Positions 1 to 64,000 of a stretch of DNA of 64,000 nt are shown here, piece after piece. The stretch lies in assembly GCF_003918875.1 (NCBI RefSeq), contig NW_025766984.1:1054001-1118000 (forward strand). Reading direction: 5' to 3'. The DNA is from Haliotis rubra (Eukaryota). How positions within the stretch are numbered: position 1 is the stretch's first letter; every line of letters begins with the position of its first letter. Both the position numbers and the translations under genes were made by a program. The notes below the pieces were generated by a model. It was not told where the DNA came from. It saw nothing but the letters and a program-made list of their open reading frames with translations, and ran no database searches.

Positions 1-1296
1 TGTCTAACCTCGACACGGAGGCAGAGGATGATAGAGAGTCAAGGAAAAGAAGGTACCAAAATACATTTGAGTGAATATGGTTAGAAGCGTGAATATAAAC
101 ATTTAACAATTGTTTAAATAGATATGATTTGTCATCACAAAATTACAAGATGATTATTACAAAACTAAATAATTGATAATGATTTAGTGTAAAGGCTTCA
201 ATTTGAGCTCTTTGAATTGTTTGCATTTCTAAATACATGGAATACATTCGAACTTATTTTTGATTTCAGACCAACTGGCAGGTACTTGAGTTCGAGCTCC
301 AGCTCAAGTGATGAGGAAACACAAGTGACAAAGACCAAGGAGTCACGAGCGTCAAAGTCCTCTGTGCCCATGCCACCTTCTCCACCTCGCCTTAGAGTTT
401 CTCCCCAGCCGCCTTCTCCTCCTCGCCTTCTAGTCTCTCTACCTGTGGCACCGTCTCCACCCCTACCTACACTGTCGGTCCCGACCAGCCCACGGCGATC
501 CCCCAGGCGACGGATCTTACCCGAGCCTTCTCCATTGCTGTACCGACAGGATGTATGGAGGCCCAGTCATCTCACCCAGAAATGATGGCACAAGTTCAAC
601 AGTGGGGGCAACTAGAGGTGTGTATGATAATAATGGTTAAACATTTATGCTTTATATTATGCTTTATCAACTTGATAATGGTAAACATTTGTGCTCAACA
701 GTACTGATGAAAAACTATTTCCACAACCTGCACAATTGTTAATTGTTTATTTTGTATCTATTTTCAAAACTACCAGGGGAAGTTGTTGAACTTGTAAAGA
801 TCGTGGAGTCAACTCGAGCAGTGGCTCTTGAAAACCAGAAGCTGCTTCACCAGGTTCTGAGGATTCTGCAGTCTGGCTCCACGGACTTGACACCAGCTGA
901 GGAGTTGCATCTCCCCCTCAAAACCATCGAGGAACTGAGGGAAACTAACACTTCTCTGGAGGATTCCTCCAGATTGAGATCAGCGGTAAATATTAATTTT
1001 GTTTTAGATCAGTTTGATTCCTTTCACTACTTGAGTTATTCAAACAATTGTTACAATCCAAGTCCAATTAATAGTGATTGTTGTACGGAATATTACTCTT
1101 ACATGGCCATAGTATATAGTTATAAACGCTAGGGAAGTTAATTGTTGAAAAATTTACAATCCAACAGGTTGGGCAACTTGGAGTGGCAGGAGGCGTGTCA
1201 ACAGGAGACACAATCCGCAGAGTCTTGACAATGCTCATGACAAACTCGGTCGCCAAGCAGGTGAACTGGAAGGGGACATCAGGAAAAGAACCCTAA
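1..1296 (+). pseudogene. Partial spliced gene for a DUF4806-like protein of the kind associated with animal transposons; disrupted
   Basis: GT-AG exons at <1-52, 270-617, 777-985 and 1168-1296. Ser/Pro-rich linker, then LPLKTIEEL...R-SA|VGQLGVAGGVSTGDTIRRVLTMLMTNSVAKQVNWKG, resembling DUF4806 (recognised by eye). The frame is inconsistent within exon 270-617 and the reading stops at 1294-1296. Confidence 0.45.
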
Positions 1297-1628
1297 AAAG
1301 AATTTCCTCATACCATATAAAAACAATATACGATTGCAAAAATCTAGATTTATTATTTTTAAAATTATTGTCCAAACAGTCTATTACGTAACAACCAAGT
1401 TCAGGGGCCACACCAAAAAACAAACAATCAAACAAAAACAAACCGAAAAAAACACTCATCAGTAAAAAAAGGCTACACAGAGTGCAAGCTGAGTATTGGT
1501 TGTCTAACATGGGAGAAAATCAGAAATATAGGTGTGGTCTTGACACACGAAGCCCATTTTAGCATTCGTATATCTTTTACAAAAAACAAACAAACAAGAA
1601 AAACCAGGGCGGGAAAAAGAAAAATCTC

Positions 1629-1900
1629 ATGGCAGATGAATGCTATCAGCGCAGACCGTTAAGCGACCACAACAGAAGTAGGGGCATTGCATGGTTACAG
1701 AATGGTGAATCCATAAGAAGTGTTGCTCACCGTCTTCATTCAGGTGTCTCCCTCTGTCATTCACAGACTGAGGGACAGGTTCCAGGCCACTGGTAGAGTA
1801 CAGGACAGACCTCGCTCTGGAAGACCCAGAAAAATATCAAGGGCAGATGACCGATATGTTGTGCTCCAAGCCCTTCGGAACCGATTCACAACTGTCAGTG
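1629..1900 (+). mobile_element. Tc1/mariner transposase N-terminal (paired-like HTH) fragment
   Basis: RGIAWLQNGESIRSVAHRL / VSPSVIHRLRDRFQATGRVQDRPRSGRPRKISRADDR includes the GRPR linker typical of Tc1. Frameshift near 1740; no DDE domain. Confidence 0.75.
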
Positions 1901-2135
1901 CCCACTTGCCACAAGCTGCATGGAAAGTCTGTCTTCCACAAACTCGCGACGACGTCATCAATGAAATGTGAAACGTTTCAGGATTCGCATGGCGTGTATG
2001 GAGTTTTGTGAAAGTAGTTTCGTGGATTGACGTAATGCATTTGCATATGGTTATCAGATTTGGATAACAAGTTTATCAGATTGCTTTATTGCACTGATAA
2101 CACCCTCCATTAGATGATATGTATTACGATCAGGC

Positions 2136-2301
2136 CACAGGGGCGTGTCACGCTTAGAAACAGCGTTAGAAAGACATATAGGTATATAGACCCTACCCTA
2201 GTACTAGGGTAAGGTCTATATACCAATATGTCTTACTAGGGTAGGGTCTATATACCTATATGTCTTTCTAACGCTGTTTCTAAGCGTGAAACGCCCCTGT
2301 G
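2136..2301. mobile_element. Fold-back MITE with CACAGGGG...CCCCTGTG termini (P-like)
   Basis: Near-perfect inverted arms of about 68 nt; flanks gatcaggc/gaccaggc (8-bp TSD, 7/8 match). Confidence 0.75.
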
Positions 2302-4002
2302 GACCAGGCAACATGCGAATCCCATCAGCAAGCGTGATTCAGGTCCTTAAACTTCTCACACATCTGTTTTTTCGTGTATAGTACATATACGTCATGAGTC
2401 ATACATATAGTTTGTGGAATTCCGTTATTGAAGAAACATCAAGATGAGGCAGCATAAATAGCTGATAAGCACCAAAACAATGGAAAGTTGTACGAACATG
2501 TCCTCAAAGTCAAGGGAGGCCAGGTAGCTTCGGTGTCTAACATCATTAGTTTTTCGAATCTCTGTTGGAGCAATAAAACATATTGTAATTTAACGAACTG
2601 GCACTTGTTTGGAAGATATTGTGATCAGCGATCCAATCCATCTGGGTTGGTGCAGAATCTATGCCAACACGGTTTGGTTTGGGTTGTTTATAACCTCAGT
2701 CAGCAAAATTCCAGCTATGTGGCAGTATGTCAAGACGGAATCCATGTGTGTGCATGTGCATGCGTGCGTCTAGGCACCATAAAGGTGAGCTATCGTTTTA
2801 CTATTTATTCTCTAATTTATCATGTCAGTAACTCATTTATGGATGTAACGAACCATATTATTACTGATATAACACATTCGATTTAAAGAATTCAATAAAT
2901 TCACTTATTCGATCTTCAGATGGCAATACCCGTGGTACATGAATTTAGTAAGTAATTTAGTACATTAGTAATGTAAAGGAGGTATGATACAGCAATATTA
3001 GAACTATTGTCTATTTATGGATTTCAATAACTCATCTAACTATACTAAGCAGCATAAGAAATGTCAGTTTGGAATTTTCCTTTGCAGAAACGGATAACTG
3101 TAAACTCATTTAATGTTTTGATTGTATATTTTTGACAATATCTCCAACTTTACCTGAGCAAAGATTCCTTCCTAAACTCAGAATGGAACCCAAGAAAAGG
3201 TCTCAAAAACGCAACCTGATCTCGGAGATGGTACGGTGTTCTCCATGTTTTTCATGCAACTCAGTGAAATGACTAAGAGGATCAGCCATTTCGCTATTGG
3301 CTATATAAATAGGTTTGGACGTTTCCATCAAGTTTGATGTAAATGTGCTTGATAACGATATTAATGTTCGTGATACACGAAACAAATTGCCAAAACGCAT
3401 TTTGTGGCCCCGACTCTCAGAAACACGAAACACATGTCTTAGTCGGATACATGGGAAAGATCGTGCGAAAATTCAGTATAAATGGCCTGTCCACCACTTC
3501 AATATCACTGCACATAAAGTCACCCAGAGAGAATGCCAAGGTTAACCAAGGAAGAAAGAGAACAAGCAGTAGGGATAGTTGAATGGCTGACCCTCTGAGT
3601 TATTTCACGAAATGACTGAAATTTTTAGTCATTTCACAATCTGACTGTAACATATAGACAGACAATCGACTGACTGACACCAAGCTGTGATACGATAACT
3701 TGCACAAACCAAGTCAGCGAGCCTGACCACCGATTCAGTTTGTCTCCTCTTACAAACAAAGGTTGCTGAAGATCCGTTCTAACCCGGATCATGATGTCAG
3801 GTATACGGGAATCCATTACTTTCATAAACCAAAGTGAATTATTGAGAAAAGTGTTAGATGTCAGAATACATTTAATATGTTATACCGTTTTATTGATATT
3901 TTGAATTTACGACATTAGTTAATGTGTTAATCGATTTCTAAAAATACATTAAATTTATAAATAGGTGGGGAGGGGAGGGGGAGAGAGACTACAAAAAGCA
4001 TT

Positions 4003-4203
4003 ATTTCAGCTATATGACGGCGGTCTGCAGATAATTGAGTCTAGACCAAACAACCCAGTGACTGACATCATGAACATCGATCTACGCTATTGGGAACCGA
4101 TGACATGTCAACCAAGTCAGCGAGCCTGACCACCCAATACCGTTAGTCGCCTCTGACGACAAGCATGGGTTACTGAAGATCAATATTCTAACCCGGATCT
4201 TGA
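4003..4203 (-). mobile_element. SINE family B copy (partial)
   Basis: Matches the full copy at 13058-13307 (cttgtcgtaagaggcgactaac core). Another fragment lies at about 3650-3792. Confidence 0.75.
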
Positions 4204-4986
4204 ATATACTTCGCAAATCAGTTTCCTTAATATATTAAGATGACGTTGCTCGGTATACAATTGACGAAACACATAAACAGATGTTTGTCACGAATGAAAG
4301 AATCCAAGAAACTCATATGTATATATTTTAATGTCAGTGGAAACAATGTGTCATGGTTATTAGTTCGTGGCGTAAACCATGTATATACTGCCCTCGGATA
4401 GTTCATACATTTCATTGTCGTGAGTGTTGAACTGTGTCATGACTTTCAGAATACGATATTACCCACGTCTGAGACGTTTTCTAACTACAAATGTTATTCT
4501 TCAAATTTACAGTTGCGAAAAGTATATGCTGACTTTCATTACCTCAGTGTAAACAGCTCGCCTACAAGCTGAGGATAGATACAAACTTACAACATATTAA
4601 TAAAAGCGACGCTGCCTAACAACTGTAGCAATGTTTTAAAAGGACAAAAGTGAACGAGTGAGGATGTAAAATATATATACAATTAAAACGATCATATCTG
4701 CTGTTATGAGGTAGTGTTATACGTTGTGCAAATGTTTCATCTGTTACCTGTAGAGTTAGTGATGGGAAGTGATGTATTATAGTAAGACATGTACTATATT
4801 TAGACTGAGTGCTGGAATGTACTAGAACCCTTCTCTGATGCAGAAAACATAATGACTTGTGGCAGAATTTTCTAGCAACTTATTTTTGTGTATATATGAG
4901 GAGCTAGCTATTGCCTCTGATCTCACATTACATCACAAGTCAAGACCACATTCATTGTGTGTGATGATCATATCGTTGCATAAATA

Positions 4987-5217
4987 TACCATTCAAAAAG
5001 TAGGGGGTATTGGATTTACGAGATTGATAAAATGCGAATGATGAAGCCAAGGAGGAAAGAGATGATGAAGAGAAATTAAGGGAAAATGTGCCAATTTATT
5101 CTATTCCTTTGGAAATATTTTATCTGCATGGATATATATTTCTTTTTCTCATGTGCATTGGCATTGGCTAGTGGTATGCTCGCAAAATGGAATATCCCCT
5201 ACTTTTTTTTAATGGTA
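4987..5217. mobile_element. MITE with about 30-bp TIRs
   Basis: taccatt..aaaaagtagggg.tatt at both ends in inverted orientation; second copy, reversed, at 61838-62066. Confidence 0.75.
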
Positions 5218-5509
5218 TAGTTGCAAGTTGGGTTACTATTGCTGATAGGTGAATCCTTATTGCTATATCACTGCTCTTGTATCATACTGCCAATGAATCT
5301 GTTCTCCCACGCAATTTTGTACTGCTAAAGTTATACCTTTGTACTGACTTGTGAACTTAGTTAATTTTAGAATACAATTGTTAATTACAGCACATTTCTT
5401 TGATGTCAGTTGGTTTCACACTTAGTTCTCTTATGGACTGATTCCCGGTTAACTTTTTAGTTTCAACTCGGGAATCAACAACTAACACTGTACCTGTGTT
5501 AATATGGTC

Positions 5510-8500
5510 TTAGAGCCACCATGTCCACGCACCTTCGTGAAGTTGGGGGTTGGCCTTAGGATCAGAGGGCTTGTTGGCGGGAGGGACCATGGTTTTCCTG
5601 TACTCTTCAAGTCTGGCCAGTAACGACTGAACCTGGTCTGGGTTTGTGGAAGCTATGTTGTGGAATTCGCACGGGTCGCTGGGAATGTGAAACAAACATG
5701 GCGACACTTCCGGTTGACAGTTAGTCTCGGCATCCACGGGTTTCTTGCCGCAATTGACGTTCACTGGATGGTCGTTTGTATTGAACTCTTTCACGAATTC
5801 ACTTCCAGAGGGATGTTTCATCTTGTAGTCCTTTCCTTCTGGCGGCGGGTACCAAGAATCATCTCGGCCTCCTGAGATATCTCCCATAACAAGTTTATAC
5901 TCCCCAACTCTAATAGATGAAAAGTTCTGTATGGGATCAATGTTATGTAATATTTCGTTTCTAACAGCGGCGCCATTGTTCGACAACATTTCCCACAGAT
6001 TGTAACCATCTTGGTTCCTGAGCTTGCTGACGTCACCTCCGGCCGCGTGGTAGAGTGTGGGCAGCCAATCAGTGATATGCATCATGTTCTCCTGGACGTA
6101 CCCGGATGTAGAGAGTAGAGGGCTGTAGACGAAGCCATTTCCCCGTACTCCTCCTTCCCACATCGTGTTCTTGCAGCCCCTGGGGAAATACACAGGAATA
6201 TATAACAGAGTATTGGTATAGGTTACACCACGATGATTTGATGTTTCATCATTGAAACCAGTTGAACGATTAAACATCGGAATCCTAAAGCTCAAACATG
6301 TTTACACCATGAATGCAACATGCCATTTTCAGAAAAACTTTTAGTGGTCAAATGTAAATGTTATGTTTCGGATTACATTTTCTCAGTTAAGTGTAAAATC
6401 TTGTAAAATCTTGGTGGAGTTGCATCTGGGATTCGAACCCATACTCTCGGAGTGAGACACCACATCGCCAGCACACAAAGTCAGCGCAGTCTGCCTGTCT
6501 GTCTGTTATATGCTACTTTCCATTCCCTTATATCAGCAGTCGCATGCTCACATGGCACCATTGTCATTGAAGATGTGTCTCGCAACAAAACACCTTATCA
6601 TGACCGGTCAAAAATGAATTCGACCGGATACAATGAAGTAGGGAAGTGTAACACACCTAAGAGGCCAGTTGCATGCCGCATTGTTGTCGTAGCCATTGGT
6701 GGGTCCACCGTTGTCGGTCGTGAGGACGATGATGGAGTTGTTCAGCATCCCCGTCTGCTGCAACGTCGCCGTCACGTTAGCAACAGCTTCATCAAGAGCC
6801 GACACCACCCCTGAAGCAACCAGTTAGCAACCATGTGTAGATATTCTACAATCACTGGTATCAAAGTCAACAATGGCCATGAAAGGAAACTTTTTCATTG
6901 AATTTGGAGAAGGCCCAGTAGAGTTGCGCCGTCAGGTTATGAGGATAACAAGACGAGAAATCTGAAGTTGGTGAATTTAATATGATAAAATTCTTAAATA
7001 ACGCGTTCGTTGCTACATATATATTCGTATTGTTTTTTTCGGACACTTGAGAAACAATTGTTCTTATCATTCTTATCATTATAAAACATCCCATTTACTT
7101 GTAAAATCGATGGTTTTATCCTAAACACAAAGCATTTTTCAAGAATTGACAATGCTTGTGTCACAAAACTCCACTCCACTGCCGTCCGAAAACCTACAAT
7201 CCAACGATAGGTGAAGACTTAACAGTACTGAAGTGTTGACCTTTAACCCACTTTGTCACACTTGTTGCCAAAAACATCAGCACTCCACACCTGTTTTTAA
7301 CTGTTTGAGGTACAACAAAAGGGAGCGTTTACCAGCAAAGAGTTTCCTCTGTGTATCCTTAATATCTGGGAATCTGTCAACATATTTCTGTGGTGCTTGA
7401 ATGGAATCGCCACCGGGATTCCCAGCATGCACTGCTTGAAAGGCCAGATACAGGAAAAGTGGCTGCGCATACAACAGACATTGAGTATTAGACTGGTATA
7501 CATGCTAAGTGTTTTTATGATGTTTATCAAGGTGTCCTCCCACCAGAACTACATCCCATCAGAACTACAGCTTAAAACAACACATGTTACGGTCCAGTGC
7601 ACAGATTAACTACATGCTGTCACCTGCGTCTGCTTAATGGATTTGCCCAACAGAAAACAAATAAAACATATATAACATTTTAGCTGCTGCAGTTCATGTT
7701 GGTTTTGATAGAATATAGTTTGCCTTCAACAAATGTAAATTTGCAGTCTTCAGTTATGATTGAACAAGTTCCACATCGAGGTGTTTGACAATTTGTTACA
7801 CTGACTTATAAACCTTTTTTCATAGTATCACTTTTATACAAAATTGGAAGATTCGCTTTTATAATGGGCATAATTGTACAGTTATAGGATTGTAGGTACA
7901 AACAAATGGAAGAATGTCCATCTCTGTATTTGTTTCTTGTTTTCATAAGTGTCTATCTTGGGACTTTTACAGCTTTATGAACAGCATTTTCAACTGTCTA
8001 AGAAGACATGTCTTATATATCTATTACATATTACCTATTGTCACTAACTTTAACGTCATACGCATGATGACGACATAGCTACTACCTTTTTGCGTCGCCT
8101 ATGACGACACTTAGTTTTCATTGAACAGATGAAGAGCCGTTGAACGGCGAAAGATTTTGTGCAGATAAAGTTTTATATATAGATGTATCGATAGTTCATC
8201 TGTAGATAGGCTTATATATTTAGTGTGATAATTTAATGTCAATTTCATCCTCAGTGTTCAATCTGATCCATGTAGAACTTGTTTAGCCCAGCTTCAATAA
8301 GTAGTCAACTGCATCGAGGTCCTGGATTGCAGTCTATAACAATACTATTTTGACTTAAAACTCATTCGTTTGTATTTCACCTTTACTCCAATATACCTTT
8401 ACCTTTACTCCAGTATACCTTTACTTTTACTCCAATATACTAATCTTGGCTTGGTTTTTTCTCTCAAACATTCACTAACTACAGCATACCCTTCTCTCTT

Positions 8501-11500
8501 GTCCTTTACTTTCTGGTTATTAGATTACCTTTACAACAACATAATTACTGGTCAATAGGATTTTAAGCATTAAGTTCTTCTGGGAGAGCTGATGGGCTGT
8601 GCTCATTACATGCCATGGGGGTGCCTCTACTCAGATAATTAATCCCTAATTAATCCCTATAGTTAATTTGGGATGTAGTTCAAATGGGATGTAGTTGGGA
8701 GTATGGGAGTAAACCTTTATCAACCACCAAGCCAAGCTTTGTCCTGGACTGTCCTCTTCTATGTGACAGACAGGAAATAACAACAGACTGGTATACATGG
8801 TATGCGTGAACACCCGGTGTTACACTGCCATTGTTCAAATTCATTGTAAGCCGCATTGCACTGTACATACATGAAGTAAAATTAATTTTGAAAAATATCT
8901 ATAACGTATTATTTTTAGTGTTTTCTTGTCGTTTTCCCCCTATATTGAGGCATTACCACGTATTACGCTTATTATATTCAAGCTAACATAGTCTCCATTA
9001 AATCCGTCCCCACCTTTGACTGGTTATGAGCTTTTATGACGTCACTGGCCTCTGACGCAAATAGTGTTGTCGAATATTCCTCATCATCATTACGCACCAA
9101 GTCAAGGTTCCGGCGGAAGTCCAGCCCCCACATGTTCTGAAACACAACCCCAGCGACACACACAATTCAGACCTAACGATAATTTTGTCCACCACAGGTG
9201 ACGCTTTATCCGTTATTTGAAACAAGTGAAGTGAGTGTGTGAGTTTAGTTTTACGCCGCACACGTGTGAAGAGTAACTCAGTTGTCTCAATATAACTGTA
9301 TACCACCCGATCCGGTTAGTCGCTTCTTACGACAAGAATGGGTTCTGAAGATCAATTCTAACCTGGATCTTCACGGGTTGAAACAAGTGAAAACTAAGAG
9401 CAATCGCAGCATGACATAGAATGTAAGCATTCCATATATTATATCATAAGAGCGTACTTCTTGCTATAGAAAATGTATACAAAAGCCCTGGGAGATTTAG
9501 CGTGAGTGAGTGAGTAAGGTTTTACGCTGCTTTTAGCAATATTCCAGCAATATCAAGGCGGGGAATACCAGAAATGGGCTTCACACATTGTACCCAGGTG
9601 GGGAATCGAACCCGGGTCTTCGTTGTGATGAGCCAACGCTTTAACCACTAGGCTACCCAAAAGCAAGTGAATGTCGTTTAACGCTGCAGTCTACTGCTTT
9701 CGGCTTATAGCGGGGATCTATAAATGATTAAGTACTTTCAAATAATGGACCAGACAAACCAGTGATTGAAATCATGAGCAACGTTCAACACAGTAGGTAC
9801 ACCAATGACACCAATCAGCCAATTACAGAGACATATTGTTAATTAGCACTGCCGTATATTACACAGGAGCAGTAAGTTGATATAATATATACATACCGGT
9901 CCCTTGCTTGTGTGGTCGAAGTAGTCTTCCTTCCCCGTGTAGTAGCCGAAGTGGGATTCGAACCCGCGCATAGTTGGAACGTGGTTCTTGGTGAAGAAGC
10001 CCAAGTGCCACTGCAACATGCATTGTAGAGTATTGGTTAGACTGTATCTACACAGGGAATACATTATTACAGTTTGGTGAAATTCAAGTGGACACTATGT
10101 TGTTGTTTAATGCTGCACACATTTACTGCTTAATGACGGACGTCCTGTAAATTAATGTGTCTAGACCAATGACAGACGGAGAGCATCGATCTAGGTACCA
10201 GATCGTCCAAGTCTGTGATCTGAACCTTCAGTTGCCTGTTTCGACAATAACCCGAATAATTACAGTTCTCTGTACATTCGACTTTACGTCACTGAAACAC
10301 AAATCATTTAACGATCAGATATGAGCAACGGAATGAATACTGAAAATAGAATAGCTAGCTTCAGTAAAATAATGTACAAATCCTCAAAATTAAATTGATT
10401 TTGGAAATCCTCAAACTTAAATTAAAACATATACATTTGACTGACCTTGCTCTTACTGACAATAATATTTGCCCTGACAGTACCAACTGATGCGGACACT
10501 GCCATTGTGTCAGTCAGTGTTTAGCTCACCTTACCAACGATGTGCGAAGCGTACCCCAGGTCATTGAGGTACTGCGGCATGATGGTCTCGTTCAGAGACA
10601 GACCATACGGAGTAGCCTCCCCTATTACCCCGTGCTGTAGACCTGCGGACACAGAACATATTAAGAGTAACGCTACCGTCTCAGTATAACTGTGTACAGG
10701 ACGTAAGGGGTGATATTAAGCACAAGAGATCGTATTGGAGAGGGGCGGTGGGGTAACCTAATGGTTAAAGCGTTGGCTCGTCACGCCGAAGACCCGGGTT
10801 CGAATCCCCACATTGGCACAATGTGTGAAGCCCATTTCTGGTGTCCCCCGCCGTGATGTTGCTGGAATATTGCTAAAAGCGGCGTAAAAACCAAACTCAG
10901 TCAGTCAGGCAGTATTGGAGACTCGTCGACATTAGGTTGAAGGATTTGGTTTTGTTTGGTTTGGTTGATGTATTCCAGTGAGTGAGTGAATTTAGTTTTA
11001 CGCCGCACTCAGCACTATTCCAGCTATATGGCGGCGGTCTGTAAACAATCGAGTCTGGACCAGACAATCCAGTGATCAACAGCATGAGCATCGATCTGCG
11101 CAATTGGGAACCGATGACATGTGTCAACCAAGTCAGCGAGCCTGACCACCCCATCCCGTTAGTCGCCCTTACGATAAGCATGGGTTACTGAAGATCAATA
11201 TTCTAACCCGGACCTTCACGGGGACCGCAGTATTCCAGCTCAATGGCGGCGGTCTGTAGGTAATCGAGTCTGGACCAGACAAGCCAGTGATCAACAGCAT
11301 GAGCATCGAACTACGCAATTGGGATACGATGACCAAGTCAGCGAGCCGGACCACCCTATCCCGTTAGTCGCCTCTTACAAGCATGGGTTACTGAAGATCA
11401 TTTCTAACCCGGATCTCCACGGATGATTGATGCGGCGTAAAATATGTATGGCTCAATCACGTCCTGTGGAACACAGCTCATGATCAGTGTGCCGAGCCAA

Positions 11501-14500
11501 GCCTCCAGTATGACATATTTTTGGGCAGCTTTCAACAGTAAACAATATTCTTTGTGACCAATGGAGATATTGCTCCGGTGCAAATGCCCGGGTTAGAACT
11601 GATCATCAACAACAATGTATGGTTGTCGAATAACGGGATCGAGTGGCCTGGCTCGCTGACGGAGATATTGCTTTAGTGTGAAGACCCGGGTCTACTGATC
11701 ATCAGCAAACATATATGGTTGTAATAACGGGATCGAGTGGTCTGGCTCGCCGACGGAGATATTGCTTTAGAGTGAAGACCCGGGTCTACTGATCACCAGC
11801 AACAATGTATGGTTGTAATAACGGGATCGAGTGGCCTGGCTCGCCGACGGTGCTTTGCTTTAGAGTGAAGACCCGGGTCTACTGATCACCAGCAACAATG
11901 TATGGTTGCCATAACGAGATCGAGTGGTCTGGCTCGCTGACTTGCTGTGGTGCGTGTCATCACTTCCCAAACTGCTGCGTATATCAACGCTCCTGATATC
12001 AGCCAATGGAATGTCGGGGTTAGACTCCGACATCAATGAACATCAACCAAATAATGCATACTGTTGCTGCAACGTAAGATGTTAACTCACTGCATGTGTG
12101 GCACCTAACATTTAAATGAGAGAGTAAGTTTGGTTTTACGCCGCTTTAGCAATATTTCAAATATTTCAGCAGTATCACGGCGGGGGACACCAGAAAAGGG
12201 CTTCACACATTGTACCCATGTGGGGAATCGAACCCGTGTCTTGCGACGACGAGCGAACGCTATAAAACTAGGCCACCCGTAACATTTAAATAACACCCAT
12301 GCGGTACTTATACAAGATTCATGTAACGGTCTCCAACTGGAACCATATGAATTCTTTGATCGAATCGAAAACATCAATTGAATAGTGACATTCTTTTTCA
12401 AAATTCACTATAACAAAGTAAACGTTTTGACAGTGCGGACACATACTGATGCGAGATACGGGGTTTGTACATATCTCAATTCTTGAAGGTGTCCACTTGT
12501 AAACATTTCCTAAAACATCTTCTATCATTAGAAAAAGTACACAAAATTTCATGATATATGGAGAACGTGGAAGACTCCAACTATCTAACATAGTTAGCAG
12601 GAGGATGGTGTGTTTGGGGGCAAAAACTATCCTACGTGAAAATCATCTGAATTATCCTTCCTTGTATACACGTTATTGTTTACTGACGATTCATTTGGAA
12701 AGTGTAAACATGAATGGACTATATATACATATCAAATTAACCTTTGACGAACTGGGCTTTACTACACCTGGTTTTCGCAAAATTTCACAAACCCTTATCT
12801 AAACAATTAAATCACATTAACCTACCGTCTTGGCGCAATGTATAGTGTCATAAAAAGTGAATGTTTTGAATATTACTAAAACGAACTGCATTAAAGAAAA
12901 CAATTGGCAAATGATATTTAAGTCTACAACAACTAATCTGCCTATTAGAACTGTGAGGTTCAGAAAAAGTAGCTTGGAAAATGGCCAAAATCTGACGTAG
13001 ATGATAAATTCCATTGCTGTCCATCTTCAGAAAACGAAAACGTCTCACCTGTGTGTAACCCGTGAAGATCCGGGTTAGAATATCGATCTTCAGTAACCCA
13101 TGCCTGTCGTAAGAGGCGACTAACGGGATCGGGTGGTCAGGCTCGCTGACTTGGTTAACACACGTCATTGGTTCCCAATTGCGCAGATCGATGCTCATGC
13201 TGTTGATCACTGGATTGTCTGGTCCAGACTCGATTATTGACAGACCGCCGCCATATAGCTGGAATATTGCTGAGTGCGGTGTAAAACTAAACTCACTCAC
13301 TCACTCACCTGTGTGTACTGGGTCTCTGTCACACCTGTGTATTGGGTGTTTGTCTCACCTGTTTGTACTGGGTCTCTGTCACACCTGTGTATTGGGTGTT
13401 TGTCTCACCTGTGTGTACTGGGTCTCTGTAACACCTGTGTTTGTCTCACCTATGTGTACTTGGTCTCAGTCACACCTGTGTATTGGGTGTTTGTCTCACC
13501 CGTGTGTACTGGGTCTCTGTCATACCTGTGTATTGGGTGTTTGTCTCATCTGTGTGTACTGGGTCTCTGTCACACCTGAGGATTGGGTGTTTGTCTCACC
13601 TGTGTGTACTGGGTCTCTGTCACACCTATGTATTGGGTGTTTGTCTCACCTGTGTGTACTGGGTCTCTGTAACACCTGAGTATTTGGTGTTTGTCTCACC
13701 TGTGTGTACTGGGTCTCTGTCACACCTGTGTTTGTCTCACCTATGTGTACTTGGTCTCAGTCACACCTGTGTATTGGGTGCTTGTCTTACCTGTGTGTAC
13801 TGGGTCTCTGTCACACCTGAGGATTGGGTGTTTGTCTCACCTGTGTGTACTGGGTCTCTGTCACACCTATGTATTGGGTGTTTGTCTCACCTGTGTGTAC
13901 TGGGTCTCTGTAACACCTGAGTATTGGGTGTTTGTCTCACCTGTGTGTACTGGGTCTCTGTCACACCTGTGTATTGGGTGTTTGTCTCACCTGTGTGTAT
14001 TGGGTCTCTGTCACACCTGAGTATTGGGTGTTTGTCTCACCTGTGTGTACTGGGTCTCTGTCACACCTATGTATTGGGTGTTTGTCTCACCTGTGTGTAC
14101 TGGGTCTCTGTAACACCTGAGTGTTGGGTGTTTGTCTCACCTGTGTGTACTGGGTCTCTGTAACACCTGAGTATTGGGTGTTTGTCTCACCTGTGTGTTC
14201 TGGGTCTCTGTCACACCTGTGTATTGGGTGTTTGTCTCACCTGTGTGTATTGGGTCTCTGTCACACCTGTGTATTGGGTGTTTGTCTCACCTGTGTGTAC
14301 TGGGTCTCTGTCACACCTGTGTATTGGGTGTTTGTCTCACCTGTGTGTACTGGGTCTCTGTAACACCTGAGTATTGGGTGTTTGTCTCACCTGTGTGTTC
14401 TGGGTCTCTGTCACACCTGTGTATTGGGTGTTTGTCTCACCTGTGTGTATTGGGTCTCTGTCACACCTGTGTATTGGGTGTTTGTCTCACCTGTGTGTAC

Positions 14501-15225
14501 TGGGTCTCTGTCACACCTGTGTATTGGGTGTTTGTCTCATCTGTGTGTAAGGGGTGTTCGGGTGTCCGTCTGATTTGTGCGTGATGGGGTGCTCGTCTCA
14601 CCTGTGTGTATGGGGTGTCTGCCGGTCATGATGGCGCTTCTAGTCGGGGTACATATCGGAGATACGTAGTAGTTGTTGAGGAGGATGCCATTATAGGCAA
14701 GTTTGTCCAAAAATGGGGTCCTGATCTTAGAACCATGGAAGCCGACGTCACCCCAGCCCTGGAAATATTGCAAGCTATACTGTGTTCATCAGCGCAGAGC
14801 AAGAAGATATTTTAACTCCTTGCATACAAACAGTCACACATGACTGATCACTGATGTTAAATTATGCATGTCCTTTATCTACTGTCATAACATGACGCAA
14901 ACGTCAGTAAAAATATTTATTATTCTTCAAATCATTAATGTTCGCAATAAAATTTTGCTGCTTATGACAGAAAATAAAAGTTTATTTTGCTGTGATACTT
15001 GTCTTCACAATAGTTGTATCACCGATCACCGAGCTATAAAGTGAAAAATCGATCACTGTGTTAAATATATTCCAAGCGTGAGTCACGGATTGTAGACATA
15101 CTTACCAACCTGCTGTTATTGATTATACTCACCAGGTCATCCGCTACAATGAAGATAATGTTTGGGGGTTTTGCCTGTGACGTCACACACAGGAGCAGTA
15201 GCACAGTGATAAACACAGGCTTCAT
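5510..15225 (-). CDS. ARSB: Arylsulfatase B-like paralog G1, 8 exons, 517 aa, intact
   Basis: Exons 15225-15133, 14758-14602, 10642-10530, 10010-9897, 9136-9014, 7462-7333, 6810-6657, 6179-5510 (1554 nt, all GT-AG, phases consistent). Signal peptide [33 protein letters not shown], FGly motif [31 protein letters not shown]. The symbol denotes the ARSB/I/J-like family, not proven 1:1 orthology. Confidence 0.93.
7531..8715. mobile_element. Non-autonomous DNA element (GG..CC termini, 8-bp TSD) in G1 intron 5, hosting a Penelope fragment
   Basis: TSD tttatcaa at 7523-7530 and 8716-8723; imperfect TIRs with aactacatccca subterminal repeats; absent from the short homologous G2 intron. Confidence 0.6.
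7640..8200 (-). mobile_element. Penelope-like retroelement fragment with inverted terminal (pLTR-like) segment
   Basis: Minus-strand remnants [11 protein letters not shown]...[19 protein letters not shown] and [13 protein letters not shown] (RT end, Cys linker, GIY-YIG start). Hammerhead-like motif on the plus strand at 8123-8160. Confidence 0.7.
9502..9658 (-). mobile_element. SINE family A (tRNA-derived)
   Basis: A/B-box head (tagcctagtggttaaagcg, ggttcgattccc), body, and (TCAC)n tail. Confidence 0.85.
10742..10907 (+). mobile_element. SINE family A
   Basis: Full length, (TCAG)n tail, TSD gtattggaga. Confidence 0.88.
10978..11422 (-). mobile_element. Two adjacent SINE family B copies
   Basis: 10978-11222 and 11231-11422 both match the family B consensus. 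Confidence 0.85.
11563..12050 (+). repeat. About 94-bp x4 tandem repeat built from a SINE-B 5' half, ending in the rest of the SINE
   Basis: Unit starts at 11563, 11661, 11755 and 11849; each unit contains taacgggatcgagtgg..tggctcgc.gac. Confidence 0.8.
12118..12279 (-). mobile_element. SINE family A
   Basis: Flanked by TSD taacatttaaat. Confidence 0.82.
13058..13307 (+). mobile_element. SINE family B, full length
   Basis: 14-bp TSD ctcacctgtgtgta (13044-13057 and 13304-13317); (TCAC)n tail shared with family A. Confidence 0.9.
13304..14600 (-). repeat. Splice-donor-derived minisatellite in G1 intron 2 (50-nt dimer of 24+26-nt units, about 25 dimers)
   Basis: Sense-strand unit gtgagacaaacacccaatacacag-gtgtgacagagacccagtacacacag resembles the exon-2 end/donor agacaccccatacacacag|gtgagac. 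Confidence 0.92.
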
Positions 15226-15409
15226 TTTCCGCTAGAGAGTCACGGGTGATTCGTTTGACTTCAATAAAATATAGTCAGTGTCGTCCCGCGAAATCTATAA
15301 TAAACAATATCGTATGGTTACCATGGACAAGTTACAAAATTTGACTGCAGTTTGATGAAGTCAACGAAGAGCGTAACAAATTACCTATAATTAGATCTTT
15401 TTTCACCTC

Positions 15410-15418
15410 GTCACATGA
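15410..15418. promoter_or_regulatory. M-box/CLEAR-like E-box upstream of G1
   Basis: GTCACATGA about 185 nt upstream of the ATG; conserved in G2 (31313-31321) and as TCACGTGAC in G3 (41138-41146). Confidence 0.45.
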
Positions 15419-15692
15419 TCACGATACGCCTACAAAGACACACAGTACGATTGCCTGTCAGCAAAGCGCTCTTTGCTTCAGTGTACGGGTGATACTGTGG
15501 CGATAACTTACTTTATGTCCAGGTCAACCTCCAGTTACGTATGCAAGTCGACTACAACATATTCACCCATGAAGGCTGACGATAAGATATGAACAAGTAG
15601 TTGGCGCGCAGAGAGCAATGCAGGCGTTCATGCATTTAGCTTGTTGACATAATGATTAAAGGGAAACAACTCTTCACGCCTCCACGATCTTC

Positions 15693-18600
15693 TTTGAGTC
15701 TTGTTTGGTCTGCTGACGAGGACAGACGTGTGTATCTCGCTCTCTGAGTCAGTGTTCCTGTGTAGATTGTTCTCGCTGAGATTTATAGTGGTTAGTTGGG
15801 GTTTGTTTTGTTTCACACCATAAGCATAGTTGGTGAAACTTGCTTTGGTAATTAATTTAGTAATTATATTTTGTAATTGCCTTTCGTTTGTGTTCGTGAA
15901 ATTTCCTTGCACGTTCTCTGTTTCGGTTGGCTGAGCACGCTCGGCACGTATTGTCCGTGCAGAACTTGCAGAACTTGCTTCGCGGATTACGCTTGTCGAC
16001 AACACTGATAGCGTTAGCGTTTGCTTCGCAGATAGGGTTATGAATCCAGATTCTGACGGGGAATATACAGCCGACTGGTCGGCTCATGATGATTTTGAGG
16101 AAACTTCTACTCATGCCGAATTTGCTGAGAAATATAATGCTATGTTGGCTAAACGTCCAAAACGGAAACATGATGACGATGTTCAGACAAATTTTACGGA
16201 AAAAAATCTGAAGCCCATTGTTATTTTTTCCTCGGTAGACACTAGTGTCAGTTTGAAATCCGTAACTCCCGTTGCACTAGCTAAGGATATTCAAAAACAT
16301 ATTGGTGATATACATAGCCTAAAAGAGGCTGGATAAAGGTGACATTGTGTTACACTGCAGATCGGCTGAGCAGGCCAAAACGGCTCTGTCATTGACGCGA
16401 ATTTGTGGGAAACAAATCAAAGCTTATGTCCCAAAAGTTTGCGAGAATCAAAGGTGTTATTTACAATATAGATCTGGATATTTCTGAAGATGAAATAGTT
16501 GAGCAGTTGAAATCCTTCAAAGTGACTGATGCTAAACGTTTAACCAGAGGTAAGGAAAAACAGCAGACATTATCAGTTTTGTTAACTTTTGCAAGTACCA
16601 CACTCCCAGAGCATGTATACATGTACTATCAGTCTTTCAAGGTAAGAACGTATGTACCACCAGCCCTTAGGTGTTATAAATGCCAGCGTTTCGGTCATAC
16701 ATCAAACAATTGTAAAAGTACAGTTCAAGTTTGTGCCCGCTGCAGTGGGGATCATGCTTATGATGCCTGCCCTTCTAAAGATACCTTGAAATGTTCCAAT
16801 TGCGGAGGAAATCACAGCGCAGCATATAGAGGTTGTAATAAATACAAAGGAAGCGGTAGAAATCCAACGTGTAAAAGTTGAAAACAAAGTTTCTTATAAA
16901 GAAGCCGTACAAATGGTCAAAGTAAACAATCCTATGTCTATGTCCTTTGCAAATGCTGTCAAACTCCGTCCTAAACAGCCAGTTGTTCCTTCTCCTCCGC
17001 AAGTTGCAATAAGTCGACCTTCAGTCTAGGTCACTCATGGTTCAAATAATTGTTCAACTCAATGTTCATGTCAGTGTTCTATTCATGGTGATAGATCACT
17101 GGATCAATCTCAGTCTACTCGTCCATCAAGCGAAAGCAGCCCATCCCGAGTTGATAATTCAACTGAAAACCTTGTTGCATTCTTACTATAGGTTATCACA
17201 GTCTGTTTTGGTGCTCCAAACCGAGATGACCAAATTTGTCGTATTATGTCCGCTGCAAAGTCTCATCTCCACATTGATATATCTCAAGATATCTTCCGTT
17301 CTTTTTCCACTGATAAATCATAATGGATAGCGCCCTCTTGCTGCTAACTATTCTGCAGTGGAATGCACAGAGTTTAGTTGCACACGGTCCTCATCTTAAG
17401 GCGTTTCTTGGAAAACTAGAATTCAAACCGGATGTAATATGCATTCAATAAACATTCCTCTGGCCTGAGTGTCAGTTTAAAATTAATGGTTATGTTAGCA
17501 TGCGAAAAGATCGCATTGAATATGACCCTAGGACCAGAAATCCTAAACGTGGCGGTTGTGCTATTTTTGTCAAATCAGATTTAACCTATAATAGTCATAC
17601 CATGCCGAAACTTAATTTTGAGGCAATGCGGTGGAAATTGTCTCAGACGAGAAATAATTCCTAACCATTGTTAATATATACAGCAATGGTTCGCCATCTC
17701 TAGATGATTATAACATGCTGACAAATTCTGTAGATACACCAGTTTTGATATGTGGTGATTTCAATAGTCATAATGCACTGTGGGGGAGCAGGCATACAAA
17801 TCATGCTGGTCAAGTTGTAGAAACTCTTTTGGATGACACAGGTTTAATATTGCTAAACTCTGGCCAAATGACCCGTATAAATACTGGTAACTTTACTTTC
17901 TCAGCATTGGATCTTACCCTTGTTTCGCCGATTTTATCACACAAATGCCAATGGGGTGTTTATCAACACGACAGTCTGGGGAGTGATCACTTTCCAGTTT
18001 TCACTGAAATATCGTTTACACCTCTTCGAACACCTGCACATGGACTTTCTAGATGGAGATTTAAATCTGCAAATTGGCATAAATTTGTTGAACTTTGTTC
18101 AAATGAAATAACCTGTGATCTGCTTACAGATGACATTGAACGTTCAACTTGTAATCTAACTTTATCTCTTACTAAAATCTCAGAAAAAGCTATTGGTAAA
18201 ACTTCCGGAAAGCCAACTACTCGAAATTCTCAGTATTGGTGGAATAAGGATTGTGACAAAGCCGATAAAGCTCGGCAAAAGGCTTATAACAGACTTCGCA
18301 GGACATCCTTACCGGTTGATTTAGACGACTTTCGGAAAAAAACGGGCTGAATTCCAACGTCTTGTACGATCATTAAAACGCAGCAGTTGGCGTTCTTACA
18401 TATCTACAATAAACAGGCATACTTCCTTATCTTCAATTTGGGTCAAGGTAAAAAGGATTAGTGGGAACCGTAATAGATCCCCTATTCCTGTTTTGGATCA
18501 AAGCGCTATTTCCCGTGAAGAGAAAGCAAATCTTTTAGCAGATCAGTTTGAGGCTGTTAGCAGCTATGAAAACTTTTCAACAAAATTTAAAAACGAAATC

Positions 18601-20990
18601 ACAAATTTGGAGAATGAGATTATTCCAATAATTTCAGATTCTTTATTACAACCTTTTCCTGAATATGATTTATCCTTCCACCTGGGAGAATTAAAATCGG
18701 CAATATCAAAGGGCAAGAATACATCTCCTGGTGCCGATGAATTGTGTTACGAACACTTTAAACATATGCCAGATTCAGCTCTAGAAGTCATACTTAATAT
18801 CATAAATCAAAGCTGGATATCTGGGAAGTTACCCAAAAGCTGGAGACACGCTGTTGTTATCCCTGTTCCCAAACCTGGTAAAGATCCATCTCGCCCTGTT
18901 TCATACAGACCAATAGCCTTAACGTCTAACCTGTGTAAAATCATGGAAAGGTTGGTCACAAATCGTTTGAGTTTCTACTTAGAATCAAATGAATTATTAA
19001 CGAGGCTACAGTGTGGGTTTAGGAAAACTCGTTCTTGCATAGATCACCTAGTTCGACTACAAAATGAAGCACAAAAAGCACTAGGAAACCAAGAGTATAT
19101 GCTGTGTGTATTTTTTAGACATTGAAAAGGCATATGATATGCTATGGAGAAATGGACTTTTATTTAAACTGCAAAGCTTGGGGGTAAAGGGACGTATGCT
19201 ACAGTGGATAAAGTCCTTCCTAACTGATCGAACCATACAAGTTCGTATTGGGCAACACGTGTCTGACATGCGAATTATCGTAAATGTCACTCCACAGGGC
19301 AATGTTATAAGCCCTTTGCTCTTTAATATAATGATCAATGATTTCTTTTCTGAACTTCCTTTAAACATTGATGCGTCACAATTTGCAGATGACGGTGCTT
19401 GTTGGAGGCGTTTTGGAAACATTGAGTTTGTTCATAAATCTATCCAATTAGCTCTAAATTCTATAGATGTTTGGTGTTCAAAGTGGGTGTTCAAGGTTTC
19501 AACTTCTAAATCAGTTGCTATGTTCTTCACAAGACGTAAAGTTCCTCCAAATCTGAAGCTACACATTGGTGGTCAGGACATACAATTTGTTTCTGAATTT
19601 AAATTTTTGGGTGTAATCTTTGATCAAAAACTCACTTGGTCAAACCACATCAACTACATTTCATCAAAATGTACTAAAGCTCTCAATTTACTGAAAAGCG
19701 TGTCTGCCACAAAGTGGGGTGCTGATAAATCATCCTTGCTTCTGTTGTACAAAGCACTAATTTTGTCTAGATTAGAATATGGCTGTCAAGTTTTTATGAA
19801 TGCTGCAAAATGTCATTTGGCTAAACTTGATCGTGTTCAAGCCAAAGCTCTTCGGATATGCACTGGTGCTTTTCCTACTACTCCAGTTTCTGCCCTGCAG
19901 GTGGAATGCTCAGAACCTCCTTTGCAATATCATCGTTTTAAAGTTGCCCTTAAGTACTATTTATCCTTAAAAGCTTCCTCTAGGTATCAACCAGCAACTG
20001 ATATATTGTGTGATTGCGTGGAATATGTCATGTGTGATTGGAATCATGGAAAACCACCGTTTGGATTACTTGTACAACAATTTGCATTACAGTACAAGTT
20101 AAATAATCTTCAGTTGAATGCTGCTCGATCTCTCCCGAAAACGGTTCCATGGACTTTAACACAACCTTCGATTTCACAGGATTTATCGGAGCTTGTAAAC
20201 AAACAAATGTCACCAAGTGTTACTGATTCGCTGTCAGCTGTACAAGCAATTCAATCAGGTGTACAAGGTCCACGACATCTTGTATCTTGATACTGTTTTA
20301 AACTCCATGTACATCAGCTGTGATATTGTTTGGATTCCTGCACATGTTGGTGTAGCTGGAAACGAAGTAGTTGACACAATTGCTAAGATGGCTTGCAACA
20401 GACCACAGCCAGATATTCATTCAATTAAGCCCATTCCAAGAGATTACTGGTTTGTCATTTCATCTTCAATAAATGCATCTTGGCAAAATAAATGGGATAA
20501 TGAAACTACAGGTAGACACATGTACTCTACTTGTCCTGTAGTAAACAAACATTTTAAAATTCGTCGGCGTTGTCGCAGAGATGAAGTTGTTTTAACTCGT
20601 CTCAGGCTGGGACATTGTGGATTAAAGGCATATAGAAGTATTTTAGATAAAGACTTATCTCCTCTGTGTGAAAGCTGTAACTTAGAGTGCCCAGAAACAG
20701 TTCAGCACTACCTCATTGAATGTCCAGCTCATGAAAACCCACGTAAGGCTCTTAAAGAAACTGTGCTTAACAAAACCCAAAATACTTTTTTCAATGAACG
20801 CAATACTTGGCGATAATTTAATGTATGGTTGCATACAAAGATCTGTTTTAGACTTCCTCGTTAAAACGGGTAAGTACGATGTTATTTAACTGAACAAAAA
20901 TATAACAGTTTGTTAAGTGTTGGGCGCATGTAGGCCTTTTAAGGCCCAAGGTCGCCCTAAAACCTTATATACATACATACATACATACAT
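15693..20990 (+). mobile_element. Full-length, defective non-LTR retrotransposon (I group, Nimb/I-like)
   Basis: TSD acgatcttc (15684-15692 and 20991-20999). ORF1 from about 16040 with three Cys-His knuckles (CYKCQRFGHTSNNC, CARCSGDH, CSNCGGNH). ORF2 from about 17323 with APE (ILQWNA, GDFNSH, GSDHFP), RT (YRPIALTS, QFADD), RNase H C-half (TDSLS, WIPAHVGVAGNE) and CCHC (CESC..ETVQHYLIEC). (TACA)n tail; several frameshifts and a stop at 17449-17451. Confidence 0.93.
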
Positions 20991-21217
20991 ACGATCTTCA
21001 TTGGTTTAATGGCTAAAGTGAATGCCCGATGCGTCTCGCGAGTACAAACTGTTCAAATAAACTGTTATCAATAAAATCACATATCAATGGGTTTTTGGCT
21101 CAAATGATCCTCTTCAAATGAATTACATGTAATACATTTGCTTTTGATGTTAAGGTTATACAGCCAAAGCAAAAAGAAGAAGAAGAAGAAGAAGAAGATT
21201 TGCTTTGACCAGTGCTG

Positions 21218-22190
21218 CTACTCCACCCATGTTGTTGTGACATAGTCCATGAACTTATATGGCGGCATCATCACCTGGTGCATCAACAATAGCGTCCAAC
21301 CAGACATTGTCGGCCTGATAAAGAGGCACAAGAGGAAGAGCCATAGCTCTCTCAGCTGGCTTCCGAAAGTCGGCTTTATCCTTGTAAGGAGACACAAGTC
21401 CAAGGTGCTGAACTCGTCTCCACAGAGCCCGTGGAAGTGAAAATAACATCCACGTATCTGAATGTTATCCAACACTGCAACTGGTGCGTTGGCGACGGCT
21501 TCCTCAAAGTCTGTCTGAAGAATCTGGCGCTGGAGGTTGCGCTGCAGTCTGTCAGTTTCTTTCTTCAGTAAACAATGTTGTTGGGCAGAAGAAGTACGCT
21601 AATGGATGCATTATTCCTTGAACCTCTGTATGTTTGTAGAAACAAACGATGTGATGGAAAGATAGTTCCCTCAGCATAAATGATATCCTCATTGCCCACA
21701 GTGTTCTTAGTTCTCTTGTGACGAAGATAAGGATTTTGTCATCTTCTCCATGATCAGCAATCAGAAACTGTTCTCCTGCATCAGTTCTTGTCCAGCCTTT
21801 TTCCAACTGCTGATCTGGTCATCGGAAGTCGTGGTATGTTCTTCTGTCTGTGTCTGTACATAAGTGAAATCATGCTGTCGAAAGTTGGAAAAAGGCATAA
21901 ATACGTGGGATAAACGTAGTCTCGGTTCTTGCACGATCAAGAAGCCTGCTTCTAAATAATCAACATGATGAAGATAAGGAGCTGATTCGTGATTGGGGTC
22001 TTCTGGACCGATCTTCACTAGTCTGTCATCCACTGTCATGATGGTTCCTTGCATGTAGCATCAATACACCTCCAGTACACTGCATCATTCTTGTTCGCTC
22101 CTGTTCACTTTACACGTGTACCCTTCATGATAAGCATATCTACCTCCCCGGGGATGAGGTAGAAAGGAGACTACCACAAGTACATTTGCC
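21218..22190 (-). mobile_element. Degraded MULE (Mutator-like) transposase with FLYWCH-like N-terminus
   Basis: Fragments FLIADHGEDDKILIFVT, HPLAYF, QTDFEEAVANA...IRGCYFHF and RAMALPLVP across several frames. Confidence 0.75.
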
Positions 22191-22495
22191 ATACGAGCAT
22201 AGTTGATTTAAGGCTTAATCACCTAAGCTCAACACGGACTACTCCAGGAGAGCGTCATGGGTTAGTGATCACACATATTAGGCAATCTGAGCTGACGAGT
22301 AATTAGACAATGTGGGTATTAATCAATTTAGGAAATTAGACGATCTGGGTATACTCCACTATACTATGGGTGGGTTGTCTGACCATGCACGAGTGGTTTC
22401 TCCATGGCTTAGTGTCGCTGACCCGCATAATCTGTTTGGGAGAGACTAGCAATGGGCATAGAGTGAAAATGAAATAGTGCAGTTTTCTTCATACA

Positions 22496-22665
22496 GGGGC
22501 GGCGGGGTAGCCTAGTGGTTAAAGCGTTCGCTCCTCACGATGAAGACCTGGGTTCGATTCCCCACCTGGGTAGATTGTGTGAAGCCTATTTCTGGCGTCT
22601 CCCGCCGTGATATTGCTGGAATATTACTAAAAACTGCGTAAACCCTAACTCATTCACTCACTCAC
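22496..22665 (+). mobile_element. SINE family A
   Basis: Matches the family consensus; (TCAC)n tail. Confidence 0.85.
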
Positions 22666-22820
22666 TTTCCTCCCTAACCTTCACGGGGGTAGATGTGAGC
22701 ATCATGCAGGTTCATGGTTCTCTCTGAAGAGAGAAAAGGATGGCTGTGTGTACTGGAGGTGCACGGACAGACTATGCAAGGGGGCACTGCAGACTATGAA
22801 TGATTTGAATACACAATGGA

Positions 22821-22960
22821 AGCCGGGGTGGCTGAGTGGGTTAGATTGCTAACTTTCTGTGCTGCCTGACACTGAGAGAGTGGATTCGAACCCCGAACGG
22901 GACTCAACAAAACAAAAATACTTGAATCGGTACTTTAATGAGAAAATGTAATCCCATATG
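22821..22960 (+). mobile_element. SINE family C (long-arm tRNA-like head)
   Basis: gtggctgagtgggttag...ggattcgaacccc head and tactttaatgagaaaatgtaatccca body. Related copies at about 36890-37085 (+), 6320-6495 (-) and 24560-24750 (-). Confidence 0.65.
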
Positions 22961-23757
22961 CAACATATGATACGACCCCCTCCATCTCCATGACGTTGAT
23001 TCCTTCAAGATACAGCTGCTTCTACGAGCCCGTTCAGAGACATAGGATCTATGGACATGAACTCGCCGCCCTCATGAAGCATCAGGTCAATGAAGGACTT
23101 CCTTAAAACACCCAAACTTTGACATATTAAGGATATCAATGTTGAGAGTCTGTTATTTTCTAATTATAACATATGATTTATTACCCAGAGCTGATTAAAA
23201 TAATAAATACTCATCTTACTATAGTTCCATTTTGACGAAATAAATGTCACCATATATGACGATTGGGTGTAATGCAGCTTGTCACAACGGTGTTGAACCT
23301 GGTGCCACAGCATTCCTACAGCCTATCCACCACGCTGTATGTATGCTGAACAGGGTTTGGCTGACCCATACTCCAGTATATCTTAAAACCACAACTGAAG
23401 CATAAGTTTCTTTTAATCAAGAATCAAAGAATAAAAATATCAATATCAGACATTTTATTTCGTCAGTAAAACAACCTGTCATTAACACATTGTTAAAGCA
23501 TGCACAAACTGCCCTTGGATATTTCATACTACTTTGTACGCCAAACGTCATGAGAATCTGATATATTTTTAATTTTCCAGTTACGCACAAAATATCATTA
23601 TTTACATAAGATATATCAAAACTAAATATAATCATAAAAAATCGACCCTTCACGGGTTCGATTAAAATATATATAACATCAACAGTGTCTTTTTCATACA
23701 CACATTTTACAGGTTTTTAAAACGATTGAATCTGTAACTTGTGTCAATTAGTGTGTC

Positions 23758-26700
23758 TTATAGCCACCATGTCCACGCACCCCCGTGAAGTTGGGGGTCG
23801 GCGTTAGGATCAGGGTCCTTGTTGGCGGGAGGGACCATGGTTTTCCTGTACTCCTCAAGTCTGGCCAGTAACGACTGAACCTGGTCTTGGTTTGTGGAAG
23901 CTATATTGTGGAATTCGCACGGGTCGCTGGCAATGTGAAACAAACATGGCGACACTTCCGGTTGACAGTTAGTCTCGGCATCCACGGGCTTTTTGCCGCA
24001 ATTGACGTTCAATGGATGCGCGTTTGTATTGAACACTTTCACGAATTCACTTCCAGAGGGATGTCTGATCTCGGTGTCCTTTCCTTCAGGTGGCGGGTAC
24101 CAAGAATCGTCTTTACCTTCTGAGATGTCTCCCATAACAAGTTTATACTCCCCAACTCTAATAGATGAAAAGTTCTGTATGGGATCAATGTTATGTAATA
24201 TTTCGTTCCTAACAGCGGCGCCATTGTTCGACAACATTTCCCACAGATTGTAGCCATCTTGGTTCTTGAGCTTGCTGACGTCACCTCCGGCCGCGTGGTA
24301 GAGTGTGGGCAGCCAATCAGTGATATGCATCATGTTCTCCTGGACGTACCCGGATGTAGAGAGAAGAGGGCTGTAGACGAAGCCATTTCCCCGCACCCCG
24401 CCTTCCCACATCGTGTTCTTGCAGCCCCTGGGGAAATACACAGAAATAAATATAACAGTATTGGTATAGCTGAGACTACGATGATTTGATGTTTAATCAC
24501 TAAAATGATCAGTTGAATGATTAAACATCAGAATCCTAGTGGTCTAACCTCTTCAAAACATAAATGCAAAATGTTTATTTTAGAAAGTGGTCAAATGTAA
24601 CAAATGTTTTGTTTGGGATAACATTTTCTCAATTAAGTACAAAATCTGGTACTTTTCTGGTTGAGTCGCATCTGAGATTCTAACCCATGCTCTCAGAGGG
24701 AGGCTCCAAATTGTCAGCACACAACGTTAGCGATGTCACTCAGGCATCCATCGATGCTTCCACAACAATGGAAGTATGGCAAATGACAGTAAAGATCAGG
24801 TACTGTGTGTCCCTCTAATACTCCTCCGTGTTAATCTGAATATATATCCGTGTTCTACACGCGGATAATATGCTACTCAAAAGCAGTTAAAGAATGACCG
24901 ATAAGTTATTATAATACTTTTGTTTATCTGTCATGAGGGATGCCTGTCTTTTCATATACTCATGCCAATAATGGTTGTCACCCCCTCCCCACCCCAACCC
25001 CACACCCACACCCACACCCACACCACCTCTCCAATAAAAAATATTGAAGGGGGTGACAACCATTATTGGCATGAGTATATTACTGTAGTTAGTATGTCAT
25101 TTAATTTGGGGCGATGGGGTAGCCTGGTGGGTAAAGCGTCCGCTCGTCACGCCGAAGTCCCGGGTTCGAATCCCCACATGGGCACAATGCGTGAAGCCCA
25201 TTTCTGGTGTCCCCCGCCGTGATATTGCTGGAATATTGCTAAACGCGGCGTAAAACCATACTCACTCACTCACTCATTTCATTTGACCAGGACGCGCATG
25301 TGTGTGTGAATGTGTGTGTCTGTCTGTCTGTATGTCGTATGCTACTTTCCTTTCACTGATATTTCCACTCGCATGCTCACATGTTCACGACCAAATATGA
25401 TTTAGGAAATGCAGTTCATCTGAACAGCATATACCTCACAAAAAGTGTATGACACCTTTATCATTTAAGATGTGTCTCATCGAAAGAAAAAAATATCATG
25501 ACTAGTTTCAAATAAACTTAACCTGCTACACTGCAGTAAGAAAGCTGTAACACACCTAAGAGGCCAGTTGCATGCCGCATTGTGATCGTAGCCATTGGTT
25601 GGTCCCCGTTGTCGGTCGTGAAGACGATGATGGAGTTGTTCAGCATCCCCGTCTGCTGCAACGTTGTCGTCACGTTAGCAACAGCTTCATCCAGAGCCGA
25701 CACCACTCCTGAAGCAACCAGTTAGTACAGTGTAGATATTCTACAATCACCGGTATCACCGTCAACAACGGCCATGAAAGGAAACTTTTTCATTGAATTT
25801 TAAGAAGGCCCATTAGACTTGCACCGTCAGGTTAAAGAATGACGAGACTTGAATCCAGAAGAATAGGCTACCACTTACGCTTTCGCTGCTACATATATAT
25901 TCGTATTTTGTTTTTTCCGACACTTAAGAAACATTCGTTATCATTCGAATCACTAAACAACTAGAACACACCCCACTAACCCATTAATAATTACCTTATC
26001 CTAAACGCAAGCCATCATTAAAGAATTGACAATGTCTGTACGACGCAATTCTTCTCGTTATCGGCCGAGTAAGTATACTTCCGTACAAAAACCTTCGATC
26101 CAACTATAGGTGAAGTCTCTCTGGCGCGGTATTGACCTTTAACCCGTTAAAGCCTTTAACCCATTTATTGCTAAAATATAAGGACGCTACAGTGTTTATG
26201 TGATATTTTACCAGCAAATATTTTCCTCTGTGTATCCTTAATATCTGGGAATCTGTCAACATATTTCTGTGGTGCTTGAATGGGATCGCCACTGGGATTC
26301 CCAGAATGCACTGCTTGAAATGCCAGATACAGGAACAGCGGCTGCGCATATAACAGACATGAAAATTAGAACAGACTTGGTATACATGGTATGTGTGAAC
26401 ACCCGGTGTTTACTGTCACTGTTCAAATTCAAATTGTAAGTCGGATTGCACTGCACATACATGAAGTAAAATTAATTTTGAAAAATATCTATAACGTATT
26501 ATTTTCAGTGTTTTCTTGATGTTTTCCCCCTATATTTAGGCATTACCACCAATATGTAGAGTTATGCTTACTATATTCAAGGCTAACATAGTCGCCATTA
26601 AATCCGTCCCCACCTTTGACTTGTTATGAGCTTTTATGACGTCACTGGCCTCTGACGCAAATAGTGTTGTCGAATATTCCTCATCATCATTACGCACCAC

Positions 26701-29700
26701 GTCCAGGTTCCGGCGGAAGTCCAGCCCCCACATGTTCTGAAACACAACCCCAGCGACACATACAATTCAGACGTAACGATAATTTTGTCTACCACAGCTG
26801 ACATTTCATCGGTAATTTCAAACAAGTGAAACCTAAGAGCAATTGCAGCATGGCATAGAATGGAAGTATTACATACATTATATTATAAGTGGGCATTTCT
26901 TGCTATAGAAAATATTGTATACAAAAGCCCATGAGAGATTTAGCAAGTACCGCAGTCCACAGCTTTCGGCTTATGGCGGAGGTCTATAAATTCCGTATTT
27001 CCACTAATAAGTGCCCGGGCGCTTATTAATCCATCAAACTCTCGGACCCGACGCTTAATAGGAGCCGGCGCTTATTGGAGACCCGGCGCTTAAAGTTTCA
27101 ACGGAAATAAATATAGATTCTCCATTTGTATTTTATTTGAAAACTCCATTGTAAACATGTGGCACACCCGGCGCTAATTAGAGTTCCGGCGCTTATTGGA
27201 GATCCGGCGCTTATTTGAGATCCGGCGCTTATTGGACAGTTGCTTTGTTTTAAACATATTTTATTCATGAGAAAAGGATTGGGTACAAGTTATACAACTT
27301 AGAACACCCTCTCCGTAGGGTTGCTTTATCCCCAGTGCTTAATGGAGGCCGATGCATATAAGGGACGCCCGCGCTGATTAGAGGAAATACGATAATTAAG
27401 TACCTTGGTACTTCCAAAAGATGGGCCAGACGAACCAGTGATTGAAATCATGAGCACCGTTCAACACAGTATGTACTAATGGCACCAATCAGCCAATCAC
27501 AGAGACTGATTCTCAATAAGCACTATATTACACAGGAGCAGTAAGTAGATATATAAAACGCAGTACAAACCCTTGAACTGCTTGTGTGGTCGAAATAGTC
27601 TTCCTTCCCCGTGTAGTAGCCGAAGTGGGATTCGAACCCGCGCATAGTTGGAACGTGGTTCTTGGTGAAGAAGCCCAAGTGCCACTGCAACATGCATTGT
27701 AGAGTCCTGGTTAGACTGTATGTACACAGGGAATACATTGTTACAGTTTGGTGAAGTTCAAGTGGAGACTACGTTGTTGTTGAATGCTGCACACATTTAC
27801 TGCTTAATGACGGACGTCCTGTAAATGAATGTGTCCAGACCAATGACAGACGGAGATCTAGGTAACTATGGAATACTATAAGGGACAGTCTCGCGATCTC
27901 GCATTCTCGCACTTTTGGCATTTTTAGCTTGTTTCCAAAGGTCGACATCGCGAGAATGCGAGATCGCGAGACTGTCCCTTACAGTACTCCATAGGTAACA
28001 GATCGTCCAAGTCTGTGATCTGATCCTGCGGTCTACTCCCATTTGTGAGACCTCCCAATTGTGAGACTCCCAGTTGTGAGACAGTGGAGTAGGTAATTAA
28101 CAAAGAAAACACTCTACTCCCCTATCTGATAGCATGGATTAACCCTAGCTAATTAGGGATTACCTATGTAACTGAACCTTGTGAACAGAACAGAACAGAC
28201 ATATTTTTCTCACATATACTTTTATAATCACATTTTATAATCACATATAGTGACACAGACAACATACAGCATATTCATACATATTAAAACATTGAACAAA
28301 GTCCAGTTTTGATCAATTTGGCAACTTTAGAGTTAAGTGGTGAATACTCACATTTCATTAGATAAACATTATTTTCAATATCCGGATGTTTACAGAGATA
28401 CTGGGGAAGAAATTGATGTCTAAAGGCATTTAGTGCTGGACAGCATAATAAAAAGTGAAGTTCATCACAGACAGATGATGTACACTGTTGGCAGATTCTG
28501 TTACATCTTTCGGTGCCGTACCAACGTCATGTTTCAATGGGCAACCTGTGGTTTGAAGTTCTAAATTATGGTTAGGTATCTACCTAATTCACCGTAAATC
28601 ATAAAATTTGATTGCTTCACATTCTTCGAACTGGGTACAGAAGATTCATGCGCTCCCCTGGAGGTAACTTAATGAAACTTTAAAAGATAAATTAATTAAC
28701 CTACTCAAGTAAATGTCTTTAAAATATAAACACTTTGTGTAGGTAACGTGATAATTTGAAACAGAAATAAATTTACCTACTCAGATTTACGTGTTTAAAT
28801 AATGTAACAATAACTGCTTTAATCATAATTCATATAAATGTATTTATTAACCTTTGTCTGCTCTTTTCGATCAGCAAGTACCGATGTCGACCTGGCTGCT
28901 CCATATCTTTGATAATCTATTTCATTATTTCTGTATCTATCGATGTTCTTTATTGAAAATGCTCTTTAACGAACAATGTCTCCTGTGTAATTAACTCATT
29001 AATGAACCGTGCCTCCTCTTCAGCAACAGGGTTGTTCCCACTTTCATTGTAGGGATGTGGAAACACCACCTAGGTGCACTCAACCATTAATTAATGTGTT
29101 TCACAACTGGGAGTAGTTGTCTCTTTCGACAACAGCCCGAATAATTACAATTCTCTGTACATTCACTCTCGGTACCAGATCGTCCAAGTCTGTGATCTGA
29201 ACCTTTGTCGCCCCCTTACGACAATAACCAGAATCTTCACTGGGGATTCAATTCAATATACCTACAATAAAACATAAATATCATTATAAACCTCTATTGT
29301 GCAGACCCTCAAGCTTAAATTAAAATATCTAAATTTGACTGGCCTTGCCCTTATGTATGACAACACTATTTGTCCTGACCGACCAATGGGAGCGCTGCCA
29401 TTGTGTCAGTCAATATTCAGCTCACCTTACCAACGATGTGGGAAGCGTACCCCAGGTCATTGAGGTACTGCGGCATGATGGTCTCGTTCAGAGACAGGCC
29501 ATACGGAGTAGACCCGCCTATCACCCCATGTTGTAGACCTGCGGACACAAGACGTGTGAAGAATAACTCCGCTGTCTCAATATAACTGTATACAGGGGGT
29601 AAGGGGTGATACTAAACACAACAGATCGTAACTGGAGTTACGTCGATATTTGGTTGAAAGATGATTGATGCCACAGGGGATCGAATCACTGTATGGACAA

Positions 29701-31128
29701 TAATTTTTAAAAATAAAAATGTAGACTTTTGCTATCATACATTGTATGTTATGATTCACATATATTTTTAAAATGTGAACGAAATCGGTGAAGAAATGAA
29801 TATTTTAGAAAATTCTACCGTTACACTCATTACATAAAATACAGAAGGGGTGACGCTCCCGATGCTAAAATCATGATCGAAAACCGGACATTCCGACTAT
29901 TTTAACGTGATTTTAACGTATGATTGCAAAAGTAAAGATTTTATTTTTTTTTTTTTCCAAACAGTGATTCGAACCCCTGCGATTGATGCGACGTAAAATC
30001 TTTAAGGCGCTCAATCACGTGCTGTGGAACACGGCTCATGATCAGTGTGCCGAGTCAAGGCTCCAGTATAGCATATTTTGGGCAAGGAGCGTCCGTCTCA
30101 CCAGCTGTGTTCAAGGAGCGTCCATTTCATCCGCGTGCAAGGAGCGTCCATCTCATCCGTGTGCAAGGAGTGTCCATCTCATCTATGTGCAAGGAGAGTC
30201 CGTCCGTGTGCAAACAGTGTCCGTCTCATCCGTACACAAGGAGCGTCCATCTCATCCGTGTGCAAGGAGTGTCCGTCTCACCTGTGTGCAAGGAGCGTCA
30301 GTCTCAATCCGTGTGCAAGAAGTGTTCATCTCTTCGGTGTATATTTGGTGTTAGTCCCACCTGTCCATCTCTACTGTGTGTAAGGGAGGGTCGGCCCTAT
30401 GTGTGTGTATAACGTGTGTACAATCTGTGTATATGGGGTGTCCGCCTATCCTGTGTAAATGGGGTGTCCATCTCACCTGTGTGTATGGGGTGTTCGTCTC
30501 ACCTGTGTGTATGGGGTGTCTGCCGGTCATGATGGCGCTTCTAGTCGGGGTACATATCGGAGACACGTAGTAGTTGTTGAGGAGGATGCCATTATAGGCA
30601 AGCTTGTCCAAAAACGGCGTCCTGATCTTAGAACCATGGAAGCTGACGTCACCCCAGCCCTGGAAATATTGCAAGCTATACTGTGTTTATCAGCGCAGAG
30701 CAAGAAGGTATTTTAACACCTTGCCTACAAACAGCCACACATGACAGATCACCGATGTTAAATTATGCATGTCCTTTATCTACTGTCATAACATGACGCC
30801 AACGTTAGTCAAAGTATTATCAATCTTTAAATCATCATTGTTCGCAATAAGATTTTGCTGTTTATGACAGAAAATAAAGTTTATTTTGCTGTGATACTTG
30901 TCTTCACAATAGTTGTGTCACCGATCACCCAGCCGCACATAAAGTGAAAAATCGATCACTGTGTTAAATATAACATGAACGTTAGTCACGGAGTGTAGAC
31001 ATAAATGCCAATCTACTGATATTGATTATACTTACCAGGTCATCCGCTACAATGAAGATAATATTTGGGGGTTTCGCCTGTGACGTCACACACAGTAGCA
31101 GTAGCACAGTGATAAACACCTTTTTCAT
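23758..31128 (-). CDS. ARSB: Arylsulfatase B-like paralog G2, 8 exons; 1-nt deletion in exon 7 as assembled
   Basis: Exons 31128-31036, 30659-30503, 29538-29426, 27684-27571, 26736-26614, 26341-26212, 25708-25556 (153 nt versus 154 in the other paralogs), 24427-23758. CTPTR and GKWHLG intact. Frameshift at the C-run 25604-25607 (TDNG-G-P codons). Confidence 0.88.
24954..25080. mobile_element. Small MITE with 33-bp perfect inverted repeat (TA-flanked, Tc1-type)
   Basis: atatactcatgccaataatggttgtcaccccct (24954-24986) and its reverse complement (25048-25080) surround a (CCACAC)n core. Confidence 0.8.
25108..25276 (+). mobile_element. SINE family A
   Basis: Full length with (TCAC)n tail. Confidence 0.88.
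26993..27392. mobile_element. MITE with CCGTATTTCC termini and internal ccggcgcttatt repeats (Tc1/pogo-like)
   Basis: TIRs of about 22 bp; the empty site is visible in the homologous G1 intron near 9720. Confidence 0.75.
27866..27994. mobile_element. Fold-back MITE, about 44-bp TIRs, 4-bp TSD GTAA
   Basis: ctatgg..agggacagtctcgcgatctcgcattctcgc and its reverse complement; empty site in G1 near 10193. Confidence 0.8.
28030..29115. mobile_element. Non-autonomous DNA element (ctactccca termini) containing a 5'-truncated non-LTR retrotransposon 3' end
   Basis: Inverted ctactccca.ttgtga ends. Minus-strand [17 protein letters not shown]...DELHFLLCC at about 28330-28570 with a short repeat tail near 28185. 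Absent from G1. Confidence 0.6.
29672..29981. mobile_element. MITE with CACAGGGG termini and 8-bp TSD (P-like)
   Basis: TIR cacagggg.tcgaatcactgt; TSD attgatgc at 29664-29671 and 29982-29989. A truncated sister copy lies at 31717-31953. Confidence 0.8.
30081..30502 (-). repeat. Degenerate donor-derived about 26-nt tandem array in G2 intron 2
   Basis: First unit gtgagacgaacaccccatacacacag copies the exon end; distal units read acacggatgagatggacgctccttgc. Confidence 0.8.
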
Positions 31129-31478
31129 TTTCCGCTAGAGAGTCACAGGTGATTCGTTTGACTTCAATAAAATATAGTCAGTGTCGTCCCGGGCAATCTG
31201 CAACAAATAATATCGTACGGGTACTGTGAGAAAAGCGTAAAAATTTGACTGCAGTTTGATGAAGTCAACGATAGCGTAACAAATTACCTATTATTAGATC
31301 TTTTTTCACCTCGTCACATGATCAAGATACGTCTGCCAAGAAACACAGTATGATTGCCTGTCAACAAAGCGCACTTTGCTTCAGTGTTCGTCTGATAATT
31401 GTGGCGATAGCTTACTTTATGTCCAGGTCAACCTCCACTGCGAATGCAAGTCGACTACAACACACTTAGCCATGAAGG

Positions 31479-31642
31479 TAGCCTTGCTCCAAGGCTGTAC
31501 TGAATGCTGATCCAATGGATGTGAGGTAATTCTATCCTTTAAAGGGGCAAGTCTAGGTAAACCGACAATATAAGGACCCCAGTCTGTTAATTAATATTAT
31601 CATTTAAACTATTAATTTTAACTTAGAGACTTGTGCAATCTA
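31479..31642. mobile_element. MITE with TAG..CTA termini and 9-bp TSD
   Basis: TSD ccatgaagg at 31470-31478 and 31643-31651; single-copy empty site at 15567-15575; sister copy at 50494-50716. Confidence 0.85.
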
Positions 31643-32049
31643 CCATGAAGGCTGACGATAAGATATAAACAAGCATTCTGCGCGCCGAGAGCCATGCAGG
31701 CGTTGATGCTTTGAGCCACAGGTGTTCGAATCACTCAACAAAAATATAATCAAAAAAAAAATCTAGACTTTTACAATCATATATTGTTTTTACATATTAT
31801 GATTAACATATATTTCAAATTTGAACGAAATCGATAAAGAAATGAATATGATAGAGAAGTCTACCGCTACACTCATTACATAAAATACACATGGGGTGAC
31901 ACTCGCGATGCTAAAAACCTGATCGAAAACCTGACAGCCCGACTATTTTAACGCTCGGTTCAATCAAACCTTACGTGTTGAGCTTGTGCATGTCATTTTT
32001 TACCTTTCTCCTCATCGTATTCAATTTTGTGTAACTGCATTTCATATTT

Positions 32050-34545
32050 GACCATTGGCATCAATAGGAGTTGTAGACCTCTGTTTGCTCTTATCTAACT
32101 CATCTCTGGGAATTCGAGAAGAGATGGAATAGCTTCACAGGCTTTCCTCCAGATCATGGTTTGGTAATGGACACGCTGGATGTGGTGGCATAGGGCATCA
32201 AGTCTGGTTTGAATGATTTCTCAAACAACATCCTACGCACTGTGTTCACACCTTGAACATTATGAACACCGTATACCTTGCACTTGTCTTGGTTCAGGTT
32301 TTCAGCGCCCAAGTCCTCTAGGAGATGATGATGGTTGAGAAAGACCTTCCAGGCTGATGTCTCGGTATGACCACAGAGGCGATGCAGATGTAGCGATGCA
32401 ACAGAATGTGCTGTCAGTTTCTCGTAAACTTTACCAACTGGAATGTACTTTTTTTTGAGCAGTTCCTGTCAACATCCAGATGTTGTCAGCTTTGAGAGAT
32501 AGAATGTGCGCCAGGAGAAGCATAAATAAATCTGTATCTCTGGCAGCCGCTACAGCCGTGCTGGAAGTGATGTTGACGGCATGAAGGATGAGCCGTGTAT
32601 CGGCCTCCTCATGAGTTGGCCTTAGTTGATCCAGGTTTATAGTAGACTTAGAGGACTTGACTGCTTTCTCGTCGGCAAAGCCGATTAACTCTTTATCATG
32701 TGGAGCATTTGCCAGTAACTCTTCAGACAGGAAGCAAGCAAGGTCAGCTTTGTTGTCAGGAAGAGCTATGAAGTTGGTACAGGAGTGTGGAAGTGGCACA
32801 TCTCTGCCTTCCACGATACGCCGTACTGGCCCTGTTGGTTGGGACCTAAGCTGTCTGGTTTGAGATTTTATGGATTCATCTCTATATCTGTCAAACACAA
32901 CATCAATGCGATCATATGCTGCACCTGATCGAAAATGGGGCTGGTGAACGCATCTGCGAGATCGCTAAATGATGTTGCATTTGCTGGCTTCCCCATAGAG
33001 AGAACCCGCGCCTGTCCATCTATAAGTAGTGATGAGAAACTTCCACTTAAGTCAATCCTGTCAGGACACTCCACATCTGAGATTAAGATATCAGCCAACA
33101 TTCATTTATTCCCCGTCCTCGGACAACCGTTGGTTTCAGCAAGAGCTACCGGCACTGACCCAAGTTCATGCTTTAAGATGTTGTCAAGATCAACAACACG
33201 TCCAGCTGAATATGAGATGATGAGACCCTGAAAAACATTTCTGTTTGCCTTTATTACAGTTGCGTTATTCCTGGTGGTATGCTTCTGATTAACATGATCA
33301 TACATTCCCAAATGTTGAACAATTGTTCCTTGTCAATGGGTTGCATATGGTTTGTCTTCCAGGTGATTCTGTGCTACTGAGTAGTCAACAGCTTACAAAG
33401 TCATCTTGCTGTTACTGACCAAGCACTCTTGCATTAAGTAAGGATCCCTGTATCTTTCAGTTGCAAGGTCTTTTGTGGCAATAATTGCAAGACGTTTGGC
33501 TGGACATTAGGCGCGAATACTTGGAAACGCTGTAACATGTTTACAAGAGTGTTCTCATCTGCATTGTCTCGATGTTGCCGTGCTCATGAGGGTTTCACTT
33601 ACAATTTGTTACTGAAAATGCAGTTTATTATTCATTCCATTGTTTTTTATTTGCCATATTGAAAGAACAAACATTATTTCATTAAGAATTTACAAAATTA
33701 TCGATGTAAAGGAGGAATACTTACAATAATTGCACCAGCAGCTTGACATGTCTTAGAAAGGTGGCCATCAAAGTATAGGGATCGTTCATTATTTTGAAAT
33801 GTCAAATTACCACTTTTCGATGAAAACATTCAAAACAATCACAACTGTGCTCAGTAATGTTTCATAATGTGTTGGTAACCATCCGAACTATGCAACAACT
33901 AAAGCTTTTGTTAACAACTTTATTCCTAAAAATTTAGGATAAAATAGTTTTTTAACAAAATCCAATTTATTTATTATTTTCAATGAAAGGCAGTTCTATA
34001 CCTTGTGGTGACAACAATATTAACATTTCAATTGTACAGTGGTCATTTATATTTCATAATATACAGATGTAAGCATTCAGTATATTTTTTCACTAAAAAG
34101 GTGATTTTGCGGCCATTTTGTTTTTCAATTTTGAGGGACAAAAATATAATTTTTTTGGGAGGTATCCAATTTATCCATGATCATCACCATTTTAATGTCT
34201 GAAAAAGTCAGGTTTCAAAAATTTCGAAAATAGACATACAATCACAGGTGATGATATATCGTGTACACCTACCACTACTTGAGGCGACTATGGCGGCCAT
34301 TTTATTTTTTCAATTTTGAAGGTCCAAAAAGCATTTTTCAGCTTTGAATCGTATTTATTCATGATTAGCACTCTTTAAATGTCGTTAAAAGTGAAGTTTC
34401 CAAAATTTAAAAAATAGAGATGCAGTCATAGGCGAAGATACTGTGCACACCTACCACTATTTTAGGCGATTTGGGCGGCCATTTTGTTTTTCAATTTTAG
34501 GGTCAAAAACACTTTTTTCAGCTTTCGTGATCAGCACCCTTTAAA
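32050..34545 (-). mobile_element. Degraded DNA transposon encoding an XPG/FEN1-like nuclease domain (AcademX-like), with subterminal repeats
   Basis: Frameshifted fragments LLIDGQA, FDRYRDESIK, HEEADTRLILHA and ARDTDLFMLL. Three copies of cggccatttt.ttttt.caattttg at about 34110, 34293 and 34476. Confidence 0.6.
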
Positions 34546-35379
34546 TACATTAGGTAAAATAGCCTGGGTACCAAATCCTACTAAAAATGCCTCAACATGT
34601 TTTATTTGAGTCTTTTCCCAGAATCAGGCCTAGTCTATGTATGCTGGACTGGGAGGATATGCTATTGAACCCAGTAATTTCGAGTAACTGAAGTGAGTGA
34701 GCGTTTAGCAACACTCCAGAAATGTTGGGGCGGGGGACACCAGAAATAGGCTTCACACATTGTACAGATGTAGGGCTTCGAGCTCGGGTCTTCTGCGTAA
34801 CAAATAAAGGATTTAATCCACTATACTGCTCTACCACCCAAGTGGCTGAAGAAGACACACATCTACACCTGTATTAGTTCGTGGAGACCCACGTATCGGT
34901 GGTCTCGTAAGGTCAGGCTGCCCATAAAATCTTCCATGTAAAATTAGGCTCCAGAATTAGGGGCTTTTCTTTTGCAATATCACTGGATGAAAATATCCAG
35001 TAAAAAAATAAACTAACTAATGTTAATAAAGAAACAAAAAATATCAATATCAGACATTTTAATTTCGTCAATAAAACAACCCGTCATTAACACATTGTAA
35101 AAGCATGCTCATACTGCCCTAGGATATTTCATACATTTCTTTCTTGTCAGTGTATGCCAAAAGTCATGAAAATCTGATATTACCCAAGTATTTTTAATTT
35201 TGTCTGTTACGAACAAAATATCATCATTTCAATAAGATATATCAAACTTAAAAATCATCATAAAAATCGACCCTTCATAGGTTCAATAAAAAAATTTTTT
35301 AACATCAACTTGTCTTTTCATACTGATATTTTACAGGATTGTAAAACGATTGAATCTAAAACTTGTGTCCATTAGTGTA

Positions 35380-38300
35380 TCAGAGCCACCATGTCCACGC
35401 ACCCCCGTGGAGTCGAGGGTCGGCGTTAGGATCAGGGTCCTTGTTGGCGGGAGGGACCATGGTTTTCCTGTACTCTTCAAGTCTGGCCAGCAAGAATTGA
35501 AGCTGGTCTGGGTTTGTGGAGGCTATATTGTGGAATTCGCACGGGTCGCTGGCAATGTGAAACAAACATGGCGACACTTCCGGTTGACAGTTAGTCTCGG
35601 CATCCACGGGTTTCTTGCCGCAATTGACGTTCACTGGATGGTCGTTTGTATTGAACTCTTTCACGAATTCACTTCCAGAGGGATGTTTGATCTTGGTGTC
35701 CTTTCCTTCTGGTGGCGGGTACCAAGAATCGTCTTTACCTTCTGAGATATCTCCCATAACAAGTTTATACTCCCCAACTCTAATAGATGAAAAGTTCTGT
35801 ATGGGATCAATGTTATGTAATATTTCGTTTCTAACAGCGGCGCCATTGTTCGACAACATTTCCCACAGATTGTAGCCATCTTGGTTCCTAAGTTTGTTGA
35901 CGTCACCTCCGGCCGCGTGGTAGAGTGTGGGCAGCCAATCAGTGATATGCATCATGTTCTCCTGGACGTACCCGGATGTAGAGAGTAGAGGGCTGTAGAC
36001 GAAGCCATTTCCCCGTACGCCGCCTTCCCACACCGTGGCCTTGCAGCCCCTGAAGAAATACACAGAAAGACCAATACATCAGTTCAGAGCAAGGTCAGCA
36101 ACCCTATCTGTGAATTGAATGGAGAAGGACAAAATTACCAAAGAACGTCGTAAATATGATACTTGCAGCGTCACTTTATGATGACACTTTATTATTTCAA
36201 AACAAGAAATTTGATTTGGATCAATATAAACCAGAAAACTTCCCCATTCCCTTTAAGTAACATATGTATTCAGAACGAATACTATATATCACTCAGGAAT
36301 AGTCACAGGGCCCAAGATTCTTTCATATAATTATAGCTAATCTGTTGTGTCATATGATATTCATCTATCACATATCAACTACACTGATATGAGCGAGTTG
36401 TGTAGTATATACATATACACACTGACTGTATATACTACATTACGTTAAACTCAGTAAACTCGGTGTCCATTGATCACAAATTCGTGACAAGATGGGATGT
36501 GGAATGTACTGCAAATCTGCACACGGCATAACCTTTGACGAACGGAGCACGATACTGTTGTCATGGAAGAGGTGTTCTTGTTTAGAAAATTTTGTTGATG
36601 ACAAACAGACTTGGCAAACTGGCTTCACGGACGAACGCTGATACACATACCTAAGCGGCCAGTTGCTTGCGGCATTGTGGTCGAAACCATTGGTTGGTCC
36701 GCCGTTGTCGGTCGTGAAGACGATGATGGTGTTGTTCATCATCCCCGTCTGCTGCAACGTCGCCGTGACGTTACCCACAGCTTCATCCAGAGCCGACACC
36801 ATGCCTGAAGTAATCACAATATAAACATTACATTGGGGAATGGACAATGCGGACACGAGTGCAGTAATCTGTTTCTTACTAGTACTTTTGTTGGATGGCT
36901 GAGTTGGTTAGACGGCTGAGTTTGTGTGCTTGCGATTAGGTGCCTGACTCTGAGGGTGTGGGTTCGAATTCCAGATGGGACTCAACCCAACAAAAGCACT
37001 AGAACCTGTACTTTACTGAGAAAGTGTAATCCCAAATATAACATGTGTTACATTTGACCACTTTCTAAATGGCATTGTGTATTTAGAAAAGTCGCAGCGA
37101 ATGGAATGTCCAAGGTTAACCTGGTGATCGCGGTGGTGCATTAACACGTCACACACTGATGTCGTCCTGAGTACCGTGAGCTGGTTGTTTAACGCAACAA
37201 TCAGCAATATTCCAGCCAGTATAATGCAGTCTGGGCCAGCCTGTACCAGACAATCCAGTAATTGGCAACATGAGCATCTACAAAACTGGGATATGATTAC
37301 ATGCATCAACCCAGTCAGCGAGCCTGACCATCCCATCTTGTTAATGACCCTACTCTTACGACAAGCATGATCAGCTTTAAACCGGATCTTCAAGGGAATA
37401 TTCCTACTGCTGAACCTGAAGTTGGGAGATCATCGGAAGCAAGGGAAATCTCAGACTCGATTTCTTGCTATGGCCAGAACAAGATGGAGGAAGTCCGTTG
37501 ACAAGGAAACAGATCTGATGTACTACATTACGTCAACAGTTACAGCATCAAACGAGTAGGTTTTTGCACAGTGAATCTGTGATGAGCTTTCTTACCTTTC
37601 ACGATTTCAGGAAACTACGGTACAGTTCTTACATTTCCTTGCTACAGGTGTAGGTTTGATATTGACTTTAACCCACTCTCTCACACTAGTCCCCGGCAGA
37701 AGATGAACCAATATATATTTACGGCTTTGGAGAAAAATTCAAAAATACATTTTACCAGCAAACATTCTCCTCGGTACGTCACTGAAATGGTTGTATCTGT
37801 CGATGTATGTCTGGGGTGCTGCAATAATATCTTCTCCCCCGTAGTTCCCAGCATGCACTGCTTGGAAGGCTAGATACAGGAACAACGACTGCGCAGGAAC
37901 AGCACAACACACTTGTAAACGTGAACACTGAGTTACACTGCCATAGTCTATGCACAATCATTGTAAGTGATACTGTACTATAGAAACATGGAGTAACATA
38001 CAAGTAGAAACGTCTTCGTACAATAAGAATAATATTCGCTTCTTTTATCCACTCAGCCCGTCCTTCACAGATAGAGACACGACCATTATGCTTATTATAT
38101 CCTCTCGCTGTATGTGACACACAGGATGTGAAGACCAGACTGGCGGTATACATGGTATGCGTCAACACCATTTTCACCATTTAATAATTTAGTATTATGC
38201 CTTTAATGTTCCTTGATATCGTAAGATAGTTTCTCGTACTCCCGAACACACCTTTGATTGGTTATGAGCTTTTATGACGTCACTGGCTTCTGTCGCAAAT

Positions 38301-40975
38301 AGTGTTGTGGAATACTGTTCATCATCATCATGCACCACGTCCAGGTTCCGGCGGAAGTCCAGCCCCCACATGCCCTGAAACACAACCCCAGCGACTCTCT
38401 CAACATGTAATATCATACCTTAGGTACCCGATGGCACCACTCAACCACGTCTCAGAGCAAAGTATTCGAAAGAAGCCAAAACACAATTACTAATAAAATA
38501 ATTAACGAGTGTTCAAAACATAGAAATGTTTATTTTATTTGCCTATTTTTTCAAACTGAATATCCACATATTGCCGATGACGTTGAATTTTAATACTCAC
38601 TCAGAATATCCACAAAGAAGAGTACATTGTCAATACTCAAACTGTTGAGTCCGAGTTGACGATATATTCACAAAACGACGATATACAATCCAGATGTTGC
38701 TTACTCGTTGTTGTCAACTCGTACTCAAATGTAACACATTTCTATATATTTGAACAGACCTCGTTGGTAGCCCTAAATAACGGTTAGAAAAGACGTGGAT
38801 ATTCACTACTCACCTCCGGGCCCTGGCTTGTGTGGTCGAAGTAGTCTTCCTTCCCCGTGTAGTAACCGAAATGGGAATCAAACCCGCGCATAGTTGGAAT
38901 GTAATCCTTTTTGAAGAAGCCCAAATGCCACTGCAACATGCATTGTAGTGTACTGTGAAGTTGTATTAGAATGTGTGTATGCAAGGAATTGCATGATTAC
39001 ATACACGCTGACATACACGATTCTCTGTCTCTATATGAGCCTATAAGTATGACTCTGGACCAGACAATTCAGTGACTTACACTGGCGAACATCAATCTAC
39101 ACAGTTGTGATACGATGTATCAACCAGGTCTGCCCATCAGATCCCGTTAGTCGTCTCTTGCGACAAACAAATGCAACAACACGCTTTTTGACATGGAATA
39201 AATCAAGTAAATAAAATGACTGCCGTACTAAAACATTGATACAGTTGACAAATTTAACAGTTTGAAAAGAAAGATGTCATTAACTGATCGTTCCTTTTTC
39301 ATTTTGAAAACATTATTACTTCTGACAGTACTGACCAATAGAAAGCTCTGCCCTTGTGTCAGTCAGTGTTTAGCTCACCTTACCAATGATGTGTGAAGCG
39401 TACCCCAGCTCGTTGAGATACTGGGGCATGATGGTCTCGTTCAGAGACAGGCCATACGGAGTGGTCTCCTTGATCACCTTGTGCTGCAGACCTGCCAATA
39501 AACTAACGATTAGTCTCTGGAAATATATAATGTTGATAAAATATATTAACTGTAAATTAAAAAGGGTTACCCACTTAGGTGGAACTGAAAATAGTATGGC
39601 TGAGGAAATGTGAGACAGACTAACCTACAGATGCCCAGTATCTGAACAGTAACCCTATACTTATTGTTTATATCTCCGGGGCGGTGGGGTGGCCTAGTGG
39701 TTAAAGCGTTCGCTCGTCACACCGAAGACCCGGGTTCGATTCCCCACATGGGTACAATGTGTGAAGCCCATTTCTGGTGTCCCCGCCGTGATATTGCTGG
39801 GACATTGCTATAAGGGGCGTAAAACTAAATTCACTCACTCATCCTTTACATCACCAGAGGTCGCATGTAAGTAAACCTTCACTCACTCCTGGATCCTAAG
39901 AACCATGGAACTCGATCCAGCAGTTAGTGTTTCCGACATGCGACCCCAGGAGACAGAAAAGATGCATCATACCCTGGACGTGGTCAACAAAGGGATAATT
40001 CCACCTGCATTCCTTATAACTGCATACATTGGGTGTGTGTACAGCTGACTGTATTCTTCGTTGATTGGCCCGGCCGGGATTATGTTAAATGCTGATTAGT
40101 CAATGGAAGCCATATTAAATTATATACTACATTATTGCGAAAATGCATTTTGACGCCATTCAGTGATGAAGACATCACGTAACTTCATCTGAACAGGGGC
40201 GGTTCGGTAGCCCAGTTGTTAATGCATTCGCTCGTCATGCCCAAGACCAGGGTTCGATTCCCTTCAACGCGTGAAGCCGTTTTCCGGTTTATCAGTACTG
40301 CTGAAAGCGGTGTAAAACTACATACACTCACCCATTCACCTGAACAACGGCTGCTCTATTGGGTTGACGTTTCATGTGTTTCTGCTCACCTATGTGGATA
40401 GGTTGTCCATGTCACCTGTGTATAGGGGATGTCCATCTCACCTGTGTGAATGGGGTGCCTGCCGGTCATGATGGCGCTTCTAGTCGGGGTACATAGTGGA
40501 GACACATAGTAGTGGTTGAGGATGACGCCATTGTATGCAAGTTTGTCCAGATGCGGCGTCCTGATCTTAGAACCATGGAAGCTGACGTCACCCCAGCCCT
40601 GGCAATATTGAATGCTGTACTATCCGTAATTTTAAACAAATTACCTATATACACATACACACATGGCAGATGAAAACATCGGTCGCAAAGATTTAGCATT
40701 CACGAAAGGAATTCATGTTGTCTATTTAAACAAGGAAAAGGTTTGCTTTACTGTGATTCTGTCTGTATCTTCAGTGCTCTGTTATTATCGACTCAGGCAA
40801 TACGTGCAATATCGATGACTCTATGCTAAGTAACAGCAGAACAGGCATACTTACCAGCCTGCTGTTATTGATTATACTTACCAGATCATCCGCTACAATG
40901 AAGATAATGTTTGGGGGCTTTCGCCTGTGACGTCACGCACAGGAGCGATAGTACAATAATCAAAGCAAGCCTCAT
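35380..40975 (-). CDS. ARSB: Arylsulfatase B-like paralog G3, 8 exons; 1-nt insertion in exon 1 as assembled (519 aa if corrected)
   Basis: Exons 40975-40882 (94 nt versus 93), 40598-40442, 39491-39379, 38930-38814, 38374-38252, 37888-37756, 36804-36651, 36049-35380. CTPTR and GKWHLG intact. Extra base at 40913-40921 (gggggcttt). Confidence 0.88.
37176..37394 (-). mobile_element. SINE family B (diverged)
   Basis: Similar to the family B consensus. Confidence 0.7.
39678..39841 (+). mobile_element. SINE family A
   Basis: Full length. Degenerate copies also at 40196-40336 (+) and 34693-34840 (-). Confidence 0.88.
40335..40441 (-). repeat. Short donor-derived array (2-3 degenerate units) in G3 intron 2
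   Basis: cacacag|gtgagatggacatcccctatacacag gtgacatggacaacctatccacatag gtgag. Confidence 0.7.
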
Positions 40976-41414
40976 TGTCCAGTTGTCAATACTGAAGAAG
41001 ATTCATTTGACTACGATAGAATAACCCTGACCATTTCACCCATACAAACAATACCGTACGGTTACCACGAGAAAAGATGCGAGATATGACTTGAGTAACG
41101 TGACTGAAAGTATCCAAAATGCAAATTTTTTTCCACTTCACGTGACCAAGATACGCCCCCTATTGATAAGATATACACAATGTGCAATGTCCGTTGTGTT
41201 CAAGTTCATTAGGGTGGTAACAAAGAGAAAGAACTCTTCACGATCTTCAAGAATCTATGATGTACACACAGACAGTACATTTGTTGCTATTAATATATTC
41301 CATATCCGTATTTGTGTTTGTTCATTGCACAGGAAGAATACCAACAACAAAAAAAAAAACCACAGCAAACAATGATGTATCATTCAAAGTAAGGTGTCAT
41401 CGTTGAAGATTACT

Positions 41415-41584
41415 GGGGCGGTGGGGTAGCCTAGTGGTTAAAGCGTTGGCTCGTCACGCCGAAGACCAGGGTTCGATTCCCCACATGGGCACAATGTGTT
41501 AAGCCCATTTCTGGTGTCCCCCGCCGTGATATTGCTGGAATATTGCTAAAAGCGGCGTAAAACTAAACTCAGTCAGTCAGTCAG
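41415..41584 (+). mobile_element. SINE family A
   Basis: TSD gttgaagattact; (TCAG)n tail. Confidence 0.9.
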
Positions 41585-41663
41585 TTGAAGATTACTTTTT
41601 ATTGCCCCACAAAAAGTGTCTGAAGTGACAGATATTTTCACATAAAACGTTCTTTTAGGTATG

Positions 41664-41832
41664 TGGTGGCGGGGTAGCCTAGTGGTTAAAGTGTTCGCTC
41701 GTCACGCCGAAGACCCGGGTTCGATTCCCCACATGGGTACAACGTGCATGTGAAGTCCATTTCTGGTGTTCCCCGCGTTGATATTGATGGAATATTGCTA
41801 AAAGCGGCGTAAAACCAAACTCTTTCACTCAC
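41664..41832 (+). mobile_element. SINE family A
   Basis: Matches consensus; lies in the G4 3' flank. Confidence 0.82.
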
Positions 41833-41905
41833 TTGTTGGTAAAATAACAGTGGATTGTTGAATAAATGGCACAATGCAACGATAGAGAAACATTTTTATT
41901 CAACA

Positions 41906-44900
41906 TTAAACATGTCTGCCGATAATATTTGGTATGCTGATCAACCCTTGTTCATCCGCAAGCCATGGTCCCCATGCCCCACCGTGAAGGGCGGGATTGG
42001 CCCGGGGGTCTATCGGTTTGTTGGAGGGCGGAACCATCGTTTTTCTATACTCATTAATCCGGTCCAGCAGAGCCTGCACTTCCGCCGGATGTGACGCAGC
42101 AATGTTGTGGAACTCACACGGATCGCTTGGAATGTGGAACAAGCATGGGGCTACCTCGGGTTTACAGTTGATCTCAGCATCTAGTGGTTTAGGTCCGCAT
42201 TTCACATCAATAGGTTGACCGACGACGGCGATGTTGTCAGTTGAAGGGCTGCCGCTGAGGGACCGGTTTATGTCGACAGCATTAGCTTCCGGAGGGGGAT
42301 ACCACGAGTCATATTTACCACCCGAGACATGCCCATCTACCAACTTGAACTCGCCCACTCTTATAGCTGAAAAGTTTGCTGTTGGGTCGATGTTGTGTAT
42401 GATCTCGTATCTCACAGCATCACCTTTGGTTGACAACATTTCCCACAGATTGTAGCCATCTTGGTTCCTGAGCTTGCTGACGTCACCTCCGGCTGCGTGG
42501 TAGAGAGTTGGCAGCCAATCAGTGATATGCATCATGTTCTCCTGGACGTACCCGGATGTAGAGAGTAGAGGGCTGTAGATGAAGCCATTTCCCCGCACCC
42601 CTCCTTCCCACATCGTGTTCTTGCAGCCCCTGGGGAAATACACGGTGCGTATCACTGAAAGTTTACACTGAATTATTTCGAAGATGCCACACAGCATGAT
42701 CAGCTTTAACTAATGATGAACATCCTGATCATGTTCGTACCCTTTGTCTCTGAAAATATATCGTTTTGATAAATAAAGGAGCCCCACTGAGATTTGAGAT
42801 TCAAATGTTTTTGCATTACACGAAACCTTGGGCAGAATGGAGGGTGGGGTGGGGGATGGTGGGGAAGCATATTTCAGGGACTGTGATTACTAGTTTTAGT
42901 AAGAATCCAGTTGGTGCGCGTTACCCTGACACATAAAGATGACACGCTCTTATGTCACTACAGCTATGTTAACAGGACTCAAGTACTCATCCTCGATAAC
43001 TCAAGGCTAATATCGAGTGTTGATATTAGACCCTACTGACGATAACGTGTAATCAAAACTATGGCGTTACATGGCTAAAACGAATTATCCCTTTCATATC
43101 ATGGACGGCTTACAAGGTGTTTATATACTACTCAACTTTTGATAAGGATAATCATACATATCAGGTGCATTCCCATATAAACACTGGACATATAATGAAA
43201 ATAGTATCTTTAGAAATGAAAAGATAAAAGTATTCCTGTCAAGTATTCCTATTTATTCCGACACACTGATTCATCCAGTTTCGAGTCGTGCCTGAGACTG
43301 ACTGACTGAGTTTGGTTTTACGCCGCTTTTAGCAATATTCCAGCAATATCACGGCGGGGACACCAGAAATGGGCTTCACTCATTGTACCCATGTGGGGAT
43401 TCGAACCCGGGTCTTCGGCGTGACGAGCCAACGCTTTAACCACTAGACTACCCCACTGCCCCCCGTGCCTGAGAAGCAGTAAGTGATGTGAAGAACACAA
43501 TGTGGCTATGAGGTTACACGTATTTAACGTTATATCCAGGCCCGATTTCCACACTACGTGTAATACCTGAGTGGCCAGTTACAAGCAGAGTTCCTGTCGT
43601 AGCCGTTGGTGGGTCCGCCGTTGTCTGTGGTGAAGATAATGATGGAGTTGTTTATCATCCCCGTCTCCTCCAGTGTCTGGAAGACGCTGGCGACGGAGTC
43701 ATCCAACGCCGAGGTCATCCCTGCAACATCACCATGTGTCTAGAAGCACGGTAAGCAATCCGTTAATCGTGGGTTTGATTCCGCAGAGACGACTGACTGA
43801 CTGACTGAGTTTGGTTTTACACCGCTTTTAGCAATATTCCAGCAACATCACGGCGGGGGACACCAGAAATGGGCTTCACACATTGTGCCCATGTGGGGAT
43901 TCGAACCCGGGTCTTCGGCGTGACGAGCCAACGCTTTAACCATTAGGCTACCCCACCGCCCCCCGCAGAGACGAAGCACCATAAAGTTGTTATGCAATGG
44001 GGGATACCACAGGGTATCTCCGTGTTTGCAGACATGCATATATCATATTTATCTTAGAATCCCGGGAACCACCAAATTGGAAAACCCTAATCCCAACATC
44101 AGCCCCCAACCTTACCTCTGATATATTTTTGTGTTAACACACAAATCACTCACATACTGAACACAGTAGACAAAGATTACCAGCAAATGTCTTCCTGGGG
44201 ACGTCTTCGATGCCAGGGAATCTCTCGACATATTTCTGAGGTGCCTGGACCGGATCGCCATTGTAGTTCCCGGCATGCACTGCTTGGTGAGCCAGCCACA
44301 GGAACAGAGGCTACAGAGACCGGAACTGACGTCAATGATTGCCAGGCAAAATGAGAAGCGGACATTCTCAGATTTCATGAGGAAATGTGACAGATGAAGA
44401 TCCGGGTTGGAACCTATCTCCAAGTGTGTCAATGTTTATAATGTCACATGCTAGTTTATCTGTTCCAGTCTCGATAACTGGCACAGCAGGAGTGTTGTCA
44501 AAGTTTATAACTTTATTGGGCACTCTTATTAAACGGTACTTCAACGTACGACAACACTGCTCTTAAAATATATTTCAGAAATTCGAACTAAATGTTTAAA
44601 AGAAAGGCAAACATTCAAGGTTTTGTATGGTCAGTTATACTTTCTGAAAGCACAGTGTTTCATTTTTCACTGTTTTGCAATCACGTCGTGGACGTTATTT
44701 ACGTTAATCACGTAGTGGACGTTAATCACGTAGTGGACGTTATTTACGTTAATCACGTAGTGAGTGTTATTTACGTTAATCACGTCGTGGGCGTTATTTA
44801 CGTTAATCACGTCGTGGACGTAATTTACGTTAATCACGTCGTGGGCGTTATTTACGTTAATCACGTCGTGGACGTTATTTACGTTAATCACGTCGTGGAC

Positions 44901-47900
44901 GCATTACCCCAAGTCTATAAGTGAGTAAGTGAGCGAAGCTTTTACACTTATTTCAACAATTTTTGAGGAATATCGCCCAGATATGGGCTCCATATATTCT
45001 AACGATATAAGAAATCGAATGGTTTAACCACTCGGCTACATTGCCCACTGTAACTCGTAAGAGTGTACCAAGGATGCAATTTGATCAATACCGTGATTGA
45101 GTTGGGGCAATAAATACTGTTATGTTGAACATAAATACAAGTAGAATCTAATCTAGGCACACCACAAAATCTGTTACATCCCTACGTGCTGACATTGGTC
45201 TTACCTGTGATGTATTGTGGAGTCGGAGAATCGCGTTTGCTTCCTGCGTGTACAGCTCGGTGGAATATGTTTCACCGTAACCCCGTTCTATTGCCCGGTT
45301 CCGCCGGAAGTCGTAACCCCAGTATCCCTAGGGATGGAGTTTAACAATGTTTGACCCAAAATACCCTTCTAATTTATACATGACAGTAGCTGCACTAATC
45401 GTGAACAATATATTTCTGTCATGGTACAACTTATATAAATGTAAATGTATGAATGCATATGAGTCTGTGGATTCAGAAAAATGACACGAGATTAATACAA
45501 ATGTGTGGCTGATACCGATGCATTTATGAATATGGATATTTAATAATCCCTTTTCAAACACCATTAAGGCCAAGTATATGATAAAAAGAGATTACGAAAT
45601 GCTTGTGGATGCCACCTGTTGCTTGTATGACTTTTGAAACTGAAACCAACTTCCCTTGCATTGTATTCAACACTGGAGAAATGAGACCCATGAAGGTCCA
45701 GGTTACAATATTGATCTTCAGTATCCCATGCTTGTCGTAAGAGGCGACTGACGGGATCGGGTGGTCAGGCTCGCTGGCTTGGTTGACACATGTCATCGGT
45801 TCCCAATTGCGCAGATCGATGCTCATGCTGTTGATCACTGGATTGTCTGGTCCAGATTCGATTATTTACAGACCGCCGCCATAGAGCTGGAATATTGCTG
45901 AGTGCGGCGTAAAACTAAACTCACTCACTCACTCACTGGAGAAATGTACTGAGACGAAGGAGTCTTTCTGGGCCCACTTTTAGTGTATGATGAAATAATA
46001 GTCGTGTCCCTAGCAAACATCGAGCAGTTTATATGAGATATGTAGTTTATTATTACCCCCCATCCGTCCTCGGCGGAGTGGTCGTAGTAGTCCTCGTGGC
46101 CGAGGTAGAAGCCCAAGAAGGAGTCGAAACCTCTCCTAGTGGGGGTGTGGTTCTCTGTATAATGGCCCAGGTGCCACTAGACATGCCAAAGGAAAACGTT
46201 ATTGTTACACTGTATACAGTGAGACCCCATTAACCTGGACACAGTAACATGGTAACCTCATTACCATTGAAACCCCGGTTGCCGGTAACCCCGTATGTAT
46301 GGATACCCCTACGTTACGTAGGAAGATATGACAGGAGTAACCTCTGTGAGAAGAGAATGGGATACCCCTTGTTTGGTCATCATGTTAGTCCAGGTTAGAA
46401 TATATCTTCAGCAACCAGTGCTTGTCGTAAGAGGCGACTAAATGGATCGGTGGCCAAGCTCGCTTACTTGGTTGACACACGTCATCGATTGATTATGTAC
46501 AGACCGCCGCAATAGCTGAAATATTGCTGAGTGCGGCGTTAAACACGTGGACGGTACTGTCCAGATTAAGGCTTCTATTATGGTATTAAAAGTGGTTGAA
46601 ATGAATTTGACAAAGTGTTAAAAAATCATGATGGGGAATTTCAACCGTTTCAGTCTCAGTCATTGGTGTATGCACTGCCCAGGGTCCTTATTCTCGAAAT
46701 GTTCGTAGCCCTAAAAATTCTTAACTTTGATCGTTGCCAATGTGTTAAGAATGTGCTTAAGAAGTTCATAGGGCTACGAACGTTTCGAGCATTGTGACGT
46801 CACGGGCAGAGTTAACTGTTACTGTTCAGTTTTTACCTGATGATGCGGCCAGAACAAGTCCTGAAACGTTGTACTCAAGAATAAAAAGAAGATGTAACCC
46901 AGAAAAAGTCTCTATTGTTCATCAAATAGCATCTTCTAAAATGCCAATCGAGCATCTGTTTCGAGAATAGCTGTCCAGGACAGAAATCATATATAATTAT
47001 CATTGTTTATATTCATTAGAACGCCGTAGAGATCATACGTCACCCATACCTTCCCCACGATGTGAGTGGCGTACCCGAGCTCCTTCAGGTACTGCGGCAT
47101 GATGGTCTCATTCAGAGAGAGGCCGTACGGAGAGGCACCAAGTATCACACCGTGCTGCATTCCTGTGTCAGAATGGGGGAGATTAGCGTCTCTATGAATA
47201 CTGTAGTTTTGTTGTTTTACAGAATGTCACGTTAATGCAGAGGACGAACTAGCCATTGATTCTAATCTTGTATCAACTCTACATCCAATTATGATATAAT
47301 CTTGGACCCCTTTGCGTCATATCTCAATGGGATAAATCCTGTCATTTCTGACCATTACCTGTATGTATGGGGTGCCTCCCAGTCAGTACTGACCCCTTAC
47401 CTGAATGTGTGGGGTGCCTCCCAGTCAGTACTGACCCCTTACCTGTATGTATGGGGTGCCTCCCAGTCAGTACTGACCCCTTACCTGTATGTATGGGGTG
47501 CCTCCCAGTCAGTACTGACCCCCTTACCTGTATGTATGGGGTGCCTCCCAGTCAGTACTGACCCCCTTACCTGTATGTGTGTGGGTGCCTCCCAGTCAGT
47601 ACTGACCCCTTACCTGTATGTATGGGGTGCCTCCCAGTCAGTACTGACCCCCTTACCTGTATGTGTGGGGTGCCTCCCAGTCAGTACTGACCCCCTTACC
47701 TGTATGTATGGGGTGCCTCCCAGTCAGTACTGACCCCTTACCTGTATGTATGGGGTGCCTCCCAGTCAGTACTGACCCCTTACCTGTATGTATGGGGTGC
47801 CTCCCAGTCAGTACTGACCCCTTACCTGTATGTATGGGGTGCCTCCCAGTCAGTACTGACCCCTTACCTGTATGTATGGGGTGCCTCCCAGTCAGTACTG

Positions 47901-49326
47901 ACCCCCTTACCTGTATGTATGGGGTGCCTCCCAGTCAGTACTGACCCCCTTACCTGTATGTATGGGGTACCTCCCAGTCAGTACTGACCCCTTACCTGTA
48001 TGTATGGGGTGCCTCCCAGTCAGTACTGACCCCCTTACCTGTATGTATGGGGTGCCTCCCAGTTAGTATGGCTGTCCGGGTGGGACTGCAGATAGGGGAC
48101 ACATAATAGTTGTTCAGGATGATGCCTTTGTACGCCAGGGAGTCAATGAACGGAGTTTTGATTTCTGATCCATGGAAGCTGATGTCATGCCATCCCTAGA
48201 AGCAACAACAACAACAACAACAACAACAACAGCAACAGCAACAGCAGCAACCTGTGGTTGATTGCATGAACGACGATCCAGATATGTAACGAACATACGC
48301 CCTTATGGATCACAACTTGTTGTTTGTTTCAAAGAGCTACGTTGCGATGTAGATTCGTACACGTGATCAAGCTAACAGTGACCACTGCCAGTAGCACGGC
48401 TGGATGAGGCCAGGTGGAGAGTGAGGGCAACACATAGCACAAGTCATGAAGTGAATTTTCAGGAAGGATTAAATTGTACATAGGCTTACTGGATGATAAT
48501 TGAATAGTTGAATAATAGAGTGTATCACTTGATTACATCTTCACAGGCCGATAGTATGTAATACCTGATCCCGATTTCGTCGGGTACGATAACACTAACC
48601 AAGGTCACTTCACTTTGATAACCTATTCTCATTTAGGTATATTTTCACTTCACTCCAGATTACGACAAGCATGTCTGGTATCAACGTGATGTCAAACCTT
48701 GAAAGGTGACCTAGATATCTATCTGGTGACCTAGTCCCTATTCTCTATGCATCATTACACTGGAGATAAAGGACGTGTGTTATTATTGCTATTAATTTTT
48801 TAGTTTCTCCGTAGTCCACCGAGACTAGTTTCCCTTAAGGTAATACAAACGCCCTACATGAAGCAAGTATAGATTTTCCTCAGGTTTCTCCACCATACCA
48901 GGGCTCCTTTTCAATTTAATTGGACTTTCTTGTGTCCATCAAAATTATATATTTTCAGCGACTAAGCTTATGTCTAGTTTCTCTTGAACTGTCACTGTTT
49001 TACTATCTTCGTGACAGCCTGTCACTTGCTCCCATATCACTGCTGACAAAATTCGCTGAACAGACAAACAGAATAACACTACATTGGGTTCAACGCAGAG
49101 TTGTAGCGAAGTAGGTAAAGTGTCATGTCGTTGACCCGGGTCGACTCCCAATTCCATGTATTCCCACTGTGACCTTCTTGTGGTGTTTCTGAAACCATGT
49201 TGAACTGATTCCTCAACTTACCATGTCATCAGCGACAATGAAGATGATATGGGGACGGGTTGATTGTAGAACTACACGTTGGATGGCTGTTAGCAGACAC
49301 AGGGACAGCACCTCAAACCACATCAT
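41906..49326 (-). CDS. ARSB: Arylsulfatase B-like paralog G4, 8 exons, 541 aa, intact
   Basis: Exons 49326-49222, 48195-48039, 47162-47050, 46176-46057, 45327-45205, 44310-44181, 43720-43567, 42629-41906 (1626 nt). Signal peptide, [39 protein letters not shown]. Confidence 0.92.
43297..43463 (-). mobile_element. SINE family A
   Basis: TSD gtgcctgaga. Confidence 0.88.
43792..43962 (-). mobile_element. SINE family A
   Basis: TSD gcagagacga. Confidence 0.88.
44679..44900. repeat. 27-nt minisatellite, about 8 copies
   Basis: Unit aatcacgtcgtggacgttatttacgtt. Confidence 0.9.
45684..45934 (+). mobile_element. SINE family B, full length
   Basis: TSD cactggagaaatg. Other B fragments at about 9230-9378, 39045-39165, 46388-46545, 53065-53279, 54295-54460, 59682-59892 and 62437-62550. 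Confidence 0.9.
47355..48063 (-). repeat. Splice-donor-derived minisatellite in G4 intron 2 (42-43 nt, 17 copies including the real donor)
   Basis: Sense unit actgggaggcaccccatacatacag|gtaagggg(g)tcagtactg; its first 25 nt are identical to the G4 exon-2 end. Confidence 0.95.
48201..48251 (-). repeat. (GTT)n/(GCTGTT)n microsatellite at the G4 exon-2 acceptor
   Basis: Directly precedes cttctag|GGA. Confidence 0.85.
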
Positions 49327-50233
49327 CGTGTACGGTGCTGTGTACGAGGCTCCTGTGACCTGGTAGTCACTTCTCCAGACAGGAAATACTTAACGCTACT
49401 CCCTGGCATGACCTAAGGCTCATATCTTTCCAAATCTGTCGTTATCTACATTAGAATTTACTTCAGACTTACTACACATAGGATAATCTGCATTTTGCTA
49501 AAATATATTTCATTCCAATTGTCTGACAGCAGGCGAAGGTTACAAATACCATAATACACATTGGTGTAAAGATAGAGCATTTTCAGTTTTGTTCTGTCCA
49601 TGTGTCCAGTGTGATCGGTGCTTGGGTTAATAACAGCTTCAAACTGACCATCATGTAACATTTGTAGCAGATCATTGACACAATGAGCTTCCTGAACAAT
49701 AATAACTGACCTGATATGGTTAGATTTATTGAATTATCTGTGTGAATCATAGAGGGAAAAGGTCGCTATTTATCGTGTAATGTACATATCACAGATACTA
49801 TCCTTGTCTCCAGATAAGACGCGGTTACGACGTCGGGTCATTGAATGGACAAAGACAGAGGAAACGGCGACTGCAGGGGTTTTTACAAACAGAAGCGCTT
49901 CATCGGCAGGATGTTCCAGACAAGAGATGTTATCCGATGTATCAAGCCCACATTTTTTTGTCCCTTATTGCTGGCCGTTTGTATGTCACTTCAGACCAAC
50001 CGAAAGAAAACTCTGGCAATCGTACACGACAACAGCAGGCAGTTTCGATATACCATATAAAGTCTGTGAAGCATGTCCGTTACGTTAAAACTATAAAGCA
50101 TATGCAATATACTCTAATACTGCACGTGTACATTAACACCAGTAGGTTACTGGAATATATAGCGTATTGAAACACCTGCATGCATGTGTTTGAGAGGCGT
50201 TCTGGAACTTGTAAGTAATAGGAATAGAAAGTG

Positions 50234-50365
50234 TACATATATGATCAACTTCTGTATTGTGCAATATAGCGACGTTTCGGTATAGATCAACTTATACTTG
50301 AAATCGGTGTAAGTATCTATACCGAAACGTCGCTATTGAACAATATAGAAGTTGATCATACATGT
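50234..50365. repeat. Inverted repeat (about 55-nt arms) resembling head-to-head Penelope-type termini
   Basis: atgatcaacttct.tattgt.caata..gcgacgtttcggtataga and its reverse complement. A similar looser structure lies at 61054-61328. Confidence 0.6.
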
Positions 50366-50493
50366 AACACTTGTCATTCCCACCTGCATACATACCCTAT
50401 AATGGGTATGAAATAAAAAGATCGAATCATCGATCTGCAAGAATTCCCTTCACATCAATACTTTGAGGGGTATGTTCTCAGTATGCATGTCCC

Positions 50494-50716
50494 TAGCCTT
50501 ACTACAAGGCTGTACTGAATGCTAAGCTCATGGATGTACAGTAATTCTATCCTTTAAAGAGGCAAGTCTAGACAGGAGGACGAAATTGTGGACTGTTTAT
50601 CCCAGTTCTGGTCGTATCCCAGTTCTGGTCGCTACAGACGCCACTCTGTTATTTATACTTTTCAGAAATTTTCATTTAAACTATTAATTATTAGATTCGA
50701 GGTTTGTGCAAGTCTA
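50494..50716. mobile_element. MITE with TAG..CTA termini, 9-bp TSD
   Basis: gcatgtccc/gcatgtcca flanks; homologous to 31479-31642. Confidence 0.8.
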
Positions 50717-51843
50717 GCATGTCCACACAGCAATATTTAGTGTGTAGTTAGTTGCCGTGTCTATTTCCTGGTATATATATCATTGTCACGCCATGTGCTT
50801 AGATAGATGGTAATTTACAACTAACAAGTACAACATACAGACAAACATAATAACATAACGAAAATAGTCGAAACACATTGTTTAGGAACTCAAATGTGCG
50901 TACCATCCAACAGTAGATGAGAGTGATGGGACATAACGGTCCCGTGACTGCCTACTTCACATCACGAGAACCTCGTTATACAGCTGGTTTATCGACTCCG
51001 GTTTGTTACTGCAGGGGTCGATTGTAATCAGGACACGGTCACCAGCGCGTGAGCTCACACGGACCATTGTTCGTCTTCCTGTGCAACAAGGGGTAAGTAA
51101 TTCGGCCGGGAATCGGGAAATGGCAAAATGTCTTTATTCATAAAGACCATAATTATGTGCCCTGTGTATATATAGCACGTGATGAAATTGAGTTTCACAT
51201 GCCAATGTACAGATACTACAAGATACTTGTCAAGCTTGACGATCGAATTTGTTATAAAACAGAAAAGCCTCAACAGAAATAATTATTTAAAAAATTGCAT
51301 TATTCAATATGTGTACCATATATTTTATAATGCATTTTCTTTTCGGATGCTTGGTTTAAATATCTTGCACCTTGAAACTGAACCTCTGCTATTCGATTTT
51401 ATGTCTACTTCAGCCTGTTTGAACTGACATGAATTGAGAGTTATCTGCCCCTTCATGTTAGTAAACAAATGTGACAGACGGTGCACGTGTTAGAGGAGAC
51501 AGCTGGTGGAATTGATTCATGCAGCCATCAATATGGCTTCAGGAGATGTTATTTATATGTGATTAACGCATGGGTTGAATAAAAGAATACACAGATAACG
51601 GATCCGGTATGCCTCATTGTTACAGCTAGACATATTTAGATACAAAAGTCAATATTATAATGCAATTAGAATTATCAGGTACCAACTTAAATTAAGTAGT
51701 GTGTGAATAATTAAAATCAAACTTGCTAGGACTGCAATTACCACGTTTAGTTGTGGCCCCATCATATGGCTGAAGTACTGCTCACAACGATGTTTAATAA
51801 TTGAATTCTTCTCATTTGTTACACTTTGTTATGCCTTTTATAT

Positions 51844-51880
51844 GTCATGTGCCCCTCATGTGAATGTTCCTGTCACGTGA
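51844..51880 (+). promoter_or_regulatory. Three clustered M-box/CLEAR-like E-boxes just upstream of the G5 ATG
   Basis: GTCATGTG (51844), TCATGTGA (51856) and GTCACGTGA (51872). Confidence 0.5.
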
Positions 51881-51920
51881 TGCTGTATCCTCATCAGTTA
51901 CAGGTTACAGCAGTGTCGAC

Positions 51921-54900
51921 ATGGATGACCTCCTCATCTTACTCCTCCTAGTACTGCCGGCGCTGTGCACGGCGGCGACACGACCACACATCATCCTCAT
52001 CGTAGCAGATGATCTGGTAATCCTGGCTGTTTTAGTTCCATATTCCATGTATTAAGGACTAAAGGTGTGCAAGTCAGCATAGCTTAGAGTGTACAGATAG
52101 AACAGATATCTCTATATGTGTCTCTATAGACTAACACAGTGTCTCTGAATATACATGATTTTGATACTTGGGGTGAAACGGTACGCTCTTACCACAGTAC
52201 GGTACATATTGCGGTCAAAGCCTTCGGTTCGGTCTTTTTCGGGTCGGTATATGAGATTTGATGATCATGCAGAAAATTGACACAAGATCCAAACCTTACA
52301 TTGTTTATTAACATGGAAAAAAAACTAACCATTATGTTTGTTATTTTGAATGAACATTTTAGGTCATTTTATGACTAGATAGAAATGAAGGTACGAAAAC
52401 CGAAAATACCGAATTTTTTCATTGCATTAAGGTATACCATATCGAAGGCAAAATGCTGTGGTTCTACTGTTACCGCAGTATACCATTTCACCCCTCTTTT
52501 CACCACAAACAATTCATTTTAAATTGAAAAGTTGCTCCAGTGAGATAGGGATTTAGACCTGAACCCGAAATCTACACCTGCTTCATTTAGGGCTTTAGCA
52601 TTGCAGGGAGGGGTGGGTGGAAGGAAAATAATGCAGTTATGAGACTGTGAGACAGTCTAGTGATTTCACTGCATCACTATATGATCAGTGATAACATCCA
52701 GGCAAGATTGGCTGTATCTTAGCACTTTGACCTTTTGTCAAGGGGAGTCATTGTTATAAAAACACTTGTGCCACACCATGCTTATCAGAGTTGTAATAGG
52801 TTATACTGGGGTGGTGCTCAGCATGTTGAATATGTGTGATTAGGGCCAAGAGAAATAAATATGTATAATTGCTTAGAATTATAATGATCATATTTCTTTG
52901 ACAGTAGTTCTGTTCCATCTTATCTGCAATTAGTTTTCTCCATAAAAATCTATAATGAATATGATATACTTCATCCTTGCAGACTGTATTTTATGTTGAT
53001 TAGAATTCTGTTTTTTGTTGTTGGTAAATCACCCAGAATAGGTGTATTGTTGTTGGTTGTTTTGATGGTTTGTTGTCTAAGGCCTGACCCTGCAATATTC
53101 CAGCTATATGGCGGTGGTCTGTAAATGATCGAGTCTGGACCAGACAGTGAAGTGAACAACGGTATGAGCAACGATCTATGCAATTGGATACGATGACATG
53201 TGTCAACCAAGTCAGCGAATCTGCCAACCCCATCCCGTTAGTCGCCTCTTATTACAAGCTGGGGTTACTGAAGACCAATTGTATATTGTACAACAATACA
53301 TTACCTAGTACAGGTACATTGTACAACAATACATTACCTAGTACAGGTACATTGTACAACATACATTACCTAGTACAGGTACATTGTACAACAATACATT
53401 ACCTAGTACAGGTACATTGTACAACAATACATTACCCAGTACAGGTACATTGTACAACAATACATTACCCAGTACAGGTACATTGTACAACAATACATTA
53501 CCTAGTACAGGTACATTGTACCCCAGTATTTCAACAAATACAGGTACATTGTACCCCAGTATATCAACAAATACAGGTACATTGTACAACAATACATCAC
53601 AATACAGGTATATTGTACATCAATACATGACCTTGTAGTACAGGTACATTGTACCCCAGTATATCAACAAATACAGGTACATTGTACCCCAGTATATCAA
53701 CAAATACAGGTACATTGTACAACAATACGTCTCAATACAGGTATATTGTACATCAATACATGACCTTGTAGTACAGGTACATTGTACCCCAGTATATCAA
53801 CAAATACAGGTACATTGTACAACAATACGTCACAATACAGGTATATTGTACATCAATACATGACCTTGTAGTACAGGTACATTGTACCCCAGTATATCAA
53901 CAAATACAGGTACATTGTACAACAATACGTCACAATACAGGTATATTGTACATCAATACATGACCTTGTAGTACAGGTACATTGTACCCCAGTATATCAA
54001 CAAATATAGGTACATTGTACAACAATACGTCACAATACAGTTATATTGTACATCAATACATCACCTTGTAGTACAGGTACATTGTACCCCAGTATATCAA
54101 CAAATACAGGTACATTGTACAACAATACGTCACAATACAGTTATATTGTACATCAATACATCACCTTGTAGTACAGGTGCATTGTACACAGTACATCACC
54201 AGATACAAAGGAACATGGTGGAAATTGGTCAAGGAAACAAGAGAACACCCTCTGATGCTCAGTACTTTTAGTGCTGCTAAAGTAGACAAAGAGGATTGGG
54301 TGGCCAGGCTCACTGACTTAGTTGATGCAAGTCATTGTATCCCAGGTGAGTAAATCAATGTTCATGATGTGAGTCACTGGATTGTGTGGTTCAGACTTGA
54401 ATGTTTACAGACCATTGTCATACAGCGGGAACACTGTCAGGTGTGACATTAACCATTCAGTCTGAGTATGTTGTCAGTGATTAATAAATACTGATGTGTT
54501 TAACACTGGTGATACTTGTTCATTTTGTACTTTTATGTTTAGCGATATTTAGCAGAGTCAGTTGTTGATGTTTACAGGGATACAATGATGTCAGCTTCCA
54601 TGGGTCTGATCAGATCCCAACCCCCAACATCGACAACCTCGCCTACAACGGCATCATCCTTAACAACTACTACGTGTCACCTATATGTACTCCGACTAGA
54701 AGCGCTCTCATGACCGGCAGACACCCTATACACACAGGTGAGACAGATTCCCTGTACACACAGATGAGATGGACACCCTATACACACAGGTGAGATGGAC
54801 ACACCATACACACAGGTGAGATGGACACCCCATACACACAGGTGAGTCAGACACCCCATACACACAGGTGAGACAGACACCCCATACACACAAGTGAGAT

Positions 54901-57900
54901 GGACATCCCATACACACAGGTGAGCCAGACACCCCATACACACAGGTGAGATGGACATCCCCATACACACAGGTGAGCCAGACACCCCATACACACAGGT
55001 GAGCCAGACACCCCATATACACAGGTGAGATGGACACCCCATACACACAGGTGAGATGGACATCCTATACACACAGGTGAGCCAGACACCCCATACACAC
55101 AGGTGAGCCAGACACCCCATACACACAGGTGAGATGGACAGTCTATCCACACAAATGAGATGGACACCCTATACACACAGGTGAGATGGTCAGTCTATCC
55201 ACACAGGTGAGATGGACACCCTATCCATAAAGATTGTTCTTCTTCACCCAATAGAGACCGTAATCCCACACCCACAGGTGAGACTGGCCCCTTATTCAGA
55301 GAAGACAGAGCTGAAGTTACATCATCTGTGTACCATGGTTAGGTGATGGTTTTACACATATATCCTGTGTGTCAGGTATGCAGGTTGGTGTGCTTGTTGG
55401 AGATGCCCCGTACGGACTTCCCCTGAATGAGACCATCATGCCTCAGTACTTCCAGGAACTCGGATACAGACGACACATAGTTGGCAAGGTGAGAAGGTTG
55501 ATGGTGACATGGGCCCTTACCTAGTACAGAATCTACATGATTATTCACTGAAAAGTTTCAGAAATATGTTGTAAACATCACTGACAGCCAAAACACCAAC
55601 TTTACATGATCAATAATTATTTCTCTTACAAATGTCTGTTCTTTTCTAAAAATTGGCATTGGCATTTTAATATTGTGTCTACTGATGTTGTGTAGATGAA
55701 TATGTGCAAGCTGTAGATATATGTTTTTTATGACATGAATGTGTCCGACTGACTTCCAGTGGCACCTGGGCTTCTTTGCAAAGGAGTACACACCCACTTA
55801 CCGCGGCTTCGAGTCGCATCTGGGCTACTGGCTCGGGGCGGAGGACTACTTCGACCACACAGCTGAGGCAAACATGGTAGGGAAACTGTGTCTCCCTGGG
55901 GCAAACATAGGGTTGTGTCAGACCATGTGATGTGTCATCAATAGAACAGGGTTGTGTCGGATCAGGTGATGTGTCATTGAATAGAACAGGGTTGTGTCGG
56001 ACTAAGAGATGTGTCATGGATAGAACAGGGTTGTGTTGGACTAAGAGATGTGTCATGGATAGAACAGGGTTGTTTTGGACTAAGAGCTGTGACATCAATA
56101 GAACGGAGTTGTGTAGGACCAGGTGATGTGTCATAAATAGAACAGGGTTGTGTCGGACCCGGTGATGTGTCATAAATAGAACAGGGTTGTGTCGGACCAG
56201 GTGATGTGTCATGGATAGAACTGGGTTGTGTCTGACTAAGAGCTGTGACATCAATAGAACGGAGTTGTGTAGGACCAGGTGATGTGTCATTGAATAGAAC
56301 AGGGTTGTGTCGGACCAGGTGATGTGTCATTGAATAGAACAGGGTTGTGTCAGACCAGGTGATGTGTCATTGAATAGAACAGGGTTGTGTCGGACCAGGT
56401 GATGTGTCATGGATAGAACTGGGTTGTGTCGGACTAAGAGCTGTGTCATAAATAGAACAAGGTTGTGTACGACCGGGTGATGTGTCACTGAATAGAACAG
56501 GATTGTGTTGGATTAAGAGATGTGTCACCTAGTTAGTATTGGGTCCTGTAGGTCCCATGATTGGAATTTGAATACCCTTTCCTATTTATTTATGACTCTA
56601 TATCTTGTCAGAAACAATGGGGGCTGGACTTCCGCCGGAACATGGAGGCCCTGCACGACCAGTATGGGAACTACTCCACAGAGATTTTTACACAGGAGGC
56701 TGTCAGCATCATCAACAACCACAACCAAACTGAGGTATGTTGTACACCTGGTGCTGGTATGTTGTACACCTGGTGCAGGTATGATGGACACCAGGTGCAG
56801 GTATGATGTATACCTGGTTGAAGTATGATGTACACCTGGTGCAAATATGTTGTACACCTGGTAGAGGTATGTCATACACCTGGTGCAGGTATTTTGTACA
56901 CCTGGTAGAGGTATGCTGTACACCTGGTGCAGGTATGTTGTACACCTGGCAGAGGTATGCTGTACACCTGGATCTGGTATGTTGTACACCTGGTGCAGGT
57001 ATGTTGTACACCTGGATCTGGTACATTGTACACCTGGAACTGGTATGTTGTGCACTTGGTACTGGTATGTTGTAGACCTTGTACTGGTATATTGTACACC
57101 TGGAACTGGTATGTTGTACACCTGGTAGAGGTATGTAGAACACCTGGTGCAGGTGTGTTGAACACCTGGTACTGGTATGTTGTACACCTGGTGCAGGTGT
57201 ATTGTAAACCTGGTGCAGGTATGTTGTACACCTGGAACTGGTATGTTGTACACCTAGTGGAGGTATATTGTACACCTGGTGCAGGTATGTTGTACACCTA
57301 GTACAGGTATGTTGTACACCTGGAACTGGTATGTTGTACATCTGGCAGAGGTATGTTGTACACCTGGTAGAGGTATGTTGTACACCTGGTACAGGTATGA
57401 TGTACACCTGGAACTGGTATGTTGTACACCTGGTACAGGTATGTTGTACACCTGGTGCAGGTATGTTGTACACCTGGTACAGGTATGATGTACACCTGGA
57501 ACTGGTATGCTGTACACCTGGAACCGGTATGTTGTACACCTGGTACAGGTATGTTGTACACCTGGTACAAGTATGTTGACCATGTGGTACAGGCATATTG
57601 TACACCTGGTAGAGACATCAAGTACACCTGTTCTCCAGTGAATGAGTTCATCACCTGTGTTTCTACCCTTGCAGCCCCTCCTACTGTACCTGCCCTACCA
57701 GGCAGTCCACAGCGGCAACCCAAACGCGTTCACACTTCAGGCACCCCAGAAATATGTCAATAGGTTCCCTCATATTCAAAACATCAAGAGGAGGTTACTT
57801 GCAGGTGAGACGCATGAAGCTTTGACAACACTTGTGTTCAGTGTATTGTTGGAAGGTGTTATGTTTAAGTACTGTTTAAGTACCAGTAACTTCGGGGACC

Positions 57901-60665
57901 AGCTGTGAAGCAAAATCAGATTTTCACTCCAATAAGATAGGCAACAACATATGAGGTCATTGTGAAAAATGTTCATACCCATTGTGTCTAACTGTTGAAT
58001 AATACAAAACAATAAGATAGGCAACAACATATGAGGTCACTGTGAAAAGTGTTCATACCCATTGTGTCTAACTGTTGAATAATACAAAACAACTAGTTTT
58101 AGTGACTGTGGCGTGATTATTATTTTTTATTTAGTTATCTTTTCCTGAATATATGCTTCCCTTTTTTTTAAATAATCACAAACCATGCGGTGAGTACTTT
58201 CTTCTGTACATCAGTTTATATTGCTTGGAAAAAATATTTATGTATCAAACTGTTGAACAACATTCTCTGCAACAAACAATACTTTGTTGCAAGAGGCGTT
58301 ATTTAAAAATATATTTAGGCAGCTGAAAACAACTTTATTTTCATTAGAATATCATATCTTTGTCCTTTTGAGCGTTCAGTTTGTTTTTAGTGCCAAACCT
58401 TTCATTTCACTTCATGAGTGAGTGAGAGAATTTAGTTTTACGCCGCTTTTAGCAATATTCCAGCAATATCATAGCAGGGGACACCAGAAATGGGCTTCAC
58501 ACATTGTACCCATGTGGGGAATTGACTCGGGTCTTTGGCGTGACAGGCGAACACTTTAACCACAGGGCTGCCTCACCGCCCATTTCACTTCATGAAAAAT
58601 GGTAGATGTTTTAGACTGATAAGGGAAGATGCTTATCATTTTCACAGAAATAATTGTATTTACAACTGTGGGCTTGCAAGAACTTCATGGGATGTGAATG
58701 ACTGTGTCATCATGTTTATTCTATTTGTGATTGTTGTTTGTGGCTCTGGTTAGTCACAGTTATATGTATCATCCAAGGTAAGATGGCTTTTAGTTTTAAC
58801 TGAGCCATGATGAATGTATCCCTCTAGGCATGATATCTGCCCTGGACGATGGTGTGGGGGAGGTGATGAAGGCGCTCACAGACACTGGTCTCCTCAACAA
58901 CTCCATCATTGTGTTCACCACTGATAATGGTGGCCCGTCTAACGGATTCGACTATAATGCAGCCAGCAACTTCCCTCTCAGGTAACCATAGACACTTGAC
59001 TCCAGGTAAAACTGTATCACTTCTTGTACAAGGGTAAATATGTTAGGGATAAACCATTAAAAATTTAGGGTGAGATGGGGATTGGGAGTGGGATAGTTTC
59101 TAGAAAATATTAAACATTGTGAGTAAATAACAATATGTGTGTTCTAATTTGATGTATTTTTTCTAATTTGGGGGTTTAGCTTATATGCCAATTTGATGTA
59201 TAAAGACTAGATTAAGTGTCTACCAAAAAATACAGTTTGTTATTCTTATTGATTGAAAAGATACAGAATTGAGCACTAACGATGTTGGGAAAAAATAATA
59301 ATACTATCAAAAACGAAAATGATGATCTCAAACCCAGCCCTCCATGTAAGTCCTCAGGGCCTCTGTCTAGACTAACTCTTAGTCTCTGAATATATATAAT
59401 TTTGATAGTAACATAAAACCCATTTAAATTGAAAAGGATCCCCAGGAATACCAGAGCTGAGGAAATCTAGACTTGCTTCATTTGGAGCTTTTGCACTGCA
59501 GAGAGGGCGAGGCAGTAGGGAAAATAATGTGGTTCAGGGACTGTGACAGACTAGGCCTCTATCTTACCTTGGTGTGCCCATCTTTAAGCATTTACAGACA
59601 CATCTGCTGCTGTGTAATTGTTCTCAGTAGTGTATGTTTTATAGTTTCAGAAGAAAGTGTCCCCCCAAACTTCTCCAATCTGTGAAAATCCTTGGTAGAG
59701 TTGGTTTGCAGCCCCCCATGGTATCGTGAGCAGCGACTAATGGGATCGGGTTGTCAGGCTCACTGACTTATTTGATGCATGTCATCATATCCCATGCCAG
59801 TTACATAGATTGATGCTAATGATGTTAATCACTGGATTGTCTGGTCCAGACTTTATTATTTATAGACTGCCACCAAATAGCTGGAATGTTGCAAACAAAT
59901 TGTTCATGACACATGTTCTATTTTCATGCAGAGGGGTGAAAAACACTCTTTGGGAAGGAGGAGTGCGAGGGGTTGGCATCGTCCACAGCCCGTTGCTCCA
60001 GAAGTCTGGGTACGTGTCAGAGCAGATGCTCCATCTCACCGACTGGCTCCCAACGCTGTACCGATCTGCTGGGGGCGATCCCAAAAAAACTGAAACACCC
60101 TGATGGCTTTGACTCATGGGAAATGCTGTCGACCAATGGGAAGCCAGTTAGGACTGAAATGCTCCATAACATAGACCCTACGTATCATTTTGGAGGATTG
60201 AGAGTTGGCGATTACAAACTGTTGACTGGTGATGTTGGAATGCATTGGGACGGATGGTACCCACCATGGCAACTTTCGTCGGACAATCTGTATTTCCATG
60301 TTGATAACTACACCAGAAGTGGGTTCCCTCGTGAATATTTCACAGGTCATGGTTATCTGCCGAAACAAAACAGCAATAGATCTCGTCGTAGCCAGTTTTC
60401 TCCGGTTACAGTCAACTGTGGTCCCAAACCTGCCAATGCCAGCACAAACTGCGATCCTACAAAGTCGCCATGTTTATTTCACATTCCGTCAGATCCTTGT
60501 GAGTACAACAACATCGCGGACGAGAGGAAAGACATAGTGATCCAGCTCCTAACCCGTCTGGAGCAGTACAGCTACACCATGGTTCCCCCCGGCAACAAGG
60601 GCTCGGACGACCGCGGCAACCCATCGCATCACGGAGGGGTGTGGGACCCATGGGTTAACTTGTGA
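51921..60665 (+). CDS. ARSB: Arylsulfatase B-like paralog G5, 8 exons; 1-nt insertion in exon 8 as assembled (541 aa if corrected)
   Basis: Exons 51921-52016, 54578-54737, 55376-55488, 55760-55876, 56612-56734, 57675-57804, 58828-58981, 59932-60665. Signal peptide, [34 protein letters not shown]. The A7 run at 60083-60089 shifts the frame ([11 protein letters not shown]). Confidence 0.9.
52127..52659. mobile_element. TAG..CTA MITE with a second TIR element (about 52169-52495) nested inside
   Basis: Outer parts align with 59368-59553; the inner element has ggggtgaaa.ggta TIRs. Confidence 0.6.
53280..54200. repeat. Compound minisatellite in G5 intron 1 (33-nt units evolving into a 100-nt higher-order repeat)
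   Basis: caatacattacctagtacaggtacattgtacaa units; tgaccttgta/tcaccttgta recurs at 53761, 53861, 53961, 54061 and 54161. Confidence 0.9.
54738..55285 (+). repeat. Splice-donor-derived 26-nt array in G5 intron 2 (about 20 units)
   Basis: Unit gtgag(at/cc)(g/a)gacaccccatacacacag copies the exon-2 end gacaccctatacacacag|gtgaga. Confidence 0.93.
55900..56528 (+). repeat. 40-nt minisatellite filling most of G5 intron 4 (about 15 units)
   Basis: Unit gaatagaacagggttgtgtcggaccaggtgatgtgtcatt. Confidence 0.9.
56732..57612 (+). repeat. 22-nt donor-containing minisatellite filling G5 intron 5 (about 40 units)
   Basis: Unit gtatgttgtacacctggt(gc/ag/ac)ag; the first unit starts exactly at the real donor gag|gtatgt. 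Confidence 0.93.
57930..58092. repeat. 80-bp tandem duplication
   Basis: caataagataggcaacaacatatgaggtca... occurs twice. Confidence 0.85.
58417..58580 (-). mobile_element. SINE family A
   Basis: TSD catttcacttcatga. Confidence 0.85.
59368..59553. mobile_element. MITE with TAG..CTA termini and 10-bp TSD
   Basis: ggcctctgtc / ggcctctatc flanks. Confidence 0.7.
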
Positions 60666-61837
60666 TACATCAATTAGACGTAGAATCCTGATTTTCAGGC
60701 TATGTTTTTAACAAACTGTTGTAGTCCTGTAGCCCCTTTTATGTTTTCTTTGAAAAATTGTGATAGCCAGGGGACAGGGAAACCATGTCATCTGCATGTT
60801 GTTTTAGTTTTTGTTGTTGTTGATGCATGAGTGGTCGATGGCTAATATTTGTTGTTTAGGCTTTGCCTCCATATTTCATGACAAAGTCAGTCAATTATAC
60901 ATATCTTGTATTCTGTCCCTGGATGTAATGCTCTCCAGATCTGGATGTCTCCAGGTCTCCTATCACACTTCTATGGTTTCTGTCTGTAATTGACCAGCTG
61001 CACAGATCACATCCAGTTGTTTCATCAGCATTCTGGAAGATGATGAGTCAATAATAAAGCATACGACTTTATGGATAAGTTCTTGTTTATTGTGACTACA
61101 ACCAAGTACTGAAAAGTATAATATACACAGTATGCTGTGACAAACATCAGATTAACATTATCAATGGTATGTAATTGAATAGCAAGTGATGCATATTTGG
61201 ATGGGGCCTGTTGTGGAGTAAGCTATTGGTTGTGTCACTTATTGCTTGAAAACAGTGTTAGAATTTACACCGAAATGTCACTCTATGCAATAAACAAAAG
61301 TTGTTCTCCATAAAGTCATATGCTTTAATATGAAATCACATCCAACCAAATATATTTATTTTATTCAACCTATGTGTATTATAAGACAATGTTCTTGTTT
61401 CATGCTACTAACCTAGTTATTTACTGATGATCACAAAGTTTGGGCACAGAGCCTTCAAGGATAAGAACCTTGTCCTCATCAGTATCAGACATTGTGAAAC
61501 TTCACTACACAATGGTTTTCTTGTATTTCTAGTGGTCGCCATCTTGAAATTTCTTCAGGAATAGTTAGTTATAGCTGATATACAAGAGAACTGAAATGAA
61601 AACAACAAAACAAATTTCAGAATGGTCTCTGCTGCCTTGATGCACTACATGCTGTACCATATTCTCAGTCAGCATCCTGCTCCACCTAGTTCTCAATGAC
61701 CAACTTCGGAAAGAGTAATCATTGTAGCTTCACCTCCAGAAACCAAAAGTTCCAGGACTTATACTTTCTTGTGTGTATGACAGACTTTTTGACAGGAAAT
61801 AGCAGTGAAGAAGGGGTAGATTATCTTCAAGTTACTG

Positions 61838-62066
61838 TACCATTCAAAACAAGTAGGGGATATTCCAATTTGCGAGCATGCCACTAGCCAGTGCCAATGC
61901 ATATGAGAAAAGTAAAAAATCCATACAGATGAAACATTTCCAAAGGAATGGAATAAATTGTCACATTTTTCCTTAATTTCTCTTCATCATCTGTTTCCTC
62001 CTTGGCTTCTTCATTTGCATTTGATCAATCTTGTAAATCCAATATCCCCTACTTTTTTGGATGGTA
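61838..62066. mobile_element. MITE, reverse copy of 4987-5217
   Basis: Same TIRs and internal sequence, opposite orientation. Confidence 0.75.
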
Positions 62067-62873
62067 TATTATAAAATATGGCCACGTTTCATTTGTACAA
62101 ATATGGTCGGTCTGGAGCATGCAGAAACGGCTTGTTATTATTGAAAGTTTGCACTGGATTTCTGCTTTGGGCTCGTGGTCATGATTGAAACTGCTGTCAA
62201 CGTGAAGTCATGTTCATATGTTACTGTCATTATGAAGCTACAACCATTATCTTCTTTTGAGATGATTTCAGGGATGTACTATGGATGAAATATTTCAGGG
62301 AATTACTCAGTCCATAGCATTTATCAGTACAAATACCTCAAGGAGATATATTCTCAACTGAGATGATTAAAGCTGTATTTATTAAATTAATTTCCATGGA
62401 TGACAAGTATGTTGCTAATGATAAGGACATGTTACAGTCGATGCTCATGATGCTGATCACTGGATTGTCTGGTTCAGACTCGATTATTTACAGACCTTCG
62501 CCATTTATAGCTGGAATATTGTTGAGCGCGATGTTAAACAACCAACCAACCCTAGGCAGATCCAGAGGGTGTGTGCAGGGGTGCTCATCCCACTTTGTCA
62601 TGTAAGTTTATTAAATGACCATTGAAACTCGTGTAAAGGGGTGAAAATGAACTGTGCAAACCCCCAACCCCCCCTTTCTCAAAAAGCTGTATCCACCCCT
62701 GCAACCAACCAACCAGCCAGCCTCACGTATCAGGCTCACATTAGGTGCCATGTGGGTTGGTGTTCGTCTAGATACCAGCAGATATTGAGATATTGGTCAC
62801 CATGGCCTTCATCAAATTTTTAAGTGCTGATGATTATTTGTCCTCAAGGGCATCTGTCAACAGAAAACAGTGA

Positions 62874-64000
62874 TATCTCTACCAGTGAATAGCTGACACA
62901 GCACTATCTCTACCAGTGAATAGCTGACACAGCACTATCTCTACCAGTGAATAGCTGACACAGCACTATCTCTACCAGAGAATAGCTGACACAGCACTAT
63001 CTCTACCAGAGAATAGCTGACACAGCACTATCTCTTTCTCTACCAGAGAATAGCTGACACAGCACTATCTCTACCAGAATAGCTGACGCAGCACTATCTC
63101 TACCAGCTGACACAGCACTATCTCTACCAGTGAATAGCTGACACAGCACTATCTCTACCAGAGAATAGCTGACACAGCACTATCTCTACCAGTGAATAGC
63201 TGACACAGCACTATCTCTACCAGTGAATAGCTGACACAGCACTATCTCTACCAGTGAATAGCTGACACAGCACTATCTCTACCAGAGAATAGCTGACACA
63301 GCACTATCTCTACCAGTGAATAGCTGTCACACTATCTCTACCAGAGAATGGCTGACACAGCACTCTCTACCAGTGAATAGCTGACACAGCACTATCTCTA
63401 CCAGTGAATAGCTGACTGGCACTATCTCTACCAGTGAATAGCTGACACAGTGAATAGCACTACTATCTCTACCAGTGAATAGCTGACACAGCACTATCTC
63501 TACCAGTGAATAGCTGACACAGCACTGTCTCTACCAGTGAATAGCTGACACAGCACTATCTCTACCAGTGAATAGCTGACACAGGCACTATCTCTACCAG
63601 TGAATAGCTGACACAGCACTATCTCTACCAGTGAATGGCTGACACAGCACTATCTCTACCAGTGAATAGCTGACACAGCACTATCTCTACCAGTGAATAG
63701 CTGACACAGCACTATCTCTACCAGTGAATAGCTGACACAGCACTATCTCTACCAGTGAATAGCTGACACAGCACTATCTCTACCAGTGAATAGCTGACAC
63801 AGCACTATCTCTACCAGTGAATAGCTGACACAGCACTATCTCTACCAGTGAATAGCTGACACAGCACTATCTCTACCAGTGAATAGCTGACACACTGCTA
63901 CTGAATAGCTGACACAGCACTATCTCTACCAGTGAATAGCTGACACAGCACTATCTCTACCAGTGAATAGCTGACACAGCACTATCTCTACCAGTGAATA
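62874..64000. repeat. 31-nt minisatellite (about 36 copies, runs off the window)
   Basis: Unit cactatctctaccagtgaatagctgacacag. Confidence 0.95.

Follow-up and report, generated by a model that had tools for sequence, protein, structure and literature searches.

Why is one exon-intron junction reiterated in tandem throughout a cluster of paralogous genes, and do the additional splice donors serve the genes that carry them? We have analysed a stretch of 64,000 nt from Haliotis rubra (hereafter the window, to which all positions refer) that contains five arylsulfatase-B-like paralogs, G1 to G5. In all five, a tandem array begins inside exon 2, with its 5′ edge 6 to 33 nt within the exon. The initial annotation had described these arrays as copies of the exon-2 end plus the splice donor, and this was borne out by TRF, sequence reading and gene models. 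We consider it probable that they are tolerated, junction-anchored minisatellites of the "mirage" type, a fast-changing by-product and not a regulatory device; the data can be accounted for without ascribing any role to the additional donors.

The genes were modelled by tblastn and splice-site modelling, with GT-AG at every modelled intron. All homology hits contained PF00884 (Sulfatase) and were arylsulfatase B/I/J-like, with homology over the full length, and exons 2-6 matched arylsulfatase B-like proteins of H. rubra in RefSeq with 100% identity (XP_046575327 in the case of G1, an eight-exon gene at 5510-15230 on the minus strand, with exons 2-8 in frame). The six-frame scan found the catalytic C-x-P-x-R motif in exon 2 as CTPTR or CSPTR and, together with the gene models, placed this exon (C[TS]PTR...GRHPIHT-G|gt) immediately before the array of intron 2 in each gene. 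By scan, sequence and model, exon 2 lies on the minus strand at 14602-14758 in G1 (CTPTR, ending in ...CACACAG|GTGAGA), 30503-30659 in G2, 40442-40598 in G3 and 48039-48195 in G4 (CSPTR, ending in ...CATACAG|GTAAGG). By the same evidence it lies on the plus strand at 54578-54737 in G5, where RNA contigs cover 54577-54738. The position of intron 2 is common to the six other gastropod species examined.

The first unit of the intron-2 arrays is the authentic exon-2 junction. According to sequence reading, a unit consists of the last 18-25 nt of the exon, GTGAG or GTAAG, and 6-18 intron nt. The units are arranged head-to-tail, with TRF periods of 26, 42/43 and 50 nt and 2-25 copies, within the range of about 10-160 bp that characterises mirages. 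The G1 array (13304-14619, minus strand; TRF and sequence) comprises three decayed 26-nt units followed by a 50-nt dimer (TRF, 13304-14549, 50 nt × 25.3, 91% matches), in which CAG|GTGAGA alternates with the weaker CAG|GTGTGA. In G2 (30082-30524, minus strand; TRF and sequence) the 26-nt units are decayed (75-83% matches), and the distal sub-array at 30082-30340 was made from a donor-dead unit, CGGATGAG, which was itself amplified. G3 (40376-40460, minus strand; TRF and sequence) has the exon-end unit and two more 26-nt units (TRF, 40393-40447, 26 nt × 2.2). The G4 array (47341-48071, minus strand; TRF and sequence) is homogeneous (TRF, 47341-48068, 42/43 nt × 17.2, 96% matches), and its unit joins 25 nt of G4's own exon end to 17-18 intron nt. 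The G5 array (54720-55221, plus strand; TRF and sequence) has 19.3 copies of 26 nt with 85% matches, and the unit nearest its true donor, CAGATGAG, is donor-dead; donor-dead units adjoin the true donor in G1 as well. The arrays are homogenised internally, with decayed boundary units. The synonymous T peculiar to the exon recurs in a few units of G5 (CCCTATAC), which we have counted as exchange with the exon copy. The flanks of G1 and G2 are 88-90% identical and their arrays unlike. A SINE lies immediately behind the G1 and G3 arrays.

The assembly contains homopolymer errors (at position 60083), and the SINE directly behind two of the arrays could point to a satellite brought in by a transposable element. 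However, genomic short-read DNA contigs obtained independently (X5 and X6) span the arrays with raised word depth, the separately assembled genomes of H. rufescens and H. asinina hold orthologous arrays, and the units are composed of each gene's own exon letters. For practical purposes this refutes an assembly artefact, and we give almost no credence to an explanation of the arrays as either an artefact or a transposon-borne satellite.

Counting sites with at least 7/9 matches to CAG|GTRAGT, intron 2 presents behind the true donor 41 donor-like sites in G1, 5 in G2, 5 in G3, 16 in G4 and 17 in G5, in agreement with the many CAG|GTRAG-like sites of the initial annotation. The 16 sites of G4 have 8/9 matches, equal in strength to the true donor, and their 9-mer is identical or nearly so; the 9-mer CAG|GTGAGA occurs 21 times in G1 and 11 times in G5, including the true donor. 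Pseudo-donors identical to the authentic site also characterise the human F7 IVS7 repeat. When we computed the consequences of their use, every distal intron-2 donor led to a frameshift or an in-frame stop, and to a premature stop in all cases. The annotation had expected this outcome from unit lengths that are mostly not multiples of 3; the 42-nt units of G4 are multiples of 3, yet the retained sequence has a stop.

The available transcripts and protein models are in keeping with use of the first donor. A 2979-nt transcript contig exits exon 2 at its true end and does not enter the array, and in the RefSeq protein models of four abalone species (H. rubra, H. asinina, H. rufescens and H. cracherodii) GRHPIHTG runs straight into exon 3. 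Within G5, RNA contigs join exons 3-4-5 and 6-7 via the first donors (introns 3, 4 and 6 only), and none of them bridges exons 2 and 3. Rare isoforms are lost from assembled contigs, so that distal donors may still be used at a low level, with NMD of the products.

It had also been proposed that the arrays are selected, with copy number tuning splicing. On this reading they would be cis-elements through which the gene benefits from numerous U1-binding sites behind its donor; these could enforce the first donor, suppress premature cleavage or set output through decoy splicing and NMD, and copy number would act as a tuning knob. All six paralogs of the cluster, and three species, retain an array at this one donor, and such persistence could reflect selection. 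Most units of the young arrays keep the full CAG|GTRAG, and position +3 is either G or A throughout a 177-unit H. rufescens array. In the same array, however, the GT is conserved no better than the adjoining ACACACA, and the intact donors of homogeneous arrays indicate youth, not selection. Congeners whose genes are intact differ in copy number by a factor of about ten. In H. rubra the G5 array has 19 units and that of G4 17, in H. rufescens they have 28 and 14 (the latter 43 nt × 13.7), and in H. asinina, where both are nearly lost and the genes are intact, about 3 and 2. The H. rufescens paralog P0176 reaches 225 units (5.7 kb), and the G1 dimer is specific to H. rubra. Outside Haliotis, no array was found at the exon-2 donor of the Gigantopelta, Patella and Biomphalaria orthologs, and in Aplysia that site is taken by a (GTT)n tract. 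The amplification of donor-dead units, the first-donor RNA joins and the exon 2-exon 3 joins in RefSeq also count against tuned decoy arrays. With neither copy number nor donor integrity constrained, we regard selected cis-elements as improbable.

We have then considered whether the arrays are born preferentially at junctions. The donor was straddled by five of the nine intronic arrays of at least 200 nt, against 5% expected per array (P = 3.5e-5), and a conservative count of three independent origins among seven arrays gave P = 0.004. At least two independent origins struck the exon-2 donor, one giving the 26-nt class, which occurs in two ancient paralog clades and in Haliotis only, and the other the 42/43-nt class of G4. 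Donor-like motifs occurred in sense in 16 of 31 genic arrays versus 3/31 in antisense (roughly 8 vs 3 after removal of orthologs and paralogs), so that a strand bias is possible. Junction-straddling arrays were also found at other exons of the arylsulfatase family in Biomphalaria, Gigantopelta, Patella and Aplysia, which extends junction arrays to five gastropod genera, and H. rufescens and Aplysia have acceptor-junction arrays whose units contain a branch-point-like CTRAC and a pyrimidine tract. Neutral birth alone leaves the enrichment at donors unexplained.

The enrichment, the two unit classes at one donor, the acceptor-junction arrays, the spread over five genera and the like phenomenon in amphioxus would suit a junction-directed mutational hotspot, in which the site of duplication is marked by U1-bound nascent RNA, by an R-loop or by the splice-signal sequence, and arrays arise at junctions at a raised rate beyond mere survival there. 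On the other hand, the units divide between exon and intron in varying proportions (18+8, 25+17 and about 16+21 nt) and so leave no fixed footprint, 4 of the 10 large arrays of the window are internal or outside modelled genes, and no mechanism of this kind is established. One of the internal arrays, in G5 intron 1 (53281-54207, plus strand, TRF, 33/100 nt), lies 1264 nt from the donor, and its unit includes CAG|GTACAT.

The arrays of G5 introns 4 and 5 derive from intronic segments, not from the junction, which also weighs against a hotspot; the annotation had listed both among duplicated donors. The intron-4 array (55909-56527, plus strand, 39 nt × 16; TRF and model) begins 32 nt past the donor, without a unit spanning the exon-intron boundary, and is an intronic minisatellite with CAG|GTGATG. 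The segment it is built of has 16 copies in H. rubra, about 5 in H. asinina and is single-copy in H. rufescens; having grown from that segment, the array does not copy the donor, and the claim fails here. The intron-5 array (56733-57611, plus strand, 22 nt × 40; TRF, model and sequence) does open at the GT of the true donor, sharing at most 2 nt with the exon, so that only its position fits the claim; it occupies 94% of the intron with YAG|GTATGT units, 40 and homogeneous in H. rubra versus about 10 and decayed in H. asinina. As for the doubled intron-1 donors of G1 and G3, the splice-site model gave a single extra donor-like site 27 nt downstream in each (in G1 TTG|GTAAGT, 15095-15135, minus strand; in G3 the same arrangement at about 40845-40885).

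The proposal that donors seed minisatellites therefore stands in outline, through the enrichment, the two origins and the other gastropods, and leaves a hotspot and longer survival at junctions both in play. We hold the hotspot to be unlikely, and would say the same of its wider form, that exon-intron junctions are minisatellite birthplaces in abalone and other gastropods, as in amphioxus, through some step or signal of splicing. Nascent RNA with U1, R-loops and microhomology between reiterated splice motifs would be the candidate steps. If this were true, dozens to hundreds of identical donors or acceptors would stand genome-wide, all ignored by the spliceosome under a strict first-site rule.

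The tolerated-minisatellite reading can be set out as a sequence of steps. A short segment over the exon-2 end and donor would have been duplicated in tandem, probably by slipped-strand mispairing between short direct repeats flanking the unit; for the 26-nt unit these would be AGACA, found both in the exon and within GTGAGACAGA, and for that of G4 TACTAACTGG and TACTGACAGG. Like any minisatellite, the array then expands, shrinks, homogenises and decays through slippage and unequal exchange, as the length instability and concerted evolution across the three Haliotis species show. If the spliceosome takes the first, exon-linked donor, as the transcripts in part indicate, the later copies are ordinary intron. 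The first unit, being the real exon end and donor, would be under purifying selection; such an "immortal seed" would never decay and the array could re-expand from it, so that junction arrays would outlast purely intronic ones. Either parallel origins or ectopic exchange among the genes of the cluster may account for the distribution of the 26-nt class, and the G4 class originated separately from G4's own exon end.

Amphioxus mirages are minisatellites across exon-intron boundaries that leave splicing undisturbed (PMC3087553). They are known in the globins BflGb6 and BflGb9, in PGBD5 and in TnC, as well as in Adh3 (Canestro et al. 2002, as cited in PMC3087553), and evolve in concert with the exclusion of boundary units (PMC3087553; PMC3902484). 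The abalone arrays look like their mollusc counterpart: the units contain the junction, affect donors and acceptors, measure tens of bp and in many cases keep AG/GT, and length instability is likewise combined with concerted evolution that spares the boundary units; amphioxus mRNA is normal. They differ in belonging to a gastropod mollusc and not a cephalochordate, in being much larger (up to 225 units, 5.7 kb) and in affecting the same junction throughout a six-gene family and across three species. The amphioxus globins were discussed with regard to intron gain, which is not at issue here. We found no report of junction minisatellites in molluscs in the literature.

In the human F7 gene, the first repeat of the 37-bp VNTR of IVS7 spans the exon-intron boundary and is followed by identical pseudo-donors, which are silent because the most upstream site is chosen (PMC1557585). 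The description concerns a single human locus, with only "several" pseudo-sites mentioned in the abstract, whose silence and latent function were demonstrated by mutagenesis; for abalone, silence is deduced from contigs and gene models. Given the mirages and the F7 repeat, the phenomenon has a name and precedents that the initial annotation had not recognised. The annotation was right to set the arrays apart from Rogers' model, in which an intron is gained when an AG|GT proto-splice site is duplicated in tandem (discussed in PMC3087553): the duplication includes splice signals in both cases, but the abalone units contain the opening 6-18 nt of an intron 2 that already exists, and neither an intron nor an exon is added.

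The arrays also offer many U1-complementary sites, as U1 decoy or telescripting sites do, and the YAG|GTATGT units of G5 intron 5 have the form of ratchet sites. The ratchet sites of recursive splicing (YAG|GTRAGT) are single conserved sites in very long introns; unlike them, the abalone sites lie in introns of less than 1 kb without the array, vary in number and are unprotected from decay.

For molluscan genomics, such arrays disrupt gene models and short-read assemblies. The Aplysia model P0002, which is truncated and departs from homologous sequence right after GRHPIHT, is a possible example. For splicing, the abalone arrays amount to a natural experiment on how a 5′ splice site is chosen: behind the real donor lie as many as 225 others at a spacing of 26 nt, most of them intact and many identical to it, and protein-coding mRNA is still made. 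They extend a single human locus and a few amphioxus genes to a second invertebrate phylum, and bring built-in comparisons among six paralogs, at least three species and alleles of 2 to 225 units. The system is suited to questions on the first-site rule, on junction-linked duplication and on array-driven exchange between paralogs.

Five arylsulfatase-B-like genes are clustered in the window. Four of them (G1 to G4) are encoded on the minus strand; the fifth, G5, runs on the plus strand in a head-to-head arrangement with G4. A six-frame scan located the catalytic exon (C[TS]PTR ... GRHPIHT) five times. Gene models were obtained by tblastn with full-length relatives, with the splice sites then set by hand, and comprised eight exons with GT-AG at all modelled introns. 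The proteins nearest to the window's sulfatases were gastropod. Exons 2-6 of G1 and G5 were 100% identical to the H. rubra RefSeq proteins XP_046575327 and XP_046575335, respectively (the latter flagged "LOW QUALITY PROTEIN"), and 94-98% identical to H. asinina, H. rufescens, and H. cracherodii proteins. The organism is accordingly H. rubra, the blacklip abalone, or one that cannot be told apart from it, and an amphioxus source, to which the literature on exon-boundary repeats had pointed, was rejected on these protein matches. The frame of G5 exon 8 is broken at an A7 run (60083-60089), where DNA contigs of sets X5 and X6 and an RNA contig of set X1, all from other samples, have one A fewer; a homopolymer error in the assembly, or a rare allele represented there, probably accounts for this frameshift. 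G2 exon 7 has a -1 shift inside a G run (~25605-25615), and G3 exon 1 (40882-40960) has a stop 8 codons 5' of the conserved exon-1 end, with no ATG and no signal peptide. These two lesions may reflect pseudogenes or assembly errors.

TRF called tandem arrays in G1 to G5 at exactly the places proposed in the initial annotation, and reading of the sequence showed a unit that joins the terminal 18-25 nt of exon 2 to the GTGAG/GTAAG donor and 6-18 more intron nt. The 5' edge of each intron-2 array lies 6-33 nt inside exon 2, so that its first unit coincides with the authentic junction. With a donor-like site defined by at least 7/9 matches to CAG/GTRAGT, 41 such sites lie behind the true donor in intron 2 of G1, 5 in each of G2 and G3, 16 in G4, and 17 in G5. 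All 16 sites of G4 reach at least 7/9, with 15 of the 16 equalling the 8/9 of the true donor. As the initial annotation had anticipated, use of distal donors would disrupt the reading frame: every donor-like site would lead to a frameshift or an in-frame stop. The arrays were covered at raised word depth in two genomic short-read data sets from the same organism, and the independently assembled genomes of two further species, H. rufescens and H. asinina, carry orthologous arrays. Thus, the arrays are not an assembly artefact.

Of the nine intronic arrays measuring at least 200 nt, five straddle a donor, against about 5% expected per array (P = 3.5e-5); a conservative count of three independent origins among seven arrays gave P = 0.004. 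This over-representation at junctions may reflect either a birth hotspot or a longer lifetime of arrays whose seed unit is under selection. Some arrays of the window are not junction-linked, since two internal ones are free of the donor motif: one in G1 intron 2 (94 nt × 3.6, 11598-11941) and an ACGT-rich one in G4 intron 5 (27 nt × 8.6, 44679-44901). Another array (31 nt × 36, 62874-64000), located in the interval from G5 to the expected ortholog of P0176, a further sulfatase paralog of H. rufescens, extends past the window's right end. A strand bias of donor motifs was also considered, with raw counts of 16/31 sense vs 3/31 antisense arrays. It was rejected because these were mostly orthologs or paralogs of one array, the independent counts (~8 vs 3) not being significant.

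Other donors of the cluster had also been described as duplicated. In G5 intron 4 this was not the case, as the 39-nt array starts 32 nt past the donor. Its unit is single-copy in H. rufescens (137-nt intron), with ~5 copies in H. asinina and 16 in the window; the array is an ordinary intronic minisatellite that chances to hold CAG/GTGATG. The duplications reported for intron 1 of G1 and G3 came down to only one extra donor-like site each, 27 nt downstream. In G5 intron 5, a 22-nt array starts at the donor GT, but it has at most 2 nt in common with the exon. This array comprises 40 homogeneous units in the window, filling 94% of the intron, and ~10 decayed units occupy the same place in H. asinina.

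Splicing across the arrays was examined using transcript evidence in the form of assembler contigs, not raw reads, in which rare isoforms are lost. In RNA contigs, the first donors were used in joining G5 exons 3-4-5 and 6-7, and the unaligned leading and trailing letters of one G5 contig pointed also to exons 5 and 8. Among the contigs listed, none bridged G5's own exon 2-3 junction, the contigs ending at the exon-2 end. A 2979-nt transcript contig lying on exon 2 exited at the true exon end without entering the array; with 6% mismatch, it probably derives from the neighbouring paralog. The RefSeq proteins of four Haliotis species have GRHPIHTG running directly into exon 3.

There was no sign that the extra donors are protected. 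The distal sub-array of G2 is made of a donor-dead unit, and in both G1 and G5 the units adjoining the true donor are likewise dead. Selection on the unit GT was considered, the GT being no better kept than the adjacent exon-derived ACACACA across 177 H. rufescens units; since units spread by duplication, such per-position conservation is uninformative either way. The possibility that RNA structure hides the distal donors found no general support: only G4 units folded better than shuffles (z = -2.9), the true G4 donor sits in the same context, and G1, G5 intron 2, and G5 intron 5 were not significant.

The H. rufescens cluster is syntenic with the window and has an exon-2 donor array in each of its sulfatase genes. 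G5 intron 2 carries 19 copies of a 26-nt unit in H. rubra, 28 in H. rufescens, and ~3 units plus decayed relics in H. asinina. The G4 array is 42/43 nt × 17 in H. rubra, 43 nt × 13.7 in H. rufescens, and reduced in H. asinina to 2 units, the second donor-dead. G1 of H. rubra has a 50-nt dimer × 25, a repeat not seen in H. rufescens, where the G1-like gene has 26 nt × 38. The H. rubra array is decayed in G2 and has 2-3 units in G3, and the G3/G2-like array of H. rufescens has about 9 units of the 26-nt type. In H. rufescens P0176, the array reaches 26 nt × 225 (5.7 kb; locus L006, 11025-16771), its units consisting of the exon-2 end plus donor with the GT intact in 163 of the 177 analysed; the H. 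rubra copy of this gene lies just past the window's right end. The flanks of G1 and G2 are 88-90% identical and their arrays dissimilar. Together with the species differences in copy number and form, this indicates that array copy number and unit form turn over fast, with the genes remaining intact meanwhile.

A maximum-likelihood tree resolved two fully supported groupings: an old clade that joins G1-G4 with paralogs from Lottia, Patella, Littorina, and Babylonia, and another (clade B) that joins G5 and P0176 with Gigantopelta, further gastropods, and bivalves. The 26-nt unit is found in two paralog lineages, whose separation predates the diversification of gastropods, yet only in Haliotis among the gastropods examined, which points either to a parallel origin or to spread within the cluster. 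The sharing of this unit with H. rufescens, a congener, had raised the idea of an ancient array kept across gastropods for hundreds of millions of years; this was rejected when orthology placed the window itself in Haliotis. Orthologs from Gigantopelta, Patella, Biomphalaria, and Aplysia are without the 26-nt unit. The Gigantopelta, Patella, and Biomphalaria clade-B orthologs have no array at the exon-2 donor, and that of Aplysia has a (GTT)82 tract from 3 nt past this donor (L001, 10165-10410). When G1 and G5 were compared for identical codons at identical residues, the exon-2 3' half gave 18/24 vs 70/142 (P = 0.016); the rate was not raised in this half for G3 vs G5 and G4 vs G5. Exon 4 of G1/G3 and G5 also has unusually alike synonymous sites (identical codons 14/15). 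These similarities are no more than suggestive of ectopic gene conversion between the two paralog clades inside the cluster. The G4 unit consists of G4's own exon letters and differs in its boundaries from the 26-nt unit, so that the G4 class has a separate origin, older than the H. rubra/H. rufescens split.

The junction-array phenomenon is general, extending beyond the exon-2 donor and Haliotis. At other exons of the same gene family, arrays straddling or abutting exon boundaries were found in other gastropods: at the exon-5 donor in Biomphalaria (38 nt × 6), at the exon-5 acceptor (35 nt × 18) and donor (37 nt × 3) in Gigantopelta, at the exon-7 acceptor in Patella, and at the exon-8 acceptor in Aplysia (44 nt × 11, each unit holding a pyrimidine tract and CTGAC as a branch-like motif). 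The G4 ortholog of H. rufescens has one at the exon-4 acceptor (54 nt × 7, 99% identical). The acceptor arrays of H. rufescens (L005, 4527-4907), two Aplysia paralogs (L001, 21328-21805; L004, 16710-16899), Gigantopelta (L007, 8598-9251), and Patella (L008, 6550-6774) have units holding a branch-point-like CTRAC, a pyrimidine tract, and AG, and the arrays terminate at the downstream exon or within it.

A (TTG)n microsatellite (gene strand) abuts the G4 exon-2 acceptor (48203-48251) and is kept in H. asinina (L009, 6200-6257). The annotated Aplysia californica protein P0002 (L004) departs from homology directly after GRHPIHT, exons 3-5 being skipped, and assembly gaps abound at its locus. Both the assembly and this gene model may be broken by repeats that follow the Aplysia exon-2 donor. 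The window contains 8 copies of a SINE-like element (core AGTTTTACRCCGC..TCAGCAATATTCCAGC, (GAGT)n head), including 13258-13303, 40300-40340, and 58434-58464. The element lies directly behind the donor arrays of G1 and G3, and the copies within introns 6 and 7 of G5 showed word depths of 10^4-10^7 in DNA contigs.

Tandem repeats across exon-intron boundaries are known from amphioxus as "mirages," in Adh3, globins, PGBD5, and TnC, where splicing is undisturbed and the repeats are unstable in length and evolve in concert (PMC3087553; PMC3902484). In the human F7 intron-7 VNTR, the first unit spans the boundary, and the identical pseudo-donors, although functional, stay silent since splicing selects the site furthest upstream (PMC1557585). 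We found no mollusc or abalone report of junction arrays in our literature searches; one paper on abalone concerns an ordinary polymorphic 27-bp minisatellite within an intron. For the arrays described here, the best interpretation is that they are tolerated minisatellites anchored at junctions. What sets them apart from the known cases is the phylum, the scale, with up to 225 units, and the recurrence of the array at a single donor across the entire gene family and in three species.
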